NCBI GenBank assembly: GCA_035505655.1
Contig: DATJQP010000085.1
Location: 6,395 to 70,394 of the forward strand
Reading direction: 5' to 3'
Length of the DNA stretch: 64,000 bases
From: Bacteroidota bacterium
GTDB lineage: Bacteria > Bacteroidota > Ignavibacteria > UBA10030 > UBA8401
Part shown: in pieces, positions 1 through 64,000 of the stretch
Layout of the letters: the number at the start of each line of letters is the position of its first letter
Position numbering within the stretch: the stretch's first letter is position 1
Notes under the pieces: model-generated
What the model saw: the letters and a program-made list of their open reading frames with translations, nothing else
The model's database searches: none
Told to the model about the DNA's origin: nothing
Made by a program: the position numbers and the translations under genes

Positions 1-3000
1 GAGCCGTCGACCTCCAGCGAGGCCGGCTGGACCCTTGACGGTGAGGCGGATCCGGTCTTGACAAGGGGGAGCACAATTTCGAATTTTGTTCCCCGCTCTT
101 TTGTGCTGTCGATTCGTATCCCTCCATGATGTCCCCGCGTGATGCCGAGTACCGCGGCGAGCCCAAGCCCGCGTCCGGTGAATTTTGTCGTAAAGAACGG
201 GTCGAAGATCCGCGCAAGGATTTCGGGTCTCATCCCGTGCCCTGTATCCTCAACCTGCAGGGAGGCATACTCTCCGGGTGGGAGGGGGCTGTTGGTGTAG
301 CGCCAGAATTCGGCGTCGCCTTCGGCGATTGCAACCTTTCCGGTGCGGACAGTGACGGTGCCGGGAGCCGCGTCAATCGCCTCCCCGGCGTTGATGATGA
401 GGTTCATGATGACCTGTTGAATCTGCCCGATGTCTCCGTGGACGATGAGGGGGCAGGATGTCAAATCATACTTCATCTCCGTCGTTTTTGGAACCGAGAG
501 ACCGAGAAACTGGGTGTTCTCCTCGACAAGCCGGTTGAGATCGAAGTCCTCCGACACGAACTTGCCTTTGCCGGAGTAGGCAAGAAGCTGGCGCGTGAGA
601 TCCGTCGCCCGCTCGGCGGCTTTGAGGGCTTTCGTGATGCTGTTCCCGGCGATGCTTTCCTTCGGCAGCTTCGCGAGAGCGAGGGAAGACTGGCCCATGA
701 TGACGTTGAGGAGGTTGTTGAAATCGTGGGCAATGCCTCCCGCGAGTGTTCCGATACTCTCGAGCTTCTGAGCGTGCCGCAGCGCTTCTTCCGATCTCTT
801 CCGTTCAGTGATGTCCTCTTTCACGGCCACAAAATTCGTTACGACTCCGTTCAAGTTCTGGACCGGGAAGATTGACGCGCTTTCCCAGTAAAGCTCGCCG
901 TTCTTTCTTTTGTTATGGAATTCTCCCTGCCAGTGACGTCCCGCCGTGATCGTTTCCCAGAGCTTCCGGTACTCTTCCTGCGTGGTTTCACCCGACTTTA
1001 CGATGTTCGGGTTCTTCCCCCTGGCCTCCTCGAAGGAGTAACCGCTGACGCGCATGAACTTGGGGTTGACATACTCGATAGAGCCTTTGGTGTCGGTGAT
1101 GACAATCGATGCGGGGCTCTGCTCGACGGCAAGGGAGAGTTTTCTCAGCTCCTCCTCCGCGCGACTGCGCTCGGTGATGTCGTGGATAATTGAAAAGAGG
1201 GCTTTCGATCCTTCGACGGTGATGGGAGATGAATGGACTTCCACCCTCCGCAACTCTCCGTTCGCGAGCCGGTGGGTGAAGAGGAAGTACGCTTGTTCTC
1301 CCGTGACGGCGCGGGCCCGCTCGCGATCGACTTCGTCGGTGTTGCCGGCATTGAGGGCATGAATCGCCATCGTGCGGAGCGCTTCCTGAGTGTAGCCATA
1401 GAACTTCTCCGCGGCTTTGTTGGCGTCCCTGATCCGTCCGGTGACCGGATCGATGAGGAGCATGACCGCATCATGCATCTCAAACATGTGATGGAATTGC
1501 TCTTCGCTTTGCCGGAGGGCTTCTTCGGCCTTCTTGTGCTCGGTGATATCCTGGACCATCCCCTGAACATACCGTTGTCCCCCGATTTCAAGCGAGGAGC
1601 CGGTCACGAGGGCAATGAATGTACTGCCGTTTTTCCGCACCAGGGTTTGTTCGCGATACGCGGGTCCCTCGGCAACTGCCACTCGCCGAAAAAGGTCCGG
1701 TGTCACGCGTGGGGGGAGGAGATCGGTGAGCCGCATGGTAAGGAGCTCTTCCTTTGAGTAACCCGTCATACGGCACAAGGCGGGATTCACCATGATGTAC
1801 CGGCCTTCAAGATCGGCGATGCCGATCCCTTCGTTGCTCTGTTCGACAGCGGCGCTGTAGCGAAGCTCGGTCTCCTTGAGCGCAGCCTGCGCGGCCTTCT
1901 TCTCTGTAATATCGCGGACGACAAGTTGAACGCCCGGATCTCTGCCGAAGGTTACACGCTGCGCTGTTACCTCCACGTCGACCACGGATCCGTCGAGGCG
2001 CACAAATTTCTCCTCCAGCATCGGAAGGGTAGCGCCCGTCCCGGAAATGTCTTTCATGCGTCCTGTTACCAGCTGGCGATAATCAGGATGCACGAATTCG
2101 ATGACAGATTTCCCGATCAATTGATCGGCGCTCGTTCCACGCATTAACTCCAGACACGCGCTGTTGGCGAAGACGATCTTTCCCTCGACGTAGATAGCGA
2201 TTGCCTCGGGGAATCCCTCGACAAGCTGCCGGTATTTGCTTTCGCTCTCGTGGAGGGCTTCCTCGGCCCGCTTTCTCTCGGTAATGTCCTGGATAAGTCC
2301 GTCATACGCCGTAATGACATCGTGGGCATTGCGATGAAGAACGAAAGTATTCCGCACCCATTTCACGGCGCCGTTCCTGTGCCTGATCCGGTGCTCGAGG
2401 GGAGGCGGGTTCTTGGCGGCCAGGATCTCTCGCGCCTGTTCCTCGACGGCGCCTCTGTCTTCCGGAAGGACCATCGTAAACCATAGAAATGCATCGCTCG
2501 CAAATTCCTCAGGATTGTATCCGGTGATGGCAAAACAACCGGGGCCATGGATCGTTTGGACCGCGCGTCCGTTTTCGACCCGAACAGTGTAGATGTAGTC
2601 GGTGATGGCTTCGGTGATCCGTTGATACCGCTCTTCGCTCTCCCGCAGGGCATTTTCCGCCCGCCATTGCTCGGTAATATCCCGGAGGATGACAAGATAG
2701 TGGAACTTTCCGCCCATCTCGAAACTCGTTAGCCTCACGTCCATATCAAACTCGGAGCCGTCTGCGCGCAATCCCCGGGCAATGTAGTGATCGGGTGATT
2801 CCATATGCCCGAGACGCCGGTTGACATACTCTCGAATTCGCGCGCGATCAGCGGGAGCGATGACGTTCGCGATCGGGGAGCCGATGAGGTCCGACGTGGA
2901 TTGGACACCAAAAAGCCGAACCGCCGCGGGATTACACATCTCCCACTTGCCATCGACATGCACGCCGATTGCATCGTGACTGTTTTCGAGGACTGCGCGG

Positions 3001-4709
3001 AGCTTGGCCTCCTGTTCCTTCAACGCCTCTTCGGCCTTCTTCCGTTCGGTGATGTCCGTGATGAAGCCGACGATCGCAGGTCCATCCTCCAGTTCGACGG
3101 TCGCGACCGCGACGTGGGCGGGGAATTCGGTCCCGTCGGCGCGAACCCCTCTCATCTCGTACTGAGGTTCTACGGTGAGGCCGAGCGACCTGCGTTCCGT
3201 TCTCTTCGCGCGATCCTCACGGGAGCTTTCGGCGAAGTAATCGTAGATCGATCGCCCCACTGCCTCCTCGGGACTCCGGAGCTTGAGCATCTCGGCGAAC
3301 TTCTTATTGGCGAACATTCCGACCTCCGCCCGCGAGACGATGATCGCGATGGGCGCATGCTCGATAAGAGTGCGGAACCGCGATTCGCTGCGTCGGAGGA
3401 GTTCCTCCGTCTTTCGCCGTTCCGTGATGTCGCGGATCGTCCCGCAGACGATGTCGATGTCGCGTTCATCGTCGTGCTGGAGCCTGGCGGATATCGCGCA
3501 TTCGATCTCCCCTCCGTCACTGTTCTTCAGTACGAGATCGTAGTCCGAGACACTGCCGGAGCGGCGCAGCGTGTCCAGAAGAAGCGCCCGATGGGAAGGA
3601 TCTGAGTAGAAGCCGGTGATCGACCGTCCGAGAACAGATTGCCGCGAGTATTTCCCCCTCGAGAGAGACTCGACCGAGGGGCTCATTTCAAGAATCGTTC
3701 CATCGAGGGCAGTTTCGAAGTAGACATCGTGGACGTTTTCGAAAATAGTCCTGAATTTCGCCTCGCTCTTTCTCAGCGCCTCGTGTCCGCGTTTGGTTTC
3801 GGTGACATTGCGGACGTGTGTGATAAAATAGAGCGGAAGATTGTCCTCGCCTCGGATGAGCGAGCTGGAGACTTCGGCCCATACGACCTCCCCCGTTTTG
3901 CTGACATACCTCTTTTCGAGGGTGATCTTGTCGGAGCCGAACCCCTGCTGTCTGAAGATCGAGTCGCTGCTGAGCTCTCTGTCGTCGCTATGAGTGATGT
4001 CGAACAACGTGACCCCCTCGAGCTCCCCCCGGGTATATCCCAGCATCTCTGCCAATGCGCGATTGACTTTGATCAAATGACCGTCGAGGCTGGTGATGGA
4101 CATGCCGATGTTGGCATTCTCAAAGGCGAGCCGAAAACGTTCTTCGCTGCCGTACAAGGCGGTGGGGAGGAGTCTAAACGATGTGACATATGCCGTGGAA
4201 ACTCCTCCGACGACGACTACGACCAGAATCCACGCGATGGGCGATCGGATGTACGAGACCGGATCGACGGCGGGGCTGAGAATACCCTTGCATGATAAGA
4301 ATCCCACAAGGGAAAGATAGACCACCAGCCCTCCCAGTGCCACGTATGATGCTTTCCGTCTCCCCAGGATCATCAGATAGAGAGGTATCATTGGGGCGAG
4401 GATGAGGCTCGCGGAGAGGAGCCCAAGCGTCGTGACCCCTGCGATAAACAAAAGTGCGAGGCCGCCGACCATGAGAAGCGCTGACGGTCCGGGGCCAATT
4501 CTCCCCTTGTTGAGCTGAAGGACGAGCGCGGCCCCGAAGAGAAATATATGTACCACCATCATGGGCTGGAACCCCATGCTCGGAATCCTTGCTAGCGAGA
4601 AGATCAGGTTGATGAGGAGGAGGGTGAGAAAGAGCGGGATGAGCCGGGAGGTAATCCTCTCCCTCAATGACTCGACCGAGATGCGCAATTCATGGGAATC
4701 GTTGGTCAC
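1..4709 (-). CDS. Multi-PAS/PAC membrane sensor histidine kinase, partial (C-terminus continues beyond the window start). It has N-terminal transmembrane segments, about nine PAS/PAC repeats, and HisKA + HATPase_c domains.
   Basis: Manual minus-strand translation gives a continuous frame. The N-terminus (GTG at 4709 or TTG at 4686) is hydrophobic (LIPLFLTLLLINLIFSLA..., LMVGGLALLFIAGVTT...). Repeated PAS linker motifs 'DITERKRAEEALRESEE(R/K)Y' recur about every 360-400 nt from ~4090 down to ~830. These are followed by the HisKA H-box 'GTLAGGIAHDFNNLL' and an HATPase region (NLIINAGEAI...DTGHGM...GRGLGLA). The frame is still open at position 1, which is why it is absent from the provided ORF track. 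The plus-strand ORFs 126-875, 2805-3605 and 3639-4295 are low-complexity antisense artefacts. Confidence 0.85.
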   Translation of the reverse strand, partial: MTNDSHELRISVESLRERITSRLIPLFLTLLLINLIFSLARIPSMGFQPMMVVHIFLFGAALVLQLNKGRIGPGPSALLMVGGLALLFIAGVTTLGLLSASLILAPMIPLYLMILGRRKASYVALGGLVVYLSLVGFLSCKGILSPAVDPVSYIRSPIAWILVVVVVGGVSTAYVTSFRLLPTALYGSEERFRLAFENANIGMSITSLDGHLIKVNRALAEMLGYTRGELEGVTLFDITHSDDRELSSDSIFRQQGFGSDKITLEKRYVSKTGEVVWAEVSSSLIRGEDNLPLYFITHVRNVTETKRGHEALRKSEAKFRTIFENVHDVYFETALDGTILEMSPSVESLSRGKYSRQSVLGRSITGFYSDPSHRALLLDTLRRSGSVSDYDLVLKNSDGGEIECAISARLQHDDERDIDIVCGTIRDITERRKTEELLRRSESRFRTLIEHAPIAIIVSRAEVGMFANKKFAEMLKLRSPEEAVGRSIYDYFAESSREDRAKRTERRSLGLTVEPQYEMRGVRADGTEFPAHVAVATVELEDGPAIVGFITDITERKKAEEALKEQEAKLRAVLENSHDAIGVHVDGKWEMCNPAAVRLFGVQSTSDLIGSPIANVIAPADRARIREYVNRRLGHMESPDHYIARGLRADGSEFDMDVRLTSFEMGGKFHYLVILRDITEQWRAENALRESEERYQRITEAITDYIYTVRVENGRAVQTIHGPGCFAITGYNPEEFASDAFLWFTMVLPEDRGAVEEQAREILAAKNPPPLEHRIRHRNGAVKWVRNTFVLHRNAHDVITAYDGLIQDITERKRAEEALHESESKYRQLVEGFPEAIAIYVEGKIVFANSACLELMRGTSADQLIGKSVIEFVHPDYRQLVTGRMKDISGTGATLPMLEEKFVRLDGSVVDVEVTAQRVTFGRDPGVQLVVRDITEKKAAQAALKETELRYSAAVEQSNEGIGIADLEGRYIMVNPALCRMTGYSKEELLTMRLTDLLPPRVTPDLFRRVAVAEGPAYREQTLVRKNGSTFIALVTGSSLEIGGQRYVQGMVQDITEHKKAEEALRQSEEQFHHMFEMHDAVMLLIDPVTGRIRDANKAAEKFYGYTQEALRTMAIHALNAGNTDEVDRERARAVTGEQAYFLFTHRLANGELRRVEVHSSPITVEGSKALFSIIHDITERSRAEEELRKLSLAVEQSPASIVITDTKGSIEYVNPKFMRVSGYSFEEARGKNPNIVKSGETTQEEYRKLWETITAGRHWQGEFHNKRKNGELYWESASIFPVQNLNGVVTNFVAVKEDITERKRSEEALRHAQKLESIGTLAGGIAHDFNNLLNVIMGQSSLALAKLPKESIAGNSITKALKAAERATDLTRQLLAYSGKGKFVSEDFDLNRLVEENTQFLGLSVPKTTEMKYDLTSCPLIVHGDIGQIQQVIMNLIINAGEAIDAAPGTVTVRTGKVAIAEGDAEFWRYTNSPLPPGEYASLQVEDTGHGMRPEILARIFDPFFTTKFTGRGLGLAAVLGITRGHHGGIRIDSTKERGTKFEIVLPLVKTGSASPSRVQPASLEVDG

Positions 4710-4912
4710 GCCGTTGCTCCTGGTTTGGTTTTTCGCTGATCAATCGCCCGTCTAAGGCCGCCCTTGCCGGTCAATTGCAGGAGATCATCCGACGCGCATG
4801 GCGCAGATGATTCCCGGGACACTCGCCGGAACTCCGCTTGAAAGGATTCTCCAATACGTATATCGGCAGTGCGATGAAACAAACTTAGCCGGTCTGCCAA
4901 GTCCTGGAAGGG

Positions 4913-4949
4913 CAAAAAAATAGCCTCCGTTACCGATCGCTTTGGAGGC
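4913..4949 (-). terminator. Intrinsic-terminator-like hairpin read on the minus strand: GCCTCC-N15-GGAGGC followed by UAUUUUUUUG. On the plus strand it is preceded by an A7 run, so it could act bidirectionally.
   Basis: The inverted repeat gcctcc (4923-4928) / ggaggc (4944-4949) is flanked by A7 (4914-4920). The reverse complement is GCCGCCTCCAAAGCGATCGGTAACGGAGGCTATTTTTTTG. It lies in a ~490-bp ORF-free region upstream of the histidine-kinase start. Confidence 0.35.
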
Positions 4950-5240
4950 GGCCAAATCCCCCCAGAGTCGTCCCGTCAGGAACCGTCCGCAACCTGAGGC
5001 CGGCCAATAGGAGTGCTTTGGGTGATGACTTTGTTGCAATAATTGTGCCTCATAAGTGGCCAATTTACCGAGATTTCCTGCCATCTCGTTACTGGAATTG
5101 AGAAGAGGAGCAGGTCCATTCTACCAGATGGCAAGATTGCAGACCTGAGGGAGTTGCACTTTCTCGCCTGACCGGAGTTCGAAGCGGAAAGTCGCCGAGG
5201 ATTGGTCTTTGATTCGAGAAGGGGGATTCATACCTTTCGA

Positions 5241-5711
5241 ATGACAAGCATGCAAAGACGACCTCTTTTGATTGTGGTATTTCTCACGGTTTGCTCCTTC
5301 GAGGTCATTCCAGGATCCGTACGAACACAGGACCGTTCCCCTTGGACAGAGTACGAAGGGAACTGGAGTTTCGCGTTCGCCGGTGCATTATCGGGAAGCG
5401 GGTCGATGGAGATCTCGCCGGAGGGGAGGATGAGCATTCACGTATCGTTTGGGAAGTACGACAAACTCTTTTCAAACCCGATCACACTTCAAATCTCCGG
5501 AGAGGGAAAACTGGAGGGGAGCATCACACTTCTCCATATCCCGATCGGGCAGGTCGTAGGGACCATTTCACCCTCGGGGACTCTTGTCGGGCGAGTGACG
5601 ACGCCTCTTTTCACCGTCGGGACGGTGAGCGGTGCGCTGACAGCGGATGCGGGTTCCGGCACATATCAGTCGGTTGCCGGCGCCGGAACATGGAGTTCCC
5701 GAAAGCAATGA
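5241..5711 (+). CDS. Hypothetical small secreted protein (Gly/Ser/Thr-rich, predicted beta-rich).
   Basis: The ORF 5202-5711 has a TTG start. The ATG at 5241/5250 gives a signal-peptide-like N-terminus MQRRPLLIVVFLTVCSFEVIPGS. No recognisable family. Confidence 0.35.
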   Translation: MTSMQRRPLLIVVFLTVCSFEVIPGSVRTQDRSPWTEYEGNWSFAFAGALSGSGSMEISPEGRMSIHVSFGKYDKLFSNPITLQISGEGKLEGSITLLHIPIGQVVGTISPSGTLVGRVTTPLFTVGTVSGALTADAGSGTYQSVAGAGTWSSRKQ

Positions 5712-5862
5712 TAGTCTGGCTGAATCGCCAATTCGTACGGGCAGAGGCTCCCTCGGCGACGTTTGCGCTCCCGGTGCAATCGGTAGGCGTTGCATCGTGT
5801 GCACCTGACCACTATATTATTCCGACAGATAAGTATTGCCACCCTCACATCTCCGGACGACT

Positions 5863-8800
5863 ATGACACGCACCTCACACCGCGGCCCGATGGGTCTGCT
5901 CATCCTGTTGCTCATTGTGCTGCCGTCGATCTCCAGTTCGGCGGCCCGGACCCACGGTACGAACTTTCTCCCGAGATATAGGCCGGGTATCCTCTTCGTA
6001 AAGTTCAAACCGACGGTGATCTCTTCCGGGGCGTCATCGATTCAGTCGACCAGCGCCTTTGCCCGCATCATGCAGAGATATTCGGTTCAAAAAACGGAAC
6101 AGCCTTTTCTCAAGGGAAATCCGGCCGGCGTCCCCGAGGAGTTTGCACGGATCTTCCAGCTGACCATTCCCCCATACTACAACATTGAAACGGCGCTGCG
6201 TGAGCTGAGGAGTGATCCCTCCATTGAATATGCGGAGCCCGACTACATCCGTCACGTCACAGACTTCACTCCGAACGACCCCCAATACTCAAATCAGGGG
6301 TATTTGTCGACCATTCAGGCGCAGAAGGCCTGGGATATCAGCAAAGGGGACACGACCGTCGTCATCGGAATCGTCGACACGGGGACCGACTACAATCACG
6401 AGGATCTTGCCGCAAACATCTGGACGAACCCGGGGGAGACCGGCCTTGACGCCCAGGGGCACGACAAACGGTTCAACGGTATCGATGATGATGGCAACGG
6501 TTTTGTCGACGATTGGCACGGATGGGATTTTGTGGGTGCGTCGACAACCGGCACCCCCGACAATGATCCGGCTCCCAAGGATGGTAATCCTCACGGGACA
6601 CATACCGCCGGGATCGCATCGGCGGCGACGAATAACGGGAAAGGGATCGCAAGCATCGGATTCAAGACGAAGATCATGATCACGAAGCATGGGGTCGATA
6701 CACCCGGGGACGACAACGTCTATTCCGCCTCGCTCGGGATTCTCTACTGCGTCAACAACGGGGCGAACATCGTGAGCTGCAGTTTCGGGGGTTCCGGCTG
6801 GTCAAACTTCGATCAGGATGTCATCAAATACGCCCTCGAGAAAAACGTGCTCGTCATTGCGGCGGCGGGGAACGGAGATTCGAACGAGCTCGGACTCAAC
6901 AACGACGTCGTGGCCAACTTTCCGTCGAACTATCCAGGTGTTCTTGCGGTGGGCGCAACGACGAACCAGGACAAGATCACGACCTACTCGAACTATGCCG
7001 CCCCCCCCACGGTGGGGGTCTTTGCCCCGGGGAACGACATTCTCAGTACCCTTCCGAATTCCACATACGGCTATTTTTCCGGAACCTCGATGTCGACGCC
7101 AATGGTTGCTGGACTCGCGGCACTCGTGAAGGCAAAGAATCCTGCATCGACTCCCTGGCAGATCATCACGCAACTCTGCGGCACCGCCGATCCGATCGAT
7201 GCCCTGAATCCCAGCCTCTCCGGGAAACTCGGGTATGGACGGATCAACGCCTACCGGGCGCTGACCGAGACGCCCGGAGCGCTTTCGCCGAGACTCACCC
7301 TTGCCTCGGTGGCGGTCGACGATGCATCCGGCGGGAACGGCAACAAGAAACTCGATCCGGGAGAGACGGTAAAGATCGTCGTCGGAATCGCGAATACGTG
7401 GGGGGATGCCGCCAATGTCAGCGCGACACTGTCGACCTCCCACTGGACTACCAGCGTCACCCAGTCCTCGGCGAGTTTCGGCACGATACCGGGTCTCTCG
7501 AACGTCGACGGATCGGTAGTGACGAATCAATCCGCCCCATTTCAGATATCGGTCTCGGCCGACGCTGTTCCCGCGATCGTTCCATTCTCCCTCACCGTCA
7601 CCGCGTCAGGAGGATATACGAAGACATTCTCCTTCAACCTGGCGATCAGCGGAACCGTCCTTGTGGTCGACGATGATGACGGCATCAACAATGTCGAGGG
7701 ATATACGACGAGCGCTCTTGATGCCATCGGCCTTTCTTGTGACGTGTGGGATCACTCAAAGTACGGGTCACCGAGCGCGGCGCTCATGAGCAGCTACAAC
7801 CTCGTCACCTGGTCGACCGAGTGGACCGTTCCGACGCTTGACTCGACCGACCGGGCCGCCGTGACGCAGTATCTCAATTCTGGGGGAAAGCTGTTCCTCT
7901 CCGGAGAGGAAAATGGCTGGGACCTCAACGCTCCCGACGGTCCCGAGTATGTCTCATCGGGAGGTGCGTCGAAAGTCTTCTATGAAACTTATCTCAGGTC
8001 GAAGTTTGTCGCGGATGACGCGCAGACCGCGAACATCGCCGGAGTGGTGAACGACTCGATCGGCGGCGGCCTCGCCTTCACAAGGAATCAGCCGGGGAGA
8101 GGCGACGGTCAGAATCCGGACGTTATCGACACACTCGGTGGATCGAAAGCCATCTTTCTCTATCCTGACGGACCATACGCCGGGCATGCGGCCGGTATTC
8201 GATATGCCGGATCGTACCGCCTGGTGAGCCTTTCGTTCGGCGGATTCGAGTCGATCACCGATTCTCTTTCGCGGGTGACAGTGATGGATCGCGTGGTGAG
8301 ATTTCTCACCCCATACTCTCTTGTCGTGGACAAACTCGGGGACACAGAAAACACGACCCTCCCTTACACCGTGACGGCGACGGCATCCTCCACACAAACG
8401 ATCCAGTCGGTCGACCTCTACTGGTATGCCAATGGGGTAACGCCGTACAAGAAGGTCCCGATGAGCGCGCAGGGAGGAGGGAAATACACTGCGTCGATTC
8501 CTGCACAGGTGGCGAATACGAACCTCTCCTATTTCGTCCTTGTTAAGACCGTGGGAGGGTTCCTGCCTCATCTTAACTATTCATTCCACGTTGGCCCGGA
8601 CCTTATCCCGCCGGTCATCACTCTACTGGATTCAATCCCTAATTCCCTCAATGCCACGGGACCGTTCCCCATTTCAGCGACGGTGGTTGATAATATCGGG
8701 GTCGACACCAACACCGTATTACTCAACTACGCCGTCAACGGCGGAACGGCTTCCACGATGAAGCTGAACCGGGTATCTGCGACGTCGGCCTTTTCGGGGT

Positions 8801-9690
8801 CGCTGACCTTCGCGAAGCCTCTCTTGAGCGGAGATGTCGTCACCTATTTCATCACTGCGGCCGACATTTCGGCGGCAAAAAATCAGGGACGGTATCCCGC
8901 CTCGGGGGCGCTGAGTTTCCAGGTGGGGAAGGAACTGCTGGACGATTTTGAGCACGGGTTGAATTCCAATTGGTCGTACGGTTCGTGGGGATTAAGCAGT
9001 TTCTACCACGCGACGGGGGAGCGGCACTCGATTACGGACAGCCCTTCGGGGCTCTATTCGCCGAACACCGACAACATCCTCGAGCGTCTGACGACGTACG
9101 ATCTCTCGACGAACTCAAAGGCCGAGCTTCAGTTCACCCTGAAGAAACTCATCGATCCCTCCGACACGCTTTACATCGAGGCCTCGAAAGACGGATCCTC
9201 GTGGGGGGCGGTTGCCGCAATGACCGGACTGGACCCGGCCGGAACCCCGGTTGCGCAATTCGTGAGACTGAATGGATTCGTCGGACCCGGGTCCCAGGCG
9301 ATCCATGTCCGTTTCAGAATGCACAGCGACGGCTCAGCCCAGGCGGACGGAGTCTATCTGGATGATATTACGATTGCGACCGACGGTCTCACTTCGGGCG
9401 TCCCCCAGGCAGAGACGGGCATTCCCACCGCCTACTCTCTCTCTCAGAATTTTCCGAATCCATTCAATCCTGGCACGACGGTCGAATATGCTCTTCCGAA
9501 GGCTTCGCCGGTGCGTCTGGTTCTGTATGACATTCTCGGCAGGAAGGTGAGGGTGTACGACGAGGGTTCACGTCCGCCCGGCCTCTATCATGTAGAGATC
9601 GACGGATCGGACCTTAGCTCGGGGATCTATTATTACACCCTGGTCGCCGGAAACTTTGTCGACACGAAGAAGATGATTCTATTGAAGTAA
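5863..9690 (+). CDS. Subtilisin-like serine protease (peptidase S8) with a large C-terminal extension and a T9SS C-terminal sorting domain.
   Basis: Signal peptide MTRTSHRGPMGLLILLLIVLP. S8 catalytic motifs are present: D 'GIVDTGTDYNHEDL', H 'HGTHTAGIASA', S 'GTSMSTPMVAGLAAL'. The C-terminus has the T9SS CTD 'LSQNFPNPFNPGTTVEYALP...LVLYDILGRKV...GIYYYTLVAGNFVDTKKMILLK'. The ATG at 5863 is preferred over the TTG at 5836. Confidence 0.9.
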   Translation: MTRTSHRGPMGLLILLLIVLPSISSSAARTHGTNFLPRYRPGILFVKFKPTVISSGASSIQSTSAFARIMQRYSVQKTEQPFLKGNPAGVPEEFARIFQLTIPPYYNIETALRELRSDPSIEYAEPDYIRHVTDFTPNDPQYSNQGYLSTIQAQKAWDISKGDTTVVIGIVDTGTDYNHEDLAANIWTNPGETGLDAQGHDKRFNGIDDDGNGFVDDWHGWDFVGASTTGTPDNDPAPKDGNPHGTHTAGIASAATNNGKGIASIGFKTKIMITKHGVDTPGDDNVYSASLGILYCVNNGANIVSCSFGGSGWSNFDQDVIKYALEKNVLVIAAAGNGDSNELGLNNDVVANFPSNYPGVLAVGATTNQDKITTYSNYAAPPTVGVFAPGNDILSTLPNSTYGYFSGTSMSTPMVAGLAALVKAKNPASTPWQIITQLCGTADPIDALNPSLSGKLGYGRINAYRALTETPGALSPRLTLASVAVDDASGGNGNKKLDPGETVKIVVGIANTWGDAANVSATLSTSHWTTSVTQSSASFGTIPGLSNVDGSVVTNQSAPFQISVSADAVPAIVPFSLTVTASGGYTKTFSFNLAISGTVLVVDDDDGINNVEGYTTSALDAIGLSCDVWDHSKYGSPSAALMSSYNLVTWSTEWTVPTLDSTDRAAVTQYLNSGGKLFLSGEENGWDLNAPDGPEYVSSGGASKVFYETYLRSKFVADDAQTANIAGVVNDSIGGGLAFTRNQPGRGDGQNPDVIDTLGGSKAIFLYPDGPYAGHAAGIRYAGSYRLVSLSFGGFESITDSLSRVTVMDRVVRFLTPYSLVVDKLGDTENTTLPYTVTATASSTQTIQSVDLYWYANGVTPYKKVPMSAQGGGKYTASIPAQVANTNLSYFVLVKTVGGFLPHLNYSFHVGPDLIPPVITLLDSIPNSLNATGPFPISATVVDNIGVDTNTVLLNYAVNGGTASTMKLNRVSATSAFSGSLTFAKPLLSGDVVTYFITAADISAAKNQGRYPASGALSFQVGKELLDDFEHGLNSNWSYGSWGLSSFYHATGERHSITDSPSGLYSPNTDNILERLTTYDLSTNSKAELQFTLKKLIDPSDTLYIEASKDGSSWGAVAAMTGLDPAGTPVAQFVRLNGFVGPGSQAIHVRFRMHSDGSAQADGVYLDDITIATDGLTSGVPQAETGIPTAYSLSQNFPNPFNPGTTVEYALPKASPVRLVLYDILGRKVRVYDEGSRPPGLYHVEIDGSDLSSGIYYYTLVAGNFVDTKKMILLK

Positions 9691-9702
9691 GAGTAGGTGC
9701 CC

Positions 9703-9742
9703 GGCCCGACGGAATAGGAAGCCTCTCCCTTTCCGTCGGGCC
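9703..9742. terminator. Bidirectional stem-loop between convergent genes: a 12-bp perfect stem GGCCCGACGGAA/TTCCGTCGGGCC with a 16-nt loop.
   Basis: Perfect inverted repeat 9703-9714 / 9731-9742, located between the S8 protease stop (9690) and the convergent minus-strand gene stop (9781). There is no clear U-tract. Confidence 0.5.
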
Positions 9743-9780
9743 GATCTGTCTTCGATCCTCAGCTCATTCCAACTTACTCC

Positions 9781-10464
9781 TCATTGAATCAATTCGCTCA
9801 CGGTATGCGTCTCCGGCTGTTCTATTCTCATGACTCTGCGGCGATCTCCCTTTTCCATCCAGTAGATTGACTTTCCTTCAAAGTCGACGACCTCCACCCG
9901 GACGCACTGCACCGTCCCGATCGCCCCATCCCCGATGACGCTGAGCGTCATGGAGGCGAGGGTGTTCGTCCGCGGACTGATTGTTGGAAATGTTGCGATG
10001 CTTCCGGAGTCAAGAGGAATAGCCCGGACGAGGAGGGGAGATTCGGCATAGTCCCAAAGGGGGTCAGGAGAGTTGAGGGTGTTCGCAAGGGTTCGATTGT
10101 ATGGGAACATCCGGGTGCTGATCGTCGCGCTGTTCCTGCCGTACTCGCACGAGGTCGCCATCGCAACCTGATCGTTCACGACGATCGTTGCGCGTGAGAA
10201 GACCGGAGAGAGGTCGTCTTTCATCGACGTTGCCACGATCTTGGAGAATCCGGGCGAAATGATGGAGATGGAGAGTTCGAGAAGAGAGTCGCTCCGGAAG
10301 AGACACACCTGATAAAGGCCCTCTCCATGATCACCGTGGGATCGATACGTCAACACCTCGGGCTTCGGGGAGATCCAGCCGAGGTTCAGAGTTGTGGGTG
10401 AACCGGCGCTGAGCGAGAGGGTTATGATCGGAAAAAGCAGAAGGATACGACGGAGATATTTCAT
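9781..10464 (-). CDS. Hypothetical secreted protein.
   Basis: 227-aa ORF with the signal peptide MKYLRRILLLFPIITLSLSAGS. No recognisable family. Confidence 0.5.
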   Translation of the reverse strand: MKYLRRILLLFPIITLSLSAGSPTTLNLGWISPKPEVLTYRSHGDHGEGLYQVCLFRSDSLLELSISIISPGFSKIVATSMKDDLSPVFSRATIVVNDQVAMATSCEYGRNSATISTRMFPYNRTLANTLNSPDPLWDYAESPLLVRAIPLDSGSIATFPTISPRTNTLASMTLSVIGDGAIGTVQCVRVEVVDFEGKSIYWMEKGDRRRVMRIEQPETHTVSELIQ

Positions 10465-10558
10465 GAAAGTCTCCTTTCTGAAGAATGAGGTTTGACGGAT
10501 GGTGAAGATCGACGCGCTGCTTTGAAAACGCAGGGTCGTGAGTGATGAGAGCCGCCCC

Positions 10559-10966
10559 CTAGATGTTTCCCGCCCTCCGCTTGATGCCGAAATAGATTCC
10601 CCAGAAGAGAAGACCGATCGCTCCGTAGACTGCCGCAGCAGTGGGGGACTCGGAAATGAGCGAGTAGAATTGTCCGTGGACGTACGCGAAGGAGAATGGG
10701 GCGACCGTGAAGAAGATCGCCAGAGCCATGACGGAGGAGCGAACCCTCAGACGGCGGCGCGTGGCGAGGAGGACGCGCAGTTCATCTCCGGCTTCCATGC
10801 GGCCAGGCAATGTAGCATTTATGAGTCGCTTGTCGGCCGGTGAAGGAAGGCTTACCCCCGGATTGGCCGTGAGGTACTCCTCCACGAGCGCCTTAGTGTC
10901 GCTACTGCACTCCCCCGAAGAATAGAGTGGGAGGAGATCGTTGATGACGTCGGATGTGATCTTCAT
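10559..10966 (-). CDS. Putative anti-sigma factor: small, with an N-terminal cytoplasmic zf-HC2-like region and a C-terminal transmembrane helix.
   Basis: 135 aa. The N-terminus 'DVINDLLPLYSSGECSSDTKALVEEYLTANP' resembles anti-sigma N-domains. The C-terminal hydrophobic segment is 'VMALAIFFTVAPFSFAYVHGQFYSLI...IGLLFWGIYFGI'. There is a 4-nt overlap with the upstream ECF sigma gene (translational coupling). Confidence 0.6.
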   Translation of the reverse strand: MKITSDVINDLLPLYSSGECSSDTKALVEEYLTANPGVSLPSPADKRLINATLPGRMEAGDELRVLLATRRRLRVRSSVMALAIFFTVAPFSFAYVHGQFYSLISESPTAAAVYGAIGLLFWGIYFGIKRRAGNI

Positions 10967-11466
10967 GGTGTAGCTCCTTTGTGGATTCCTGTAAGGGCGC
11001 TGAGCCTCTGTCTTGCCCGAAAGATCTTCACTTTGATGGCGGGAACGCCCAACCCTGTCGCCTGAGAGATCTCGGCGTATGAGAGTCCCTCCTCGGCTTT
11101 CATGAGAAGGATGCTCCGATCGAGTTCCGGGAGCTTGCCAAGTGCCTTGACGGTGGCGTCGAGTTCTATCCGTTCTCCAGCGAGGGCGTCGGGGAGAGGC
11201 GAAGGATCGGGAGCCTCAACGTCGAGGGTTCCTTTCTTGCGGGCTCGCCGTATTTCATGGAGATAGAGATTCCTCGCGATCGCGAGGAGGTATGCCTTGA
11301 CCGTCTCAAACCTGATCGGCGCCTCCGAAGTCCATGCCCGCACAAAGGTCTCCGATGCGATGTCCTTGGCGAGGGAACTATCCCCGCAGAGCCAGAACGA
11401 AAACCTGTAGACATCCGCTGAATACTTTTCGAAGAGTTCTTTAAAATCGGTCGACCTATTCTCCAT
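10963..11466 (-). CDS. ECF-type RNA polymerase sigma-70 factor.
   Basis: Region-2 motifs 'FKELFEKYSADVYRFSFWLCGD...AKDIASETFVRAW' are present. Region 4 has the helix-turn-helix 'LGKLPELDRSILLMKAEEGLSYAEISQATGLGVPAIKVKIFRARQRL'. The ATG at 11466 (MENRST...) is preferred over the longer ORF starting at 11559. Confidence 0.85.
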   Translation of the reverse strand: MENRSTDFKELFEKYSADVYRFSFWLCGDSSLAKDIASETFVRAWTSEAPIRFETVKAYLLAIARNLYLHEIRRARKKGTLDVEAPDPSPLPDALAGERIELDATVKALGKLPELDRSILLMKAEEGLSYAEISQATGLGVPAIKVKIFRARQRLSALTGIHKGATP

Positions 11467-11614
11467 GAGGATAATATCCGTGAAAGAGGGAAAAGTTACA
11501 CCAGAAAAGAGTGCCCGCAGCCGATCATGATGGAGACGTGGAAAGGAAAAAAGGATCAAATTCTAAAAAAGGACTTGACATCAAATGAAAACTTTTGTAT
11601 CCTTTCCCTGAAAG

Positions 11615-11635
11615 TTATCGGTAAAGTAAACGATA
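11615..11635 (+). promoter_or_regulatory. Conserved motif copy A (AAAGTTATCGGTAAAGTAAACGATA) upstream of the GH28 gene. It contains the near-palindrome TTAYCGGTAA.
   Basis: It matches the motifs at 34840-34860 and 37214-37234 (22/23 identical core). It lies in the divergent intergenic region between the ECF sigma gene and GH28. Confidence 0.35.
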
Positions 11636-11905
11636 AAGTTCAGGACGCCCAGAATTCTCATTGATCGTCTATTTATCCCCCAAATCTCTCAGAAACGCCA
11701 GGTTTTTTCCTTCACATCGCAGTTGCTCACTCGCTATACCCTTTAACTTCGGACCCGGATGGGTTCTCTCACATCCTGACCAGTTCAAAATCGTCGCCTC
11801 CGCTCCGGCTTCCGGCACTCCTCGGGAGGTTCAAAATAGAATTGCATTCTATAGATGAACTTTGCTACAACCTCTGAGTCGCCATTCATGTTGATTTCCG
11901 GCCTC

Positions 11906-13495
11906 ATGAGAAGGATCCTATCCCTCCTCCTTGGCGTCGTTCTATGCTCCAGTCCTGCTTTCTCGCAGGGTGGAGGAGCGAACTCCCCGGGAATTTCCCC
12001 GCAGATCCTTCCGATCGATGCTCCCTTCCCGTTGGCTCAGTTTATCAAACCCTCCTTTCCCGAAAAACGATTTTTGATCACTGACTTTGGCGCAGTCGCT
12101 CGCCCCGGAATCAAGAACACCGCCGCCATCCAACGCACGATCGATACCGCCGCCTTTGCGGGTGGCGGATGCGTCGTCGTTCCTCCGGGAGAATGGCTCA
12201 CAGGAGCAATCCGCCTGAAGAGCAACATCGATCTGGTCCTTGAAAAAGGGTCCGTTCTCCTTTTCAGCCAGGATCCTGCCGATTACCTCCCGGTCGTTTT
12301 TGCCAGGCATGAAGATATCGAATGCTACAAGTACTCCTCTTTCATCTACGCCGATCATTGCTCGAACATCGCCATCACGGGCGAGGGAACGCTCAACGGC
12401 CAGGGAAAGCCATGGTGGGAATGGAAAACGTCGAAGAGGTCGTGCGAGGAAGAGCTTGAGGCGATGGGAGCGAAGGGTGTCCCCGTGACCGAGCGGGTCT
12501 TCGACGGAAGCAATGGCCGCGTCCTTCGGCCGGCATTCTTCCAGCCGATGAATTGCACCAATGTTCTTGTCGAAGGGGTGACCTTTCTCTATGGCGCCTT
12601 CTGGACGATCACACCCACGTACTGCGACAAGGTCATCATCCGGGGAGTCACCGTCAGGACAGAGGGCTCGTACGGCCATACGCCGAACGGAGACGGCATC
12701 GATCCCTCCTCCTCGACAAATGTTCTCATCGAAGAGTGCACGTTTGACACCGGCGACGATTGCATCGCCATCAAGTCGGGGAGGGACGCGGACGGGCTGC
12801 GGGTTCATGCACCGACTGCGAATGTCGTCATCCGTCATTGCGTCGGGCTTGCCGGTCATGGAGGGATTGTCGTCGGGAGCGAAACGTCCGGGGGAATCCG
12901 TAATGTCTATGCAACAGATTGTACCTTCCACGGCACCGAGAGGATCGTGCGGATAAAGACGGCTCGTGGCCGTGGCGGAGCGATCGAACATATGTGGTTT
13001 CGAAACCTTACAGCCGATACGATCACCCAGGAAGTCATCCACATCAACATGCTCTATACCGGCAATCGCCTTCCTGCCGAGAAGGTAACGCCGACAACGC
13101 CGACGATCAGCGACCTTCACTTCGCGAAGATATCGTGCGGCTGGGGAAAAAGGAGCGCGATACAGATTACCGGGATTCCTGAGATGCCGGTTTCACACAT
13201 CACCTTCGATTCCATAACGATCGGTTCGGCAGAAGGAGTTGTCTGCAGCGACGCGGACAACATCACGTTCAGAGATCTGTCCGTTCACCCTCAGTCGGGT
13301 CCGCTTCTTTCTTTTGTCGATTGCGTAAAAGTGACCGTCACCCGGATCGTCATTCCGGAAGGTCACGAATCAATTGTGCTTGCCGAGGGTCCAAAGACGG
13401 GAGCGGTGACGATCTCTCCAGCCGGGGGAACGGGAAGGAATATCGCTGTGCACTATGGCCCCGACGCTTCTCATGATGCCGTGAAAATCGAATGA
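11906..13495 (+). CDS. Glycoside hydrolase family 28 (polygalacturonase-like).
   Basis: Signal peptide MRRILSLLLGVVLCSSPAFSQ. GH28 beta-helix motifs: 'GEGTLNGQGKPWWEW', 'NGDGIDPSSSTNVLIEECTFDTGDDCIAIKSGRD', 'GHGGIVVGSETSGGIRNV', 'RIKTARGRGGAIE'. The 11855 ATG is an alternative start. Confidence 0.85.
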   Translation: MRRILSLLLGVVLCSSPAFSQGGGANSPGISPQILPIDAPFPLAQFIKPSFPEKRFLITDFGAVARPGIKNTAAIQRTIDTAAFAGGGCVVVPPGEWLTGAIRLKSNIDLVLEKGSVLLFSQDPADYLPVVFARHEDIECYKYSSFIYADHCSNIAITGEGTLNGQGKPWWEWKTSKRSCEEELEAMGAKGVPVTERVFDGSNGRVLRPAFFQPMNCTNVLVEGVTFLYGAFWTITPTYCDKVIIRGVTVRTEGSYGHTPNGDGIDPSSSTNVLIEECTFDTGDDCIAIKSGRDADGLRVHAPTANVVIRHCVGLAGHGGIVVGSETSGGIRNVYATDCTFHGTERIVRIKTARGRGGAIEHMWFRNLTADTITQEVIHINMLYTGNRLPAEKVTPTTPTISDLHFAKISCGWGKRSAIQITGIPEMPVSHITFDSITIGSAEGVVCSDADNITFRDLSVHPQSGPLLSFVDCVKVTVTRIVIPEGHESIVLAEGPKTGAVTISPAGGTGRNIAVHYGPDASHDAVKIE

Positions 13496-16464
13496 GCTCA
13501 CGCCCGACAGACCGGAAGAATGACTTTCGACGCCAGGGCGCATCGGCAACTGTGGTCGATGTGAGGGCATACGAAGGGGAGACGCTTCGCGCGATTCTGA
13601 TCTTAGTTGCGGTCATTCTGTTTTTCGTGAATGCCGGGCCTCTGGTTGGTCAGACCATGGGGAAGGTCTCCGGGACGATCGTCGACAGGGACACCAAGGA
13701 ACCGCTTGTCGGATGCAACGTCGTCATCCTCGGAACAAGGCTTGGAGCGACGACCGACATCGACGGCTCGTTCTTCATTCTCAACGTCCTCCCCGGCGAG
13801 TACAACCTTGAAGCATCGATGATCGGCTACCAGAAGGTGATGCTCGAAGAGGTGATCGTCAATTCAGGAAGGACGACGACGGCGAACTTCGTCCTGACGT
13901 CGACAACCCTTGTGCAGGGGGAGGTGGAGGTCGTGGCGAAAAGGCCCGATGTTCAGCCGGAGAAAACCTCGACGAGCGAAATTGTCAGATCGGACGACGT
14001 GAAGATGGTCGCGGGGATGCGGGATGTCACCGATGTCATCTCTCTTGCGGCCGACGTCACCGACGGTCACTTCCGCGGCGGTCGGACGGGGGAGGAGCTC
14101 TATACGCTCCAGGGGATGGGGATCGTGAATCCCCTCGACGCGACGAGCGCTTTCGTTCCGATCCTCAGCGCCGTCGAGGAAGTCGAGGTGTCAACGAGCG
14201 GGTTTGGAGCGCAATACGGGAACGCCCAGTCTGGTGTTGTTAACATCACCATGAAGGAGGGGAAGTCGGATAAATGGAACACGAGCTTCGATGCACGCCT
14301 CCGGCTGCCCGGGAGAAAGACCTTTGGACCGAGTGTCTACGATCCGACCGCGAATCCGTACCTGGCGAAGCTCCTGAACATAAATTTCTGGCTCACGGGA
14401 GATGCCGAAACGAGCAATCAGCCCCTCTATTCAAGCATGGGTTCGGGCCTCTCCAACAGGTACGGGGGCGACACCGCAGTGATCCAACAGGTCGCCTACA
14501 CCTTGTGGAGGATGCAGACGAAGAGGGATCTCGACCTGAGCTACGGCAAGAGCATCGACTATGCCGTCGAAGGGGGAACGGGGGGACCGATCAACGATAT
14601 GATGAGGATGTTCGTCGCATTGCGGTCGAACGTCGTCAACCCGGAGTTTCCGACGCAGGATCCTGACGTCGACCGCCAGCTCATGGCGAATGTCGCGACC
14701 GACTTCGGGAAGGGGGCGACGCTCCTCGTCAGCGGCGGATATTCACAGAGCTTCTCCAACGTCTTTCCGAGCTCCGACGGCCTCGGATTCTACAAATGGC
14801 TCTGGGACAGAAACCTGGACATCGAGTATCAGAACACCATCAACGCGGAGTTCGGCGCGAGGTTTTCCAAAGCTCTCAGCGCGAGCACCTTCTACGAGGT
14901 GAAGCTCAACGCCCTGTCGACAAAGCTGAACCTCGGCTCCTCTCCGTGGCCGAGCGCTCTCCCCGATTCGCTCATCATCAAGCCCGAAAACACCAACACC
15001 GTTCTTACCGCGCCGGTCACCGGTCCCGATCTCTTCACCTACCTGGCCGGCAACGACGATTTCAGGCTCGAGAAGACTCTCACCGTTTCGTTCGAGGCGT
15101 CGATGACGAGCCAGGTGACCAAATCCCATCTCATCAACGGCGGCGTCCAGGTCAACGGTTATCAGATCGAGTCGGACGATGAGCTGAGCACAAGCGGCAC
15201 GGTCCAGACCCGCGACTACACCGCAAAGCCGATCGAGGCGGGATTCTACCTTCAGGACAAAATGGAATTCGAAGGGATGATCGCGAACGTCGGACTTCGG
15301 CTCGACCTGTGGAATTCCAACAAGGACTATTACGTCAACACCTTCGACCCGTTCGCGGTCATCAACGACTCGGGAAAAGTCGTTCGGAGCATCGCGTCGG
15401 CCGAATACGCGCGGACTCCGCTCATCGGCCGGTTACAGCCGAGGGCGGGAATTTCCTTCCCGGTTTCCGTGAACACGGTCTTCCATCTCAACTACGGCGC
15501 GTACATGCAGCGGCCGTCGTTCCAGTACATCGTGACGACGAGCGTTCAGCCCCAGTACAACGAACCGGTGACGCTCGGCAACCCGCGCCTCGAGCCGGAG
15601 ACGACGAACAGCTACGACGTGGGGATCATGCAGGGACTCGGAGAGGGGATGACGCTTGACATCAGCGGATACTACAAGGATGTGAAGAACCTTATCGAAC
15701 AGGCGACCTTCACCGATGTCGTCAGTGCAGTGACCTACAACACCTACTACAACAGAGACTACGCCGACATCCGGGGTTTCAGAGCGACCCTTGCCAAACG
15801 GAGCGGAGAGATCGCGGCCTCGATCAGCTACCAGTACAGCGTGGCGACGGGGAAGAGTGCGACCGTTTCCGAAGCGCCGCCGCTCTTCAGGCGGGATTCG
15901 ACGGGGACGGTGACGACGGATCTCGGAGGCGTGCCGAACAGGGATATTCTCCTTGACTTCGACCGGACGCACAACCTCGTCATCACGCTTGCCTATTCCA
16001 CCCCGAAGGAATTCGGTCCGATGATTGCCGAGGCGTATCCGCTGGAGAACTTCACCTTCTCGGTGAACGCGTTTGCGAGAAGCGGGCGTCCCTACACTTC
16101 CTCGAAAGATCCGACGAACATCAATGCTGCCCGCACTCCCGCGGAATACAACACGAATATCCGTCTGACGAGAACATTCGACGACCTTGCAGGGGTTAAG
16201 ACGTCAGTCTACGCCGAGGTGTTCAACCTCTTCAACAACAAGATTTTGAACTATACGTACCTGTTTGCCGCGACGACCGCGAACCAGGCCAATCCCAACA
16301 TCCAGCCGTACGAGAACTACGCGTTCAACGACCCGCAGCGTGGAGTTCTTTACTGGAATACTTCGAACTCGGCGAGGCCGATTGCGTTCCCGGTCGACCA
16401 GTCGTTCCTCATTTACGACAACCAGCCACGATCGTATAACGTCGGAGTCAGCGTTGAATTCTAG
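13492..16464 (+). CDS. TonB-dependent outer-membrane receptor with an N-terminal CarboxypepD_reg-like domain (SusC/RagA-like architecture).
   Basis: CarboxypepD_reg region 'GKVSGTIVDRDTKEPLVGCNVVILGTRLGATTDIDGSFFILNVLPGEYNLEASMIGYQKV'. A plug region follows ('RSDDVKMVAGMRDVTDVISL...'), then a long beta-barrel with a C-terminal aromatic-rich end. The start overlaps the GH28 stop (ATGA); the exact start is uncertain. Confidence 0.85.
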   Translation: MSSRPTDRKNDFRRQGASATVVDVRAYEGETLRAILILVAVILFFVNAGPLVGQTMGKVSGTIVDRDTKEPLVGCNVVILGTRLGATTDIDGSFFILNVLPGEYNLEASMIGYQKVMLEEVIVNSGRTTTANFVLTSTTLVQGEVEVVAKRPDVQPEKTSTSEIVRSDDVKMVAGMRDVTDVISLAADVTDGHFRGGRTGEELYTLQGMGIVNPLDATSAFVPILSAVEEVEVSTSGFGAQYGNAQSGVVNITMKEGKSDKWNTSFDARLRLPGRKTFGPSVYDPTANPYLAKLLNINFWLTGDAETSNQPLYSSMGSGLSNRYGGDTAVIQQVAYTLWRMQTKRDLDLSYGKSIDYAVEGGTGGPINDMMRMFVALRSNVVNPEFPTQDPDVDRQLMANVATDFGKGATLLVSGGYSQSFSNVFPSSDGLGFYKWLWDRNLDIEYQNTINAEFGARFSKALSASTFYEVKLNALSTKLNLGSSPWPSALPDSLIIKPENTNTVLTAPVTGPDLFTYLAGNDDFRLEKTLTVSFEASMTSQVTKSHLINGGVQVNGYQIESDDELSTSGTVQTRDYTAKPIEAGFYLQDKMEFEGMIANVGLRLDLWNSNKDYYVNTFDPFAVINDSGKVVRSIASAEYARTPLIGRLQPRAGISFPVSVNTVFHLNYGAYMQRPSFQYIVTTSVQPQYNEPVTLGNPRLEPETTNSYDVGIMQGLGEGMTLDISGYYKDVKNLIEQATFTDVVSAVTYNTYYNRDYADIRGFRATLAKRSGEIAASISYQYSVATGKSATVSEAPPLFRRDSTGTVTTDLGGVPNRDILLDFDRTHNLVITLAYSTPKEFGPMIAEAYPLENFTFSVNAFARSGRPYTSSKDPTNINAARTPAEYNTNIRLTRTFDDLAGVKTSVYAEVFNLFNNKILNYTYLFAATTANQANPNIQPYENYAFNDPQRGVLYWNTSNSARPIAFPVDQSFLIYDNQPRSYNVGVSVEF

Positions 16465-16474
16465 AAGGTTTGCC

Positions 16475-18697
16475 ATGCGCATCGCACGGTTCGTAGTGAG
16501 AGGAGCTTCGACGGAATTGCTCCTCTGCTGCATGCTCTTCGCCTTCTCAACTGCGCAGACGCGGGCGCCGCAGACCCACACGAGGGGGATGCTTCACCAG
16601 ACGGTCTATAATACGGGAGAGCTCGGCCGCGCGTTCGACGGCGGGCAGACCGGGATGACGGCGGGGTACTCGTCGATGGAGTGGCCGCCGAACTCTCACA
16701 TCATTCTCGACGGCAGGGACTACCCCGGACAGCACAACTCGATGGGAGGCGGAGTCTACCTTGCGGGGGTGCTCAACGGGACGCGCCAGACCGTTGCCTG
16801 CGGCGCCATCGCGACGGCGGGAAATGGTCAGACGGTTCCCATAGAAGGTGTCTACAGTTTCCCGATATCAAACTCCCGGACCGAGAACTACCCCGTGTTG
16901 AGCAACGGAGATCTCAACCCGTCATACAATCCCAACGAAGCCGAGGAGACGATTGTTGCGACATGGAACACGCCGCTCAACATCACCGTCACGCGAACGA
17001 GCCGCGCGTGGAGTTACCCGGGTTACAATTGCTTCATCATCTACGAGTACGATTTCGTCAACGCAAACCCAACCCCCATTACCGATGCGTTTGTCGGATG
17101 GGGATACGGGCTCTGTCCCTCGATGTTCGGCTACCAGCGGTTGTACAACGAGTGGTCCGAGAGCGCCGATATGCGCTCGAAGGACATGTATGCGCGTTTT
17201 GACCTCAAGCGCTGGATGTCGTACAACCAGGAGCGCATCGGCAAACCGGACGCGACGTACTTCGACTATTGGTCGGGCCCCGGGGACAGAGGAGGGCTCG
17301 ATTCGCCGCAAGCCGTGGGTTTCCTTCCTCTCTATTATGATCACGACCACCTCGCCGTGAAGGGACAGACGAATTACCCTGTTGCCTCAGACAGCGCCTA
17401 CGTCTGGGACGAAACGAACAGGATCAAACAGCCCTACACGAACCGGTACGAAAACAGGAACGTCGACATCACGAAAATCCAAAGCTGGACCGATATCACG
17501 ACACGAAAGACCCAGGCTTTCGGCGGGTCGTCCGACTCGACAAGTTTCCTTGCAACAAACGCGGGAGACTGGGCCTATTGGAAGGGAAGGGCAAAGCCGA
17601 CGTCGAACCTTGGATGGAAGCAGCCGGTGGTGCACGGGTACGTGTTCGGACCGTATACGTTCCCTCCAAACGAGCATGTCCGATTTTCGATCGCTGAAGT
17701 TGTCGGGTACGGCGCCGGCGACGCAGGCGACACGGTCTATGACGACCTCGGTGGCGGAATCGAGACGACCGGGAATGTCTTTCATCAGGTCGACAGCTGG
17801 TACAACGAACTCCACTATTCGACCGCCGGAGGTTCACCGTCCGCAATCGGAAGCTCGTATCTCCGGACCCACGAGCTTCCGTGGTACGTGACGCCCGGCG
17901 TAGTATCGATACGCGACGTTGCCGACAGAGCCATCCAGATGTACACCGGTGCGGCGGCTCCCATCAAACACGATTCGGTGCAATTCGATCCCCGATACAC
18001 CCCCCAGACCGGAAATTACGCCAACACGATCCCGATCCCTATTCCGGCGCCGGTCTTCACCGTCCAGAACACAAGCGCGGGGGTGAATCAAATTACCTGG
18101 GGTTCGCAGGTGGAGTCGTTCTCGACGCCGAGGCTCCATGCCCCGTTCAGCTACTACATGGCGTACCGATCGACGAGCGCGCTCGGACCATGGAAGCTCA
18201 TGGACAGCATCGGGAAGGAAGACCCCCGGTACTGGCGCGATACCTCCTACGTCCTCTACGATCACGACAGCAACGCGGGCGAGGATGCGTACTATATCAT
18301 CTACTCGGTCGACGGGCTCGGCATGAGGAGTGGCGTCACCAACCTTACGGCGCACAACACGCAGGCGCCGGCCTCCCTGACGCTTAACAAGGTCTGGGTA
18401 GTGCCGAATCCGTTCATCGTGTCGTATGGCGGGAACGCGACGTCGACGGCCGGGGACGTGACGGACAAGATCGGCTTTTTCGGACTTACGAAGAAATGCA
18501 CGATCCGGATCTTTTCCTACAGCGGTGCGCTCGTCCAGACCATCGATCACGATACTCCGCCGACCTCCGGCTACTCGCAGGAGTGGTTCCAGATCTCCCG
18601 GAACAATCAACTGATGGCCTCCGGGGTCTACTTCTTCACGGTGGACGATGCCGCGACCGGAAAACGGGTCACGGGAAAGTTTGTCGTTATTCATTGA
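16475..18697 (+). CDS. Hypothetical secreted protein (740 aa) in the position of the TBDR partner. Its C-terminal beta-sandwich resembles a T9SS CTD / FlgD-Ig-like domain.
   Basis: Signal-like N-terminus MRIARFVVRGASTELLLCCMLFAFSTAQT. C-terminus 'VVPNPF...CTIRIFSYSGALVQTIDHD...GVYFFTVDDAATGKRVTGKFVVIH'. No SusD/TPR features. The start is 11 nt after the TBDR stop. Confidence 0.6.
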   Translation: MRIARFVVRGASTELLLCCMLFAFSTAQTRAPQTHTRGMLHQTVYNTGELGRAFDGGQTGMTAGYSSMEWPPNSHIILDGRDYPGQHNSMGGGVYLAGVLNGTRQTVACGAIATAGNGQTVPIEGVYSFPISNSRTENYPVLSNGDLNPSYNPNEAEETIVATWNTPLNITVTRTSRAWSYPGYNCFIIYEYDFVNANPTPITDAFVGWGYGLCPSMFGYQRLYNEWSESADMRSKDMYARFDLKRWMSYNQERIGKPDATYFDYWSGPGDRGGLDSPQAVGFLPLYYDHDHLAVKGQTNYPVASDSAYVWDETNRIKQPYTNRYENRNVDITKIQSWTDITTRKTQAFGGSSDSTSFLATNAGDWAYWKGRAKPTSNLGWKQPVVHGYVFGPYTFPPNEHVRFSIAEVVGYGAGDAGDTVYDDLGGGIETTGNVFHQVDSWYNELHYSTAGGSPSAIGSSYLRTHELPWYVTPGVVSIRDVADRAIQMYTGAAAPIKHDSVQFDPRYTPQTGNYANTIPIPIPAPVFTVQNTSAGVNQITWGSQVESFSTPRLHAPFSYYMAYRSTSALGPWKLMDSIGKEDPRYWRDTSYVLYDHDSNAGEDAYYIIYSVDGLGMRSGVTNLTAHNTQAPASLTLNKVWVVPNPFIVSYGGNATSTAGDVTDKIGFFGLTKKCTIRIFSYSGALVQTIDHDTPPTSGYSQEWFQISRNNQLMASGVYFFTVDDAATGKRVTGKFVVIH

Positions 18698-18713
18698 GCG
18701 AGAGATCGATTCC

Positions 18714-19742
18714 ATGAACATGACGAGGCGATTTGGAGTCTTCCTGGCGGCGATGATGCTGGCCTCCGTAAGCGCGGATGCGCAGAAGGTCGGAAGCACG
18801 TCGATGGAATTCCTCGAGGTGATGCCGGTCGCCCGGGCGACCGCCCTCGGCGACGCCTACAGCGTCTGGGCGACGGGTGCGGACGCCGTTTTCTGGAACC
18901 CGAGCGGGCTCGCCGTCATAGAGCATCAGGAGCTCTCCTCGACCTTCGTGAAATGGATCTTCGATACGCGACAGGGAGCTCTTTCGTACGCCACACCGCT
19001 CGGGGCACTCGGCGCCGTCGGCCTTCAGATCCAGTATGTCGACTACGGCGAATTTGAGGAAGCTGTTGCGACCCGGCCGTATATCGACCAGATTGAGAAC
19101 CAGGGACTCACGGGAAACACCTTCCATCCATTCAGCTATCTCGTCGGACTCAGTTACGCCCGGAGCCTGACGGACAAGTTTTCGACGGGGCTTTCGGTGA
19201 AGTTTGCTCACGAGTCGCTCTACAACGGTCAGATGGTCCTTGCGCAGGTGAGTCCGATCGCGACGGAGGAAGTGAAGACATGGGCGAGTGGGGTGATGTT
19301 CGATTTCGGGATGCGCTACAACACCGGCTATCACACGGTCCAGATCGGAGCATCGGTGCAGAATTTTGGACCCAATGTGACCTACGCAATTCAGTCGAGC
19401 CCGGTGCCGTTGTTGTTCCGATGGGGCATCGCCGCGGATGTCATCGGAAAGGATGCTCTCCTTCTCGAGGACGGCGAGAACCGCGTGGGCATCGCCTTCG
19501 ATCTCTACCAGCCGAACGACTACGCACAACAGGAACATCTGGGTGTTGAGTATGAGTACGCGGGGGTGCTCGCCCTCCGGGTCGGGTACAAGTTTAACTA
19601 CGACTATGAGGGGCTCACCCTCGGAGCGGGAGTTCAGCAACCGATCGGGTCCGTGCTCCTTGCTTTTGACTACAGTTACGGTTCAATCGGTCCTTACCTC
19701 GGCAATGTTCAGCGAATAAGCCTCGGAGCGAGAATTCAATGA
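18714..19742 (+). CDS. PorV/PorQ-like (UPF0164-like) outer-membrane beta-barrel protein.
   Basis: Signal MNMTRRFGVFLAAMMLASVSADAQ. The N-terminal motif 'KVGSTSMEFLEVMPVARATALGDAYSVWATGADAVFWNPSGLAV' matches the PorV-family signature (G-T-S-x-x-FL-x-I-x-x-x-AR-A-x-A-x-G-x-A...DA-x-A-x-(Y/F)-WNP-(A/S)-GLA). Alternating amphipathic beta strands; the protein ends '...ISLGARIQ'. Confidence 0.55.
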   Translation: MNMTRRFGVFLAAMMLASVSADAQKVGSTSMEFLEVMPVARATALGDAYSVWATGADAVFWNPSGLAVIEHQELSSTFVKWIFDTRQGALSYATPLGALGAVGLQIQYVDYGEFEEAVATRPYIDQIENQGLTGNTFHPFSYLVGLSYARSLTDKFSTGLSVKFAHESLYNGQMVLAQVSPIATEEVKTWASGVMFDFGMRYNTGYHTVQIGASVQNFGPNVTYAIQSSPVPLLFRWGIAADVIGKDALLLEDGENRVGIAFDLYQPNDYAQQEHLGVEYEYAGVLALRVGYKFNYDYEGLTLGAGVQQPIGSVLLAFDYSYGSIGPYLGNVQRISLGARIQ

Positions 19743-21223
19743 AACCATTGACGGCTATTCTTGCTCTTCTCACGACCGCGGCGCTGCTCGGGGACGAAGC
19801 GCGGGGGCAGGGCTTTGGCAGACCGTTGACGACCCAGGGGATTGACCAGGCCTCATCTCAGTCGGTTCGGTCGGCGGGTGAAGGAAATATTTTTGTCGGG
19901 CTGGACGGGGATCCCAGTCTCATGTTCGAGAATCCGGCATCCCTGCAATCGATCAAAGAGATCGAGGTGACGCTCAACGGACAATCGCTGAGAAGCTCGT
20001 TCAATCAGACTCAGCAGTATGCGCCGCTGAAGTACTACTCAAATTTCAGCCTCCTCATGGAGGGGCTTACCGGATACATCGGCAATCCGGATACGAACAT
20101 TGCCGGCGTGAAGCTCACGAACGCCGGCGACACTGTTCAGCGACCCTACGACAATTACACGCCGGGTTGGACCCACTCTTCGACGAAAGGGAAGCCTGTC
20201 CAGGGCTATCTTGCCGTGCCGTTCAGGGTGAACGACATGGCGTGTGCGATCGGCATCGGTTCGGTCGAGTACGCAAACCTCGACTGGTATTTTGAAAACA
20301 ACAACGTGCTCTCTCCGTCGATCCTTTCGGTGAAGCAATCGACGATCACGATCCCGGCGAACAACACCGATTCGCTCGCGATCCCGGTCCAATGGTATCT
20401 CTCCTCTCAGTCACGGCTCGGGACGCTCTACGGATATGGGGCGGCCTTCTCGGCGGGAGTTTCGGACAACATCGCCCTCGGCGTCAGCGCGCTCATCCTG
20501 AGCGGGAGAAGCGACGACTTTGAATCGCGGATCGACCGCGGGAAGCTTCTTTTCTATAATTCCTTTTTCAGGCTCGACTCGGTCTACAACAGGATCTCGG
20601 CCTATGGCACGTCGAATTACAGCGGAGCAGAGCTGAACCTCAGCGGCTCATACAGAGGGCGTTACGTTGCGCTCGGCTTCTCGGTAAAACCTCCGACGAC
20701 TATCACGCGAAAATTCACTACGAACTCCGCGATTGACACCACCGGCCTCTTCTCGACGAGCTCGGTCAGCGGAGAGGACAAGACGATGCTTCCATGGCGG
20801 GGAACGGTCGGGCTCTCGCTCTCCCTGCGACCGAACCTCCGGCTGGGGCTTTCCTACGAGATGCGCCCCTACGTGTCGACAAAATTTACCGCTTCCGACG
20901 GCTCCGTCTCCTACCCGTGGCTCTCGGCAAATTTGTTTCACATCGGCGCTGAGTTCATTCCGGCTCCGTGGCTGGCACTTCGGGCGGGGGCTAGGCAGGA
21001 GGCGGAGGTATTCGAACCAGTCGACAACCCCCTTGAAGGAACGCCGGTTGGATTTACGGTCTATTCGCTCGGAGTCGGGTTTGTCGTAGAGGAGATGACG
21101 GTGGATGTCGCCTACGAGTATTCCTCCTACAAGTACAGCGACACGTGGGCCGATGCGGTAAGTATCAACGGCGCCATCCGCCACTCGGTTATGGCCGATG
21201 TTTCGTACCGGATCCCGTGGTAA
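19739..21223 (+). CDS. Second PorV/FadL-like outer-membrane beta-barrel paralog.
   Basis: Overlaps the previous stop (ATGA). Signal MKPLTAILALLTTAALLGDEARGQ. Degenerate PorV-like N-motif 'SSQSVRSAGEGNIFVGLDGDPSLMFENPASLQ'. The C-terminal outer-membrane barrel signature ends '...VSYRIPW'. Confidence 0.45.
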   Translation: MKPLTAILALLTTAALLGDEARGQGFGRPLTTQGIDQASSQSVRSAGEGNIFVGLDGDPSLMFENPASLQSIKEIEVTLNGQSLRSSFNQTQQYAPLKYYSNFSLLMEGLTGYIGNPDTNIAGVKLTNAGDTVQRPYDNYTPGWTHSSTKGKPVQGYLAVPFRVNDMACAIGIGSVEYANLDWYFENNNVLSPSILSVKQSTITIPANNTDSLAIPVQWYLSSQSRLGTLYGYGAAFSAGVSDNIALGVSALILSGRSDDFESRIDRGKLLFYNSFFRLDSVYNRISAYGTSNYSGAELNLSGSYRGRYVALGFSVKPPTTITRKFTTNSAIDTTGLFSTSSVSGEDKTMLPWRGTVGLSLSLRPNLRLGLSYEMRPYVSTKFTASDGSVSYPWLSANLFHIGAEFIPAPWLALRAGARQEAEVFEPVDNPLEGTPVGFTVYSLGVGFVVEEMTVDVAYEYSSYKYSDTWADAVSINGAIRHSVMADVSYRIPW

Positions 21224-21298
21224 GCCCGCCTGCTTTGCGAGCGCGATGAATATATCAACACCAATTGTTTTATCCAATTCTACGGAAGGAGATTGACC

Positions 21299-22831
21299 AT
21301 GAGACGGATGTACATACTTGTCGGGATCATCCTGATCGCGGGATGGCTTGGCGTTCAGGCTCAGACGAGCAACGGGACGGGAGGTGGGAAGTGGAGTGCT
21401 TCTGCCACCTGGCAGGGAGGGAACGTGCCGACCGGGTCCGGGACCATCGTCATTCAGGCCGCCGACTCGGTCTACATCGATGTTCCCGTCACGATCACTG
21501 GGACCCTTCGATCGTTCAGCGGAAAGATTGGCGTCTATGATTCGACGAAGATCGTCTTCGGGAACGGAGGAATCTACGAGCACGACATCAACGGCGGAAT
21601 GCTGCCGAAAGCGGTGTGGAATGCCGGCTCGACATGTCTCATCGACAGTCTCGTAGGGAATGCACCGGCGAACGGGAACCAAAACTTCTACAACCTTACG
21701 TGGAATTGCCCCCGTCAAAGCGCCGGTCTCAACCTTGCCATGAATGGCAACACGATCGGCGGCACTGTGCGGGTGATACAATCAAACCTCCAGGCGTTCC
21801 GATTGACTGCGAGCGGGGTGTCGACGACGCGAAAGACGGTCTCAATCAACGGGGACGTCATCATCGATGACTCGACGGGTTTTTTCACCGCGACGGGGTC
21901 AAGCGGTGTCGACACGATCACCGTCAACCTCAAGGGGAGCCTCACCTCGTACGGAAAATTCCAGCTTGCGAACGGGAGCGGGGCATCGTGCACCTGGCGA
22001 GTGGGAGGAGACGTCAAGGCGCTGGGTGGAACCTTTACAACCCACTCCGACTCGACGAAACCCGATTCTCTTATCTTTGTGGGAACCACCAAGCAGTCGC
22101 TCGTGAAGGCGGGAACGGTCGGCTCAATGTCGAACATCTACTTCGCGGTTCAAAGCGGCTCGACGCTCGATCTTGACACCAATGAGCTCGGTGCCACCGC
22201 GACGATCAAGTTCAGTCTCCAGCCGGGAGCGACGCTCTTCACAGGCCATCCGAACGGCTTCGAAGGGAACCTCAACAATACCGGCACCATCCTCCTGAGT
22301 CCCGCCGCCAATTATGGTTTCGACGGAAAAGTCGCGCAAACAACCGGCTTCCTCATGCCGGGCACGGTGAACAACCTCACCATCAACAACGCGAGCGGCG
22401 TAACGCTGGCGCAGTCGACAACGATCAACGGAGTGCTGACGCTCACGGCGGGGTTGTTCGACAACACGATCCCATTCACGCTGGGGCCCGGTGGTTCCAT
22501 TGTCAATGGTGGAGGGACGCTCAAGATTCCCGTGACCCTCGTCCCGAAAGAATCGTCCGGTGTTCCGCGCAAGTTTTTTGTCGAGCAGAACTATCCCAAT
22601 CCGTTCAACCCGACGACGCTGATCTCCTATGGAATTCCGAAGGATGAATATGTTTCAGTGAAGGTCTTCAACATCCTCGGTCAGGAGGTGAGGACGATCG
22701 TGGCGGAGAAACAGAGCGCCGGCGTCTATTCGTTCTCGTTCGACGGCTCCGGGCTCAGCTCGGGCGTCTATCTTTACAGGATTCAGGCCGGCAGTTCGGT
22801 TGATATCAAACGAATGATGCTCCTCAAGTAG
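21299..22831 (+). CDS. Secreted beta-helix/adhesin-like repeat protein with a T9SS CTD. Member of the 'GxW...TW / NGNQNFYN(L/V)TW(N/D)C' paralog family.
   Basis: RBS GGAAGGAG 7 nt upstream of the ATG at 21299. N-module 'GKWSASATWQGGNVPTGSGTIVI...NGNQNFYNLTWNCP'. C-terminal CTD 'EQNYPNPFNPTTLISYGIP...VKVFNILGQEV...GVYLYRIQAGSSVDIKRMMLLK'. Confidence 0.7.
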   Translation: MRRMYILVGIILIAGWLGVQAQTSNGTGGGKWSASATWQGGNVPTGSGTIVIQAADSVYIDVPVTITGTLRSFSGKIGVYDSTKIVFGNGGIYEHDINGGMLPKAVWNAGSTCLIDSLVGNAPANGNQNFYNLTWNCPRQSAGLNLAMNGNTIGGTVRVIQSNLQAFRLTASGVSTTRKTVSINGDVIIDDSTGFFTATGSSGVDTITVNLKGSLTSYGKFQLANGSGASCTWRVGGDVKALGGTFTTHSDSTKPDSLIFVGTTKQSLVKAGTVGSMSNIYFAVQSGSTLDLDTNELGATATIKFSLQPGATLFTGHPNGFEGNLNNTGTILLSPAANYGFDGKVAQTTGFLMPGTVNNLTINNASGVTLAQSTTINGVLTLTAGLFDNTIPFTLGPGGSIVNGGGTLKIPVTLVPKESSGVPRKFFVEQNYPNPFNPTTLISYGIPKDEYVSVKVFNILGQEVRTIVAEKQSAGVYSFSFDGSGLSSGVYLYRIQAGSSVDIKRMMLLK

Positions 22832-22893
22832 TTTGCCGCACGAAGAACAGGCCGGGGACGCAGACCGACTGCGGCCCTGAAGGGAAGGATTTC

Positions 22894-24612
22894 ATGCGTA
22901 GAAGATCGATTTCGATGACACTCTGGTTCTTGCTCTCTGCCGCACTCCCGGCCTCGGTACCTGGTCAGCAGCTTGCTTTTCCGGGAGCCGAAGGAGGGGG
23001 GATGTACACGTGGGGTGGACGCGGCGGTAAGGTGATCGAGGTGACGAACCTCAACGACGACGGTCTGCAAGGAAGTCTCCGGTACGCGATCAATCAGACG
23101 GGGGCCAGAACCGTCATCTTCCGGGTTTCGGGGACGATCAATCTCGTCCAGCCGCTGAAGATCACCAAAGACTCGATTACCATCGCCGGCCAGACTGCGC
23201 CGGGGGACGGCATCTGTCTCCGGAATTTTACCTTCAACGTGAGCGCGAACCAGGTCATCATCAGGTTCATCCGGTCGAGGTTTGGCGACCAGGGAGCCGG
23301 CAAGCCGGTGGACGACGCAATGAACGGATACAGCAGTACGCCCCACGCAAAAAAGAACATCATCGTGGACCATTGCTCGGCGAGCTGGAGCCTCGACGAA
23401 TCGCTCTCATTCTACGGGTATGACAGTCTCACGATCCAATGGTGCCTCGTAAGCGAGAGCCTCTACAACAGCTACGACCCGAAAGGGACGCATGGCTATG
23501 GCGGCATCTGGGGAGGATTCAATTCCACATTTCACCATAACCTTCTCGCGCACCACTCGAGCAGAAATCCCCGATTCTCCGGCCCGACTCCGGCCGGATC
23601 CGGGACGACCTACTCGCAGAACCTCGACTTCCGGAACAACGTGATCTACAACTGGGGATTCAACAGCTCCTACGGCGGAGAAGAGAGCGAGATCAACATC
23701 GTCAACAACTACTACAAGTACGGGCCCGCGACAAAGTCGAGCGTGAAGAACAGGATCTTCAACCCGTACGGAGCCGGCGACTCGACCGGAACGTTCTATA
23801 TCTCCGGCAATTATATGGACGGCGATACGTCGGTGACGAACAACAACTGGAAAGGGGTTGTCCCCGAGTATTCAGGGTTCAGGATGAGCAGCGCGATTGC
23901 GTTGACTCCATTCCCGTTCCCGGATGTCACCACGGACACTCCGCAGGATGCGTATACGAAGGTGCTCGCCGGTGCGGGGGCCACGCTGCCGAGGCGCGAC
24001 ACCGTAGATAGCCGCATCCTCTACGAGGTGGCGCACCGCACGGCCACGTATAAAGGACACACCGACCTCTTCGAAAGGACATACGGACTCGATACGACGG
24101 TCCCCCACGGCATCATCGATTCTCAGAACGATGTCGGAGGATGGCCTGCGCTTGCGTCGGTGCCGGCTCCGGCGGATTCAGACCACGACGGGATGCCGGA
24201 TGCGTGGGAGATCGCCCACGGGCTGAATCCTTACGACCCGTCCGACCGGAACGTCGTCGATGCGAGCGGGTACACCAAACTCGAAGAGTATCTGAACGAG
24301 TTGGCCGGCACGCCGACTTCCGTCCCCCAAAGCCGGGCTTTGGCTCCGAGTTCCCTCGAGCTTTCGCAGAACTATCCCAATCCTTTCAATCCTTCGACGA
24401 CGATACGATTCCGACTCCCTGCGAGGCTCCATGCGATCCTCACGATTTCCGATATGGCCGGAAGAAGAGTCGCGGTACTGGACGAGGGAACGCGTGAAGC
24501 GGGAGAGTATTCCGTGGTCATCGACGCTTCGCATTGGGCGAGCGGCGTTTATCTTTGCGCCCTTCGTGCCGGATACCAGGTGCGGACGATCAAGCTTCTG
24601 CTCGTCAGATAA
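22894..24612 (+). CDS. Pectate lyase (PL1 family) with a TSP3-like Ca-binding motif and a T9SS CTD.
   Basis: 'AFPGAEGGGMYTWGGRGGKVIEVTNLNDDGLQGSLRYAI', 'NIIVDHCSASWSLDESLSF', 'WCLVSESLYN', 'HHNLLAHHSSRNPRFSG'. The motif 'DSDHDGMPDAWEIAHGLNPYDPSDRN' is present. C-terminal CTD 'SQNYPNPFNPSTTIRFRLP...GVYLCALRAGYQVRTIKLLLVR'. Confidence 0.85.
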   Translation: MRRRSISMTLWFLLSAALPASVPGQQLAFPGAEGGGMYTWGGRGGKVIEVTNLNDDGLQGSLRYAINQTGARTVIFRVSGTINLVQPLKITKDSITIAGQTAPGDGICLRNFTFNVSANQVIIRFIRSRFGDQGAGKPVDDAMNGYSSTPHAKKNIIVDHCSASWSLDESLSFYGYDSLTIQWCLVSESLYNSYDPKGTHGYGGIWGGFNSTFHHNLLAHHSSRNPRFSGPTPAGSGTTYSQNLDFRNNVIYNWGFNSSYGGEESEINIVNNYYKYGPATKSSVKNRIFNPYGAGDSTGTFYISGNYMDGDTSVTNNNWKGVVPEYSGFRMSSAIALTPFPFPDVTTDTPQDAYTKVLAGAGATLPRRDTVDSRILYEVAHRTATYKGHTDLFERTYGLDTTVPHGIIDSQNDVGGWPALASVPAPADSDHDGMPDAWEIAHGLNPYDPSDRNVVDASGYTKLEEYLNELAGTPTSVPQSRALAPSSLELSQNYPNPFNPSTTIRFRLPARLHAILTISDMAGRRVAVLDEGTREAGEYSVVIDASHWASGVYLCALRAGYQVRTIKLLLVR

Positions 24613-24618
24613 ATCTGC

Positions 24619-25833
24619 TTGACAACTTTGAAGAACAGATTTCTCCTCATATTCTTGCTCCTGCCGCTCTTCGTCGCGGCCGCCGGTGCGGGAGCGCCCG
24701 GGGAAGTGAGTCAGTGGTCGGCAAGGATGGCGGGAACATTCCTGAAACGTCATCCCGGCGGAGTGACCTTTGACTCACTCTCCCCAAGTCAGAAATGGAA
24801 CTACGAGCAGGGATTAATGCTGGAGGCACTCCATCAGATGTGGGTTTGTAGCGGAGATCCGAAATATCTCGACTTCATCAAGGCCAACATCGACCGGTAT
24901 GTCGGGGAAGACGGTCGCATCCGGACCTACGCTTACGATGAATTCACCCTCGACAATATCGCGCCGGGTCGCGCGCTCCTTTTCCTTTACGATCAGACTC
25001 ACGATCGGCGCTATATGATCGCCGCCGACACATTGAGGAGCCAATTAAGACATCAGCCCCGGACCGCCGAAAGGGGATTCTGGCACAAGAAGATCTATCC
25101 GAACCAGATGTGGCTGGACGGACTCTACATGGCGGAGCCGTTCTATGCGCAATACGCCCGCGAAACGGGTGAGCAGGCGGATTTCGCAGATATCATCGAT
25201 CAGTTTGTTCTCATCGCAAGGCACACGACCGATTCGGTCACCGGCCTCCTATATCATGGATGGGACGCGACCCGGACACAGCAGTGGGCCGACCCGGAGA
25301 CCGGATGCTCACCATGTTTCTGGGGAAGAGCGATGGGATGGTACTCCATGGGACTTGTGGACGTGCTTGGTATAATCCCGGACGGCTATCCTCGGAGAGA
25401 CACGCTGGTGACAATCCTCCGGAATCTCACCGCGGCCCTCCTGAAGCGCCGCGATCCTGCCACGGGACTCTGGTATCAGATTGTCGATCAGAGGGGGAAG
25501 GATGGAAATTACCTTGAGGCGTCTGCTTCGTGCATGTTCACGTACACATTGGCCAAGGGCGCCTCGCGGGGTTATCTTCCCCGCGAAGACTTGGCAGCGG
25601 CTGAATCGACCTTTGCATCGATCACGCGGCAGTTCGTCGTCGCAGACGACAAGGGGGACGTCAACTTGTTGCACACGTGTCAAAGTGCGGGGCTGGGAGG
25701 GCATCCTTATCGGGATGGAAGCTTTGACTATTACATCAGGGAACCGCAGCGAACGAACGACCTGAAAGGACTCGGATCCTTTTTGCTCGCTGCCATCGAA
25801 ATCGAACAAGGAAGGGCGGGGACGATCCGCTAG
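24619..25833 (+). CDS. Glycoside hydrolase family 105 (unsaturated rhamnogalacturonyl/galacturonyl hydrolase, YteR/YesR-like).
   Basis: TTG start. Signal/TM region 'FLLIFLLLPLFVAAAGAGA'. GH105 motifs 'WNYEQGLMLEAL', 'MWLDGLYMAEPFYAQYA', 'HGWDATRTQQWADPETGCSPCFWGRAMGWYSMGLVDVL', 'GLWYQIVDQ'. Confidence 0.85.
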   Translation: MTTLKNRFLLIFLLLPLFVAAAGAGAPGEVSQWSARMAGTFLKRHPGGVTFDSLSPSQKWNYEQGLMLEALHQMWVCSGDPKYLDFIKANIDRYVGEDGRIRTYAYDEFTLDNIAPGRALLFLYDQTHDRRYMIAADTLRSQLRHQPRTAERGFWHKKIYPNQMWLDGLYMAEPFYAQYARETGEQADFADIIDQFVLIARHTTDSVTGLLYHGWDATRTQQWADPETGCSPCFWGRAMGWYSMGLVDVLGIIPDGYPRRDTLVTILRNLTAALLKRRDPATGLWYQIVDQRGKDGNYLEASASCMFTYTLAKGASRGYLPREDLAAAESTFASITRQFVVADDKGDVNLLHTCQSAGLGGHPYRDGSFDYYIREPQRTNDLKGLGSFLLAAIEIEQGRAGTIR

Positions 25834-25854
25834 TATCCCGCGGAAGTCGGAGCG

Positions 25855-26952
25855 ATGGGAGAAAATTTCGAACGGAGGTCTGCAGTGAAACATACCAGTC
25901 ATGTAACGCTCGAGGACATAGCGAAGAAGCTCCGTGTCTCCAGGGTAACGGTATCAAAGGCGCTGCGCGGGCACAGCGATATCTCGGATGAGACGGCACG
26001 CAAGGTCAGGAGAGTGGCGAAAGAGCTCGGGTACAGCCCGAACTATATGGCGCGAAACCTCTCCTCTCGCCGGTCGAACATGCTCGGGTTCGTGGTGCCG
26101 AAGATTGCCCACTTCTTCTTCGGCTCGATGATCGAGGCGGTCTACAACACCGCGTTCGAAAACAACTACGAGACGATCCTCACGGTTTCACAGGAGAATG
26201 AAGAGCGCGAGCGGAAGCATATCGAAACCCTCATCTCGATGCGCGTTGATGGGATCATCATCTCGATCTCGCAGGAGACTCGAAACCTGGAGATCTTCCA
26301 GTGGGTGAAAAAGATGGGGGTTCCTCTCCTCTTCGTCGACCGGACGCCGGAACCTCTCCTCCCAGGCTTCAGCACCGTCCTCATCGACGACCGCCAGGGG
26401 ACCCGGAACGCCGTCGAGCACGCGATCGTCAACGCCGGGCATACCAAGCTCGGCTTCATCGGCGGCGGGAATCCCTGGATCAACATCGGAAAGAACAGGC
26501 TCCTTGGGTTTCAGGAGGCTCTGAAGGCTCACGGCGTCACCATCAATCCCGAATGGATCGTTCCCGGAGGATTTGGTACGAAAGACGGGTACGAAGGATT
26601 CATGCAACTCCAGAAGAAAGGGCCGCTCCCGGAATTCATCTTTGCCGCAACCTACCCGGTCGCACTCGGCGTCTACGAAGCCGTCAAGAAACTCGGATTG
26701 CGAATCCCGGACAACATCGACCTGATGTGTTTCGGGGACAGCGACATGGCACACCTCCTATCTCCATCACTGAGCTGCGTGAATCAGCCGACGCGCGAAT
26801 TGGGCATGACGGCGGTGCACACGATCCTTGATGTGATCAAGAGTCATGAAAAACAGCGGGAGCGTCATATCATCATCCCTGCAGGGCTCACGTTGAGGGA
26901 AACCTGCCGGGCGCGTCCATCGGTGAAGAAGACAACGTTGGAGGCAGTGTAG
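25855..26952 (+). CDS. LacI/GalR-family transcriptional regulator.
   Basis: Helix-turn-helix 'VTLEDIAKKLRVSRVTVSKALRGHSDISDETARKVRRVAKELGYSPNYMARNL', followed by a periplasmic-binding-protein-like sugar-binding domain. A possible alternative GTG start lies a few codons downstream. Confidence 0.85.
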   Translation: MGENFERRSAVKHTSHVTLEDIAKKLRVSRVTVSKALRGHSDISDETARKVRRVAKELGYSPNYMARNLSSRRSNMLGFVVPKIAHFFFGSMIEAVYNTAFENNYETILTVSQENEERERKHIETLISMRVDGIIISISQETRNLEIFQWVKKMGVPLLFVDRTPEPLLPGFSTVLIDDRQGTRNAVEHAIVNAGHTKLGFIGGGNPWINIGKNRLLGFQEALKAHGVTINPEWIVPGGFGTKDGYEGFMQLQKKGPLPEFIFAATYPVALGVYEAVKKLGLRIPDNIDLMCFGDSDMAHLLSPSLSCVNQPTRELGMTAVHTILDVIKSHEKQRERHIIIPAGLTLRETCRARPSVKKTTLEAV

Positions 26953-26954
26953 GA

Positions 26955-27875
26955 ATGCGAACGCGATCGCTGAAGAGCGGATTGATGAAGGTTGGAATGA
27001 CGTACCTTCGCCGGAGAGGCACCATCGGCCTGGTCGCTTTTCTTGCGTTCTTCGGCGCTGTGCTCCCCGATCGGGGAGTCGCACATGCGCCGATCGGGAA
27101 GGGAGCGGCAGGTGACGCCGACACCGGGGTGATCCAAACGAAGGTTGTCTTGCTCGACTACTATTTCAATAACGAGTGGAAAGCGGGCCCAGGCGGCCGT
27201 CCTGTGCGCTACCATTATGTCTGGGAAGACACTGCGAACTCGGGATACTCGGAGTTCGGAATTTCAATCAGGTCACTCGGGGCGGTGACCGATAGCTCGC
27301 CGGTCGCACCCACTGAGGAGAACCTTGCCGGGGCAAGCATCTATATTATTGTCGATCCCGACACACCCCTGGAATCGCCGCATCCGAACTACATCGACAG
27401 CGCATCGACGGAAGCGATCGTCAACTGGGTGGGGAGGGGAGGGATTCTCCTCCTCTTTGGGAACGACAAGGGGAACGCGGAGTTCAAACACCTCAACATG
27501 CTTGCCGAAAGATTCGGAATCCACTTCAATGAGGATAGCAGAAACCGTGTCGAAGGCAATCGCTTCGAGATGGGAGCATTCAGCAACCTTCCCTTCCACC
27601 CTCTTTTCGAGGGGGTGAAGAAGATCTACTTGAAGGAGATTTCGACGCTTAGACTTTCGTACCCGGCCTCCCCGGTACTGACCGACAGGGGAGATGTCAT
27701 CATGGCGTATTCGAAATACGGAAACGGAAGTGTCTTTGCGGTCGGGGATCCCTGGTTCTACAATGAGTACTTCGATAACAGAAAACTTCCCGAGGAGTTT
27801 GAGAATTTCAAAGCGGCGAAGAACCTCTTGCGATGGCTCTTGCCCCGGGCAACGAGTGTGGAGCGACACCAATGA
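26955..27875 (+). CDS. Hypothetical secreted protein. Possibly a ThuA/class-I glutamine-amidotransferase-like fold; the assignment is unconfirmed.
   Basis: Signal 'LVAFLAFFGAVLP'. The segment 'GASIYIIVDPDTPLESPHPNYIDSASTEAIVNWVGRGGILLLFGNDKGNAEF' resembles DUF4350/ThuA-like proteins seen in polysaccharide loci. The domain call is weak. Confidence 0.5.
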   Translation: MRTRSLKSGLMKVGMTYLRRRGTIGLVAFLAFFGAVLPDRGVAHAPIGKGAAGDADTGVIQTKVVLLDYYFNNEWKAGPGGRPVRYHYVWEDTANSGYSEFGISIRSLGAVTDSSPVAPTEENLAGASIYIIVDPDTPLESPHPNYIDSASTEAIVNWVGRGGILLLFGNDKGNAEFKHLNMLAERFGIHFNEDSRNRVEGNRFEMGAFSNLPFHPLFEGVKKIYLKEISTLRLSYPASPVLTDRGDVIMAYSKYGNGSVFAVGDPWFYNEYFDNRKLPEEFENFKAAKNLLRWLLPRATSVERHQ

Positions 27876-29623
27876 AAATGACGTTCATGGCCGTAGATCT
27901 GGGATTTAACTGCAGACCTGCGCACGCAGCCTGGTGTTGGCGAACGAGAAAAGGTCGGATGTGGACGGTCGTCTTTGCGCTCCTCGTTCTGATTGCAGCT
28001 AAATCACGCGGGGGGACCGACCCTTCGCTCCTGGCCTACACAAGTCATCTCCCCTTTGCCATGGGGGAGGTGGAGATTCCCAACATCCCTTCAAAGCAAA
28101 TCTCGATCGCTGAGTTCGGCGCAATAGGCGACGGAACTACGGACAATTCAAGCGCATTTTCAGCCGCAATCCGTCGGTGCGCTGAAAACGGCGGAGGCGT
28201 CGTCGAGGTCCCTCCGGGTCTCTGGATGACTGGTCCGATCAGGCTCGAGAGTAGGACGGAGCTCCGACTGGACAGCGGGGCGGTCGTTATTTTCAGCAGG
28301 CGCTTCGAAGATTATCCGATGTTCGCCCGTCCCAAAAGCGGTGTGAAGTGCATGCCGATGATTTATGGGAGCAGTCTCACCGATGTAGCGATCACCGGCA
28401 AGGGGATGTTTGATGGAAACGGTCAGTACTGGCGGCCGGTGAAAAAGGAAAAGACGACTGAGAAGCAATGGAAGCAGCTCCTCGCGTCGGGGGGCGCGGT
28501 TTCGCCGGACGGAAAGATCTGGTGGCCCTCGAAGGAAGCGATGAATGGACAGGAGTTCATCAAGGAGTTGAGGAAGACCGCGAAGAAGCCTTCGCCCGCG
28601 CTCTATGCGGGGGCGAGGGAATTCCTGAGACCCGTCATGCTTGCTCTCGACGATTGCCGGCGCGTTCTTCTTGACGGCCCGACCTTTGCCAATGCCCCGG
28701 GCTGGACCTTGGCGCCGACTCGCTGTGAAGAGGTCGTGATCAGGAATGTTACGGTGAACAATCCGTGGTGGGGGCAGAACACCGACGGTCTCGACATCAA
28801 TTCGTGCAGAGACCTCGTTCTCTATAATAGCGTGCTGAGTGACGGCGACGACGGTATCTGCATCAAGCCTGGGAAACCGGGCGATGGTCATCCCGGAGAG
28901 CCGGCCTGCGAGAATATTGTTGTCGCCAATTGCACCGTCTACAGCGCCCACGGAGGGTTTGTCATCGGTTCGGAGTCGTACGGAGGGGCAAGAAATATCT
29001 CGGTCCGGAACTGCACCTTTGTCGGGACCGATATCGGCCTTCGGTTCAAGTCGGCAAAAGATCGGGGTGGCGTCATCGAAAAGGTCTATGTTGACGGAAT
29101 CCGGATGAAGGACATCGCGAACGAAGCGATCCTTTTCGACATGTCTTATGATAACAGTCTTGAGACAGAGGCCGGGTCCGACCTTCTGCCACAATACAGG
29201 GATTTTCACATTGAAAACGTCGCCTGCGACGGAGCCTCGGATGCGCTTGTCATTCGCGGGCTTCCGGAAATGCCGGTGAAGGATATCCACCTCAAGAATC
29301 TCTCGATCACTGCGGCCCGGGCGTGCACAATAGAGGATGCGGAGCAGATCGAGGTTGTGGGAATGAGAGTGACGATGCAGTCGGGACCCGTCTGGTCGAT
29401 AACGAACTCAAACTCGATCACTCTGCGAGGAATTGTAGTTCCGTCCGACGCTGAGGTATACGCGAAGGTTTCCGGATCAAAAAGCGGGCAGATCGTTGTG
29501 GATCGCCGGGACTACCCGGCGGCAGGGCGGGGTATCGAGCTTCTCGACGGAGCCGCAGCCAGCTCGGTGGTCGTTGATTCAACAACGGCGACTGAGCCGG
29601 GGAGATCCGGAGGCGTCCGGTGA
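27872..29623 (+). CDS. Glycoside hydrolase family 28 (polygalacturonase / rhamnogalacturonan hydrolase-like).
   Basis: 'IAEFGAIGDGTTDNSSAFSAAI', 'GKGMFDGNGQYWRP', 'NTDGLDINSCRDLVLYNSVLSDGDDGICIKPG', 'AHGGFVIGSESYGGARNISV', 'RFKSAKDRGGVIE'. The start is either the ATG at 27872 (ATGA overlap) or 27959 (MWTVVFALLVLIAA). Confidence 0.85.
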   Translation: MKMTFMAVDLGFNCRPAHAAWCWRTRKGRMWTVVFALLVLIAAKSRGGTDPSLLAYTSHLPFAMGEVEIPNIPSKQISIAEFGAIGDGTTDNSSAFSAAIRRCAENGGGVVEVPPGLWMTGPIRLESRTELRLDSGAVVIFSRRFEDYPMFARPKSGVKCMPMIYGSSLTDVAITGKGMFDGNGQYWRPVKKEKTTEKQWKQLLASGGAVSPDGKIWWPSKEAMNGQEFIKELRKTAKKPSPALYAGAREFLRPVMLALDDCRRVLLDGPTFANAPGWTLAPTRCEEVVIRNVTVNNPWWGQNTDGLDINSCRDLVLYNSVLSDGDDGICIKPGKPGDGHPGEPACENIVVANCTVYSAHGGFVIGSESYGGARNISVRNCTFVGTDIGLRFKSAKDRGGVIEKVYVDGIRMKDIANEAILFDMSYDNSLETEAGSDLLPQYRDFHIENVACDGASDALVIRGLPEMPVKDIHLKNLSITAARACTIEDAEQIEVVGMRVTMQSGPVWSITNSNSITLRGIVVPSDAEVYAKVSGSKSGQIVVDRRDYPAAGRGIELLDGAAASSVVVDSTTATEPGRSGGVR

Positions 29624-30879
29624 AAAGATGGACGTTGGTTTCGCTCTCTTTGGTCTTTGGAATCTCGGCGCTCATTGCCGCCGGGCCCCTCGAACTGACA
29701 GTTGCTCAGGATGGAAGCGGCCAGTACCGGACGATCCAGGCAGCGCTCGATGCGATTCCGGCGGGGGGCCATGGAAGAGTGACTATTCTGATCAAGAACG
29801 GTTTATATCACGAGAAACTGCTGGTGACGAAAAGCAATGTGGCTCTCGTCGGAGAGAGCCGCGACAGCACGCGCATCGTCTTCGCCGAGTTGCGTGAAAT
29901 CTGGCGAAAGGCCCACAACAACAGCGACTGGGGTTCGGCCGTCATCAACATCGACTCTGCGGTCACAGATCTCACGATCGCCAATCTGACGGTCTACAAT
30001 AATTACGGTACACTCTACGGCTCTCACGAGCATCAATATGCGGTCTGGGGAACCGGCACACGTATTATCATCATCGATTGCAACATCCTCGGAGACGGTG
30101 GAGATACGCTCAGCCTGTGGAACAAGACCGACGGAATGTACTACCACTCGAACTGCTATTTTGAAGGATGGGTCGACTTCGTCTGCCCCAGGGGATGGTG
30201 CTACATCACGGACAGTCGTTTCTACGGTCATAATCTGAGCGCGAGCATCTGGCATGACGGCAGTTCGAGCAAAGACGAGAAGTTCGTCATGCGCTATTGC
30301 CGATTCGACGGAGTTCCGGGATTTCCTCTTGGCCGCCATCATCGGGATGCACAATTCTATTTGCTGGATTGTATCTTCTCGAGGGAGATGGCCGATCGTC
30401 CGATCTACGCACCGCTCAATTCGCCGAACCTCGTTCCATGGGCATGGGGCGTGCGACATTATTTCTACAATTGTCATCGTGAAGGGGGAGACTACGGCTG
30501 GTTTGCGGACAACCTCTCAAGTGCTGAAGGATCTCCCGCCCCCTCGAACGTAGACGCGGCCTGGACCTTTGGCGGACGATGGGATCCTGAAACAGCGATG
30601 CCACCCGTCCTCCCGACAGTCTCTTTGCCTCATCCGAGGGATGCTGCCTACGGTATTCGGGCCGGAGAGCTTACATTGCATTGGTTGCCGGCAAGAAAAG
30701 CGGTCGCGCATCTGATATACTTCGGGAAGGATGAAGAACCGGCGCTTATGAAGAGTCAGCCCGAAGCGGCGGTGCAGGTGAAGGGACTTGATGCGAAGAC
30801 GATATACTACTGGAGGGTTGACGAAATTGCAGGATCCGACACTCTCCGGGGACCGATTTGGCATTTCACGACAGAGTAG
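29620..30879 (+). CDS. Pectinesterase (carbohydrate esterase family 8).
   Basis: Signal MKRWTLVSLSLVFGISALIAA. 'LTVAQDGSGQYRTIQAALDAIPAG', 'QYAVW..GTRIIIIDCNILGDGGDTL', 'YFEGWVDFVCPRGW'. The start overlaps the upstream stop (GTGA). Confidence 0.85.
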   Translation: MKRWTLVSLSLVFGISALIAAGPLELTVAQDGSGQYRTIQAALDAIPAGGHGRVTILIKNGLYHEKLLVTKSNVALVGESRDSTRIVFAELREIWRKAHNNSDWGSAVINIDSAVTDLTIANLTVYNNYGTLYGSHEHQYAVWGTGTRIIIIDCNILGDGGDTLSLWNKTDGMYYHSNCYFEGWVDFVCPRGWCYITDSRFYGHNLSASIWHDGSSSKDEKFVMRYCRFDGVPGFPLGRHHRDAQFYLLDCIFSREMADRPIYAPLNSPNLVPWAWGVRHYFYNCHREGGDYGWFADNLSSAEGSPAPSNVDAAWTFGGRWDPETAMPPVLPTVSLPHPRDAAYGIRAGELTLHWLPARKAVAHLIYFGKDEEPALMKSQPEAAVQVKGLDAKTIYYWRVDEIAGSDTLRGPIWHFTTE

Positions 30880-30964
30880 CCGGCGGCTCCAGCATGGAGC
30901 GCCGAATACTGAGAAGACGAATCTCTTTTTGAGTACACCTCGACAGACGATACGGAGGATCGAG

Positions 30965-33900
30965 ATGAGAACGAAATTCTACACGGCAATCTCTCTAACC
31001 CTGATGATGCTGTTGTTTGGCGTTCAATTTCTCTCAGCCCAGGCAGCAGGAGACTATATGTCGGCCGGGAGCGGTAACTGGGGTGACGCCACCACGTGGC
31101 AGACATACAACGGCACGCAGTGGGTTCCGGCTTCAACCCCTCCCCCCGATACGTCGGGAACCGTCACCATTCATGCCGGCAACACAGTGACAATAGCCGC
31201 CGGCAACCCCGATACGATCAAAGGGGCGGCTATCGTCGTCAACGGCTACCTTAAGGATCAGGCCTATCTCAATTTCGTTTCGGGCACAATGACCGTGAAC
31301 AACGGAGCGACGTACGAGATGGCTCATCCCTCGAATTCAGGTCAAGGCATACCGACGGCGACATGGAACACCGGATCGACGTGTCTGCTCACGGGGCTCA
31401 CCGGTTCGACAACGGGAATTAATGCCGGTCAGGCGTTTTACAATCTGACGATTAATTGCCCATCGATGACCTCCAACCTCAATCTTGGCTGGAACAGCGG
31501 TACGCAGAACATCGGGGGGAACGTTACAGTTCAGGGGACAGGGGCTTCGTCGAGGCTCTATTTCTGCGCTCCGACTGCAGGGGGCTCGGATACAGTGAAC
31601 ATTGCCGGGAACCTCATCGTCGACGGAAGCGCAACCACCTCTTCATCCCAGATCGCCTTCTCATCGAACGGATCGGGAAACGGAGGCACGACGATTATCA
31701 TCAACATCGGCGGAAACGTCACGGTGACGGGGAACGCGGCGAATAACGCATACACGAATTTTTCGGTCTCGCGCGGAAGTCAGGGAGGCAGCGGAACGAC
31801 ACTCTGGAACCTCTACGGCAACTTCACGATGACGAATGCCACCACGCAGAACTCGAACACAGGAGGAATAGCCAGGTTTGTCTTTTCGAAAGCGGGGAGG
31901 CAGGCGTTGAGCTTCTCGGGAGTGAATTTTGCCGGCGGATGTCCGATCGAAGTCAAGAACGGTTCCACGCTCAGCATGGGGACGAGCGTCCTTGGCAGTT
32001 CCGGGATCTTCATGGTCGATTCGGGGGCGACGCTCGAATGCGGACTCTTTGCTGGGCTTGATAGCGCCCTCTCGAACAGCGGGACGAAGACTCTTAGCAG
32101 CCAGGCGAGCTACACCTTCAATGCCACGTCGGCTCAGGTAACCGGATCCCTTTTGCCGACGACGGTTAACAACCTGACCATCGATAACCCGGCCGGTGTC
32201 ACGATCGGGAAGGCAGACACCGTTACCGGCACTCTTACGCTGACGAACGGTGTGTTGAAGATCGGGTCGAAGACGATCATTGCGAACTCAGCGGCGGGGG
32301 GGGCTGCGACGAGTTATGTCGCGACAGACAGCGGCGGAACACTTCGGATAAACGGCGTAGGCTCCACACAAAAGATCTTTCCGATCGGAATCACCGGCGC
32401 CTATGCCCCGGTCTGGATCACGAACAGCGGCAGCGTCGACACGATGACCGCCTTCGTAGTTTCGGATACGATGGGGGGAACGAAGAATCAGGGGGGGAGG
32501 GTGAAATTGAAATGGACGATCGCGGAAAATACGCCCGGCGGGAGCAACGCGATTCTCCAATTCGGATGGGTAGCACCTTCAGAAGATCCCATCTTCTCAG
32601 TGAACCGCGCCGGGAATGCAAAGATCTTCAACCTGTCGGACACCGCTCAGGCAGGAAGCGGATCCTACACCTCCCAACTCTTCAACGCACCTTTTACGAT
32701 TTCGCGCGGGGGAATCTCCTCGTTCGGAACCTTCGCGGTCGGCAATTTTACGGGGTTCGTGGCGGGGGATGGAGACTACCGTTCCCATCAATCGGGCCCA
32801 TGGTCAAACGTGAACACGTGGGAAAGGAACAACGGAACGACCTGGATTTACCCTGCTCCGTCGGCTCCAACGACGACAGACAGCACCATCGCGATTCAAA
32901 CCGGGCATATCGTTGAAGTCACCGACAGCGCGGCCGTGGATCAGGTGACTGTCAATGCCGGCGCGACGCTCAAGATCGATTCCGCAAAGACCCTCGTCCT
33001 GGCCGACGGCACCGGAACCGACCTGACCGTACTCGGCACCTTCGTCAACGGCGGCAACATCACCGTGAACACTGGAGCGAGCATCGTCGTTGCGAGCGGC
33101 GGTGTTTACGAGCATGCTCTCAACGGAGGGACCCTCCCGACAGTTTCCTGGAGCGCCGGATCCGTATGCCGGATTACCGGCATCACGAATGCAACATCCT
33201 TCAACGGAGGAACAAAACAGAATTTCAGCAATTTTGAGTGGAATAGTCCCGCTCAAACCGCGAACACCGTTTTCGGGTTCTCCGGCGACACCCTCTCGGG
33301 ATACCTCAAGATCGTCAGCACAAACACCGGTCAGCTCTCGATGTTCGGCGATCTCAACGGTTCGGCCGTGATCAACGGAGACCTGATACTGCAAGGCGGC
33401 ATGTTCAGTGTTCAAGGGACCAGCTCCGCGACGGTGGACACCGTTTATCACAACGGAAATATTTCGGTGACCGGCGGCACTCTTGCCGTCAGCCGCGGAA
33501 GCCAGGCCGGCTCGGGGAAAACAGTCTGGTACCTTTCTTCGGGGAACATGTCGGTTGTCAACGCGACGGCAATGAACGGAACGACGACGACCCATGGCGG
33601 AGCGGCGAAATTTGTATTCGCCAAAGCGGGAATCCAGTCACTCACTCTCTCCGGCGTGACCTACGGGACCGGCGGCCTGCCGATCGAGGTTTCCCCGGGA
33701 ACGACTCTTGCCATGGGGACGAACAGGATCGGAGGAGCCGGAACCTTCGCACTCTTGCCGGGTGCCACGTTGGAGTCGGCCAACGTCTACGGTCTCGACA
33801 GCTCGATCGCCCCGACGGTTGCGCGATCCTTCAGCAACGGCGCAAATTACACCTTCGACGCGCTCACTCCTCAAGTGACGGGTGCGACTCTTCCCGACAC

Positions 33901-34792
33901 AGTCAACAACCTGACACTGGCCGACACGCTTGGAGCGAGGCTTTCTTCCAACACCTCGGTGAAAGGAGTGCTGGCCCTTCTTGCCGGGAAGCTTTCGATA
34001 GGGTCGAAGCACCTCACGGCCGCCGGGATCACCGGGGTCGCGTCGTCACGGTATCTCGTCACCGATAGCGGGGGTACGGTGAGCCGGTTCGGGGTCGGTG
34101 CCGTTCAGACCCTCTTCCCGGTGGGGACCCCCTCCGCGTACTCGCCGCTTTGGATTACGAACGCGGGGACCGTTGACACATTTTCAGTCGGGGTGGCGCC
34201 GGATAGCGGCGGGACGAGGAAGGGGAATGGTCGTGTGAAACTCAAGTGGGCTGTCACTGAGCAGACTCCGGGAGGAAGTCTGGCGACGCTTCAGTTTGGA
34301 TGGTTGGCTGGACAGGAAGACTCCGCCTTTGCGGCGAGCCGCAATACGAACGACCTCATCGTCCATCTCCCCGACACGGCGCAGGTGGGAACAGGAGCCT
34401 ACACGACTCAGTTCAGCACACAGCCGTATACGCTCTCGCGCGGAGGGATCACCGCATTCGGAACTTTCACCGTCGGGAAGCTCGGCGCACTGACGGGAGT
34501 TGATAACGAGCGCTCGGATCTACCCAAAGTGTACAGCCTCAGTCAAAACTATCCCAATCCTTTCAACCCGACAACGCGGATCGCCTACGACCTTCCGAAA
34601 GATGGTCAGGTGACTCTCATTGTTTACAACGTGCTCGGACAGCAAGTGGTGACTTTGGTGGACAGGGTTCAGGAAGCTGGGAGCTACACCGTGACATTTT
34701 CCTCCGAACATGGGATCGCCTCCGGGGTCTATTTCTACGTTCTCCGGGCAGGCGATTTCGTTTCCGTCAAGAAGATGATGCTTATCAAATAG
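30965..34792 (+). CDS. Giant secreted beta-helix/adhesin-like protein (1275 aa) with an internal tandem duplication of a ~600-aa module and a T9SS CTD.
   Basis: SD GGAGG upstream. Signal MRTKFYTAISLTLMMLLFGVQFLSAQA. Module 1 begins 'AGDYMSAGSGNWGDATTWQTYNGTQW'. Module 2 begins 'GDGDYRSHQSGPWSNVNTWERNNGTTW'. Each module ends with 'GVG(S/A)(T/V)Q(K/T)(I/L)FP(I/V)G...Y(A/S)P(V/L)WITN(S/A)G(S/T)VDT...GRVKLKW...QFGW(V/L)A'. C-terminal CTD 'SQNYPNPFNPTTRIAYDLP...LIVYNVLGQQV...GVYFYVLRAGDFVSVKKMMLIK'. Confidence 0.7.
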   Translation: MRTKFYTAISLTLMMLLFGVQFLSAQAAGDYMSAGSGNWGDATTWQTYNGTQWVPASTPPPDTSGTVTIHAGNTVTIAAGNPDTIKGAAIVVNGYLKDQAYLNFVSGTMTVNNGATYEMAHPSNSGQGIPTATWNTGSTCLLTGLTGSTTGINAGQAFYNLTINCPSMTSNLNLGWNSGTQNIGGNVTVQGTGASSRLYFCAPTAGGSDTVNIAGNLIVDGSATTSSSQIAFSSNGSGNGGTTIIINIGGNVTVTGNAANNAYTNFSVSRGSQGGSGTTLWNLYGNFTMTNATTQNSNTGGIARFVFSKAGRQALSFSGVNFAGGCPIEVKNGSTLSMGTSVLGSSGIFMVDSGATLECGLFAGLDSALSNSGTKTLSSQASYTFNATSAQVTGSLLPTTVNNLTIDNPAGVTIGKADTVTGTLTLTNGVLKIGSKTIIANSAAGGAATSYVATDSGGTLRINGVGSTQKIFPIGITGAYAPVWITNSGSVDTMTAFVVSDTMGGTKNQGGRVKLKWTIAENTPGGSNAILQFGWVAPSEDPIFSVNRAGNAKIFNLSDTAQAGSGSYTSQLFNAPFTISRGGISSFGTFAVGNFTGFVAGDGDYRSHQSGPWSNVNTWERNNGTTWIYPAPSAPTTTDSTIAIQTGHIVEVTDSAAVDQVTVNAGATLKIDSAKTLVLADGTGTDLTVLGTFVNGGNITVNTGASIVVASGGVYEHALNGGTLPTVSWSAGSVCRITGITNATSFNGGTKQNFSNFEWNSPAQTANTVFGFSGDTLSGYLKIVSTNTGQLSMFGDLNGSAVINGDLILQGGMFSVQGTSSATVDTVYHNGNISVTGGTLAVSRGSQAGSGKTVWYLSSGNMSVVNATAMNGTTTTHGGAAKFVFAKAGIQSLTLSGVTYGTGGLPIEVSPGTTLAMGTNRIGGAGTFALLPGATLESANVYGLDSSIAPTVARSFSNGANYTFDALTPQVTGATLPDTVNNLTLADTLGARLSSNTSVKGVLALLAGKLSIGSKHLTAAGITGVASSRYLVTDSGGTVSRFGVGAVQTLFPVGTPSAYSPLWITNAGTVDTFSVGVAPDSGGTRKGNGRVKLKWAVTEQTPGGSLATLQFGWLAGQEDSAFAASRNTNDLIVHLPDTAQVGTGAYTTQFSTQPYTLSRGGITAFGTFTVGKLGALTGVDNERSDLPKVYSLSQNYPNPFNPTTRIAYDLPKDGQVTLIVYNVLGQQVVTLVDRVQEAGSYTVTFSSEHGIASGVYFYVLRAGDFVSVKKMMLIK

Positions 34793-34797
34793 GGCAC

Positions 34798-34840
34798 TCC
34801 TCGCAGAGCGCCGAAAGGGGGTTCTGCGAGGATTTTACTT
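34798..34840 (+). terminator. Rho-independent terminator-like hairpin after the giant CTD protein gene.
   Basis: Stem TCCTCGCAGA (34798-34807) / TCTGCGAGGA (34823-34832) with a 15-nt loop, followed by TTTTACTTT. Confidence 0.45.
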
Positions 34841-34860
34841 TACCGGTAAAGTAAACGGTT
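34840..34860 (+). promoter_or_regulatory. Conserved motif copy B: TTACCGGTAAAGTAAACGGTT (perfect 10-bp palindrome TTACCGGTAA), ~90 bp upstream of the ATG at 34950.
   Basis: Identical to copy C and 19/21 to copy A. Confidence 0.4.
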
Positions 34861-34949
34861 AGAACAAAACTACGGCAGATTTTGGCAAGACCAATAAACA
34901 ACAATTCTCCAGGCATGCGCCATGGAGCAAACTCATCCTTGGAGGTACT

Positions 34950-37088
34950 ATGAAGACAATATTGCGCTCGCTCGCTTGCGCGCTCTCTTTGGTGGGGATT
35001 CAAATCTTTGCGCAAAACACGGGGGACTACCAGACGGCTCAATCCGGCAACTGGAACGATGTGACCACGTGGCAAGAATACAACGGTGGTTGGGGAGTCG
35101 CCGCGACGGTCCCCGATTCCAGCTCCGGCAAGGTAAGCATTCTCAGCGGCCACACCGTGACGATCACGGCAGACGCGGTGGTCGACTCGGTCTTCGTCCT
35201 CTCCGGCGGCTCGCTCATCGTGAACTCCGGCGTGACGGTCACGGTCGGCCCGCCGTACCTCCCGGCTCAGGCGGGAATCGTCGTGAGCGGATCGATGACG
35301 GTCAACGGAACGTATAAGCACGCCAGGGACGGCGGAGCGATCCCGACTGCGACATGGGGGACCGGATCGACTCTCCTCATCACGGGCACAGTCGGCACGG
35401 CTCCTTCGAACGGGAACCAGAACTTTTACAACGTCACGTGGGATTGCACCGGGCAGACGACGTCTGTGAACCTCGGGTGGAGCGGAATCACGATCGGCGG
35501 CAATCTCATCTGCAACAATACCGGTACATCTCAATTTCGATTCACAAACAACAATGCCAACAGCGGAAGCCCTGTCACCATCGGGATCAACGGAGATGTG
35601 ACGGTGAACAACGCTGCCATCGTCTCGCCGACTTCTTCCGGAGCGGCGCTGGTGTACACGATCAACCAGAACGGGAATATTGTTGTCAACGGAACGGCCC
35701 AGCTCTACGTTTGCGGCACGAGCAACACCGGTGCGTACGTCACCTGGAACGTGAAAGGCAACTTCACCGCCTCGTCGACGGCACAGGTAAGATCTTCGAA
35801 TTCAATCTCCCGTTGGACATTTAACTCGGGCGCGACGCAGTCGGTCAATGTCGGGGCAAGCGCTGTTGTGGTGGCCAACGTCATCATGGAAGTGGCTGCG
35901 GGTACGAACGTTCAGCTTAGTGCGCCGCTCACCGTCAACAGGCTCGTCCTCACGAGCGGCAAGATCACCTCGACATCGACGAACAAACTGACTGTCGGGG
36001 CAGTCAACTCGATCACAGGTGGAAGCTCGACAGCCTTTGTCGAAGGGCCTATGACTCACCAGTATAACGTCGCGGCTGCACAGTCATTCTTCTTCCCGAT
36101 CGCGAAGGGGGGGATCTACCGGCCCGTCACCCTTTCGCTGACCCAAAGTGCCACGACAACCTCGAACTACACGGCGGAGATGTTCAACAGCGCACCGGCG
36201 GCGAATAACCTTCCAGGTACCCTCTCCGGAGTGTCGACGGCTCGCTCCTTCACCATTGCGGAAGCTGGAGGTGGTTCGGCCTTTACCGCGGGGACGGTCA
36301 CGCTCAATTATGACAGCGACGACGGCGTTACTGACAACGGCAATCTTCGGGTCGCGAAGAACGATGGATCCGGCAACTGGGTGGACCTCGGCGGAACCGG
36401 ATCCGCGGCAACGACGGGGAGCATTACCTCCGCGACGGCGTTCACCGATCTCACGAGCGGCACGACCTTCACACTCGCGAACAACGTCGGGGGGACCAAT
36501 CCTCTGCCTGTTGAGCTGACGAGCTTCGCAGGGAGTGCTGACCGGCTCAACGCGACTCTCACGTGGACGACAGCGACAGAGGTCAACAACCGAGGCTTTG
36601 ATATCGAGCGAAAGCCCTCCGTTGCAGCTTCACAGACGCCGGCTTCGTGGACTAAGGTCGGGAGCGTGGATGGATCCGGAACAAGCAATGTGGCTCACGG
36701 CTATTCCTTCACGGACCGCAACCTGACGGCCGGGATCTATTCGTACCGCCTGAAGCAGATTGACAGAGACGGCGGCGTCAGGTACTCCGAAAGCATTGAG
36801 GTCGAGGTAGGGATGGTTGCGAAAGCGCTTAGTCTCTCCGGCAACTATCCGAACCCGTTCAATCCTACGACGACTATCGAGTTCTCGATCGCCAAGGACG
36901 GGAGGGCTGCGGTGAAGGTCTATAACACCCTCGGTCAGGAAGTCGCGCAGCTCTTCAACGAAACCGCGCAGGCTGGGAGGCTTTATCAGGTCACCTTCAA
37001 CGGGGATCGTCTCCCGTCGGGCGTCTACTTCAGCGTTCTCGAAGCAGGCGGCCAGAAACTGGTGAAGAAAATGCTCATGGTGAAGTAA
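34950..37088 (+). CDS. Secreted beta-helix/adhesin-like family protein with a 'LPVELTSF...NNRGFDIER' domain and a T9SS CTD.
   Basis: SD GGAGG. Signal MKTILRSLACALSLVGIQIFAQ. N-module 'TGDYQTAQSGNWNDVTTWQEYNGGW...NGNQNFYNVTWDCTGQ'. 'PLPVELTSFAGSADRLNATLTWTTATEVNNRGFDIERK'. CTD 'SGNYPNPFNPTTTIEFSIAKDGRAAVKVYNTLGQEV...GVYFSVLEAGGQKLVKKMLMVK'. Confidence 0.7.
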   Translation: MKTILRSLACALSLVGIQIFAQNTGDYQTAQSGNWNDVTTWQEYNGGWGVAATVPDSSSGKVSILSGHTVTITADAVVDSVFVLSGGSLIVNSGVTVTVGPPYLPAQAGIVVSGSMTVNGTYKHARDGGAIPTATWGTGSTLLITGTVGTAPSNGNQNFYNVTWDCTGQTTSVNLGWSGITIGGNLICNNTGTSQFRFTNNNANSGSPVTIGINGDVTVNNAAIVSPTSSGAALVYTINQNGNIVVNGTAQLYVCGTSNTGAYVTWNVKGNFTASSTAQVRSSNSISRWTFNSGATQSVNVGASAVVVANVIMEVAAGTNVQLSAPLTVNRLVLTSGKITSTSTNKLTVGAVNSITGGSSTAFVEGPMTHQYNVAAAQSFFFPIAKGGIYRPVTLSLTQSATTTSNYTAEMFNSAPAANNLPGTLSGVSTARSFTIAEAGGGSAFTAGTVTLNYDSDDGVTDNGNLRVAKNDGSGNWVDLGGTGSAATTGSITSATAFTDLTSGTTFTLANNVGGTNPLPVELTSFAGSADRLNATLTWTTATEVNNRGFDIERKPSVAASQTPASWTKVGSVDGSGTSNVAHGYSFTDRNLTAGIYSYRLKQIDRDGGVRYSESIEVEVGMVAKALSLSGNYPNPFNPTTTIEFSIAKDGRAAVKVYNTLGQEVAQLFNETAQAGRLYQVTFNGDRLPSGVYFSVLEAGGQKLVKKMLMVK

Positions 37089-37099
37089 CCGGGCTCACT

Positions 37100-37140
37100 C
37101 CTCTCCCTTCTTCCTGCAAGGAGGGAGAGGGTTCGGTCTT
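37100..37140 (+). terminator. Terminator-like hairpin: CCTCTCCC-loop-GGGAGAGG followed by a T-rich segment.
   Basis: Stem 37100-37107 / 37123-37130. Downstream is 'gttcggtcttt' and a T7 run at ~37193. Confidence 0.4.
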
Positions 37141-37213
37141 TCATCGACAGATGTTTGCGGCCGGTCCGGAGGGGAATGTGGCTATCAGTGCGGTTTTTTT
37201 GTTGCATTGAAAG

Positions 37214-37234
37214 TTACCGGTAAAGTAAACGGTT
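37214..37234 (+). promoter_or_regulatory. Conserved motif copy C: TTACCGGTAAAGTAAACGGTT, ~95 bp upstream of the ATG at 37329.
   Basis: Perfect palindrome TTACCGGTAA plus AGTAAACGGTT; identical to copy B. Confidence 0.4.
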
Positions 37235-37328
37235 GCGGGCTAATGCTTGGACGGAGAAAAGGGGACGGATTCCTCCGCATGAATAGCAATCGGTCAACGA
37301 CATGATCTTCTACGAAGCGAGGTTCAGT

Positions 37329-40300
37329 ATGAAAAACTCATTCTGCTTATGCCTGGCGGTATTTCTCGGATTGTCAACCGCGATGATTGCTCAGAACACA
37401 GGTGATTTTCGCAGTTATCAGAGCGGAAATTGGAGCGCCGCTAGTACCTGGAACTATTATGACGGCGCCAACTGGGTTAACCCCGCGCCCAATTTTCCTA
37501 CCTCCTCCGACGGCGCTGTTGAAATCCTCTCCGGGCATACGATCAACCTCGACACTTCCATCTCTGTGGACCAGACGACGATCGATGCCGGCGGCAGCGT
37601 CATCGTCGGAGTCAACAAGACATTGACTGTCGCGGATGGGGCGGACAGCGTTGATCTTGTCGTCAACGGCACATTCAATAATTTCGGGACACTTACCGTC
37701 GCCGGGAGGATGAGTTTCGAAAACGGCGGGCTGTATATCCACAGCACTCCGGCGGGCGCCGGGTCACTCCCCACGATCACCTGGCGGATTGGCGCCACCT
37801 GCCGCATCGACAGCTCCTCCGGATCGAATCCATCAAACATCAATCTTCAGAGTTTTGCCAACTTCATATGGAATGCGACAAACCAAGGGGCGAATGGAGG
37901 TCCGAATTTTTCGGACGGCGCGATTATAGCAGGCGATCTGACCGTGATGAGCTCCAAGGGGCTCCAATTCCGGTTGACGAACCTGAACGGCGGCCAGACT
38001 AAAAATGTCTACATCCGCGGCAGCGTTTATGTCAACGGGTCGACCGCGGTTCTCACTTCGACGGGGAGCGGCGCGGACACTGCCGCAAAAGCGGTGATCA
38101 ACGTTGACGGCAATGTCGCGGTCACTGCCGGACAATTGAGCCTCAACAACAGCGGCAGCGCCTACGCCGAATGGAAGATCAAGGGGAACCTGAGCGTCAC
38201 GGGGGGCACACTCCAGAGCGGCGCGAGCGGTTGGTACGGACGACGTGCTCTAAATTTCTGTGGTGGAGGCACCCAGACCCTGACGGTGAATTCCCCCGGC
38301 ACGATCGGTTCGGCGACGACTCTTTTCAAAGTCACCAAAGGCACGACGCTGCAATTGATGTCACCCCTCACTCTCATGAACAGCGGTGCCCTGAGCCTCC
38401 AGGATTCCGGGACTGTAGTCACCACATCGACAAATCTTCTGACCATCCCGGCGTCAGCCGCCATTCTTGGCGGATCGGCTTCGAGCTACGTCAACGGACC
38501 TCTTGCAGAAGTTGTTGCCGCATTGACGGCAACAAAGACATTCCCCGTCGGAAAGGGGGTCTTGTACCGGCCCCTCACGTTCTCACTCAATCATGACGCA
38601 GCGACCGCCACGACCTATACCGCGGAGGTATTCAATACCGCTCCTGCCTCCCGGACTCTTCCCTCCACGCTGAACAGCGTCTCGTCGGTCCGCTACTATC
38701 ATGTGACCAAAGGGAGCGGGGCCAATCTCTCCGGGACTCTCGGTGGAACCGTTCAGATTTCCTACGGGACCGATGACCTTGTGTCGGATTCCTCCGTCGT
38801 GAGGGTTGCCGAGGATTCAGCGGCAAATAATTGGATCAATCTGGGGGGAAGCGGGACGGCGAGCGGCGTCGGAACGATAACATCGAATGCATTCTTCTCA
38901 CTCTCCTCCGATGATTTCGTTCTGGCGACGGCGAATACCGGGGCATCGGCATCGCTGGCGATCCTGACGACTACCGCCGTCACAAGGATCTCCACGACGA
39001 GCGCACGATCCGGAGGGAATGTCACGAACGACGGCGGGGGAGCGATCACCGAAAGGGGAGTCTGCTGGAACACCGGAGGCGCCCCTACCATCGCCGATAC
39101 AAAACTGGCATCCGGCGCGGGGACCGGAATGTACACGAGTTCGCTCACGGGCCTGACGCCCGGAGTGGCATACCATCTTCGGGCCTACGCGACAAATCCG
39201 GCGGGAACAGCATACGGGAATGAAGTAACCTTTTCGACGTTCGCGTCAATCGTACCGCCGACGGTGACGACGACTTCCATCTCGAATATCCAGGTTACCA
39301 CGGCGATCAGCGGAGGAGCGGTGACTGATTGGGGCGGCGACACCGTTATCGCGCGTGGAGTTTGCTGGAATACGTCCGGAGCGGCGACGGTCAGCGGAAG
39401 TCACTCGGTCGACGGAAGTGATACCGGCTCGTACGCCAGCGGTCTTGCGCCCTTGTCCGGGAATACCACGTACTATGTCAGGGCATACGCGACAAACAGC
39501 TCGGGGACAGGCTACGGCAATGAGCTCTCGTTCACGACGCAGACCCCACAGCCCGATTCGACAGTGGTCGTCGCCGCGGACGGAAGCGGCAACTTCACGA
39601 CCGTCCAGGCGGCGTTTCGAGCCGTTCCCACCAACTACACGGGAAACTGGAGGATCTTCGTGAAGAAGGGGACATACTATGAAAAGGATACGCTCGCGAG
39701 CGGCAAGATCAACGTTACGCTCGAGGGTGAGGATCGCGACAGCACCATCATCACGTACGACGACTACGGGGACAAATACGGTGGGAACGGATCGGGAAAC
39801 CCGGGCACGAGCGGTTCATTTACGATCGCCATTGATGCGAGCGATTTCACCGCGAAGAATATCACCTTCCGGAACACCTATGCTCCCCAGGCCGGGGTAA
39901 GCGGGACTCAGGCGGTGGCGCTGAGAGCCCAGGGAGACCGGCACCAATACATCAACTGCAAACTCCTCGGGTATCAGGATACATACTACACCTGGGGCGG
40001 CAGCGGAACCGGACGTCTCTACCACAAGAATTGCTTCATTGAAGGGAGCGTCGATTTTATCTTCGGACGGGACATTGCCGTTTTTGACAGTTGCACGATC
40101 CATGAGATCCGTAACGGGGGAACGATCACGGCCGCGAGCACGGACGCAACCTCAAAGTACGGGTATGTTTTCCGGAACTGCACGATTGAAGCGGACTCTC
40201 TCGGCTACGATGGCGTTGTGAATTCCGCCTTCTATTTTGGCCGGCCGTGGCAGGCGAGTCCGCGAACGGTCTTTCTCAACTGCTACGTCCCGTCAAACCT

Positions 40301-41117
40301 GAGTCCTGCCGGGTGGGAATCCTGGAACGTGAGCCCGGCGCTCTACGGCGAGTACCACAGCTACGGTCCCGGATCATCGACGGCGGGGCGGGTCGCATGG
40401 TCGTCTCAGCTCTCCGGCTCTGATGCCGGCAACTACACTCTCGCAAACATTTTCTCCAAGAACTCGGCCGCATCAAGCCTGATTCTCTACGACTGGATGC
40501 CGTCTGCCGGGACCTCTTCGGACGCCCTGCCGCTCCCCATCGAGCTGATCTCATTCAGCGGAACATCGAGTAACCTGGACGCTTCGTTGCAATGGAAGAC
40601 CGCCACTGAAACCCAAAACCTCGGTTTCGAAGTTGACCGCAGCCCCGCGAACGGAAAAGAGGTTGGCTCGGGCGATTGGACGAAGCTCGGCTTTGTCCAG
40701 GGAAGCGGGACGAGTTCGGTTCCCCGCGAATACGGATATGTCGACAAGAATGTCCCGGCCGGAAACTACATGTACAGGTTGAAACAAATCAACAGGGACG
40801 GAACGTTCAGCTACTCCGCTTCCGTCGAAGTTGCCGTCGGCTCGGCTCCGAAGGCCTTCACGCTGAGCTCGAACTATCCGAACCCGTTCAATCCGGCGAC
40901 GACGATCGAGTTCACGCTTCGGGAAGACGGACGCGCCGCCTTGAAGGTCTACAACATTGTCGGACAGCTCGTGGCTGTACTCTTTGACGGTGAGGCTGAA
41001 GCCGGGAGGATCTACACAACGACGTTTGACGCTTCCCGGCTCGCTTCGGGGATTTACTTCAGCGTGCTCCAGGCGGGGAATCAGCGCCTTGTGCGGAAGA
41101 TGTCGCTCTTGAAATGA
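37329..41117 (+). CDS. Multidomain pectin methylesterase. It comprises the N-terminal beta-helix/adhesin-like module, two Ig/FN3-like 'CWNT...RAYATN' repeats, a CE8 pectinesterase catalytic domain, the 'LPIELISF...NLGFEVDRS' domain, and a T9SS CTD.
   Basis: Signal MKNSFCLCLAVFLGLSTAMIAQ. N-module 'TGDFRSYQSGNWSAASTWNYYDGANW'. Two repeats 'ERGVCWNTGGAPTIAD...LTGLTPGVAYHLRAYATNPAGTAYGNEVTF' and 'ARGVCWNTSGAATVSGS...YYVRAYATNSSGTGYGNELSF'. CE8 motifs 'VVAADGSGNFTTVQAAF', 'QAVALRAQGDR', 'LLGYQDTYY', 'GSVDFIFG', 'FGRPWQ'. CTD 'SSNYPNPFNPATTIEFTLREDGRAALKVYNIVGQLV...GIYFSVLQAGNQRLVRKMSLLK'. Confidence 0.8.
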   Translation: MKNSFCLCLAVFLGLSTAMIAQNTGDFRSYQSGNWSAASTWNYYDGANWVNPAPNFPTSSDGAVEILSGHTINLDTSISVDQTTIDAGGSVIVGVNKTLTVADGADSVDLVVNGTFNNFGTLTVAGRMSFENGGLYIHSTPAGAGSLPTITWRIGATCRIDSSSGSNPSNINLQSFANFIWNATNQGANGGPNFSDGAIIAGDLTVMSSKGLQFRLTNLNGGQTKNVYIRGSVYVNGSTAVLTSTGSGADTAAKAVINVDGNVAVTAGQLSLNNSGSAYAEWKIKGNLSVTGGTLQSGASGWYGRRALNFCGGGTQTLTVNSPGTIGSATTLFKVTKGTTLQLMSPLTLMNSGALSLQDSGTVVTTSTNLLTIPASAAILGGSASSYVNGPLAEVVAALTATKTFPVGKGVLYRPLTFSLNHDAATATTYTAEVFNTAPASRTLPSTLNSVSSVRYYHVTKGSGANLSGTLGGTVQISYGTDDLVSDSSVVRVAEDSAANNWINLGGSGTASGVGTITSNAFFSLSSDDFVLATANTGASASLAILTTTAVTRISTTSARSGGNVTNDGGGAITERGVCWNTGGAPTIADTKLASGAGTGMYTSSLTGLTPGVAYHLRAYATNPAGTAYGNEVTFSTFASIVPPTVTTTSISNIQVTTAISGGAVTDWGGDTVIARGVCWNTSGAATVSGSHSVDGSDTGSYASGLAPLSGNTTYYVRAYATNSSGTGYGNELSFTTQTPQPDSTVVVAADGSGNFTTVQAAFRAVPTNYTGNWRIFVKKGTYYEKDTLASGKINVTLEGEDRDSTIITYDDYGDKYGGNGSGNPGTSGSFTIAIDASDFTAKNITFRNTYAPQAGVSGTQAVALRAQGDRHQYINCKLLGYQDTYYTWGGSGTGRLYHKNCFIEGSVDFIFGRDIAVFDSCTIHEIRNGGTITAASTDATSKYGYVFRNCTIEADSLGYDGVVNSAFYFGRPWQASPRTVFLNCYVPSNLSPAGWESWNVSPALYGEYHSYGPGSSTAGRVAWSSQLSGSDAGNYTLANIFSKNSAASSLILYDWMPSAGTSSDALPLPIELISFSGTSSNLDASLQWKTATETQNLGFEVDRSPANGKEVGSGDWTKLGFVQGSGTSSVPREYGYVDKNVPAGNYMYRLKQINRDGTFSYSASVEVAVGSAPKAFTLSSNYPNPFNPATTIEFTLREDGRAALKVYNIVGQLVAVLFDGEAEAGRIYTTTFDASRLASGIYFSVLQAGNQRLVRKMSLLK

Positions 41118-41178
41118 GAGGCAGAGAATTGTCATGACAGGAATCGAGGAGGCGGGAAACGTGGAAGTGATTAAAAGA

Positions 41179-42717
41179 ATGAGCAACAAGAGACTGATCC
41201 TGTTGGGCGTTCTGTTCCTGGCCCTTTTGCTTTCGGGAGGATCGGCAAATGGCCAGATCTACGTCTCGACGACCGGCAGCGATACAAGCGCCGGGACCAT
41301 CGATGCGCCGCTGAAGACGATCAGCAAGGCGCTGTCGCTGGTCGTCGCGGGAGACACTGTCTACGTCCGTGGAGGACACTATCAGCTCACCTCGACGATC
41401 AGCACGTCGAAGAACGGCACCAGCTCAGCGATGATCTGTCTCTTCGCCTACCCCGGCGAACGCCCCTTCCTCGATTTCAGCGCCATGACGATTTCCGGAA
41501 GTAACAGGGGGATCAACCTGAGCAAGAACTACTGGCACATCAGGGGGTTCGATGTGTGGAAGGCCGGCGACAATGGAATGATCATCTCCGGCTCGAACAA
41601 CATCGTCGAGAATTGTTCTTTCAGCGAGAACAGCGACACGGGTCTGCAACTCGGGGGTGGGGCTTCGAACAACCGGATCATCAACTGCGATTCGTACTTC
41701 AACGTCGACCCAAGCCAGGGGAATGCCGATGGATTCTCCCCGAAGCTCGACGTTGGAACCGGCAACTATTTCTTCGGATGCCGCTCGTGGCAGAATTCGG
41801 ACGACGGATTCGACGGTTATCTCCGTCCGTCGGACAGCGTCACAACGACCCTTGAACAATGCTGGACCTTCCACAACGGGTACCTCAAGAGTGGTGCCAC
41901 GAGCAGCGGGAACGGCAACGGCTTCAAAATGGGGGGAGGGGACAATTCGAACGCGGACAGTCTCCGGCACAACATGATCCTGAAGAATTGTCTCTCGTTT
42001 GACAACAGGGTAAAAGGGTACGATCAGAACAACAACCGCGGGTCGATGACGCTGCTCAACTGCACGGCATTCAGGAACGGGACGAACTTCAATATCAGCG
42101 CGGGGCTGAAGACGGGTTCGGTGCTCACGGTGAAAAACTGCATTTCCGCAGGGACGGGCGCGGTATTGCTCCTTCCCTCCGCAATCGTTGCGACAAACAG
42201 CTGGATGCCTCCGTTCGCGGAATCGTCGGCGGATTTCCTGAGCGTCGATACCGCGGGGGTGACGGGGCCCCGCCAGCCGGACGGAAGCCTGCCGGTTGTT
42301 TCGTTCATGCATCTCGCCCAGGGGAGCGAATTCATAGACGCTGGGACCGATGTGGGGCTTCCCTATAACGGGCGCGCTCCGGACCTGGGTGCGTTTGAGA
42401 GCGACTTCACCACTGCCGTTCCGGGGACGGTGCGGTCGGCGGTGCCGCGATCGCCTGCGCTGCTGCAGAATTTCCCCAATCCATTCAACCCCTCGACAAG
42501 GATCGTCTATCAACTTCCCTCCGCCGGAAGTGTATCGCTCCGCGTTTTTAACGAGCTGGGGGAAGAAGTGGAAACGCTGGTGAACGGAGTTCAATCGGTG
42601 GGGATGCACGAGGTCCAGTTTCCCGGAACCTCCCGGCAGTATGCCGCCGGGGTCTTTTTCTATCAATTGCGCACGGAAGGGATCACCCTCACGCGGGCGA
42701 TGATGCTGGTGAAGTGA
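41179..42717 (+). CDS. Right-handed parallel beta-helix protein, probable pectate/pectin lyase (PL9-like), with a T9SS CTD.
   Basis: Signal MSNKRLILLGVLFLALLLSGGSANGQ. 'IYVSTTGSDTSAGTIDAPLKTISKALSLVVAGDTVYVRGGHY' followed by repeated beta-helix coils (NRGINLS..., NGMIISGSNNIVENCSFSENSDTGLQL..., NRIINCDSYFN...). CTD 'LQNFPNPFNPSTRIVYQLP...LRVFNELGEEV...GVFFYQLRTEGITLTRAMMLVK'. The exact lyase family is not resolvable without alignment. Confidence 0.6.
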   Translation: MSNKRLILLGVLFLALLLSGGSANGQIYVSTTGSDTSAGTIDAPLKTISKALSLVVAGDTVYVRGGHYQLTSTISTSKNGTSSAMICLFAYPGERPFLDFSAMTISGSNRGINLSKNYWHIRGFDVWKAGDNGMIISGSNNIVENCSFSENSDTGLQLGGGASNNRIINCDSYFNVDPSQGNADGFSPKLDVGTGNYFFGCRSWQNSDDGFDGYLRPSDSVTTTLEQCWTFHNGYLKSGATSSGNGNGFKMGGGDNSNADSLRHNMILKNCLSFDNRVKGYDQNNNRGSMTLLNCTAFRNGTNFNISAGLKTGSVLTVKNCISAGTGAVLLLPSAIVATNSWMPPFAESSADFLSVDTAGVTGPRQPDGSLPVVSFMHLAQGSEFIDAGTDVGLPYNGRAPDLGAFESDFTTAVPGTVRSAVPRSPALLQNFPNPFNPSTRIVYQLPSAGSVSLRVFNELGEEVETLVNGVQSVGMHEVQFPGTSRQYAAGVFFYQLRTEGITLTRAMMLVK

Positions 42718-42794
42718 GAGGGAATGGCGGGAGAGGTTGAAGCGCCGATGTGTCGTTCAATCTGCAAACACAATGAAACATTCACCAACCACTT

Positions 42795-45700
42795 ATGCGG
42801 AGTAGCGTCATGAACTTCCGACTACTGATCCGATCAGTGTGCTTCGCGGTTATCGCCCTCCCTGCCGTGTCGTTCGGACAGGCGACCCTTCATGGGGTCG
42901 TCTCCGACTCCCTTACCGGGGAGAATCTCATCGGGATCAACGTCACCCTCGAGGGGACCTCTCTCGGCTCGGCGACGAACATCGAAGGGGAGTACCGGAT
43001 CACGGCAATCCCGAGGCGTGCGTTCGTCGTCAAGGTATCGTGTATCGGGTACGAGACAAAGAGAATCGACGTCGATTTCACTGACAAGACCGAGGTTCAG
43101 CTCAATATTCGGCTCAAGCAAACGATCCTTCAGGGCGAGGCCGTCGTCATCACGGCCCAGATGAGAGGCCAGGTGGCGGCGATCAACCAGCAGGTGACGT
43201 CGAAGACGATCGTCAATGTCGTCTCCGAGGAAAAGATCAAGGAGCTCCCCGATGCCAATGCTGCGGAATCGATCGGAAGACTGCCAGGCGTTTCCATCAT
43301 CAGGTCGGGAGGCGAAGCGTCGAAGATCGTTCTCCGCGGGCTCAGTTCCAAGTTCAGCAACATCACCGTCGACGGAGTGAAGATCGCTTCGACGGACTCC
43401 ACGTCGCGCGACGTCGACCTGAGCACGATCTCACAAGGGGAGCTTGCGGGCATTGAGCTCAGCAAAGCGATCACCTCCAACCAGGACGGCGACGCGATCG
43501 CCGGATCGGTGAACCTCGTGACACGTAAAGCCCCGACGGAACGGACGGTTGTCTTTGACTTTCTCGGCGACTACAACGCTCTTATGAAGTCGGGAAAACA
43601 GTACAACATCACCGGGCGGTACGGTGAGCGGTTCTTTGACAATCTCCTTGGTGTGCAGCTTCAAGGGAATGTGGAGGACAAAATCCGCAGCAAAGAGGAT
43701 ATCACATACAGCTACTATTATTTGCACCCTCAAAGCGGCAATGACCCGACTGACATCGATTACAGGATGGCCCCTTTCACGGTCGACTTCACCGATGAAG
43801 ATAGGACAAGAGAAGGGGGGCAGGTGATCTTTGACGTGAACACGCCCGACAGCGGATCCGTCAAGCTCTCCGGCCTCTACAGCAGCACCGGACGGAACAC
43901 GATGCTGTACGATCGGGTCTACCCGGGTATCGGTGCAGGCGGGGGATCGTGGGACTATAATTACCGGTACACCCAAACGACGACGAGCATCGAAAACAGT
44001 TCCCTCCAGGGGAAGAATTATCTCGCCGGTTTCGACGTCGATTGGAGCGCATCGTACGCCCAGTCGCGAGTCGACAACCCGTATGATTTCGCGATGAAGT
44101 TCACGGAGAGTCCTGGCACGAACAGCGTGGTCCCCTCGGGCCGATCCAACCCGGATATCAACATCATTCCCTACGCCGCAAACAACTTCCTGGCGGCTCC
44201 CTGCTCAACCTCGATCTATTCCCAAAGGAACAACTACGACAGGGAGCGTACCGCGTACCTCGATGCCGAGAAGTCGTACAGACTGCTCGATGCGCTTTCA
44301 GGAGAGGTTCAGGTTGGTGGAAAATACCGCGACCGCACGCGGTGGATGAACAGTGAAGAACTCGACGATAACAATTACCTCCACGGGTTCTCTCCGATCG
44401 GGGTCGATACCGTCGCGATGGAAAACAGCCGATTCGCCGACTACTATTACCACCGCGGTATCAGCTCTCCATCCCTTTCGGATTTCGTGGATTTCCCCGC
44501 CAAATCCCGCGACCTCCTCGGTCTCTACCGGATGACGCCCCTCATCAGCGTCGATGCGCTGAAACAATGGTACCAGCTTGTCAAGGATGCCACCGCCAAC
44601 GGATCTGCTGAGTTCGGGTCGAGCGCCCGTGCTGAGCTGACCGATTACAGCGTCCACGAAAGAGTGAGCGCGGCGTACCTGGCGAACACGTTCAACATTG
44701 GCCAGGCGGCGTCTGTGTACACCGGCGTACGGATGGAAAAGGAATCGGACGATTACGGCGCCAAGCTTACCGACGGAGCCATCTCGACCATCGGCATCCG
44801 GGAAAGCACGCCGAACCCGATCAGGGATTCCACGATCAATTATGGCGAGACGATCTGGCTGCCGAACTTTCAGCTCTCGGTGAAGCCCACCGACTACCTG
44901 ACAGTGAGGGCTGTCGCGTACAAAGCCCTTGCCCGTCCAGACTATAACTTGCGTCTCCCGTCGTTCGAAATTTCCGGAAACGGGGGGGAGACGTTCAACC
45001 TCGGGAACCCGGCACTCAAAGACACGAAAGCGTGGAACTATGAGCTCAACACGCAGATCTACAACACGACGATCGGTCTCATTTCCGTCTCCGGCTTCTA
45101 CAAAGTCATCGACGACCTCTATCATGAGATGAGCAATGTGAGCGTCGATAACGTCGACTCTCTCTTCGCCGCACAAGGCATGACGTGGCAGAATGCAGCC
45201 CCGTTCTCGAATATCATTCATCAGCGTTCCCTTCACTTCCTGAACGTGCCGTACAATTCGGACAAGAAGTCGTACGTTTGGGGCTTTGAGTTCGAGCACC
45301 AGATGGCGTTCGGTTTTCTGCCTGGCTATCTGAGCAATATCACGTTGTCATACAATCTGTCGATTACCCGTTCGGAGACGTGGATCATCGGCAGTCAGGT
45401 CACGACGTCATCGGAGACAACGCTCGTTCACAATAAGCCGATCGTTACGACCGTGTTCCATCATTTGCCCGTAGAGCTCAAGCGCGAATCGGAGGGACAG
45501 CCGAACCTCTACGGCAACCTTGCAGTCGGGTACGACATCGGCGGTTTCTCTGCCCGGGTCTCGTGCTTCATGCAAGCCCAGTACGTCCAGCAGTACTCCC
45601 AGGACGGGCAGTCGGATGTCTATGTCGACCCCTTCACCAAATGGGATCTTGCGCTGAAGCAGAAGCTCACCGATACCTTCTCGCTGCTTCTCAATGTCAA

Positions 45701-45821
45701 CAACCTGACGAATCGCCAGGAAAAAACATCGGTGAAGAACAATGTCGTCGCATGGCAGATCCCGAAGACGGCGGAACTCTACGGAACTACCGTCGACTTT
45801 GGCGTTCGAGTAACCCTGTAA
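42795..45821 (+). CDS. TonB-dependent outer-membrane receptor with an N-terminal CarboxypepD_reg-like domain (SusC-like architecture).
   Basis: Signal 'FRLLIRSVCFAVIALPAVSFGQ'. 'TLHGVVSDSLTGENLIGINVTLEGTSLGSATNIEGEYRITAIPRRAFVVKVSCIGYETKRIDV'. Plug 'VVSEEKIKELPDANAAESIGRLPGVSIIRSGGEASKIVLRGLSSKFSNITVDGVKIAST'. A ~800-aa barrel follows. Confidence 0.85.
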   Translation: MRSSVMNFRLLIRSVCFAVIALPAVSFGQATLHGVVSDSLTGENLIGINVTLEGTSLGSATNIEGEYRITAIPRRAFVVKVSCIGYETKRIDVDFTDKTEVQLNIRLKQTILQGEAVVITAQMRGQVAAINQQVTSKTIVNVVSEEKIKELPDANAAESIGRLPGVSIIRSGGEASKIVLRGLSSKFSNITVDGVKIASTDSTSRDVDLSTISQGELAGIELSKAITSNQDGDAIAGSVNLVTRKAPTERTVVFDFLGDYNALMKSGKQYNITGRYGERFFDNLLGVQLQGNVEDKIRSKEDITYSYYYLHPQSGNDPTDIDYRMAPFTVDFTDEDRTREGGQVIFDVNTPDSGSVKLSGLYSSTGRNTMLYDRVYPGIGAGGGSWDYNYRYTQTTTSIENSSLQGKNYLAGFDVDWSASYAQSRVDNPYDFAMKFTESPGTNSVVPSGRSNPDINIIPYAANNFLAAPCSTSIYSQRNNYDRERTAYLDAEKSYRLLDALSGEVQVGGKYRDRTRWMNSEELDDNNYLHGFSPIGVDTVAMENSRFADYYYHRGISSPSLSDFVDFPAKSRDLLGLYRMTPLISVDALKQWYQLVKDATANGSAEFGSSARAELTDYSVHERVSAAYLANTFNIGQAASVYTGVRMEKESDDYGAKLTDGAISTIGIRESTPNPIRDSTINYGETIWLPNFQLSVKPTDYLTVRAVAYKALARPDYNLRLPSFEISGNGGETFNLGNPALKDTKAWNYELNTQIYNTTIGLISVSGFYKVIDDLYHEMSNVSVDNVDSLFAAQGMTWQNAAPFSNIIHQRSLHFLNVPYNSDKKSYVWGFEFEHQMAFGFLPGYLSNITLSYNLSITRSETWIIGSQVTTSSETTLVHNKPIVTTVFHHLPVELKRESEGQPNLYGNLAVGYDIGGFSARVSCFMQAQYVQQYSQDGQSDVYVDPFTKWDLALKQKLTDTFSLLLNVNNLTNRQEKTSVKNNVVAWQIPKTAELYGTTVDFGVRVTL

Positions 45822-45963
45822 AAGCAATTGTGCAATAATAAATCATACGAATTGACAACGTACTGAAAGGGGGTGAGCCCTCAAAAACCATCACATTGGT
45901 TCCATCGCAATTCGCAGTGCCACAATTCACCGTTGGTTTTTTCAATTCAAGAAGGAGGATCAC

Positions 45964-47985
45964 ATGTTTAGATTCAGGTTTCTTGTTCTCCTGCTCTTCG
46001 TTTTAGTACTGCCGTTGATCGGGCTGGGACAGGATCTTGTGATACCGGATTACGCCACCTCGGGCAACCAGTACCTCAACACGCTAATTTTCCAGGACAC
46101 TTCGAGCGCTGCCTTCCAGGCCGGCACGAGGGTATACGTCCTCCAAAAGGACGGGGTCTATCTTCTCAACACTGTCCTTGCGTTTACGGGCAAAACGCTG
46201 AAGTTCCGCGCTGAATACGGCGGGACGGGTCACTACGATCCTTTCGTGTATCTCTATCCCGGGACAACTGGCAACCCTCCGGGGTATTTCGCGAACCTCG
46301 CCGGTGGCTCGGTCAGCCTCACTCACATCGTTCTCTCCGGATACTATGAGCCGGTCGATTCGAACCTCGATCATCTTCAGGGCGGATTGATCGAGCTCAA
46401 CGCTTCCGGGAGTAACGGGAGCGTCTACGTCGACAGTTGTATACTGAAGTCGGTGAACGGAAACGCGATCAGGACTGACGGCAAGCCCCACGTTGTGAAG
46501 GTGACGAACACGATCTTCGGAGATCTCGGGTTTGAAGGGACTTCGAACTTCGGAGCGGGGAAGGGAATCGACCTGAGGAACAACGAGGTCGACACATGCG
46601 ATATCGAAAACTGCACGTTTGTCAACCTCCAGGACAGGGTGGTCCGGCATTACCAAGCGACCCTCGGTCCGATTCACAACTTCATCTTCAACCACAACAC
46701 CGTTGTCAACTCCATCTCGTACCACGGATTCCTCTCTCTCGGGAGGGTTGACTCATCCGGGAGCTCGACGCTGCAGATCACGAACAATGTTTTCGTCGAT
46801 CATTTCGCGCTCGGTGCGGATACCGCCGCCATCCGGCAGGTTGAGTTCAGCGATCCCGGGGAACTCGACTCCGTCAACCTCCAGCCGAGGATGGCGTGGG
46901 TTCTCACAAACAAAAACCTTGCAGCGAAGTGGAACATCTCGAACAATTATTACGCCGTGTCAGATTCGGGACAGGCGATGCTCAACATGGCGGCCCCTTA
47001 CGGACCGTACTACCACAGTGAGGGACCGGCTCTCACCTGGAACATGAACACGGTGCTTGCGGGGCAGGGCAAGGACACCGTCAATGATTTCAAACAGGTG
47101 GCGGTAAAACTCAATAATACGCCCCCGTTGATGACGAAGATGATCCGGTGGATCTATGCGCCGCGCTCGAGCGGCGGCGACGGCAAGCAGAAGAACGGAA
47201 ATGACCCGAACTTCACGAAGGCCTCTCCGGGTCATTGGACTTACGATTATAACCGTAAGATTGCCGAGTACTATTTCGACACGCTGAACTGCAACTATGC
47301 CGGAACGGCTGCCGTGCTCGCGAGCATGACGACCACGGATGGCATCGTTGCGGGCGACCCACGATGGGGAGCCCCGGTGCTTACGACGACCCCGGTGACG
47401 GTCTCCGGACACACGCTCCAGTTCGGGACGGTAAACCTCACATCGTCGAAGTCTGACAGCATCCAGCTCACCAATGTTGGCCCGAACGCGGTTCACTTCA
47501 CTATCACCTCGACGAACGCGGTCTTTACAGCCTCTGGCTCAGTGACGGTGAATGCAGGGGCAAGCAAGTACCTTGTCGTCACTTTCACTCCGGCGGACAC
47601 GAACAGCCAGACGGGCTACGTGAAGCTCGTGTGGGATGCTCTTGGATCCCCCGACTCCATCGCCGTGAGCGGGAAGGGACACAAAGTAACGGGTGTCGAG
47701 GAGCTCCAATCCGGGCTCCCGACGGAGTTCGCTCTGGCCCAGAACTACCCGAATCCGTTCAACCCCTCGACCCAGATTACGTACGCGGTACCAAAAGCGA
47801 CGAAGCTTACGCTCGAGGTGTACGACATCCTGGGCAGGAAGGTCGCAACGCTGGTGAACGGCTTTGTTCAGCCCGGCTACTTCTCGGCTGAGTTCAATGC
47901 CTCGGGGTTGGCATCGGGAATTTACATCTACCGATTGTCATCGCCGGTTGTTACCTTTACGAGGAAGATGATGCTTCTGAAGTAA
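45964..47985 (+). CDS. Hypothetical secreted beta-rich protein with a T9SS CTD, immediately downstream of the TBDR. Possibly a polysaccharide-binding or lyase-like beta-helix.
   Basis: SD AGGAGG 7 nt upstream. Signal MFRFRFLVLLLFVLVLPLIGLGQ. CTD 'AQNYPNPFNPSTQITYAVPKATKLTLEVYDILGRKV...GIYIYRLSSPVVTFTRKMMLLK'. Confidence 0.6.
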   Translation: MFRFRFLVLLLFVLVLPLIGLGQDLVIPDYATSGNQYLNTLIFQDTSSAAFQAGTRVYVLQKDGVYLLNTVLAFTGKTLKFRAEYGGTGHYDPFVYLYPGTTGNPPGYFANLAGGSVSLTHIVLSGYYEPVDSNLDHLQGGLIELNASGSNGSVYVDSCILKSVNGNAIRTDGKPHVVKVTNTIFGDLGFEGTSNFGAGKGIDLRNNEVDTCDIENCTFVNLQDRVVRHYQATLGPIHNFIFNHNTVVNSISYHGFLSLGRVDSSGSSTLQITNNVFVDHFALGADTAAIRQVEFSDPGELDSVNLQPRMAWVLTNKNLAAKWNISNNYYAVSDSGQAMLNMAAPYGPYYHSEGPALTWNMNTVLAGQGKDTVNDFKQVAVKLNNTPPLMTKMIRWIYAPRSSGGDGKQKNGNDPNFTKASPGHWTYDYNRKIAEYYFDTLNCNYAGTAAVLASMTTTDGIVAGDPRWGAPVLTTTPVTVSGHTLQFGTVNLTSSKSDSIQLTNVGPNAVHFTITSTNAVFTASGSVTVNAGASKYLVVTFTPADTNSQTGYVKLVWDALGSPDSIAVSGKGHKVTGVEELQSGLPTEFALAQNYPNPFNPSTQITYAVPKATKLTLEVYDILGRKVATLVNGFVQPGYFSAEFNASGLASGIYIYRLSSPVVTFTRKMMLLK

Positions 47986-48121
47986 GCGGTCGGAGCCATT
48001 GTTGCCGATCGGTGATACTGATTCGTTCTCGTGGTGCCGGAAAGGGGCCGAAGAGGCCCCTCCGGCGCCGGGGAGCGTCACGCAAGGCATTCCTGATGGG
48101 CGCGAGCCCGGAGTTGATCGC

Positions 48122-49396
48122 ATGAGCCTTCGAATGTTGACAGCCCTCGGATTCCTCTTTGGAATCTCGGTCCTTCCCATGGCGGCCGGCACCGGGGCCG
48201 CGAAAGTCGATTCGATCGTCTTCACCGCCTCGAACCCCCTCGACCTGGCGCGACCGGACGAAGCTATTTCTATTCCGCTCTCGGTCCTCGCGAAACTCAG
48301 ACCCGGCTTCGACGCCGCGACATACGGAGTGTACGCCGGTCAGACCGAAATACCGAGCCAGCTCGACGACACGAACAGGGATGGTGCACCCGACCTGCTC
48401 ACCTTCGTTACCGACTTCGCTCCGCGGGAACGGAAAGAGCTTGTTCTCAGATGGGGTGGAATACCGGGTCCACAAAAGAGTTTTACGAAGCGCACACAAG
48501 CCGATCTCTCAATGAAAGAGGGCTACACTTTCGTGGATGGAAAATACACAAAGGGATACTATACGCGCATCGATTCGGTGAGAGTCCCGTCGGTGCACGT
48601 CGATCACGACGCCCTTTTTCAGCATGAAGGACCCGCATGGGAATCGGATCGGGTAGGATACAGGTTTTATCTCGACGCACGGAACCGAACGGACATCTAC
48701 GGCAAGAAGGTTCCGGAGATGGTTCTTCAGAGCGCAGGTGTCCACGACCTTGTCGCGGACAATAATGAGTCGTACGAGTCGATGCTTCCGTGGGGAATGG
48801 ACAATTTCAAGGTTGGCACGTCGCTCGGTATCGGATCGGTGGCTATGATGACATCAAAGGGGGTGGAGACCGTCTCTTGGGTGGACAGCGAATATTGTGT
48901 TATTGCCTCGAACGGTCCGGTTCGTTCCGAAGTGCAGGCCCGGTATTATGGATGGAAGGCCGGCGGCGGTACTTACGATCTTTTCTCGAGCTACTCCATC
49001 ACCGCGGGGAGCAGGCTCACGATGTGCGTAGAATCGGTAACGCCGTCTCCGTCAAACCTTTGCACCGGGATCGCCAAGCACGAGGATACCGACCTCATCG
49101 AGCCGCGTGATACCTCCGGAAAGGGGTGGAAGTACCTTGCACTTTACGGCAAGCAATCGCGCGCGGGGGACGATATGGGAATCGCGGTATTCTACAGAGG
49201 GACCGACAAGCTCAGCAGAGGAGCCGACAGCGTCAGCGAGTTCGTGACCCTTCGTCCGGAGAACGGAAGAGTACGCTATTACTTTGCCTCGACGTGGGTT
49301 CAGGAACTTCACGGTATTACTTCAGAGGGAGAGTTTCGCGCGTACCTCGATGAAGTGACAAGAAGGCTCGATGCCCCGATATCGCTCGGATTTTGA
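48122..49396 (+). CDS. DUF4861-like secreted protein (a family often adjacent to kduI/kduD in pectin loci).
   Basis: Signal MSLRMLTALGFLFGISVLPMAAG. The assignment rests on length (~425 aa), composition and position upstream of uxaC-kduI; the family call is from memory of DUF4861 features, not from an alignment. Confidence 0.4.
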   Translation: MSLRMLTALGFLFGISVLPMAAGTGAAKVDSIVFTASNPLDLARPDEAISIPLSVLAKLRPGFDAATYGVYAGQTEIPSQLDDTNRDGAPDLLTFVTDFAPRERKELVLRWGGIPGPQKSFTKRTQADLSMKEGYTFVDGKYTKGYYTRIDSVRVPSVHVDHDALFQHEGPAWESDRVGYRFYLDARNRTDIYGKKVPEMVLQSAGVHDLVADNNESYESMLPWGMDNFKVGTSLGIGSVAMMTSKGVETVSWVDSEYCVIASNGPVRSEVQARYYGWKAGGGTYDLFSSYSITAGSRLTMCVESVTPSPSNLCTGIAKHEDTDLIEPRDTSGKGWKYLALYGKQSRAGDDMGIAVFYRGTDKLSRGADSVSEFVTLRPENGRVRYYFASTWVQELHGITSEGEFRAYLDEVTRRLDAPISLGF

Positions 49397-49429
49397 TACA
49401 CTACTCTCATTCCACACAAGAGAACTGTC

Positions 49430-50836
49430 ATGAAGAAGGAATTTGCTCACAAGAACTTTCTCCTGGGCTCGAAGCGCGCCGAGACCTTGTATCACGATTA
49501 TGCCGAATCGCTGCCGATCATCGACTATCATAACCATCTTCCCGCCAAGGAAGTGGCGGAGAATCGCACCTTTGAAAACCTGACACAGGTCTGGCTCGCC
49601 GGTGATCACTATAAATGGAGGGCGATGAGAACTTGCGGTGTCGATGAGCGGTATATTACTGGCGCTGCCGACGATTGGGAAAAATTCGCGAAGTGGGCGG
49701 AGACCGTCCCGAAGACGCTGAGGAATCCCCTCTATCATTGGACGCACCTTGAGTTGAAGAACCCGTTTGGCATTACCGACCGGCTCCTTAACCCTGCGAC
49801 CGCGAAAGGGATCTGGGAGGAATGCAACGCGCTTCTGCGGTTGCCTCAGTACGCCGCACGCGGTATCCTTGAAAAGATGAATGTGGAGGTCATCTGCACC
49901 ACTGACGACCCCGTCGACACGCTCGAATATCATACCGCCCTCGCTAATTCCGCCTCACGGGTCCGGATGTACCCGGCTTTCCGGCCCGATAAGGCCATTG
50001 CCGTCGAGAATCCGGAGGCATTCGTCCGATACGTCAAGACGCTGGCCCAAGCTTCAGACGTCCACATCACAACGTTTGACCGTTACCTCGAAGCCCTCCA
50101 TCGGCGGGCACAGTATTTCGCCGAGCATGGATGCAGGGTTTCCGACCACGCGCTGGTGACGATGGTGGCCGAAGAGTACACGGCGGCGAAGGTAAGGACG
50201 ATTTTTGCGAAGCTCCTCCGGAAGAAGGAAGTGAGCGCCGAGGAGGCTGCCGTTTTCAAGTCTGCGATGATGCATGAGCTCGCGACCATCAACTGGGAAC
50301 ACAAGTGGGTTCAGCAGTTTCACGTGGGCGCGCTGCGAAACGTCAACACCCGGATGCTTCAACTCCTGGGACCGGATACCGGTTACGATTCGATAGGGGA
50401 TGAACCGGTTGCCCGTCCGATGGCGAAGTTTCTTGACGGCCTCGAACGGAAGCAGAAGCTTACGAAGACAATCCTCTACAACCTCAATCCACGCGACAAC
50501 GAGCTCTACGCGACGATGATCGGCAATTTCCAGGACGGGGTCGCGCCGGGAAAGATGCAGTATGGCGCCGCATGGTGGTTCCTCGACCAAAGGGATGGGA
50601 TGACAAAGCAGCTCGAGGCACTTTCAAGCATGGGACTCCTCGGTCAGTTTGTGGGCATGCTCACCGATTCGCGAAGCTTCCTTTCATTTCCCCGGCATGA
50701 ATACTTCCGCCGCCTCATCTGCAACATTCTCGGGAACGAAATGGAACAGGGCATCCTCCCGGACGACATTGAGCTCGTCGGGGGTTTGGTGAAAGATGTT
50801 TGCTACTACAATGCGAAGAGATATTTTGAATTCTGA
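49430..50836 (+). CDS. uxaC: Uronate (glucuronate/galacturonate) isomerase.
   Basis: Close match to UxaC along the whole length: 'FLLGSKRAETLYHDYAESLPIIDYHNHLPAKEVAENRTFENLTQVWLAGDHYKWRAMRTCGV...'. 468 aa. Confidence 0.92.
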   Translation: MKKEFAHKNFLLGSKRAETLYHDYAESLPIIDYHNHLPAKEVAENRTFENLTQVWLAGDHYKWRAMRTCGVDERYITGAADDWEKFAKWAETVPKTLRNPLYHWTHLELKNPFGITDRLLNPATAKGIWEECNALLRLPQYAARGILEKMNVEVICTTDDPVDTLEYHTALANSASRVRMYPAFRPDKAIAVENPEAFVRYVKTLAQASDVHITTFDRYLEALHRRAQYFAEHGCRVSDHALVTMVAEEYTAAKVRTIFAKLLRKKEVSAEEAAVFKSAMMHELATINWEHKWVQQFHVGALRNVNTRMLQLLGPDTGYDSIGDEPVARPMAKFLDGLERKQKLTKTILYNLNPRDNELYATMIGNFQDGVAPGKMQYGAAWWFLDQRDGMTKQLEALSSMGLLGQFVGMLTDSRSFLSFPRHEYFRRLICNILGNEMEQGILPDDIELVGGLVKDVCYYNAKRYFEF

Positions 50837-50897
50837 CCCGATGTTCAGTGCGAGCAGCTCTCGTTCAATCGTAACACCTTCTCGGCAATCTGCTGGC

Positions 50898-50931
50898 ACG
50901 GAATCTGTCGAGCAGAGAAGTCCGTTTTTTC
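50898..50931 (+). terminator. Weak intrinsic-terminator-like element after uxaC: ACGGA-N18-TCCGT followed by T6.
   Basis: Stem 50898-50902 / 50921-50925, then TTTTTT 50925-50930. Confidence 0.3.
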
Positions 50932-51003
50932 GTACCTTACAGGTTCGCCGCTCATTTCACATGACCTCGTGAGCGGCCAAAAAGAAGAAAGCTTGAGATA
51001 ACA

Positions 51004-51837
51004 ATGGAAGTCAGATACGCCCCCAACGATGAATCATACCAGCGGATGACGACGGCGGAGCTTCGCCGGGCGTTTGTCATCGATACTCTTTTCACCCCCG
51101 ATCGTGTGACGATGGTCTACTCGGATGTCGACCGAGTCATCGTCGGTTCGGCGGTTCCGACCGGGAAGCCATTGCTTCTCGAAGCATCCAGAAAAGAGAT
51201 GGCAGCCGACTTTTTCGCGGAGCGTCGCGAAGTCGGCATCATCAACATCGGAGAGGCGGGAAGCGTAAGCGTGGACGGGACAAAGTACGCCATGGCGTTC
51301 AAGGACGTTCTCTACGTCGGGAGGGGGGCGAAAAAGATCGAATGTGCCAGTGCCTCAAAGAAAGCTCCTGCGACCTTCTATTTTGTCTCGTACCCGTCTC
51401 ATGCATCTCATCCCGTGACTCACGCCTCGTTCGACCGGGCGCTGAAATCTCCCCTCGGCTCCTCTCACAACGCCAACGAGAGGACGATCTGCAAGTACAT
51501 TCACTCCGAAGGGATCAAAAGCAGCCAACTTGTCATGGGGCTCACAGAGTTGAAAGAGGGATCGGTCTGGAATACGATGCCGAGCCACACCCATCAGCGG
51601 CGGATGGAAGTCTATCTCTACATCGGCCTCGACGAAGATTCAATCGTCGTCCACCTTATGGGGAAACCGACCGAGACGCGGTCACTTGTCCTCAGGAACC
51701 GGCAAGCGGTGATCTCCCCCCCATGGTCGATTCATTCCGCCGCGGGAACAAGGAACTACACCTTCATCTGGGCGATGGGGGGAGAAAATCAGGAGTTTGG
51801 GGATATGGACCCGGTCTCAATGAAGGAACTCCTCTGA
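51004..51837 (+). CDS. kduI: 5-dehydro-4-deoxy-D-glucuronate isomerase.
   Basis: 'MEVRYAPNDESYQRMTTAELRRAFVIDTLFTPDRVTMVYSDVDRVIVGSAVP' parallels the KduI N-terminus. Cupin motifs are present. 277 aa. Confidence 0.9.
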   Translation: MEVRYAPNDESYQRMTTAELRRAFVIDTLFTPDRVTMVYSDVDRVIVGSAVPTGKPLLLEASRKEMAADFFAERREVGIINIGEAGSVSVDGTKYAMAFKDVLYVGRGAKKIECASASKKAPATFYFVSYPSHASHPVTHASFDRALKSPLGSSHNANERTICKYIHSEGIKSSQLVMGLTELKEGSVWNTMPSHTHQRRMEVYLYIGLDEDSIVVHLMGKPTETRSLVLRNRQAVISPPWSIHSAAGTRNYTFIWAMGGENQEFGDMDPVSMKELL

Positions 51838-51889
51838 CACGCCAAGGCCGGATTTTCGTTCTCTCTACCATCGAAACGAGACAGACACT

Positions 51890-53173
51890 ATGACCACAGA
51901 GACAACCGCCGCGGGACCCATATCCGGAAAAGTGGGTAACTACCGATGGACGATCTGTGCCCTCCTCTTTCTGGCTACGACCATCAACTACCTCGATCGG
52001 TCCGTCCTCGGAATTCTGGCGCCGACCCTCCAGAAGGAAATAGGGTGGACGCCGATTGAGTACGGCTACATCGGGACCGTGTTCACGGGAGCGTACGCGA
52101 TCGGTCTGGTGCTCTTCGGCCGTTTCGTGGACCGCTATGGGACAAAGCTCGGATATATTGTCTCGCTGACAGGCTGGAGCATCGCCGCGATGGGGCACGC
52201 ACTGGCCGCAAGCGTTGTGGGATTTGCGGTTGCGAGGGGATTCCTCGGCCTCAGCGAGGCCGGCAATTTTCCCACAGCGATCAAGGCAGTGGCGGAGTGG
52301 TTCCCGAAAAAGGAGCGCGCCCTCGCCACCGGAATCTTCAACTCGGGGGCGAATATCGGGGCAGTGGTCGCACCCGCGGTCGTTCCCTGGTTGACCCTGA
52401 CATACGGCTGGCAGTCCGCGTTCATTGCGACAGGAGCGATCGGTTTGTTGTGGTTGTTTCTCTGGTCGGCATTATATGAACTGCCGGAGAACTCTAAGAA
52501 GGTTTCACCGGCAGAACTCGCCCACATCCTCAGCGACCCCGACACTTCGACACCCGTCAAAGTTCCCTGGCTGGTACTGCTTCGCTACCGGCAGACGTGG
52601 GCGTTTGTGATCGGGAAGTTCCTGACCGATCCGGTCTGGTGGTTCTATATTTACTGGCTCGGCCTCTTCCTCAACAACAATTTCGGCGTAAGCCTGGGCC
52701 AGATCGGCGCCCCACTTATCGTTATCTACACCATAACGAGCATCGGAAGCATCGGCGGCGGCTACCTCTCAGGGGCGCTGATCAATCGGGGCATGCCGGT
52801 CGACCGGGCGAGACGGATAACGATGCTAGTCTTCGCGATTCTGGTCGTCCCGGTGGTCACAGCAGGGGGGATCGGAAATATGTGGATGGCCGTGGGGATC
52901 ATCGGGCTGGCGACCGCCGCGCATCAAGGTTGGTCGGCGAACATCTTCACGATCGTCTCCGATATGTTCCCAAAGAAAGTAGTCGGATCGGTGACGGGGC
53001 TCGGAGCGTTTGCGGGCGCGCTGGGAGGGATGATCTTCCTGGCGCTGGCAGGTTACATTGTCGAGGCGACCGGCTCCTATATTATGCTCTTCGCCATTTG
53101 CGGGTCGGCGTACCTCATTGCGTTGGCTCTCATGACGCTCCTCACCGCAAAAGCAAAACCGGTGAATTTGTAG
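51890..53173 (+). CDS. exuT: MFS transporter, hexuronate transporter ExuT-like.
   Basis: 12 predicted transmembrane segments. 'NYRWTICALLFLATTINYLDRSVLGILAPTLQKEIGWTPIEYGYI...GRFVDRYGTKLGYIVSL...AEWFPKKERALATGIFNSGANIGAVVAP' resembles ExuT/ACS-family MFS transporters. Confidence 0.8.
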   Translation: MTTETTAAGPISGKVGNYRWTICALLFLATTINYLDRSVLGILAPTLQKEIGWTPIEYGYIGTVFTGAYAIGLVLFGRFVDRYGTKLGYIVSLTGWSIAAMGHALAASVVGFAVARGFLGLSEAGNFPTAIKAVAEWFPKKERALATGIFNSGANIGAVVAPAVVPWLTLTYGWQSAFIATGAIGLLWLFLWSALYELPENSKKVSPAELAHILSDPDTSTPVKVPWLVLLRYRQTWAFVIGKFLTDPVWWFYIYWLGLFLNNNFGVSLGQIGAPLIVIYTITSIGSIGGGYLSGALINRGMPVDRARRITMLVFAILVVPVVTAGGIGNMWMAVGIIGLATAAHQGWSANIFTIVSDMFPKKVVGSVTGLGAFAGALGGMIFLALAGYIVEATGSYIMLFAICGSAYLIALALMTLLTAKAKPVNL

Positions 53174-53222
53174 CGGAAAGATTTCGAAGAACCACGACAG
53201 ACCCAGAACGGAAGAAGATACA

Positions 53223-54005
53223 ATGTCATACATCGAAAACCTCTTTGGACTAAAAGGAAAAGTGGCCGTTGTGATCGGCGGAAGCGGCGTCCTCGGCGGG
53301 AGCATGGCTCGTGCTCTTGCGGATGCGGGGGCGAAGGTTGCCGTCGGCTACCATCACAATTCCGCGGGCGCGGCGAATGTCGTTGAAGCAATAGCGGCGT
53401 CTGGAGGTATCGGGAAGGAGGTCCATGTGGACACGTCGTCGTCTTCCGCCGTCGAACAGGGTAAAGACGAGATTGTTTCCCTCTGGGGAAAGGTCGATAT
53501 CGTCGTCAACGCTCCGGGGGTCAATTCCCCCACTCCTGTCTTTGACATCCCCGACGAAGAGTGGGATCGAATCCTTGACACCAACCTCAAAGGCGTCTTC
53601 TCATCCTGCCGCGTTTTTGCGAAGCAGATGATCGCCCAGAAGAGCGGCGGGAGCATCATCAACATCTCTTCCGTCTCCTCGGAGCTGCCGCTTTCGAAGG
53701 TCTTCACTTATTCAATTTCCAAGGCGGGCGTCAACAATATGACCCGTTTCCTTGCGAAAGAGTGGGCTCCCCAGAACATCAGGGTCAACGCGATCATGCC
53801 CGGCTTCTTTCCCGCCGAGCAGAACAGGAAAATTCTCACCGAGGAGCGACGAAAATCGATCTTCGCCCATACTCCCATGGGACGCTACGGCGAACCGCAG
53901 GAGCTTTCGGGGGCGCTGCTTTGGCTCGCCTCGGATCGTGCCTCGTCCTTCGTCACCGGGGCAGTCGTCGCCGTGGACGGCGGATTCACCTCGATGACAA
54001 TATGA
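53223..54005 (+). CDS. SDR-family oxidoreductase, a candidate fructuronate/tagaturonate reductase (short-chain-type UxuB/UxaB analogue). The substrate is not determinable from sequence.
   Basis: Rossmann motif 'GKVAVVIGGSGVLGGSMARALADAGAKV', 'NAPG', and catalytic 'SSVSS...YSISKAGVNNMTRFLAKEW' (S-Y-K). It is distinct from the kduD ortholog at 61629. Confidence 0.7.
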   Translation: MSYIENLFGLKGKVAVVIGGSGVLGGSMARALADAGAKVAVGYHHNSAGAANVVEAIAASGGIGKEVHVDTSSSSAVEQGKDEIVSLWGKVDIVVNAPGVNSPTPVFDIPDEEWDRILDTNLKGVFSSCRVFAKQMIAQKSGGSIINISSVSSELPLSKVFTYSISKAGVNNMTRFLAKEWAPQNIRVNAIMPGFFPAEQNRKILTEERRKSIFAHTPMGRYGEPQELSGALLWLASDRASSFVTGAVVAVDGGFTSMTI

Positions 54006-54063
54006 TGCGGCTATATTGCGAGTGACCCGGCAAAGGAAGTAAAGAACGGATGGTAGAATCGTA

Positions 54064-55224
54064 ATGCGTGTCGTTGTCGACAAGAAGAATCCCCTGGTGG
54101 CCGAAGCCTTTCGCCAGTTTGGAGAAGTCCGTGAATGCGCCACGCGCGATATCACTCGTGAGACGGTGCAGGATGCCGACATCATCATCATCCGGTCGGA
54201 GACAAAGGTCACGAAAGAGCTTCTCGACGGAACTTCGGTAAAGTTCGTCGGGACCGCGACGATTGGCACCGACCACGTGGACCTCGAGTATCTCCAGTCT
54301 CATGGTATCGGCTTCGCAAGCGCGCCGGGGTCGAACGCCAACTCGGTGGCGGAGTACATTGTTTCGGCGATTCTTACGCTCACCTGCCGCAAGGGCCTCC
54401 GGCTTTCCGACCTGACACTCGGTGTTGTCGGTGTGGGCAACGTGGGGAGCAAGGTTGTCCGGAATGCAAGAGCGCTTGGAATGAAGGTATTACAGAATGA
54501 CCCTCCGCTCGCGCGCACTACCGGAGATTCCGGGTTTCTTCCCCTTGAGAGACTTCTCGATGCCGACATCCTCACGCTCCACGTTCCGCTGACAAAGAAG
54601 GGAACCGACCCGACGTATCACCTCATCGGGCGTGAGTTCCTCTCGAAGTTGAAGAGCACCGCCGTCGTCATCAACACCTCCCGCGGACCGGTCGTCGATG
54701 GAGCCGCATTGAAGGAGGCGCTTGGCGAACGGCGTCTCGGTGGTGCAGTCCTCGACGTGTGGGAAGGGGAGCCGGTGATTGACGCCGAACTCCTTGCGAA
54801 GGTTGACATCGGCACGCCTCATATCGCCGGATACTCGTACGACGGCAAGCTCGCTGCGGTGAGGATGACATACGAAGCTGCATGCGGACATTTCGGACAG
54901 AAGAAGTCGTGGACTCCCGGAAGTTCCCAGCCCGCCCCCGCAGTCGGACGGATCAGTCTCCGGAGGGAAGAACGATCGACGGAGGAGACGCTCAAGAGTG
55001 TCGTCGCCCGGTGTTACGATATCCTCCGCGACGACGCCGGCTTGCGCCCGCTCATCCAAACGCCGGCTGAAGAGCGCCGCACATTCTTTGCGCGGCTCCG
55101 TTCGGAGTACGGCATACGACGGGAATTCCATAACACGGTTGTGGAACTCCCGATTGCGATGGAAGTCCTGGGTGAACAGCTTCGCGTGATAGGTTTCCAA
55201 ATAGCATGGAAGGATGGAGAGTAG
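54064..55224 (+). CDS. D-isomer-specific 2-hydroxyacid dehydrogenase, PdxB-like (erythronate-4-phosphate dehydrogenase family).
   Basis: N-terminus 'MRVVVDKKNPLVAEAFRQFGEVRECATRDITRETVQDADIIIIRSETKVTKELLDGTSVKFVGTATIGTDHVDLEYLQSHGIGFASAPGSNANSVAEY' is co-linear with E. coli PdxB ('MKILVDENMPYA...GEV...VRSVTKV...LL.G..IKFVGTATAGTDHVD...GIGFSAAPGCNA'). NAD motif 'GVVGVGNVGSKV'. It has a C-terminal extension typical of PdxB. Confidence 0.7.
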   Translation: MRVVVDKKNPLVAEAFRQFGEVRECATRDITRETVQDADIIIIRSETKVTKELLDGTSVKFVGTATIGTDHVDLEYLQSHGIGFASAPGSNANSVAEYIVSAILTLTCRKGLRLSDLTLGVVGVGNVGSKVVRNARALGMKVLQNDPPLARTTGDSGFLPLERLLDADILTLHVPLTKKGTDPTYHLIGREFLSKLKSTAVVINTSRGPVVDGAALKEALGERRLGGAVLDVWEGEPVIDAELLAKVDIGTPHIAGYSYDGKLAAVRMTYEAACGHFGQKKSWTPGSSQPAPAVGRISLRREERSTEETLKSVVARCYDILRDDAGLRPLIQTPAEERRTFFARLRSEYGIRREFHNTVVELPIAMEVLGEQLRVIGFQIAWKDGE

Positions 55225-55229
55225 GGAGC

Positions 55230-56477
55230 ATGGTCATCGGCAACGGAGCAATTTCGCGCGAAAGAACGGAAGAAGAGGTCTATGCGTTGAGCGAACGGGC
55301 ATTGGCGCAACTCCCGCTCGCGGGAAAACGGGTTCTTGTCATCATACCTGATACGACTCGCCATGCCGAGTTGCCCCTCTTCTTCAAGACGCTGGCCCGT
55401 ATCCTCGGCGGGAAAGTAGCGGCCCTCGATTATCTCGTCGCGACCGGCACTCACCACCCCCTTGGCATCGATGTCCTGTTGAAGCACGTGGGGATCACGG
55501 AGGAAGAGTACAAATCCCGACACACCCGAACGAAGTTCTTCAATCACCTCCACACGGACCGGAGCCAGCTCCGCACGATCGGCAGGATCCCGGCACGGGA
55601 GATTTCTGAGATCTCGCAGGGACTCTACGCCGAAGACGTCGATGTAACGATCAACAAACTCATCTTCGAGTACGACCAGCTAATCCTCGTGAGCCCGGTC
55701 GTCCCCCACGAAACGGTCGGCTTCGCGGGCGGGAACAAGTATTTCTTCCCCGGAATCGGCGGCGAAGAGATCATCCAGACATTTCACTGGATCGGCGCTT
55801 TGCTCACCAACCCGGTGGTCAACGGCGTGAAGGATACCCTCGTGAGGCGGGTGATCAACAGAGGGGCCACCTTCATCACCGTCCCAAGGATCTGCTTTGC
55901 GTTTGTCGTTGACGACCACAAAGTCTCATCCCTCTACATCGGATCTCCGGAAGAGGCGTGGGAGAAGGCGGCGGATGACTCTGCGAAAGTCCACATCAAA
56001 TACCTCGACCACCCGGTGAAGACCGTCCTGGGGATCGCGCCGTCGATCTACGAAGATATCTGGGTTGCCGGGAAGGTAATGTACAAGCACGAGCCAGTCA
56101 TCGCGGATGGCGGTGAGGTGATCATCTACGCGCCGCATATTGACGAGATTTCCTACTCGCACGGGAAGGAGATCCGCAAGGTCGGATACCACGTGCGCGA
56201 CTATTTCGTGCGCCAATGGAAGAAATTCGAGGGGACGTCGAGGCTCATCCTTGCCCATTCGACGAACGTACGGGGAATCGGGAGTTTTGAAAACGGAGTC
56301 GAGAAGCCGCGGATCAACGTAACGCTTGCAACGGCAATCCCGGAGTCCGAGTGCCGCGCGGTGAACCTCGGTTACCGCGACTACAGGACGATAGACATTG
56401 AGGAGTGGAAGTCACGGCAGAACGGTGATCTCCTCGTCGTCGAAAATGCCGGACAGCTTCTCTACCGTCTTCGTTGA
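55230..56477 (+). CDS. LarA-family (DUF2088) nickel-pincer-nucleotide-dependent alpha-hydroxyacid racemase/epimerase homolog.
   Basis: Key LarA motifs are conserved and co-linear with L. plantarum LarA: 'VLVIIPDTTRHAELP' (LarA 'IVIISSDHTRPVP'), 'YLVATGTHHP' (LarA 'ILVATGFHRP'), and 'HETVGFAGGNKYFFPGIG' (LarA 'ESHFFAGFSGGRKSVLPGIA', where K is the NPN-tethering Lys184). SD GGGAG upstream of the ATG at 55230; the upstream ATG at 55206 overlaps the previous gene. Confidence 0.75.
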   Translation: MVIGNGAISRERTEEEVYALSERALAQLPLAGKRVLVIIPDTTRHAELPLFFKTLARILGGKVAALDYLVATGTHHPLGIDVLLKHVGITEEEYKSRHTRTKFFNHLHTDRSQLRTIGRIPAREISEISQGLYAEDVDVTINKLIFEYDQLILVSPVVPHETVGFAGGNKYFFPGIGGEEIIQTFHWIGALLTNPVVNGVKDTLVRRVINRGATFITVPRICFAFVVDDHKVSSLYIGSPEEAWEKAADDSAKVHIKYLDHPVKTVLGIAPSIYEDIWVAGKVMYKHEPVIADGGEVIIYAPHIDEISYSHGKEIRKVGYHVRDYFVRQWKKFEGTSRLILAHSTNVRGIGSFENGVEKPRINVTLATAIPESECRAVNLGYRDYRTIDIEEWKSRQNGDLLVVENAGQLLYRLR

Positions 56478-56521
56478 AGCCCGTGCGCTGAGTTCTGAAA
56501 TCTCTCACGATCGAACAAACT

Positions 56522-57607
56522 ATGGCACTGAAATTCAAGACCGCTCAGGAAACTGAATTCGACCTTCTCGCCCTCGGTGAGTGCATGATCCGCCTCAGCC
56601 CTCCCGGCCATCAGCGCATCGAGCTGACTCCGGTGTTCGAGGCGTATGCCGGCGGAGGCGAGTACAATGTCGCCTATGCGCTCTCCCGGTACGGGATGAG
56701 GACAGCGTGGGTCTCACGGCTTGTCGACAATCCTCTCGGCGCATTCATCCGGAATCATGCCCGGGCGAGCGGCATGGACATCAGCGAGGTCGTACGGGTT
56801 CCGTATGACGGTTCCGGGCGTTCGGACAGGATCGGTCTCAACTTTACGGAGGTTGGCATCGGCGTCCGCGCGAGCGTGACAATGTACGACAGGGGGCATA
56901 CGGCAATCGCCCATATGACTCCTTCGGATGTCGATTGGAAGCGGCTCTTTTCCGAACGGAAGACTCGCTGGTTCCACACTGGCGGGATTTTTACGGCTCT
57001 CAGCGACGGTTGCGCCGAGGTGGCCTTCGAGTCGATGAAGGCTGCCCACGAAGCCGGGACGGTTGTCAGCTACGACCTTAACTTCCGGAGCAAGCTCTGG
57101 TCGAGCACAAAAGCCATCGAAGTGACGAAACGGCTTGTACCGTTCATCGACGTCCTCATCGGCAACGAAGAGGACTTTCAGAAGGTCCTCGGGTTTGAGG
57201 TTGAAGGGACGGACGATAAGCTCGTATCGCTCCCGATCGAAGGCTACAAGAAGATGGTGAAGCGGGTCGTCGAGACGTTCCCGAATGTCAAGGCGGTCGG
57301 TACGACGCTCCGGGAGGTCGTCAGCGGCCTCGTCAACAACTGGTCCGCAATCATGTATTACGACGGCGTCTTTTACGAGTCGAGGAAGTTCGCGAACCTT
57401 GAGATCGAAGACCGGGTAGGAGGCGGGGACGGTTTCTGCAGCGGCTTCGTCTACGGCCTCCTCCACGGGATGCCTCCGCAGGAGTGCGTTGAAATGGGGG
57501 CTGCCCATGGAGCGCTCCTTCAAAGCACGCGCGGAGATACGAGCATGGTTACGATGGAGGAGATCCGCCACGTCATGAAAGGCGGCAGTGCGAGGATCAA
57601 ACGATAG
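56522..57607 (+). CDS. kdgK: PfkB-family sugar-acid kinase, probable 2-dehydro-3-deoxygluconokinase.
   Basis: Ribokinase-like fold. 'GGGEYNVAYALSRYG', di-Gly switch, and C-terminal 'DRVGGGDGFCSGFVYGLL' anion-hole/ATP motif. Located in the KDG operon context. Confidence 0.75.
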   Translation: MALKFKTAQETEFDLLALGECMIRLSPPGHQRIELTPVFEAYAGGGEYNVAYALSRYGMRTAWVSRLVDNPLGAFIRNHARASGMDISEVVRVPYDGSGRSDRIGLNFTEVGIGVRASVTMYDRGHTAIAHMTPSDVDWKRLFSERKTRWFHTGGIFTALSDGCAEVAFESMKAAHEAGTVVSYDLNFRSKLWSSTKAIEVTKRLVPFIDVLIGNEEDFQKVLGFEVEGTDDKLVSLPIEGYKKMVKRVVETFPNVKAVGTTLREVVSGLVNNWSAIMYYDGVFYESRKFANLEIEDRVGGGDGFCSGFVYGLLHGMPPQECVEMGAAHGALLQSTRGDTSMVTMEEIRHVMKGGSARIKR

Positions 57608-57697
57608 GATCCTCCTCGAACGACCCGGAGGGCAATGGATAGCGCCGAGCCCGGGATGTGTTGAAAGGGCTATCCATTAACAGGAAGATAGGGTAGA

Positions 57698-58951
57698 ATG
57701 AAGATAGAAAAATACTCGATCGGTATTGGAGATCGGTTTGGTCACCAGGGTGTCGCTCAGCTCGATGCATTTGTCAAGGCGCGGAAACTCGGCGTCGATG
57801 TTGTCCCGGTGTGGAACAAATCCAACCGCGAGCACATTCTCATCGGGACCCAGGCTCGGGACACGAGGCACGAAGCGGACGGAGCAGTGAAAAAACTCGG
57901 CTGGAGCTCATTGTACTACGTCGATGCCGATCACATCGGACTCAAGACCGTTGACAGTTTCATCGAACCGAGCGACTATTTCACGCTCGACGTCGCCGAT
58001 TTCATCGGGATGGATCCGGACCCGGGGGACCTCTCGGAATTCGTGAAGTTCTGCGCGAAGTATGTCGGAACTCTCAGTATCCCGGGCGTTGCAGGAGGGA
58101 TCGAGGTGGGGAAGGAGACAATTTCCGCCGTGGGCCGAAAATACCTTACCGCGGCGAAAGAGGCGGGAAAGATCTACCGCCACATCGCTTCGGTGAAGGG
58201 AAAGGAAGGGTTTGTCACGGAGGTTTCGACGGACGAGACGAACACTCCGCAGACTCCTGTGGAGCTCCTCTTCGTCCTCGCCGCGCTTGCGATGGAAAAG
58301 GTGCCGCTCCAGACCGTGGCACCGAAGTTCACTGGGCAATTTCTCAAGGGGGTTGACTACGTCGGCGACCTTGGGCAGTTCGCGAAGGAGTTTGATGAGG
58401 ATCTCGCCGTCATCAGGTATGCCGTGGCCGAGTTCGGGCTTCCACAGACCCTGAAGATCAGCGTTCATTCGGGAAGCGACAAGTTCTCGATTTATCCGAT
58501 CATCCATAAATCGATGAAGAAACTGGATGCGGGCATTCATCTGAAGACGGCCGGTACCACCTGGCTCGAAGAAGTGATCGGTCTTGCGAAATCCGGCGGA
58601 GAAGGACTCCGGATCGCAAAGGAGATCTACGCCCAATCGTACCTCCGCATTGAAGAGCTCTCGAAGCCCTATCTCACCGTCATCGACATTCGTGAGACGG
58701 AGCTGCCGAAGCCCGCGGAAGTCAACAAGTGGGGAAGCGCCGAGTATGTCCGCGCCCTCAAACACGACCGGAACGATCTCCTCTACAACCGGTCGTTTCG
58801 TCAGCTCGTTCACATCGGCTTTAAGGTAGCGGCGGAGATGGGAGAGCGGTATCTCGAGGCTCTCGAGAAGTTTGCGCCGGCGATTGCCGAGGGGGTGACG
58901 GAAAACATCTATGAACGACACCTGCGACCGATATTCCTCGGAAGCGACTGA
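57698..58951 (+). CDS. GatZ/KbaZ-like TIM-barrel protein, a candidate tagaturonate/fructuronate epimerase (UxaE-like).
   Basis: 417 aa, no signal peptide. 'YYVDADHIGLKTVD' aligns with the GatZ 'LILGGDHLGPN' metal-binding region. Sits between two kdgK paralogs in the hexuronate operon. Assignment is by weak motif resemblance and context only. Confidence 0.4.
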   Translation: MKIEKYSIGIGDRFGHQGVAQLDAFVKARKLGVDVVPVWNKSNREHILIGTQARDTRHEADGAVKKLGWSSLYYVDADHIGLKTVDSFIEPSDYFTLDVADFIGMDPDPGDLSEFVKFCAKYVGTLSIPGVAGGIEVGKETISAVGRKYLTAAKEAGKIYRHIASVKGKEGFVTEVSTDETNTPQTPVELLFVLAALAMEKVPLQTVAPKFTGQFLKGVDYVGDLGQFAKEFDEDLAVIRYAVAEFGLPQTLKISVHSGSDKFSIYPIIHKSMKKLDAGIHLKTAGTTWLEEVIGLAKSGGEGLRIAKEIYAQSYLRIEELSKPYLTVIDIRETELPKPAEVNKWGSAEYVRALKHDRNDLLYNRSFRQLVHIGFKVAAEMGERYLEALEKFAPAIAEGVTENIYERHLRPIFLGSD

Positions 58952-59003
58952 TTCCGCGGGAGCCGGTTCGGGTTATCACACTGATTATGCGAAGGAGTAC
59001 TCG

Positions 59004-60086
59004 ATGAGCAACGCGTTGAAGATTCAACCCTCCGGGGCGCTTGACCTGGTTTCGCTCGGAGCCCTGGTGCACAGGCTGGATCCGGGAATTATCCCATTCA
59101 GGAAGGCAACAGAATGTCACATCCACGTCAGCGGCGGCGAGTTCAATGTGGCGGCAAATCTTGCCGATTGTTTCCGGCTCAACACCGGAATCGCTTCCGC
59201 GATGGTCGACTACCCGATCGGCGATCTCATTGCCGAGAGAGTGAGGGCGATGGGAGTGAAACCATTCTACAAACGATTCAAGCACAACGGTGTCAACGGT
59301 CCGAACATGGCAACTGTCTACAGCGACCGGGGCCAGGGGATGAGAGCCCCCGTTGTCTTTTACAATCGTTCGAATGAAGCGGCCGCCCAGTTGAAACCCG
59401 GAGATTTCGACTGGGGTGCAATCTTTGCGGGAGGAGTACGATGGTTCCACAGCGGCGGGATCTTCGCGGCGCTTTCACAAACGACGGGCGAAGTCATCAT
59501 CGAGGGGATGAAGGCCGCGAAGAAGGCGGGAGCGATCGTCAGCTTTGATCTCAACTTTCGCGAGAAGCTCTGGAATATCTGGGGAGGCGAGAAGAAGGCG
59601 GTGGAGGTCATCGCGAGGATTGTCGAAAACGCGGACGTCCTCGTCGGCAACGAGGAGGATCTTCAGAAAGGCCTGGGGATTCCCGGACCCGAGGTTGCGG
59701 CAAAATCAAAGCTCGACCCGAGCGCGTTCTTTGGGATGATCGACAAGGTCGTTGCGAAACATCCGCAGGTGAAGGTTGTGGCGACGACACTGAGGGAAGT
59801 CCGCTCCACGAACCACCACAGTTGGAGCGCGGTGGCCTGGATCGACGGAAAAACGTACGTCGCTCCGACCGCTGAACTTGACGTTCTCGACAGGGTCGGA
59901 GGGGGTGATGGGTTCGCGAGCGGCTTCTTTTACGGTCTCCTGACGGGCGAGCAGCCCGAGGAGGCCGTGAAGCTCGGATGGGCTCACGGTGCACTTCTCA
60001 CGACATTCCCGGGCGATACAACCATGGCGACGGTCGAGCAGGTTCGCGCTTTTGCCAGGGGCGGATCCGCGCGCATTCAGCGGTAA
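59004..60086 (+). CDS. Second PfkB-family sugar-acid kinase (a paralog of 56522-57607; both end in 'GGSARI(K/Q)R'). KDG kinase or another sugar-acid kinase.
   Basis: SD GAAGGAG upstream of the ATG at 59004. 'DLVSLGALVHRLDP...GGEFNVAANLA', 'DRVGGGDGFASGFFYGLL'. About 35-40% identity to the first kinase by eye. Confidence 0.75.
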   Translation: MSNALKIQPSGALDLVSLGALVHRLDPGIIPFRKATECHIHVSGGEFNVAANLADCFRLNTGIASAMVDYPIGDLIAERVRAMGVKPFYKRFKHNGVNGPNMATVYSDRGQGMRAPVVFYNRSNEAAAQLKPGDFDWGAIFAGGVRWFHSGGIFAALSQTTGEVIIEGMKAAKKAGAIVSFDLNFREKLWNIWGGEKKAVEVIARIVENADVLVGNEEDLQKGLGIPGPEVAAKSKLDPSAFFGMIDKVVAKHPQVKVVATTLREVRSTNHHSWSAVAWIDGKTYVAPTAELDVLDRVGGGDGFASGFFYGLLTGEQPEEAVKLGWAHGALLTTFPGDTTMATVEQVRAFARGGSARIQR

Positions 60087-60137
60087 ACTTCTGTCCACTT
60101 ATCATCCGAAAAACAACAGCAAGAGAAAGTTATCAGC

Positions 60138-61592
60138 ATGAATCAGAAAGCAGATATGGGGCTTGTGGGACTCGCCGTCATGGGAGAGAATCTGGTCCTT
60201 AATGTTGAGAGCCGCGGGTTCAGCGTCGCGGTGTTCAACCGAACGGTCGAAAAAGTCGACAATTTCGTCAACGGCAGGGCGAAGGGGAAGAAGATCATCG
60301 GCACGCATTCGATTGCGGAGCTCGCCGGGGCGCTGAAAACACCCCGGAAGATTATGCTCATGGTCAAGGCCGGCAAACCGGTCGATGAATTCATCGAGCA
60401 GATCATTCCCCACCTCGAGAAAGGGGATATCATCATTGACGGAGGGAACTCGCATTTCCCCGACACTATTCGAAGAACAAAGTATCTCGAATCGAAAGGA
60501 CTCCTCTACATCGGAACAGGCGTCTCGGGAGGAGAAGAAGGGGCGCTCAAGGGACCGTCGATCATGCCCGGCGGTTCTCCGGCGGCGTGGCCGCACGTGA
60601 AGCCCATCTTCCAGTCGATCGCCGCAAAGGTCGCCGACGGTACGCCCTGCTGCGATTGGGTCGGAGAGAACGGGGCCGGACATTTCGTGAAAATGGTCCA
60701 CAACGGGATCGAGTACGGTGACATGCAGCTCATCTGCGAAGTCTACCAGATTATGAAGGAGCTTCTCGGCATGTCTGCCCCCGAGATGCACAAGGTTTTC
60801 GAGGAGTGGAATCGCGGCGAGCTCGACAGCTACCTCATTGAAATCACGAGGGACATCCTCGCTTTCAAGGATGCGGATGGGGCGCCGCTCGTGGACAAGA
60901 TCCTCGACACGGCGGGACAGAAAGGGACGGGGAAGTGGACGAGTGTAGCCTCCCTTGACCTCGGGATCCCCCTCACCATGATCAGCGAGGCGGTCTACGG
61001 GCGATGTCTTTCCGCGGCCAAGGAAGACAGAGTCGAGGCCTCGAAGATTCTCAGAGGCCCCCAGCCGAAATTTACGGGAGACCGCAAGGCGTTCCTTGCC
61101 GACCTCGAAAAAGCGCTCTATGCTTCGAAGATCGTCTCCTACGCGCAGGGTTATGTGCTTCTTAGGGCTGCCGCGGAGGAGTTCAAATGGAATCTGAACT
61201 ACGGCGGCATTGCTCTCCTCTGGCGCGGCGGATGCATCATCCGATCCAGGTTCCTTGGGAGGATCAAAGAAGCCTTCGACAAGAATCCATCGCTCTCTAA
61301 CCTGCTTCTCGACCCCTTCTTCAAGGACACAGTCGAAGGATCACAGGAGGCATGGCGTCGCGTCCTCTCGACAGCGATTCTCAACGGAGTCTGGGTCCCG
61401 GCAATGGCGACGGCTCTCAATTATTTCGACGGCTACCGGAATGCACGCCTTCCGGCCAATCTTCTCCAGGCCCAGCGCGATTTCTTTGGGGCGCACATGT
61501 ACGAGCGGGTCGACAAGCCGCGGGGAGAGTTCTTCCATACGAACTGGACGGGACGCGGGGGTCATACCGCTTCTTCGACCTACGTCGTCTGA
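60138..61592 (+). CDS. gnd: 6-phosphogluconate dehydrogenase (decarboxylating).
   Basis: Near full-length co-linearity with Gnd: 'GLVGLAVMGENLVLNVESRGFSVAVFNRT', 'IIDGGNSHFPDTIRR', 'GTGVSGGEEGALKGPSIMPGG', 'HFVKMVHNGIEYGDMQLI', 'LLWRGGCIIRSRFL', 'QAQRDFFGAHMYERVDKPRGEFFHTNW'. Confidence 0.92.
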   Translation: MNQKADMGLVGLAVMGENLVLNVESRGFSVAVFNRTVEKVDNFVNGRAKGKKIIGTHSIAELAGALKTPRKIMLMVKAGKPVDEFIEQIIPHLEKGDIIIDGGNSHFPDTIRRTKYLESKGLLYIGTGVSGGEEGALKGPSIMPGGSPAAWPHVKPIFQSIAAKVADGTPCCDWVGENGAGHFVKMVHNGIEYGDMQLICEVYQIMKELLGMSAPEMHKVFEEWNRGELDSYLIEITRDILAFKDADGAPLVDKILDTAGQKGTGKWTSVASLDLGIPLTMISEAVYGRCLSAAKEDRVEASKILRGPQPKFTGDRKAFLADLEKALYASKIVSYAQGYVLLRAAAEEFKWNLNYGGIALLWRGGCIIRSRFLGRIKEAFDKNPSLSNLLLDPFFKDTVEGSQEAWRRVLSTAILNGVWVPAMATALNYFDGYRNARLPANLLQAQRDFFGAHMYERVDKPRGEFFHTNWTGRGGHTASSTYVV

Positions 61593-61628
61593 GGAACTTT
61601 GCCCGGACGCTATCCATAAAATATACAT

Positions 61629-62402
61629 TTGTTCAATGAGGATGTCGTGAGCAACTTATTCAATATCACAGGCAAGACTGCGATTGTCACGGGAGGGAGT
61701 ACCGGGCTCGGGGCAGGGATGGCGCTTGCTCTCGCGGAGGCGGGAGCCGATCTCGTCCTCGTCGACCGGACCGGCTGCGAAGAAACAGCTGACAAAGTCC
61801 GCGCATTCGGTCGGAAGGCGATCAACATCGTCGCCGACCTCTCGACGATCGACCCGATCGAAAGAATTATGCGGCAGACCATCCAGGAGTACGGGAAGGT
61901 CGACATCCTCGTGAACAACGCGGGGATCATCCGACGGACTCCGGCGGCCGATTTCTCTGAAAAGGATTGGGACGAGGTCATGGCGATCAATTCCAAGACC
62001 GTCTTTTTCCTTTGCCAGGCTGCCGGGAGGGATATGTTGAAGCGAAAGTACGGGAAGATCGTCAACATCTCATCCCTCCTTGCCTTTCAGGGGGGAATCC
62101 TTGTCCCGTCGTACGCCGCTAGCAAAGCTGCGGTGGCACAGGTGACCAAAGCGCTCGCGAACGAGTGGGCGAGCCACGGTATCACGATCAACGCGATCGC
62201 TCCCGGCTATATGGCGACGAACAATACGAAGCCTCTCCGGGAGGATGCCGCCCGATCGAAATCGATTCTCGACCGTATTCCGGCCGGAAGATGGGGATTG
62301 CCCTCAGATCTGGGCGGAGCCGTTGTCTTCCTCGCGTCGCCGGCGTCGGACTATGTGAACGGCCACGTGCTCGTCGTGGACGGTGGCTGGCTGGCCCGGT
62401 AG
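61629..62402 (+). CDS. kduD: 2-dehydro-3-deoxy-D-gluconate 5-dehydrogenase.
   Basis: Very close to E. coli KduD over the full length: 'VNNAGIIRR...DFSEKDWDEVMAIN...NISSLLAFQGGILVPSYAASKAAV...LANEWA...ITINAIAPGYMATNNT...ILDRIPAGRWGLPSDL...VFLAS.ASDYVNGH...VDGGWLAR'. A possible GTG start lies at 61648. Confidence 0.9.
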   Translation: MFNEDVVSNLFNITGKTAIVTGGSTGLGAGMALALAEAGADLVLVDRTGCEETADKVRAFGRKAINIVADLSTIDPIERIMRQTIQEYGKVDILVNNAGIIRRTPAADFSEKDWDEVMAINSKTVFFLCQAAGRDMLKRKYGKIVNISSLLAFQGGILVPSYAASKAAVAQVTKALANEWASHGITINAIAPGYMATNNTKPLREDAARSKSILDRIPAGRWGLPSDLGGAVVFLASPASDYVNGHVLVVDGGWLAR

Positions 62403-62494
62403 CTTTCGCCTCGGGTCTCGGCGTTTCCATCGCACGGACCGGTGCATCATGGCCCGATGCAGCGATTCTCAACCAGGAACTTTGAAGGATCTCT

Positions 62495-63151
62495 ATGTCA
62501 AGGAAAGAAGTCCTCGCGCGAATTCTCGAAACCGGCGCCGTTGCCGTTATCAGGATGAAGGATCCGAAGCGGCTTTCGAAGGTTGTCGAGGCGATAAGAG
62601 CGGGGGGAGTGAAATCGATCGAGATTACGATGACGGTTCCCGGAGCGGTCGAGATCATTCGCGAGATGGCACGATCCGCCCCACCGGATATTCTTATTGG
62701 TGCAGGGACGGTGACGGAGAAATCGGGAGCGATTGCGGTGATCGAGGCCGGGGCGAACTTTGTCGTCGGGCCGGCCCTCAATCTCGACATCCTCGCCGTC
62801 TGCCGCGAAAGAGATGTTGTCTGCATGCCCGGTTGCTTCTCACCGACTGAAATCCTCACCGGATGGAATGCCGGGGCCGACGTCATCAAGGTGTTTCCGG
62901 CCACTTCGCTGGGCCCCAGGTATTTCAAAGACATCGCGGGGCCATTTCCTCAGATCCGTCTCATGCCCACCGGCGGCGTAACCGTGGACAACGTCGGCGA
63001 GTGGGTGGCAGCGGGGGCGGTTGCGGTTGGAATCGGAAGCGACCTGCTCGACAAGAAGGCGATCGAGGAAGAGAATTATGCCCTCCTTACCGAACGGGCA
63101 GCGCGTCTTTCGAAAAACTTCCTCGATGCCAGGTCGAAGGTAAAGAAATAG
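62495..63151 (+). CDS. eda: 2-dehydro-3-deoxy-phosphogluconate (KDPG) / KHG aldolase.
   Basis: 'LETGAVAVIRMKDPKRLSKVVEAIRAGGVKSIEITMTVPGAVEIIREM...IGAGTV...AIEAGANFVVGPALN...MPGCFSPTEI..AGADVIKVFPA...PTGGV'. The Schiff-base Lys context is conserved (GADVIKVFP). Confidence 0.88.
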   Translation: MSRKEVLARILETGAVAVIRMKDPKRLSKVVEAIRAGGVKSIEITMTVPGAVEIIREMARSAPPDILIGAGTVTEKSGAIAVIEAGANFVVGPALNLDILAVCRERDVVCMPGCFSPTEILTGWNAGADVIKVFPATSLGPRYFKDIAGPFPQIRLMPTGGVTVDNVGEWVAAGAVAVGIGSDLLDKKAIEEENYALLTERAARLSKNFLDARSKVKK

Positions 63152-63182
63152 TGCGCCTCTCCACGGACGATCCCGCGGCTGG

Positions 63183-64000
63183 TCACTCTGTTCCTTTTGT
63201 TGGTCCGATATAAGTAAGCCGAAGCCCCCAGTCGTTTGCGTCCGGAAGATCGGGGAGCTGAACGATTCCGATTTTGCTTGCCGCAAGAATTCCCGCATCC
63301 AGCCAGCTCCCGCTTCGGGGATCGAACCACTTTGCTTCATACCTGCTGTTGAGCTTCGCCCCTCGTATTTGCGCTTTCGGACATCCCCGCTCAAAATAGG
63401 CCAGGAAGATTTCCTTGTCGGCGGTTCGCGCACAGTACGCCCACCCCTCGTACCCAAGCGTCAGGCTCGTCTTGTTTGGCGAGACGAGATCGGCGAGAGG
63501 AACGAGATCCTGATATCGCCGGCCGATCGAGAAGGCAAAGGTCCGGAGAAATTGCATCTGCGCACCGGAGTTCCAGCGAAATGCTTCCCACATGTGGACC
63601 GGTGCGCTCGGCTCGATGTCCGCTCCCCAAATCCCTTCGGCACCGTAGACGTGTCCCGCGAATCCTCCCGAAAGAAAACTTCCGTACATCCCGGAGCGAA
63701 CAAAAGCATCATCCAGAAATGTTCCTCCGGTCGCTCCGCGCGTGTAGTTTCCCCCTCCGGGACCCCGCGCATCCCGATATCCCGCGTAGTACGGCTCACC
63801 GTTGAGCGCGGGGAGAGGACTCTTCAGATTGAAAATCTCGGTGAGATACCAATAGTTGTCGTGTTCCCTCATGTTGCCGATTTGCTGAAGGGTGACCCAC
63901 GATCCTTCCCCCCAATTTTCGAGGGTTGAGGGATTTGCGTTGGCGGAGAGGAGCGTGCCGAACGGAGGGGGGCCGAATTTCGACTTCACCATGGCGATGG
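63183..64000 (-). CDS. Hypothetical protein, a C-terminal fragment (the N-terminus lies beyond the window end). Possible glycoside-hydrolase-associated beta-sandwich domain.
   Basis: The minus-strand ORF is open to the window edge. 'NGEPYYAGYRDARGPGGGNYTRGATGGTFLDDAFVRSGMYGSFLSGGFAGHVYGAEGIWGADIEPSAPVHMWEAFRWNSGAQMQFL'. Convergent with eda. Family unknown. Confidence 0.35.
   Translation of the reverse strand, partial: IAMVKSKFGPPPFGTLLSANANPSTLENWGEGSWVTLQQIGNMREHDNYWYLTEIFNLKSPLPALNGEPYYAGYRDARGPGGGNYTRGATGGTFLDDAFVRSGMYGSFLSGGFAGHVYGAEGIWGADIEPSAPVHMWEAFRWNSGAQMQFLRTFAFSIGRRYQDLVPLADLVSPNKTSLTLGYEGWAYCARTADKEIFLAYFERGCPKAQIRGAKLNSRYEAKWFDPRSGSWLDAGILAASKIGIVQLPDLPDANDWGLRLTYIGPTKGTE

Follow-up and report, generated by a model that had tools for sequence, protein, structure and literature searches.

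The three copies of a short, CpG-containing motif that precede pectinolytic genes in the stretch of DNA analysed here (64 kb, called the window in the following) are best explained as the operator array of the LacI-family transcription factor encoded at 25855-26952 on the plus strand. We put the probability of this reading, in which the protein is the predicted repressor of a pectin/galacturonate regulon, at roughly 0.7, and the assignment is based on co-localisation and comparative genomics. The host would be an uncultured, T9SS-bearing bacterium of the FCB group (Ignavibacteria-like), and the motif copies would serve as DNA-level operators of its regulon. A shared operator, possibly of the LacI type, had already been proposed in a first-pass annotation of this DNA, and the proposal is well supported: the motif is conserved 5' of pectin genes while its flanks diverge, the sites are located just 3' of sigma70-type promoters and, in two other genomes, directly 5' of LacI orthologues, and the operator type co-varies with the recognition helix of the regulator.

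The 18-mer TTAYCGGTAAAGTAAACG matches the plus strand exactly at 11615-11632 (copy A), 34840-34857 (copy B) and 37214-37231 (copy C), as the first-pass annotation had stated, and dinucleotide-preserving shuffles of the window give a mean of only 0.06 matches, even if up to three mismatches are allowed. The palindromic nature of copy B gives rise to a fourth match with two mismatches (minus strand, 34832-34849). None of the three copies lies within a gene, each is located 5' of pectinolytic genes, and the core TWAnCGnTWA does not occur a further time in the whole 64 kb. The 10-bp palindrome described earlier is indeed present, as TTACCGGTAA and, in copy A, as TTATCGGTAA. The identical core of 22/23 nt that had been claimed for the three sites was overstated, since copies B and C share an identical stretch of 21 nt (TTACCGGTAAAGTAAACGGTT) and copy A differs from copy C at three of these 21 positions. 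Likewise, the left flank AAAGTTAY of the originally proposed motif is common to copies A and C only. Copy B has ACTTTACC at this place, which creates a perfect 22-bp palindrome at 34834-34855 (TTTACTTTACCGGTAAAGTAAA), and outside the shared 21 nt the flanks of copies B and C are unrelated.

The motif turned out to be the core of a longer element, TWAnCGnTWAAGTWAnCGnTWAAGTaAnCGnT, when about 200 related loci were compared. This element consists of two or three CpG-centred, LacI-like pseudo-palindromes, which AAGT connects at a spacing of exactly 12 bp. The earlier description of the motif as a 10-bp palindrome with a tail was therefore incomplete: the unit is the A-n-CG-n-T centre in 12-bp phase, and GTAAACG(G/A)T, the supposed tail, represents its second occurrence. 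The strict phasing is also evident from loci that were selected by orthology and not by the motif, where 25 pairs of A.CG.T hexamers are 12 bp apart (0.47 expected) and seven are 24 bp apart (0.31 expected), with none at 11 or 13 bp. In a frequency matrix of 23 non-redundant sites, every centre is of the form A-n-CG-n-T between TWA flanks. In most centres one half is perfect and the other is degenerate at positions 6-7; in copies A and C, the symmetry is broken only at positions +/-6 and 7. Full symmetry is confined to copy B and a few relatives, and perfect CpG-centred palindromes are found in copy B and in the loci L001, L057 and L019, the last of which carries the 16-bp palindrome ACTTTACCGGTAAAGT twice at a distance of 31 bp. 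This palindrome is the ideal single operator, and copy B carries it whole. The AAGT linker has the sense orientation in 21 FCB sites and the reversed one in none, although these sites are not independent events because they are partly orthologous. A universal polarity of AAGT had to be rejected, since it is reversed at several Acidobacterial sites; the repeat unit is thus usable in either direction.

In the window, operator array A extends from 11610 to 11641 on the plus strand (GAAAGTTAT-CG-GTAAAGTAAA-CG-ATAAAGTT; read from the sequence and from comparison with the orthologous locus L079), with CpG centres at 11619/20 and 11631/32 and with AAAGT in 12-bp phase at 11611, 11623 and 11635. Operator B (34834-34862, without assigned strand) is made up of the palindrome TTTACTTTACC|GGTAAAGTAAA at 34834-34855, centred at 34844/45, and of a second centre, GTAAA-CG-GTTAG, at 34856/57. 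Operator array C (37208-37235, plus strand) reads TGAAAGTTAC-CG-GTAAAGTAAA-CG-GTTG and has its centres at 37218/19 and 37230/31. Directly after the stop codon of the preceding gene, which encodes a 1334-aa CTD protein, and abutting operator B, there is an inverted repeat CCTCGCAGA...TCTGCGAGG followed by ATTTTACTTT (34799-34831, plus strand). To judge from its sequence it is probably a terminator; on the plus strand it was not among the calls of a simple terminator scan.

The gene identities given in the first-pass annotation (ECF sigma factor, GH28, LacI, CTD/T9SS cargo, CE8) are all borne out by Pfam. Judged by Pfam assignments and short intergenic gaps, a proposed operon A would extend on the plus strand from 11855 to 34792 and comprise genes for a GH28 enzyme, a CarboxypepD_reg outer-membrane protein, an 810-aa protein, a PorV-like protein, FadL-like proteins, two CTD proteins, GH88, LacI, a DUF4350 protein, a second GH28 enzyme, CE8 and the 1334-aa CTD protein. 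In its interior, promoter and terminator signals are no more frequent than by chance. Operator B is followed by the gene for a 712-aa T9SS-CTD protein (34950-37088, plus strand), which has a paralogue in the N-terminal part of the gene that follows. That gene encodes a CE8 pectinesterase-CTD protein and opens a proposed operon C (37329-50836, plus strand), the extent of which was estimated with the help of Pfam and which would continue with genes for a Pel9-like lyase, a TonB-dependent receptor, a CTD protein, a DUF4861 protein and UxaC. The two genes behind copies B and C had been described as paralogs that encode giant CTD proteins; the paralogy holds, and the word giant does not apply to the 712-aa protein. 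The distances of about 90-95 bp between these copies and the start codons were found as described, namely about 90 bp from operator B to the ATG at 34950 and about 95 bp from copy C to the ATG at 37329. The open reading frame of the CE8 pectinesterase-CTD gene begins with an ATG at 37302, only 68 bp from copy C, and the ATG at 37329, which is preceded by a ribosome-binding site and followed by a signal peptide, is the likely start. Copy A is situated between the GH28 gene and the divergent ECF sigma gene (10963-11466), 220 bp from the GH28 ATG (11855) and approximately 150 bp from the ECF sigma ATG (11466). All three distances to the controlled genes (220, about 90 and about 95 bp for A, B and C) are in keeping with the position of LacI/GalR operators.

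Upstream of array A, a promoter scan identified a sigma70-type promoter (11575-11603, plus strand; P_A) with TTGACA at 11575-11580, a spacer of 17 nt and TATCCT at 11598-11603, which matches the consensus at 10 of 12 positions and is the only intergenic promoter with a perfect TTGACA between 11.5 and 31.4 kb. It drives the GH28 gene at 11855 and probably also, further downstream, the whole string of plus-strand genes up to 34792. The orthologous region L079 has kept this promoter as TTGACA-N17-TATGAT; promoter and operator A are conserved between the two loci, whereas the remaining leader has diverged. Array A begins approximately 7 nt past the -10 hexamer and hence spans the transcript start region from roughly +1 to +35. 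The same arrangement is found at nearly every lattice site of the loci selected by orthology, where TTGACA, a spacer of 16-18 nt and a -10-like hexamer end 5-16 nt before the first CpG. The promoters illustrate that these organisms use the classical TTGACA/TAnnnT type. For copies B and C, the promoter scan revealed no recognisable consensus promoter nearby; these copies may lie across a weak promoter or serve as a roadblock. Weak -35/-10 pairs that include the motif's own TAAAGT were inspected by hand, and since their spacings are inconsistent between the window and the related locus L113, no promoter is claimed at B and C. Two further ideas about TAAAGT were discarded. It serves as -10 hexamer in many promoters of TonB-dependent receptor genes, and it is not an additional upstream lattice unit, as the start-to-start distance is 25 nt and not 24; sigma70-dependent pausing at TAAAGT units was dropped as well, because TTAAGT, the usual form of the second unit, does not resemble a -10 element.

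The motif is retained 5' of orthologous genes in related loci, namely those encoding GH28 (L079 and L050), the CE8-CTD protein (L051/L113), the 712-aa CTD protein (L083) and the TonB-dependent receptor (L042, L044, L057, L063, L117 and L119). For TonB-dependent receptor orthologues this is the case in 19-24 of about 70 metagenomic loci, and in relatives such an orthologue is often the first gene 3' of the operator. Conservation at the orthologous sites is limited to promoter and motif and does not extend into the flanks. At the L083 site that is orthologous to operator B only TTAAGTTACCGGTAAAGTAAACGATTA is kept, and at the L051/L113 site, located 5' of a 79%-identical CE8-CTD gene, conservation is limited to TTTTTGTTG..AAGTTACCGGTAAAGTAAACG. 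A scan of 185,579 species genomes (596 Gb) for the exact 18-mer yielded 112 matches, compared to approximately 35 expected by chance. Many of them fall into conserved coding sequence, for instance a thioredoxin-like ..IIGKVNVD.. stretch, and those examined outside conserved coding sequence belong to sugar-utilisation loci. Each matching 8-kb stretch contains the 18-mer only once, and no locus has two matches. A literature search for the strings TTACCGGTAA, TTATCGGTAA, CGGTAAAGTAAA and TTTACCGGTAAA returned primers and unrelated matches only, and a search for Ignavibacteria in combination with pectin and LacI returned nothing relevant.

The protein encoded at 25855-26952 consists of a LacI-type helix-turn-helix and a periplasmic-binding-protein-like sugar-binding domain according to Pfam, and its recognition helix is VSRVTVSKALRGHSDIS. 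It reaches no NCBIfam equivalog cut-off, and CcpA and PurR are the solved structures that match it best. Its orthologues are located in syntenic pectin loci, where LacI is the only DNA-binding protein, and in the loci compared the motif has no synteny with any other regulator gene. Lattice sites occur 15 and 37 bp directly 5' of the LacI orthologues in L008 and L052, respectively, and in L017 a LacI-like gene lies inside an operon headed by the 18-mer. In the window, the LacI gene apparently lies inside the copy-A operon, that is within the locus under control, and would therefore be autoregulated. The orthologues from pectin loci possess the helix VS(R/K)VTVSKALRGH and occur together with the lattice motif; paralogues of 35% identity possess the helix ISPSTVSRALSNH and adjoin a different operator, TGCAAACGTTTGCA. 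A LacI-like protein from Bryobacterales has the helix VSVVTVSKVLRGH and the identical 18-mer at the head of its own operon, similar CpG-lattice sites are present 3' of TTGACA in related Bryobacteraceae loci, and acidobacterial LacI-like proteins whose helix is nearly identical are encoded close to the same 18-mer or to similar sites. In summary, (R/K/V)V-TVSK is paired with the lattice, PS-TVSR with TGCAAACGTTTGCA and KM-TVSR of E. coli GntR with TGTTACCGGTAACA-type sites. As far as this small and qualitative sample of sequences goes, the operator type appears to track the recognition helix. Most of the Acidobacterial 8-kb windows with the 18-mer contain no LacI gene, and no alternative regulator was found in them.

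If the protein encoded at 25855-26952 is the repressor, it would bind the lattice centres TWA-n-CG-n-TWA at the three sites. Since the sites are located at or just 3' of the transcription start, the bound repressor would block transcription at the stage of initiation, promoter escape or early elongation. Its release would be brought about by a sugar acid derived from pectin, with galacturonate, an unsaturated uronate or a KDG-like compound as candidates. The constant orientation of AAGT in the FCB sites is unexpected for a symmetric operator. Moreover, a spacing of 12 bp between centres should bring LacI dimers into steric conflict, so simple binding with one dimer on each palindrome does not account for the lattice. 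One could assume that the 12-bp chain reflects a binding mode of the LacI family beyond current structures, used by a subfamily with the helix VTVSK(A/V)LRGH in Acidobacteriota and the FCB group, a notion we regard as doubtful. Dimers 12 bp apart would then compete for the same base pairs, and a choice of register among overlapping positions, cooperative occupancy of alternate centres at a distance of 24 bp or a local distortion of the DNA might be involved.

Another DNA-binding factor that is encoded outside the locus and recognises 12-bp direct repeats of the form (CGGTAAAGTAAA)n, for instance of the DeoR, response-regulator or AraC-like type, would account for the head-to-tail units, for their strict period and for the constant AAGT orientation in the FCB genomes, and it would avoid the clash expected of adjacent LacI dimers 12 bp apart, a problem stated for 13-bp sites (PMC4052901). 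However, at every unit boundary an A-n-CG-n-T is flanked on either side by TWA, which is a hallmark of the LacI family, and the perfect CpG-centred palindromes, the reversed polarity at Acidobacterial sites, the lack of any other syntenic regulator and the co-variation of operator type with the LacI helix speak against such a factor as well, so that we consider it unlikely. The constant sense orientation within a transcribed leader would also suit a cis-acting RNA element, either a protein-binding or an attenuator motif, but Rfam gives no match in the window, no conserved structure is found there, and the predicted folds differ between sites, with z-scores of about 0 to -1.25 for the window copies, none of them significant. 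In addition, the first unit starts 3-7 nt past the -10 hexamer at several promoters, so part of it is not transcribed, and palindromic and reversed versions exist. An RNA element is thus very improbable.

An alternative-sigma promoter had been the second suggestion of the first-pass annotation; read as GAAAGTT for the -35 and CGAT/CGGT for the -10 element, recognised by the product of the ECF sigma gene (10963-11466), it has hardly any chance of being correct. It is true that copy A adjoins this gene in the divergent region and that copies A and C have TGAAAGTT..N..CG(A/G)T in common. However, copy B is devoid of the GAAAG element that would form the -35, and a perfect sigma70-type promoter ends 5-16 nt upstream of copy A and likewise at more than 20 related sites, which places the motif at or after the transcription start. 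A motif downstream of TTGACA-N17-TAnnnT is in the position of a repressor site and not of an ECF promoter. The ECF gene is also not syntenic with the motif, as no ECF homologue is found near orthologous sites (the upstream genes in L079 are NTP_transferase and TauE instead) and in Acidobacteria the identical 18-mer has no ECF gene next to it; a GGAAC-like -35 and a CGT-like -10 element at a spacing of 16-17 nt next to a linked ECF gene are not what these sites display. An origin as a REP/MITE-like repeat, or as a leftover of the duplication that gave rise to the two paralogous CTD genes, is suggested by the position of copies B and C in front of these genes and by copy B being a hairpin-forming palindrome beside a terminator-like repeat. 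Against this, the flanks of B and C have nothing in common beyond the 21 nt, the GH28 gene behind copy A is not a paralog of the other two, and orthologous sites in other genera keep the motif only. Furthermore, many dispersed copies, a location at 3' ends and conserved flanks are not seen within the 64 kb, which contain just the three copies 5' of pectin genes, and the 18-mer occurs once per 8-kb stretch, with the examined non-coding matches in sugar-utilisation loci. We regard the probability of such an origin as negligible.

The proposed LacI operator array provides a testable model of a pectin-degradation regulon, made up of a repressor and the operators it would bind, three promoters or operons and a probable autoregulation. 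This is of special value in an uncultured, T9SS-dependent lineage from soil or wetland, as there is almost no regulatory annotation for such lineages. The closest analogue is the overlapping operator pair of GntR, a LacI-family protein, at gntKU of E. coli, where the two sites are 13 bp apart, together with the GntR regulons of gamma-proteobacteria. Both systems have two CpG-type centres with a common half-site next to a sugar-acid catabolic operon, and the half-site word ATGTTACCGATAACAGTTACCCGTAACAT of E. coli gntK is very similar to GTTACCGGTAAAGTAAACGG here. In contrast, the offset is 12 bp and never 13 bp in all 25 phased pairs, up to three centres are chained, and the non-symmetric linker AAGT takes the place of a symmetric odd centre. 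Nor is the protein encoded at 25855-26952 a GntR orthologue (23% identity to E. coli GntR; NCBIfam GntR score of 88 with a cut-off of 433, the IdnR score also being far below its cut-off), and the regulon concerns pectin and galacturonate instead of gluconate. Overlapping LacI-family sites approximately 13 bp apart are documented as functional but structurally unexplained (PMC4052901), and the lattice adds a clean and statistically strong case with exactly 12 bp and up to three centres.

The hexuronate regulators ExuR, KdgR, UxaR and UxuR of other phyla, which form six orthologous groups (PMC4052901), resemble the present system in transcription factor family and in the theme of glucuronate/galacturonate utilisation. 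None of these groups comes from Ignavibacteria-like or Acidobacterial lineages, and they control cytoplasmic catabolism only, whereas pectinases secreted through the T9SS and a TonB-dependent receptor belong to the present regulon. With the canonical LacI/GalR operators (LacI O1, PurR box, CcpA cre; RegPrecise, PMC4052901) the sites share the even palindrome with a central CG, the position near or after the transcription start and the local sugar regulon, and the systems have in common a transcription factor gene within the locus, autoregulation (here a probable one) and the architecture of helix-turn-helix plus periplasmic-binding-protein domain. LacI-family operators are defined as even palindromes with a central CG (PMC4052901), and the perfect palindromes of copy B and of the L019 pair, which fall within the usual 16-22 nt, match this definition. 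Most of the other sites differ from canonical operators in being phased, overlapping centres and not single symmetric palindromes. Only this strict 12-bp lattice is unusual about the element; in all other respects it is a local sugar repressor site of the ordinary kind.

The window (57% G+C) is, according to Pfam assignments, a large pectin and galacturonate locus from a bacterium that uses type IX secretion. It encodes an ECF sigma factor (10963-11466, minus strand), a GH28 protein (11855), an outer-membrane cassette (13492-21223), a GH88 protein (24619), a LacI-family regulator (25855-26952), a second GH28 protein (27833), a CE8 protein (29620), proteins of 1334 aa (30788) and 712 aa (34950) with the secretion domain Por_Secre_tail (CTD), which occurs in cargo proteins at several positions, a CE8 pectinesterase-CTD protein (37302), a Pel9-like lyase (41134), a TonB-dependent receptor (TBDR; 42795) and, from 49430 on, uxaC, kduI, an MFS transporter, kduD, a kinase, UxaE and eda. 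The cassette comprises four conserved outer-membrane genes within the pectin operon, coding for a 990-aa CarboxypepD_reg protein, an 810-aa protein without match in a Pfam search, a PorV-like protein (PF19572) and a FadL/Toluene_X-like protein. L113, L115, L118 and L120 have the cassette in synteny, and its PorV paralogue may be dedicated to the polysaccharide locus. The uronate catabolic block (54064-58951) shows an unusual combination of a 2-hydroxyacid dehydrogenase with DUF3410 (54064-55224), a Lar_N-domain protein (55206-56477) and a Thermotoga-type tagaturonate epimerase UxaE (57698-58951). Two minus-strand stretches (1758-2804 and 4296-5835) are seemingly coding and have no ORF in the gene list used.

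The repeated motif described in the first-pass annotation is real. The 18-mer TTAYCGGTAAAGTAAACG has exact matches at 11615, 34840 and 37214 (copies A, B and C), all on the plus strand of the 64-kb window, versus 0.06 matches in shuffled sequence even with up to three mismatches. Copy B is also matched on the minus strand, because it is palindromic, and the palindromic cores TTACCGGTAA and TTATCGGTAA were confirmed. Copies B and C share 21 identical nt, and A departs from C at three of these. The left flank TGAAAGTTAY is common to A and C; copy B has TTTACTTTACC-GGTAAAGTAAA in its place and forms a perfect 22-bp palindrome (34834-34855). The divergent ECF gene and GH28 flank copy A; copy B lies about 90 bp 5' of the 712-aa CTD gene and immediately behind a terminator-like inverted repeat, and copy C about 95 bp 5' of the likely CE8-CTD gene start (37329).

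Scanning one genome per species gave 112 single 18-mer matches versus about 35 expected by chance, many of them within conserved coding sequence. About 17 are located 5' of orthologues of window genes in Ignavibacteria-like, Kryptoniota and 'Bacteroidota' MAGs, namely of GH28 (L079, L050), CE8-CTD (L051), the 712-aa CTD gene (L083), TBDRs (L042, L044, L057, L063 and others) and LacI. Some ten more precede sugar genes in Acidobacteriota (TonB-type outer-membrane proteins adjoining UxuA, GH97, an SDR after GH2, and an epimerase operon). A conserved thioredoxin-like coding sequence (..EYEGKA-IIGKVNVD..) likewise contains the exact 18-mer in many Bacteroidota (L002, L003, L018, L027, L041, L043, L046, L054, L061, L071, L088, L095, L101), which illustrates that exact-word scans also catch conserved codons. 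In Acidobacteriota, the distance from the end of the 18-mer to the annotated start codon is only 2-3 nt at L014:4075, L017:7893 and L066:7545 and about 40 nt at L108:5351, the downstream genes being on the opposite strand. Most of these four therefore have no room for a ribosome-binding site, which implies miscalled start codons or else very short mRNA leaders.

To avoid selection by motif, we inspected 450 nt upstream of each TBDR gene in 80 metagenomic loci chosen by TBDR homology. The unit CGGTAAAGTAAA was present in 19 of 74 regions (up to two mismatches), nearly always in tandem, as in tatCGGTAAAGTAAC-CGGTAAAGTAAC-CGtt (L175), aatCGTTAAAGTTAA-CGATTAAGTTAA-CGtt (L148) and tagCGGTAAAGTTAC-CGATTAAGTTAC-CGct (L173); looser scans of TBDR upstream regions yielded a few more sites. 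The frequency matrix of 23 non-redundant sites has the consensus t.A.CG.TAAAGTWA.CG.TWAAGTaA.(CG).T, and conservation extends to columns outside the search pattern (A at -2 in 20, CG at +24/25 in 15 and T at +27 in 16 of the 23 sites). Within 69 non-redundant upstream regions, A.CG.T hexamers were spaced by exactly 12 bp 25 times (0.47 expected) and by 24 bp seven times (0.31 expected), and never by 11 or 13 bp. The CpG centres thus form a 12-bp lattice, and the 18-mer is the segment joining two successive centres. This lattice can be read as 12-bp direct repeats or as chained LacI-like pseudo-palindromes TWAnCGnTWA with common half-sites. Symmetry about each CpG holds at all positions but +/-6 and 7 (AG on both sides). 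The fully symmetric form ACTTTACCGGTAAAGT is found in copy B, L001, L057 and two L019 sites, which suggests it as the putative ideal operator. The L019 sites (2100-2175, minus strand; a Vicinamibacterales MAG) are perfect 16-bp palindromes 31 bp, or three helical turns, apart, between GH2 beta-galactosidase and SDR genes. Such a spacing is classical for cooperative double sites of LacI-family proteins.

Copy A follows a sigma70-type promoter consisting of TTGACA (11575-11580), a 17-nt spacer and TATCCT (11598-11603). Since no other perfect intergenic TTGACA promoter exists between 11.5 and 31.4 kb, the genes from GH28 to the 1334-aa CTD gene, LacI included, are probably one operon. In the motif-independent set, the phased site is preceded in 16 of 18 loci by a promoter made up of TTGACA (no more than one mismatch), a spacer of 16-18 nt and a -10-like hexamer that often reads TGnTAAAGT; the other two are not WAAGTW lattice sites. 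The -10-like hexamer ends 5-16 nt 5' of the first CpG, so that the element extends from roughly -1 to +35, which is where a repressor would sit. The promoter scan found no consensus promoter at copies B and C, which may act on a weak overlapping promoter or as a roadblock. Many TBDR promoters read TTGACA-N17-TGnTAAAGT (L117:1800-1835, L119, L126, L127, L136, L137, L143); their extended -10 hexamer TAAAGT equals the core word of the operator unit that follows 16 nt further on, and lies outside the 12-bp phase, as the start-to-start distance is 25 nt. The long leader from copy A to the GH28 start codon (11642-11854) measures about 215 nt (some 300 nt in L079, 1710-1996) and contains a few conserved blocks, a GC-rich inverted repeat near 11790-11840 and no Rfam match.

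We consider the motif to be a putative operator of the local LacI regulator (probability roughly 0.7), a reading that had been proposed initially and is the best-supported explanation. LacI is the sole DNA-binding protein of the syntenic loci, its homologues (60-100% identity) occur in GH88-LacI-(DUF4350/GDSL)-GH28-CE8 arrangements, and the motif lies immediately 5' of LacI orthologues in L008 (59% identity, 15 bp) and L052 (54% identity, 37 bp). Recognition helices also pair with operators. Pectin-locus orthologues with VS(R/K)VTVSKALRGH are accompanied by the lattice motif, and 35%-identical paralogues beside other TBDR genes, with the helix ISPSTVSRALSNH, by TGCAAACGTTTGCA. A Bryobacterales LacI-like protein (33% identity; helix VSVVTVSKVLRGH) has the identical 18-mer ahead of its own operon (epimerase, fucose-pyrophosphorylase-like, LacI, GH127), and other Bryobacteraceae homologues (SxVTVSKV/A) have CpG-lattice-like sites after TTGACA promoters. 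The classical operator TGCAAACGTTTGCA was seen by paralogous LacI genes at L139:2860-2900 and 3930-3950 and L165:3900-3925, and the L139 LacI gene is preceded by a tandem CAACGTTTGCGGCAACGTTTGCGGCAA.

The alternative-sigma promoter that had also been proposed is unsupported: copy B has no -35-like word, the motif comes after a sigma70-type promoter and the ECF gene is not syntenic (NTP_transferase and TauE are upstream in L079). A REP element was rejected, as the whole 64-kb window contains no TWAnCGnTWA core beyond the three copies and conservation is limited to promoter and motif in the pairwise alignments A/L079, B/L083 and C/L113; flank comparisons of the copies and the orthologous-site alignments likewise dismiss a duplication remnant. 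A leader RNA element is unlikely, given that Rfam gave no match, predicted folds at the window copies are inconsistent and not significant, the site lies partly ahead of the transcription start in some promoters, and palindromic and reversed versions occur. A direct-repeat-binding factor encoded elsewhere is a less likely reading. It would fit the strictly phased head-to-tail units and the orientation of AAGT, which is constant among the FCB sites (21 vs 0); however, these sites are partly orthologous and several Acidobacterial sites are reversed relative to the downstream gene.

The window LacI protein is a generic family member that reaches no NCBIfam equivalog cutoff, shares 23% identity with E. 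coli GntR and best matches CcpA and PurR among solved structures. A local LacI-family sugar repressor with its operators is a well-known kind of system, now proposed in a lineage previously without regulatory annotation, and only the lattice, with its overlapping centres exactly 12 bp apart, goes beyond the ordinary. According to a comparative study of the LacI family (PMC4052901), its operators are palindromes of even length centred on CG, and 72% of the regulators are autoregulated. The study gives overlapping sites about 13 bp apart for 110 operons, those of gntKU being functional. Such overlaps are hard to square with the structures, since contacts are made to the seven base pairs closest to the centre (PMC4052901). 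A multi-register or cooperative, unconventional binding mode of the LacI-family protein is a rather doubtful, if conceivable, explanation here. E. coli gntK, regulated by the LacI-family GntR (helix KMTVSR), carries ATGTTACCGATAACAGTTACCCGTAACAT upstream, with the same TTAC-CG-GTAA word as the window motif; its two overlapping centres are 13 bp apart, whereas those of the present lattice are 12 bp apart. The lattice adds to the unexplained class of overlapping LacI-family sites.

Follow-up and report, generated by a model that had tools for sequence, protein, structure and literature searches.

A conserved SusD-less receptor cassette with a T9SS-type partner protein and a PorV/PorQ-family barrel among the pectin-degradation genes of an uncultured bacterium related to Ignavibacteria

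The cluster of pectin-degradation genes analysed here, in a single stretch of DNA of 64 kb (the window) from an uncultured, Ignavibacteria-like bacterium, contains a conserved cassette whose genes encode a TonB-dependent receptor (TBDR1), a partner protein of 740 residues (U740) that carries a divergent type IX secretion (T9SS) C-terminal domain (CTD), an outer-membrane barrel of the PorV/PorQ family (PorVQ) and a second barrel of 494 residues (B494). We give roughly even odds, a probability of about 0.5, to the reading that this region is a conserved SusD-less, T9SS-linked module of the outer membrane that takes up oligosaccharides derived from pectin (polyuronates), in which the CTD of U740 would be docked on PorVQ. 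The cassette is apparently undescribed so far, as no account of it was found in the literature open to full-text search, largely that outside the subscription journals, where absence is not proof.

Gene order and distribution of the cassette

The five open reading frames (ORFs) that an earlier note had assigned to this first module are all present at their positions on the plus strand (Table 1). The pectin genes of the window are GH28, PL1, PL9, CE8, GH88, KduI/D and UxaC, and the downstream genes of the locus belong to periplasmic and cytoplasmic uronate catabolism. As neither Pfam nor NCBIfam gave a SusD-like or RagB match among the ORFs scanned (most of those of at least 200 residues in the window, nearly all on the plus strand), the idea of a SusD-less receptor module in a glycan locus is borne out, with pectin as the glycan. 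Core genes of the T9SS are absent from the 64 kb.

Table 1. Position in the window of the genes of the cassette, the regions of U740 and the second receptor module
Feature	Position	Strand	Profiles or other evidence
GH28 polygalacturonase-like gene	11855..13495	+	PF00295, 132 bits
TBDR1, TonB-dependent receptor: CarboxypepD_reg-like N-terminal domain, plug, barrel	13492..16464	+	PF13620, PF13715
U740, 740-residue partner protein: Sec signal peptide, Gln after the predicted cleavage site	16475..18697	+	
U740 N-terminal segment, residues 28-89, RGMLHQTVYNTGELGR...	16556..16741	+	column conservation 0.59-0.72
U740 body, residues about 90-520: beta-supersandwich (galactose-mutarotase-like)	16742..18034	+	
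U740 FN3-like domain, residues about 521-632	18035..18370	+	
U740 CTD, residues 633-740 and stop: divergent, type-A-like T9SS CTD	18371..18697	+	
PorVQ, 342-residue PorV/PorQ-family outer-membrane barrel, cassette-specific	18714..19742	+	NF033709, PF19572
B494, 494-residue FadL/BamG-like 14-strand barrel	19739..21223	+	structure model
C512, 512-residue protein with canonical type A CTD	21293..22831	+	PF18962, TIGR04183
TBDR2, Xanthomonas/Caulobacter-type receptor, in a module apart from the cassette	42795..45821	+	TIGR01782, Plug, PF00593
C673, 673-residue partner of TBDR2: Ig-like/choice-of-anchor-D domains, canonical CTD	45964..47985	+	PF18962, PF15780, NF012200

The start of the receptor gene overlaps the stop of GH28 by 4 nt (13492-13495), so that the transcription unit probably begins with the GH28 gene; many related loci likewise have a GH28 gene immediately upstream of the receptor. 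The spacing is 10 nt from TBDR1 to U740, and beyond the second barrel there are 69 nt to C512 and a further 62 nt to the next gene. The overlapping start and stop codons formerly claimed for the genes of the module were found between the two barrels (4 nt, 19739-19742) and not between U740 and PorVQ, which are separated by 16 nt. Because a promoter and terminator scan of 11400-26000 gave a site count not above that of shuffled sequence, the boundaries of the cassette operon are drawn from spacing only.

The quartet TBDR1-U740-PorVQ-B494 keeps its order in 69 of the 83 related loci, which come from different species of Ignavibacteria, KSB1 and Calditrichia, and 13 of the other 14 are cut by the end of a contig; such an identical gene order in different species is far beyond what chance would produce, and a fortuitous adjacency of the genes is thus ruled out. 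These loci are of pectin and alginate type, the latter being the context of a 44%-identical paralog. In their conservation, the proteins of the cassette are approximately on a par with the enzymes that the locus encodes for periplasm and cytoplasm, and ahead of the TBDR2/C673 pair. One genome may hold several copies, with paralogous cassettes in loci for different glycans, and the cassette is spread over hundreds of uncultured genomes. In the distant superfamily, the triad of receptor, partner and PorV-like barrel occurs in all eight distinct loci whose sequence extends beyond the gene of the partner, in contexts that include GH94/GH18 (chitin/beta-glucan-type), GH106 (rhamnosidase-containing) and GHL10 loci, and a ninth, which ends just past the partner gene, has a TBDR1-like ORF upstream. 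The triad seems to be a general design, which further glycan loci of Ignavibacteria, KSB1 and Calditrichia employ with diverged partners.

As for the receptor, Pfam recovers from TBDR1 itself only the CarboxypepD_reg N-terminal domain and misses the plug and the barrel, and NCBIfam gives partial receptor matches. Its identity as a TonB-dependent receptor comes from its orthologs, which match Plug (PF07715) and TonB_dep_Rec (PF00593), and from the profile-profile alignment of its family with that of TBDR2 (hhalign 99.4%), which runs over residues 39-737 and includes the N-terminal domain, the plug and most of the barrel. The median identity of TBDR1 is 55% across loci whose U740 is 50-60% identical.

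The partner protein and its C-terminal domain

U740 has more than 545 homologs (41-82% identity) of constant length, at least 231 matching loci being confirmed in a collection with one genome per species, and its superfamily numbers 963 cluster representatives (E <1e-10). No Pfam match and no CAZy-type family match was obtained for it with Pfam and NCBIfam. Its identity exceeds 50% across phyla, which is unusually high for a glycan-binding protein. A lipobox-like motif is found in one of 80 members of the family, a frequency that corresponds to a chance match and that rules out U740 as a lipoprotein.

The AF2 model of U740 is of moderate quality only (pLDDT 68, pTM 0.71). The supersandwich fold of its body is, according to the structural matches, associated with carbohydrate enzymes, and a Foldseek search against the PDB returned only FN3/Ig tandem matches together with the same supersandwich matches. 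The body is a putative carbohydrate-binding or catalytic domain. Residues 1-89 are modelled as unstructured, with pLDDT below 50; the N-terminal segment (residues 28-89) has, however, a mean p-distance of 0.43, as low as that of the CTD, and is a candidate region for protein-protein contact.

No part of the protein is better conserved than the CTD (p-distance 0.42). It gives no match at E <=0.01 to PF18962 or TIGR04183, and the type B model PF13585 does not match U740 either. The C-terminus aligns, in contrast, with that of PorZ (E=2e-6) and with PDB entry 5m11 (E=2e-4), its best database matches being the retained CTD of PorZ, and hhalign relates it to the seven canonical CTDs of the window (98.6%) with an insertion present. 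Common to the superfamily is a signature made up of VVPNPF, an insertion of 14 residues and CTIRIF..G.LV.TI.H ... SGVYFF ... GKFVVIH. Judged by sequence, it is homologous to the type A CTDs but is a separate subclass, by virtue of the insertion and of a different C-terminus. In two homologs of the U740 body (L044 and P0080) the CTD is canonical and neither a receptor nor a barrel adjoins the gene, which ties the special CTD to the cassette. The earlier note was right in giving the partner of TBDR1 a T9SS-type CTD, as seen from the PorZ matches and the hhalign alignment; its wider statement, that both receptors are followed by proteins with such domains, holds for the presence of a CTD in both cases, with the difference that the CTD of U740 is of an atypical subclass and that of C673 is canonical. 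Both proteins lack a lipobox.

The two barrels and the fifth gene

PorVQ passes the cut-offs of the PorV/PorQ family model NF033709 (208.6 bits vs 90, over its full length) and of PF19572 (33.4 vs 27), but remains below those of the PorV equivalog NF033710 (74.8 vs 250) and of the PorQ equivalog NF033711 (90.2 vs 220). It matches the PorV of F. johnsoniae (6h3i_F) at E=1.7e-5, and some of its homologs have faint co-matches to PF11751. In the NCBI record of the identical protein, named "PorV/PorQ family protein", translation starts at the second ATG, at 18720. Since PorVQ belongs to the family and yet is neither of the two equivalogs, a dedicated, cassette-specific barrel is plausible. It is the best-conserved member of the cassette, with a median identity of 61%. 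A mirror-tree analysis of 56 loci, with the sub-regions of U740, PorVQ, B494 and TBDR1, gave no specific signal of co-evolution between the CTD and PorVQ (partial r 0.09 controlling for TBDR1); the partial correlation of PorVQ with B494 was 0.51 once the TBDR1 signal had been removed.

B494 was modelled as a 14-strand barrel of FadL fold, with a large conserved extracellular insertion at residues about 95-142, and reaches no family cut-off among the Pfam and NCBIfam profiles. It neither scores above the cut-off of the PorV/PorQ family nor shows full-length homology to the first barrel, and on the BamG equivalog NF053685 it obtains 38 bits (cut-off 250), its gene being situated in a catabolic cassette. 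The two tandem PorV paralogs that had been proposed are thus reduced to one member of the PorV/PorQ family, the product of 18714-19742, followed by a FadL/BamG-like barrel, and the possibility that both are PorV paralogs is discarded by the fold of the model and the family scores.

The further CTD cargo protein expected after the barrels is confirmed in C512, with a canonical Por_Secre_tail (TIGR04183 44.9 bits vs 23; PF18962 38.1 vs 27). It is a common fifth gene that the cassette can do without: about half of the loci have it behind the barrels, and in the rest the place is taken by other CTD proteins or by none. A specific pairing of B494 with C512 is ruled out, because B494 persists without a fifth CTD gene, for example in alginate-type loci. 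By sequence, neither C512 nor C673 had an informative match in the PDB.

A possible mechanism, its alternatives and related systems

In the proposed module, TBDR1 would be the TonB-energised importer, and U740 would be exported via Sec and then, through its CTD, by the type IX pathway. Unlike in the other CTD proteins of the locus, this CTD would be neither cleaved nor linked to glycolipid, and would dock non-covalently on the PorVQ encoded directly downstream, in the manner of PorZ on PorQ and PorU on PorV. Such a docking would place the supersandwich body at the cell surface, beside TBDR1, where it could bind, and possibly trim, uronate chains and pass them to the receptor. A precedent for the retention exists in the proposal, put forward in a review (PMC10202324), that CTDs are shielded from cleavage by their cognate PorV-like barrels, and PDB entry 8glk holds PorV together with a 75-residue chain, named "Endonuclease I", that aligns with a canonical CTD of the window. 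B494, which only the polyuronate version has, might be a second membrane platform, perhaps for the N-terminal segment of U740 or for further CTD proteins such as C512; this is a guess, for which there is a parallel in the FadL-type barrels that serve as platforms for surface proteins, as in BamG-BamH of the Bacteroidota BAM complex (PMC12578637).

Among the alternatives, it is rather unlikely that PorVQ, and perhaps B494, would act not as an anchor but as a cargo-specific shuttle or adaptor of the T9SS, required for the export of U740 alone, in the way that SprF/PorP-like barrels serve SprB-type cargo, with U740 as a novel polyuronate enzyme, released or covalently attached, whose products TBDR1 would import. 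PorVQ does belong to the PorV/PorQ family, and U740 equals the locus enzymes in conservation, has many invariant charged and aromatic residues and presents a fold that is also the catalytic or core domain in GH174 enzymes, some lyases and mutarotases; its high conservation and the existence of orphan copies whose CTD is ordinary would suit an autonomous enzyme no less than an accessory of the receptor. However, the top structural matches of U740 are non-catalytic N-terminal domains of larger enzymes, the protein lacks a CAZy-type family match, the special CTD and the body are equally well conserved, which would not be expected of a disposable signal, and U740 is strictly adjacent to the receptor in all subfamilies, a sign of something more than a regulation in common.

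Two other explanations depart further from the docking model. The barrels could be FadL-type or porin-like channels for a pectin- or alginate-derived product, with no link to the T9SS and with the C-terminal Ig domain of U740 as a structural element only, since some barrel orthologs pass the Pfam FadL model (PF03349) and, on some barrels, Pfam gives faint or weak PorV/PorQ matches together with UPF0164 (PF03687). We consider this improbable: FadL channels are known to take hydrophobic cargo and to release it laterally, whereas uronates are anionic and hydrophilic; import is already served by the TonB-dependent receptor; PorVQ lies far above the PorV/PorQ family cut-off; and the joint presence of special CTD and barrel would be left unexplained. 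Very improbable, in turn, is that TBDR1 exports U740 instead of importing sugars, after the example of Oar of Myxococcus, a TonB-dependent transporter without which the protease PopC is not secreted (PMC6434023). Relatives of TBDR1 with a CarboxypepD_reg N-terminal domain and occasional OMP_b-brl_4 matches would agree with it, but the latter signal is faint in the polyuronate family, U740 has a T9SS-type CTD with a PorV-family gene next to it, and the locus, whose downstream uronate catabolism is periplasmic and cytoplasmic, needs an importer of oligosaccharides.

The proposed uptake module, with U740 docked on PorVQ, can be compared with several known systems. As in the SusC/SusD loci of Bacteroidota, the gene directly after a receptor that has a CarboxypepD_reg-like N-terminal domain encodes a non-enzymatic-looking, putative surface partner, the pair is located among CAZymes and a regulator, and paralogous copies lie in loci for different glycans. 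The differences are that (i) TBDR1 falls outside SusC/RagA (TIGR04056, 58 bits, and 67 for TBDR2, vs 368, the match in both covering no more than the N-terminal domain and the beginning of the plug) and no SusD-like gene is found among the ORFs scanned; (ii) U740 has no lipobox and consists of supersandwich, FN3 and CTD instead of the TPR-like fold of SusD; and (iii) the unit includes one or two FadL-type barrels. With PorZ-PorQ and PorU-PorV of Porphyromonas gingivalis the cassette shares the pairing of a CTD protein, whose CTD is here atypical and matches best the retained CTD of PorZ, with a PorV/PorQ-family barrel; however, PorVQ stays below both equivalog cut-offs, the body of U740 is unrelated to PorZ or PorU, and the pair is encoded with a receptor in catabolic loci, in several copies per genome, with no evident role in the secretion machinery. 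PorP/SprF-like barrels are described as cargo-specific and encoded beside the CTD protein that they serve or anchor, as in SprF-SprB and PorP-PG1035 (PMC9143113, PMC10202324), and the barrel gene of the cassette likewise adjoins that of its CTD protein, but the CTD of U740 is type-A-like, not type B, and PorVQ belongs to the PorV/PorQ family. B494, for its part, is about 100 residues longer than BamG, has its own conserved loop insertion and is encoded in a catabolic cassette and not among BAM genes.

It is possible, and we put it forward tentatively, that the triad would be an unrecognised general architecture of glycan capture in Ignavibacteria, KSB1, Calditrichia and related lineages, a counterpart of SusC/SusD in which the lid or binding protein would be delivered by the T9SS and held by a barrel in place of a lipid anchor. 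Polysaccharide utilisation loci beyond the classical Bacteroidia often lack the SusC/SusD pair that marks them and are hard to spot for that reason, and the cassette, if this is true, would be a marker for them in Ignavibacteria, KSB1 and Calditrichia. The role of PorV/PorQ-type barrels would then reach beyond the machinery of secretion, to that of permanent anchors which hold a specific cargo at the cell surface for nutrient uptake. In a family whose CTD subclass can be recognised and which has natural variants with a swapped CTD, the protection of CTDs by cognate barrels would become directly testable, and three uncharacterised families (the U740 superfamily, the PorV-like barrels of the cassette and the B494 barrels) would acquire a functional context that can be tested.

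The second module of the window is of another kind. The carbohydrate-scavenging loci of Xanthomonas and Caulobacter also have SusD-less receptors among CAZymes, and we know of no T9SS-targeted partner or PorV-like barrel in them. TBDR2 passes the cut-off of TIGR01782 (332.9 bits vs 310), unlike TBDR1, which obtains only 31 bits. As the CTD of C673 is canonical (TIGR04183 39.6 bits vs 23; PF18962 36.1 vs 27) and no barrel gene follows it, the two receptor modules are not equivalent. Nine related loci also contain the TBDR2-C673 pair, and eight of them are distinct (L003 duplicates L002).

A receptor-barrel cassette within a pectin utilisation locus

The window (GC about 0.57) is almost wholly occupied by one plus-strand pectin/galacturonate utilisation locus, with its closest relatives in Ignavibacteria-type MAGs, which comprises degradative genes (two GH28, PL1-like and PL9 lyases, CE8 esterases, GH88), catabolic genes (UxaC, KduI, KduD, an MFS transporter, sugar kinases, UxaE, KDPG aldolase), a LacI regulator, several large T9SS C-terminal domain (CTD) proteins and two TonB-dependent receptors; no SusD-like protein was detected among its scanned ORFs. 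At least seven of the window's proteins (an S8 protease, the CTD protein C512, the PL1-like lyase, proteins of 1334 and 712 aa, a CE8 esterase and C673, the partner of the second receptor) end in near-identical canonical type A CTDs (NYPNPFNPxT ... SGVYFY ... KKMxLLK), implying that a T9SS-type pathway is used heavily for the pectinolytic enzymes.

The five ORFs described in an earlier note are present, namely the receptor TBDR1, its 740-aa partner U740, the barrels PorVQ and B494 (the latter FadL/BamG-like), and C512. Their spacing is tight, with a further 4-nt overlap at the GH28/receptor junction; the overlapping start and stop codons that the note had claimed exist between the two barrels (4 nt), but not between the U740 and PorVQ genes; the U740 gene is flanked by gaps of 10 and 16 nt. 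That TBDR1 is a TonB-dependent receptor was confirmed by aligning its family with the bona fide receptor TBDR2, the N-terminal domain, plug and most of the barrel being matched (hhalign 99.4%), and by orthologs that match the Plug and TonB_dep_Rec models; in TBDR1 itself Pfam recognises only the CarboxypepD_reg domain, and its assignment to SusC/RagA was rejected (58 bits vs a cut-off of 368). PorVQ is a clear member of the PorV/PorQ family (NF033709, 208.6 bits vs a cut-off of 90), without being the equivalog of either PorV or PorQ.

U740 is very strongly conserved and has no Pfam domain; that of the complete relative OY970334.1 is 82% identical. The U740 family (upwards of 545 homologs, constant in length, with over 50% identity across Ignavibacteria, KSB1 and Calditrichia) carries a signal peptide that lacks a lipobox, a chance lipobox-like match occurring in 1 of 80 homologs, and Gln is usually the residue next to the predicted cleavage site. 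The AF2 model (pLDDT 68, pTM 0.71) has four parts, among them a highly conserved but unmodelled N-terminal segment (residues 28-89), an FN3-like domain and an Ig-like C-terminal domain, and is without a full-length structural analogue in the PDB. The most conserved part is the CTD, homologous to the seven near-uniform canonical ones of the window (hhalign 98.6%), but distinguished from them by an insertion of 14 residues that follows the PNPF motif and by the terminus GKFVVIH instead of KKMxLLK. The best database match of this special CTD is that of PorZ, which, according to a review, is retained and binds PorQ (PMC10202324).

Conservation of the cassette and of its core

When the window proteins were compared with ORFs from 83 related loci, of which 80 belong to a one-genome-per-species collection, the cassette TBDR1-U740-PorVQ-B494 was collinear on one strand in 69; 13 others stop at a contig boundary, and only one (L044) is a real exception. 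Several genomes contain two cassettes, and the contexts are of pectin type or, for a U740 paralog of about 44% identity, of alginate type. A dispensable fifth gene, encoding a C512-like or another CTD protein, often comes next. Among loci with a U740 of 50-60% identity, the median identities of TBDR1 (55%), U740 (52%), PorVQ (61%) and B494 (45%) are comparable to those of GH88 (51%), PL9 (55%) and UxaC (60%), and the second receptor pair lies below the cassette proteins (42% and 39%). The alginate-type paralogous cassette, seen in L067 and likewise in L063, L066, L068, L075 and L077, is without the fifth gene, and its locus includes a GntR regulator, a heparinase II/III-N protein, a PL17-like lyase, two SDRs and an MFS transporter.

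The exception is itself a natural experiment. The U740 homolog of L044 shares 52% identity as far as residue 647 and then continues into a canonical Por_Secre_tail (PF18962, 34.7 bits), with neither receptor nor barrel nearby. At least four more homologs (P0019, P0020, P0029, P0080) carry canonical CTDs, and in the sole readable neighbourhood among these four, that of P0080, there is again no receptor and no barrel. Homologs with such a swapped tail (NYPNPFNP...KKLLLLK), L044 included, are a minority of the family. Thus in about 70 loci the special CTD accompanies the cassette, and in 2 of 2 a canonical CTD belongs to an orphan gene, which ties the CTD subclass to the presence of the cognate barrel and receptor; at the level of sequence, this swap is the best support for a partnership between CTD and barrel.

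An exhaustive search with the U740 alignment as profile returned 3039 cluster representatives at E < 1e-3, 963 at E < 1e-10 and 68 at E < 1e-30. Outside the full-length family there are numerous proteins of 600-800 aa that have the N-terminal and the FN3 plus CTD parts in common with it, and all of these present the special signature (VVPNP[FY], an insertion of 10-30 residues, IxFxNxP, CTIRIYTxxGDLVxTIEH, GKFxIIK). A TBDR1-homologous CarboxypepD_reg/Plug receptor stands directly upstream of the partner in all nine distinct retrievable contexts (in L094 with one small antisense ORF between them), and a PorVQ-homologous barrel of 312-358 aa directly downstream in the eight loci that extend beyond the partner gene, the ninth (L084) stopping just past it; the three barrels scored against PorVQ gave HMM E-values of 1e-51 to 1e-61. 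None of those eight loci contains B494. The invariant core is thus a triad of receptor, special-CTD partner and PorV-like barrel, to which the polyuronate branch has added B494. Recognisable contexts include GH94/ROK/GH18/CBM9, GH106/FucU/ABC-sugar and GHL10 loci. Some distant triads (L085, L089) are followed by a GWxTD-domain or LRR protein and then by a DUF6785/DUF6784-type membrane protein, with no obvious CAZymes in these loci, so that the triad may not be confined to glycan uptake.

The pair formed by TBDR2 (Xanthomonas/Caulobacter type, TIGR01782) and C673, whose CTD is canonical, is found again upstream of the cassette in nine related loci, eight of them distinct, and neither there nor in the window does a PorV-like barrel follow it. 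The two receptor modules of the note therefore differ in kind.

A proposed mechanism by analogy and its alternatives

The cassette joins two known themes, receptor-based glycan loci and the handling of CTD proteins by cognate barrels. Its parts bear generic NCBI labels ("PorV/PorQ family protein", "T9SS C-terminal target domain-containing protein", "hypothetical protein"), and full-text searches of a library with few subscription journals brought up no account of the cassette, the special CTD subclass or PorV-like genes within receptor-based glycan loci. PorU and PorZ retain their CTDs, through which they sit on PorV and PorQ, and cognate PorV-like barrels have been proposed to shield CTDs from cleavage (reviewed in PMC10202324); adjoining PorP/SprF-like barrels take care of type B CTD cargo (PMC10202324, PMC9143113); and the FadL homolog BamG serves as a platform for surface proteins, the conserved N-terminus of BamH being wedged in its wall (PMC12578637). 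In the light of these precedents, the most economical reading is that U740 would be exported through the T9SS and held by its uncleaved special CTD on PorVQ, beside TBDR1, where its supersandwich body would be displayed to capture uronate oligomers for import. U740 would then do the work of SusD or of surface glycan-binding proteins without a lipid anchor, and B494 could be a second platform, either for the conserved N-terminal segment of U740 or for additional CTD proteins. The cassette is robust as a genomic pattern; as a mechanism it is hypothetical.

A co-evolution test did not discriminate between an anchored U740 and its alternatives. PorVQ could merely be a cargo-specific secretion helper, U740 being a novel enzyme, which would fit both the high conservation of U740 and its orphan copies, and which we consider rather unlikely. 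That the barrels of the cassette are channels seems improbable, as this would be chemically unattractive for uronates and would leave the link with the CTD unexplained. Very improbable, finally, is export of U740 by the receptor itself, for which the Oar-dependent export of PopC is a precedent (PMC6434023), given the CTD of U740 and the need for an importer.

Other features of the window and related loci

Coordinates of the features discussed, in the window unless a related locus is named
Feature	Position	Strand	Remarks
Start of window	1-5800		Only three plus-strand ORFs of at least 200 aa (126-875, 2805-3605, 3639-4295), none with a Pfam match
Canonical-CTD proteins	5836-9690, 21293-24612, 30788-42717, 45964-47985
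ECF-type sigma factor block	9781-11559	-	Sigma factor at 10963-11559, then two ORFs without Pfam match
TBDR1	13492-16464	+
U740	16475-18697	+
PorVQ	18714-19742	+
B494	19739-21223	+	Insertion at 20021-20164 (residues ~95-142)
C512	21293-22831	+
LacI regulator	25855-26952		Internal to the locus
DUF4350/GH28	26955-29623		306-aa DUF4350 ORF
Second receptor module	42795-49396		TBDR2 (42795-45821, +), C673 (45964-47985, +; Ig-like/choice-of-anchor-D), then a DUF4861/BT3233-like protein
Uronate catabolic block	54064-58951		Unusual genes between KduD and sugar kinases
U740 homolog, L044	9983-12205
Alginate-type locus with cassette, L067	3708-21682
Distant-triad region, L085	6351-9728
Distant-triad region, L089	6854-9691

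The insertion in B494, of about 50 residues and modelled with very low confidence, may be an interaction surface; invariant residues of its region are Q90, Q92, Y94, P96, Y99, Y100, L105, L106, E108, D131, R135 and W144. AT skew is negative over the first 5.8 kb of the window, unlike the remainder. The sigma factor block is divergent from the GH28/receptor operon, and an anti-sigma factor is possible among the ORFs that follow the sigma factor. The DUF4350 ORF runs 43 nt into the predicted start of the next GH28, and in L005 and L006 the DUF4350 match lies in a stop-to-stop frame of about 510 codons. A misassigned start, a frameshift or a genuine truncation could be the cause. In the uronate block, a PdxB-like 2-hydroxyacid dehydrogenase with DUF3410, a protein with the LarA (lactate racemase) N-terminal domain and the tagaturonate epimerase UxaE suggest a non-canonical galacturonate pathway.

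Follow-up and report, generated by a model that had tools for sequence, protein, structure and literature searches.

Beta-helix proteins with T9SS signals in a Bacteroidota pectin locus as candidate pectin-binding surface modules

Why would a pectin locus maintain four related secreted proteins beside its enzymes, and what might these proteins do? We addressed this question in a 64,000-nucleotide stretch of DNA from a Bacteroidota bacterium (GCA_035505655.1, DATJQP010000085.1:6395-70394), hereafter the window, with positions counted from its first letter. An original prediction, drawn from the DNA letters alone, had described the four as an expanded paralog family and as a scaffold that recruits pectinolytic domains. 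This interpretation is partly supported: an enzyme domain, CE8, is found in only one of the four proteins, g37329.

Four paralogous genes and their export

The four plus-strand reading frames (g21299, g30965, g34950 and g37329) are all present where they had been predicted (Table 1), and their paralogy is borne out by all-against-all BLASTP, with E-values from 1e-20 to 1e-71. In the ENA annotation of this contig, g30965, g34950 and g37329 encode 1275, 712 and 1262 aa, respectively; the length of 1263 aa first reported for the last is thus corrected to 1262 aa. Each protein begins with a Sec signal peptide, read from the sequence as a hydrophobic N-terminus ending at a cleavage site between A and Q. 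The signals are of SPI type and have no lipobox Cys. At the other end, a T9SS CTD had been predicted for every member, and a Por_Secre_tail/TIGR04183 match was indeed found at the C-terminus of all four. All passed the TIGR04183 cut-off (36-45 bits vs 23) and three passed that of the Pfam CTD model (PF18962), below which g30965 falls (25.4 vs 27). Because the CTD is C-terminal, the anchor would be at that end and the helix would form the tip farthest from the cell. As for the T9SS machinery, a PorV/PorQ-family gene alone was seen within the window. Four further T9SS cargo genes in the window, at 5836, 22894, 41134 and 45964, are without the beta-helix module.

The longest member, g30965, had been described as holding two full copies of a unit of about 600 aa. 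A self-comparison, which the original prediction had proposed as a check, recovered a significant internal repeat: the copies align over about 570 aa at 42% identity (E 2e-120), and the second begins at GDGDYRSHQSGPW, in agreement with the earlier reading. No DNA-level likeness was found between the copies, which rules out both a recent duplication and an assembly artefact. Orthologous two-unit proteins occur in two other loci (L041 and L049). The protein is an old tandem duplication.

Table 1. Positions and parts of the beta-helix family genes, the receptor cassette and the neighbouring CE8-like gene in the window
Feature	Position	Strand	Parts and evidence
TonB-dependent receptor-like outer-membrane protein (cassette gene 1)	13492..16464	+	SusC/RagA-type N-terminus; synteny
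PorZ-CTD protein, ~738 aa (cassette gene 2)	16481..18697 (start approximate)	+	NF052228, E 2e-6; PDB 5m11, CTD only, E 1.7e-4
PorV/PorQ family outer-membrane barrel (cassette gene 3)	18648..19742	+	Nearer PorQ than PorV; NF033709, 208 bits vs cut-off 90
Second outer-membrane barrel (cassette gene 4)	19739..21223	+	Weakly PorV-family/BamG/FadL-like; directly upstream of g21299
g21299, 510 aa	21299..22831	+	Signal peptide (cleavage between A and Q); beta-helix unit aa 23-415 (21365-22543); T9SS type A CTD aa 432-506 (22592-22816)
Divergent CE8-like gene without CTD	29620..30879	+	Directly upstream of g30965; pair conserved in other genomes
g30965, 1275 aa	30965..34792	+	Copy 1 aa 29-595 (31049-32749); copy 2 aa 603-1173 (32771-34483); each helix + sandwich; CTD aa 1196-1272 (34550-34780)
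g34950, 712 aa	34950..37088	+	Signal peptide; beta-helix aa 22-342 (35013-35975); beta-sandwich aa 343-516 (35976-36497); FN3-like aa 517-632 (36498-36845); CTD aa 633-709 (36846-37076)
g37329, 1262 aa	37329..41117	+	Beta-helix aa 22-364 (37392-38420); sandwich aa 365-540 (38421-38948); two FN3-like GVCWNT repeats aa 541-745 (38949-39563)
g37329, C-terminal half		+	CE8 pectin methylesterase aa 746-1041 (39564-40451); FN3-like linker (40452-40874); CTD aa 1183-1258 (40875-41102)

Extent and fold of the shared unit

A shared N-terminal module of about 170 aa had been assigned to the four proteins. The shared homology is real, but the module is not a discrete domain. By BLASTP, the homology among the paralogs spans 300-560 aa, and the stretch first noticed makes up the N-terminal and best-conserved half of a right-handed beta-helix that spans 320-400 aa and that AlphaFold models with a pLDDT of 91. 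This model and the CTD matches agree with the beta-helix, adhesin-like fold of T9SS cargo that had been proposed. The motifs NGNQNFYNxTW(N/D)C and P(T/K)A(T/V)W..., given as conserved, are exact in g21299 and g34950 only and degenerate in g30965 and g37329. The helix is rich in glycine, serine, threonine and asparagine and starts with a tryptophan-rich cap, GDYxSxxSGNW..TW..G..W. It is followed by a beta-sandwich of 135-175 aa in three of the four proteins, g21299 being the one from which it is absent.

The suspicion that the module is unlike described CBM and adhesin families was supported by the sequence searches. Pfam models, searched to E 10 with the whole proteins and with isolated helix, sandwich and linker pieces, returned the CTD, CE8 and weak fn3/Ig matches only; NCBIfam, searched to E 0.1 with the whole proteins, returned nothing matching helix or sandwich; and a profile of the unit had no match among PDB sequences at E up to 1, with chance-level matches only for the sandwich alone. 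When the full model was compared with PDB by Foldseek, the matches were to FN3/Ig tandem arrays and PorU through its C-terminal sandwiches, a result that bears on the sandwiches and not on the helix.

Pectin locus, fused enzymes and receptor cassette

The window is a pectin locus that encodes two GH28, GH88, two CE8, PL9, a PelZ-like lyase, UxaC, UxaE, KduI, an SDR and LacI. The CE8 catalytic domain of g37329 is complete, as had been claimed: the PF01095 match covers model positions 2-294 of 298 (E 4e-63), and none of the five CE8 motifs is missing (GTYYE, QAVAL, QDT, DFIFG and GRPW, the last four within aa 781-974). The two predicted Ig/FN3-like GVCWNT...RAYATN repeats are also there; they have a weak fn3 match, together with a match to the repeats at the N-terminus of the BT0360 model. 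Fusions recur elsewhere: in 8 other genomes the beta-helix unit is joined to CE8, in 2 genomes the rear part of the unit (the sandwich and at most the last helix rungs) is joined to PL9, and in 1 genome the sandwich alone is joined to GH28. Together with the confident helix model, these three kinds of fusion show a fold that is appended to CAZymes, as in a CBM. Some family members are fused to GH43 and discoidin domains, and GH43 stands in the precomputed domain list of one member (P0013). In 8 loci, a CE8-like gene is the immediate upstream neighbour of a beta-helix family gene.

Each of the four paralogs has orthologs in other genomes, at 57-76% identity, and the link to pectin is conserved. 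Of the 79 related genome loci, 35 encode pectin enzymes and the other 44 have no pectin enzyme homolog; the pectin fraction is inflated because the genomes were scanned with a peptide pattern from the window, which favoured close and syntenic relatives. Among the loci reached through protein matches, five of six had pectin enzymes. Pectin specificity does not extend to the beta-helix family at large, which comprises about 6,800 clusters at 50% identity, spread over Bacteroidota, Ignavibacteria, KSB1 and a few Verrucomicrobia, and one member adjoins a GH29 fucosidase and a SusC/D locus.

The smallest of the four, g21299, is the fifth gene of a cassette in the order TonB-type receptor, PorZ-CTD protein, PorQ/PorV-type barrel, second barrel and beta-helix protein, and its orthologs occupy the same place elsewhere. 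This order recurs in 15 of the 79 genome loci, and the cassette was also found in Ignavibacteria and KSB1 loci reached independently with the PorZ-CTD protein as query. This latter protein is highly conserved across lineages; its body has many invariant charged residues and no match to PorZ, and its last ~110 aa resemble the uncleaved PorZ CTD. An identity with PorZ was ruled out, as the PorZ match is confined to those last residues. Thus g21299 stands beside a SusC-like receptor without SusD, and no SusD gene was found in the window or in the related pectin and cassette loci examined. A literature search on T9SS with pectin, on Ignavibacteria and on PorV-like proteins with polysaccharide utilisation found no description of the beta-helix family or of the cassette.

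Two known arrangements are close to this one. In P. gingivalis, the barrels of the PorZ-PorQ and PorU-PorV pairs in the T9SS attachment complex hold uncleaved-CTD proteins on the surface (PMC10947112, PMC10202324). The cassette is similar in that the gene for a protein with a PorZ-like CTD comes immediately before one for a PorQ/PorV-family barrel, after which a second, related barrel is encoded. However, the body of its PorZ-CTD protein is unlike PorZ, the genes lie in a catabolic locus and not with the secretion machinery, and the CTD of g21299 is of the ordinary type A. SGBP (SusE/F-like) and SusD proteins, too, are non-catalytic surface proteins beside a TonB-dependent transporter and cognate enzymes, often as multiple copies or with binding domains in tandem. 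They are lipoproteins, whereas the present four have an SPI-type signal and a T9SS CTD in loci without SusD. We rejected the possibility that the four are Bacteroides-type SGBP or SusD proteins, there being no lipobox Cys and no SusD-family match in the window or related pectin loci.

Candidate roles of the helix

Based on the fold, the fusions and the genomic context, we lean towards the view that the four proteins are non-enzymatic surface modules for pectin binding or targeting, one of which holds a fused CE8. The main rival to this view is that they are generic surface adhesins or coat proteins without glycan specificity. The helix would then serve for adhesion or as a spacer, much as in autotransporter passengers or SprB-type proteins, and the pectin locus would only co-regulate attachment to plants. 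The low-charge composition rich in G, S, T and N is what such proteins would show, and so are the giant multi-unit family members (up to 7,481 aa), the many loci without a CAZyme link and the location of the Adhaeribacter members among other T9SS cargo genes. However, four distinct orthogroups are kept in a clade that sits in the pectin loci of Ignavibacteria, other Bacteroidota and KSB1, and the recurrent CE8 fusion and the constant adjacency of CE8 and of a TonB-type receptor point to substrate handling more than to general adhesion. A stalk that projects the enzyme was also ruled out for g37329, in which CE8 lies between the C-terminal anchor and the helix. We regard generic adhesion as rather unlikely for these four. 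Autotransporter passengers (Pet, UpaB, VacA p55 and Vag8) differ from the four proteins, which have no translocator barrel or PATR repeats and have predicted T9SS export and a C-terminal CTD anchor. An autotransporter or PATR beta-helix was rejected, since no such Pfam match was found and the C-terminus is a T9SS CTD.

The sandwich could instead be the true binding module, with the helix as its rigid extension. A beta-sandwich is the usual CBM fold, and the PL9 and GH28 enzymes mentioned above carry the sandwich with at most the last helix rungs. Against this, g21299 and all cassette orthologs have no sandwich, and every instance of it comes after a beta-helix, which suits the role of a cap or connector. 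We find this explanation improbable.

Very improbable, in spite of the place of the genes within pectin operons, is a new catalytic pectin family (lyase, hydrolase or esterase) built on the fold shared with PL1, PL3, PL9, GH28 and CE8: no D, E, K or R is conserved family-wide or at 80% in the pectin clade (H124 reaches just 64%), which argues against catalysis, the pectinase and Beta_helix models of Pfam do not match the helix even at E 10, and PL1-like, PL9, GH28 and CE8 enzymes are already encoded in the locus. Conservation in the helix falls on G, W, P, S, T, Q, N, F, Y, C and the aliphatic I/V/L. Membership of PL1, PL3, PL9 or GH28 was likewise rejected, with no match to the helix in Pfam (to E 10) or NCBIfam (to E 0.1) and no conserved charged residue.

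For the preferred reading, surface pectin binding, there are precedents, as non-catalytic beta-helix binders are already known in CBM89, the tapirins and SRRP. CBM89 of CapGH10 (PDB 7jvi) is an established beta-helix CBM that binds xylan and is attached to GH10 (PMC8810776). It resembles the present helix in its right-handed beta-helix fold, its length of several hundred residues and its lack of catalysis, and also in being attached to a CAZyme encoded in a glycan locus of Bacteroidota. It differs in having only 6% identity and no sequence-level match to the present helix; in addition, the partner enzymes here act on pectin, and the majority of members stand alone as T9SS surface proteins. An assignment of the four helices to CBM89 was rejected, as sequence homology to 7jvi is absent. 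The tapirins of Caldicellulosiruptor (PDB 6n2c, 6n2b and 4wa0) are also stand-alone, non-catalytic beta-helix surface proteins encoded beside polysaccharide-degradation genes, and they bind the polymer being degraded. However, they belong to Gram-positive type IV pilus loci, have cellulose as ligand and bear no sequence likeness. The binding region of SRRP from Lactobacillus reuteri (PDB 5nxk) is a beta-solenoid adhesin with polygalacturonic acid and RG-I as ligands (PMC5866549). It shares a pectate-lyase-like fold without catalysis, but it is a Gram-positive host adhesin exported by aSec, and the basic residues of its binding site, which act at acid pH, are largely missing from the present helices.

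We suggest that the four proteins would be exported by Sec and then cross the outer membrane through T9SS by means of the type A CTD, and that the beta-helix, as a putative binding or targeting module, would capture pectic polysaccharide at the cell surface. The likeliest target would be methyl-esterified homogalacturonan, because this is the substrate of the constant partner CE8. Known polygalacturonate binders use basic residues, and the helix is poor in charge (6-10% K+R+D+E, pI 5.6-7.6); de-esterified pectin is therefore an unlikely ligand. The ligand could also be something entirely other than pectin. In g37329, the helix would keep the fused methylesterase on its substrate in the manner of a CBM, while g30965 would offer two putative binding units and g34950 one. 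We assume that g21299 would capture glycan for the TonB-type transporter encoded next to it, and that it and the PorZ-CTD protein would be held there by the PorQ/PorV-type barrels of the locus. Oligogalacturonides would then be imported and catabolised by the GH28, GH88, UxaC, UxaE, KduI and KduD of the locus, with a LacI-type regulator above them.

A wider proposal, which we make tentatively, is that the beta-helix unit is a new pectin-directed binding family and that, in addition, the five-gene cassette is a new glycan-uptake complex in which T9SS cargo is held by dedicated PorQ/PorV-like barrels instead of SusD/SGBP lipoproteins. The cassette would then be the Ignavibacteria/KSB1 counterpart of the Bacteroides SusCD utilisome; that both parts are true is possible but doubtful.

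The fold and general role of the four proteins are not surprising, and the support is computational throughout. The family is unnamed and has no characterised member among its thousands of sequence clusters. Should members of the pectin clade prove to bind pectin, they would constitute a new CBM family for the major plant polysaccharide that is covered least, and methyl-esterified homogalacturonan would gain a useful probe. The cassette of g21299 suggests how T9SS lineages without SusD may arrange glycan capture at a TonB-dependent transporter, and if this reading is true, the role of PorQ/PorV-like barrels would be widened from the secretion machinery to nutrient uptake.

The pectin locus and its four secreted paralogs

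By its gene content, the window (G+C of about 57%, with nearly all of the long ORFs on the + strand) is a pectin/galacturonate locus, in which no SusD-like gene is present. The PelZ-like gene probably encodes a divergent PL1-like lyase; its product matched the NCBIfam pectate lyase PelZ at E 5e-36, under the equivalog cut-off, and Pfam gave its T9SS type A C-terminal domain (CTD) alone. The DUF4350 gene is possibly a pectin acetylesterase accessory; several related loci encode a fusion of DUF4350 with a GDSL lipase/esterase domain. The subtilase and the ASH protein are unrelated to the beta-helix family.

Coordinates of the features in the window
Feature	Position	Strand	Length (aa)	Remarks
S8 subtilase	5836-9690		1284	T9SS cargo
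GH28	start 11855
Cassette gene 1	13492-16464			TonB-type receptor, SusC/RagA-type N-terminus; whole cassette 13492-22831
Cassette gene 2	16481-18697		738	putative start; longer ORF 16265-18697 overlaps upstream gene
Cassette gene 3	18648-19742			PorV/PorQ family barrel; NF033709, 208 bits vs cut-off 90
Cassette gene 4	19739-21223			second barrel, weakly PorV-family or BamG-like
g21299 (cassette gene 5)	21299-22831	+	510	helix-only T9SS protein
PelZ-like lyase with CTD	22894-24612		572	T9SS cargo
GH88	start 24619
LacI-type regulator	start 25855
DUF4350 protein	26955-27875			between LacI and GH28
GH28	start 27833
Divergent CE8-like gene	29620-30879			no CTD; upstream of g30965
g30965	30965-34792	+	1275
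g34950	34950-37088	+	712
FN3-like LPVEL..F domain	36498-36845			in g34950
g37329	37329-41117	+	1262
FN3-like LPVEL..F domain	40452-40874			in g37329
PL9-like lyase with CTD	start 41134
TonB-dependent receptor	start 42795
ASH / choice-of-anchor D Ig-like protein	45964-47985		673	T9SS cargo; between TonB receptor and DUF4861
DUF4861	start 47999
UxaC	start 49430
KduI	start 51004
MFS transporter	start 51890
SDR (short-chain dehydrogenase)	start 53223
Sugar kinase	start 56522
UxaE	start 57698
Sugar kinase	start 58911
SDR	start 61629

The four ORFs named in the original prediction, with starts at signal-peptide methionines, are real paralogs, with E values of 1e-20 to 1e-71 in all-against-all BLASTP, and the gene calls of g30965, g34950 and g37329 are identical in the ENA assembly of the same contig (Bacteroidota MAG). 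All four carry a Sec signal and, as predicted, end with a T9SS sorting domain, here of type A; by sequence they qualify as T9SS type A cargo. Their signal peptides end in VQA, LSA, IFA and MIA (in gene order), each followed by Q, in agreement with the rule of an N-terminal glutamine in substrates of Bacteroidetes signal peptidase I (PMC5837995). The quoted N-terminal motifs are exact in two of the proteins and degenerate in the other two. The paralogs had been described as an expanded family. Each of them has separate orthologs, at 57-76% identity, and the set is thus old and conserved and no local expansion.

When genomes were scanned, one for each species, 79 loci were found to encode a family relative, in which close relatives are over-sampled because the scan pattern was derived from the window; homologs of the window's pectin enzymes lie within about 10 kb in 35 of these loci (at least one) or 32 (at least two). 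Of the six loci reached via protein hits, five are likewise pectin loci and share these gene families, the exception being Adhaeribacter soli.

Architecture and history of the repeated unit

A shared N-terminal module of about 170 aa had been proposed. Homology among the paralogs reaches far past 170 aa, and in the AlphaFold model of g34950 (81-sequence alignment, mean pLDDT 91) short regular strands begin at residue 27 and run to about 340, followed by a beta-sandwich (343-516), an FN3-like domain (517-632) and the CTD. By both, the proposed module corresponds to the N-terminal, conserved half of a predicted beta-helix of 320-400 aa, distal to the C-terminal anchor. Helix and sandwich form a unit that occurs twice in g30965, and g21299 has the helix without the sandwich. 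The C-terminal 195 aa of g34950 and g37329, made up of the FN3-like LPVEL..F domain and the CTD, are 56% identical, compared to 37% for their helices, which suggests recent exchange or a stronger constraint on the anchor-proximal part.

The tandem duplication predicted in g30965 is borne out by alignment of aa 29-595 with aa 603-1173 (42% identity, E 2e-120). In the two-unit orthologs of two related loci, L041 and L049, unit 1 is 70-72% identical to copy a and unit 2 is 65-69% identical to copy b, whereas identity to the non-matching copies is only 42-44%; no DNA-level similarity was found between the g30965 copies. By these comparisons, the duplication is older than the species splits from L041 and L049. 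KSB1 loci have a three-unit version.

The predicted fusion in g37329 likewise held, in that the protein has a complete, ordinary CE8 domain (PF01095, E 4e-63), in which all catalytic motifs are present, together with the two expected GVCWNT repeats, which are FN3-like. Fusions of a complete unit to CE8 occur in 8 other genomes; the rear part of the unit (last rungs and sandwich, with weak helix matches ahead of them) comes after PL9 in 2 genomes, and the sandwich by itself follows GH28 in 1. In the CE8-like protein encoded at 29620, the match to PF01095 is confined to the first half of the model, and GGDTL, VDFVC and LGRHH stand in place of the consensus QDT, DFIFG and GRPW; the second Gln is lost, and both Asp residues and the Arg may still be there. 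In 8 other loci, too, a family gene is immediately preceded by a CE8-like gene.

The beta-helix as a candidate pectin binder

Helix and sandwich had no match in Pfam up to E 10 or, with whole proteins as queries, in NCBIfam up to E 0.1, and a five-unit profile found nothing among PDB sequences up to E 1. As judged by these searches, they belong to no known family; the CTD is the sole precomputed Pfam domain in nearly all of the best 120 homologs. When 1.84 billion cluster representatives were searched with the family profile, 6,768 matched at E <=1e-3 and 1,328 at E <=1e-30; some of these proteins have as many as 17 matched stretches, and lengths reach 7,481 aa. Members of named origin come from Bacteroidota, Ignavibacteria, Kryptonia, KSB1, Cloacimonadota, Calditrichota and a few Verrucomicrobia. 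Beyond the pectin clade, some members are fused to GH43 and discoidin domains and some have no CAZyme neighbours. Both unit number and glycan context vary: a 2066-aa two-unit member in Desertivirga arenae, a cultured member of the Sphingobacteriia (locus L060, 9893-16093), adjoins a GH29 fucosidase, FecR and SusC/SusD, and a KSB1 pectin locus (L088, 16534-20187) encodes a three-unit member.

Residues conserved family-wide are G33, N34, W35, T40, W41, W48, P55, P132, T135, W136, S140, T141, Q157, F159, N161, G184, T191, Q297 and further glycines. When 83 helix sequences were compared in two groups, those from pectin loci and the rest, the pectin-locus group had no Asp, Glu, Lys or Arg conserved at 80% or more, and H124 reached only 64%. 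Charged residues make up 6-10% of the helix and G+S+T+N 45-50%, a composition that fits an adhesin-type helix. On these grounds, the catalytic machinery of PL1, PL3, PL9, GH28 and CE8 enzymes is ruled out in the helix as far as sequence can tell.

We favour, at slightly better than an even chance, the explanation that the four proteins are exposed on the outer membrane, where the helix would bind pectic polysaccharide. Methyl-esterified homogalacturonan would be a likelier ligand than polygalacturonate, because CE8 is the partner and basic residues are almost absent. The helix of g37329 would then serve as a CBM-like targeting module, g30965 would be bivalent and g21299 would feed the adjacent transporter. 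Nonspecific adhesin or coat proteins would fit the fold, composition and breadth of the family; however, four conserved orthogroups, CE8 fusions and a receptor cassette would be left unexplained, and we regard this possibility as rather unlikely. That the sandwich is the true binder agrees with the PL9 and GH28 fusions but is improbable, given that g21299-type proteins have no sandwich and that its fold is unlike that of a CBM. A new enzyme family is contradicted by the lack of conserved charged residues and is very improbable.

CBM89 (PMC8810776), tapirins and SRRP (PMC5866549) are precedents for a glycan-binding beta-helix without catalysis. In their mode of action the family proteins would be closest to CBM89, tapirins or SGBPs, yet they stand outside those families, because the helix has no sequence relationship to CBM89 and the proteins here have neither a lipoprotein signal nor SusD in their loci. 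The pectin-locus clade of this unnamed beta-helix family, known here by predicted structure, behaves like a binding module.

The five-gene receptor cassette

In every case the helix-only g21299 comes last in a block of five genes. The gene order is repeated in 15 of the 79 loci, and the cassette was found in every locus examined from the 738-aa query, KSB1 and Ignavibacteria among them; in these loci pectin genes are always near, the cassette always closes with a helix-only family member, and SusD was never seen beside it. The barrel at 18648 is nearer to PorQ than to PorV. The 738-aa protein matches the PorZ CTD in NCBIfam NF052228 (positions 653-756, E 2e-6) and PDB 5m11 (residues 661-757, E 1.7e-4), and the rest of it had no Pfam, NCBIfam or PDB match. 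Because it shares 52-82% identity across Ignavibacteria, other Bacteroidota and KSB1, with dozens of invariant charged residues (Asp, Glu, Arg, Lys), it resembles either an enzyme or a highly specific binder.

In P. gingivalis, PorZ retains its CTD and the PorQ barrel holds it on the surface, and it has been proposed in review that cognate PorV-like barrels shield such CTDs from cleavage (PMC10947112, PMC10202324). With this precedent, gene order and domain matches suggest that the cassette consists of a receptor and its surface partners, which T9SS would deliver and dedicated barrels would hold. We found no description of the family or the cassette in open-access papers. The fold and general role of the family are what a specialist would expect; the cassette, a possible T9SS-based equivalent of SusCD/SGBP complexes, is the most original aspect of the finding.
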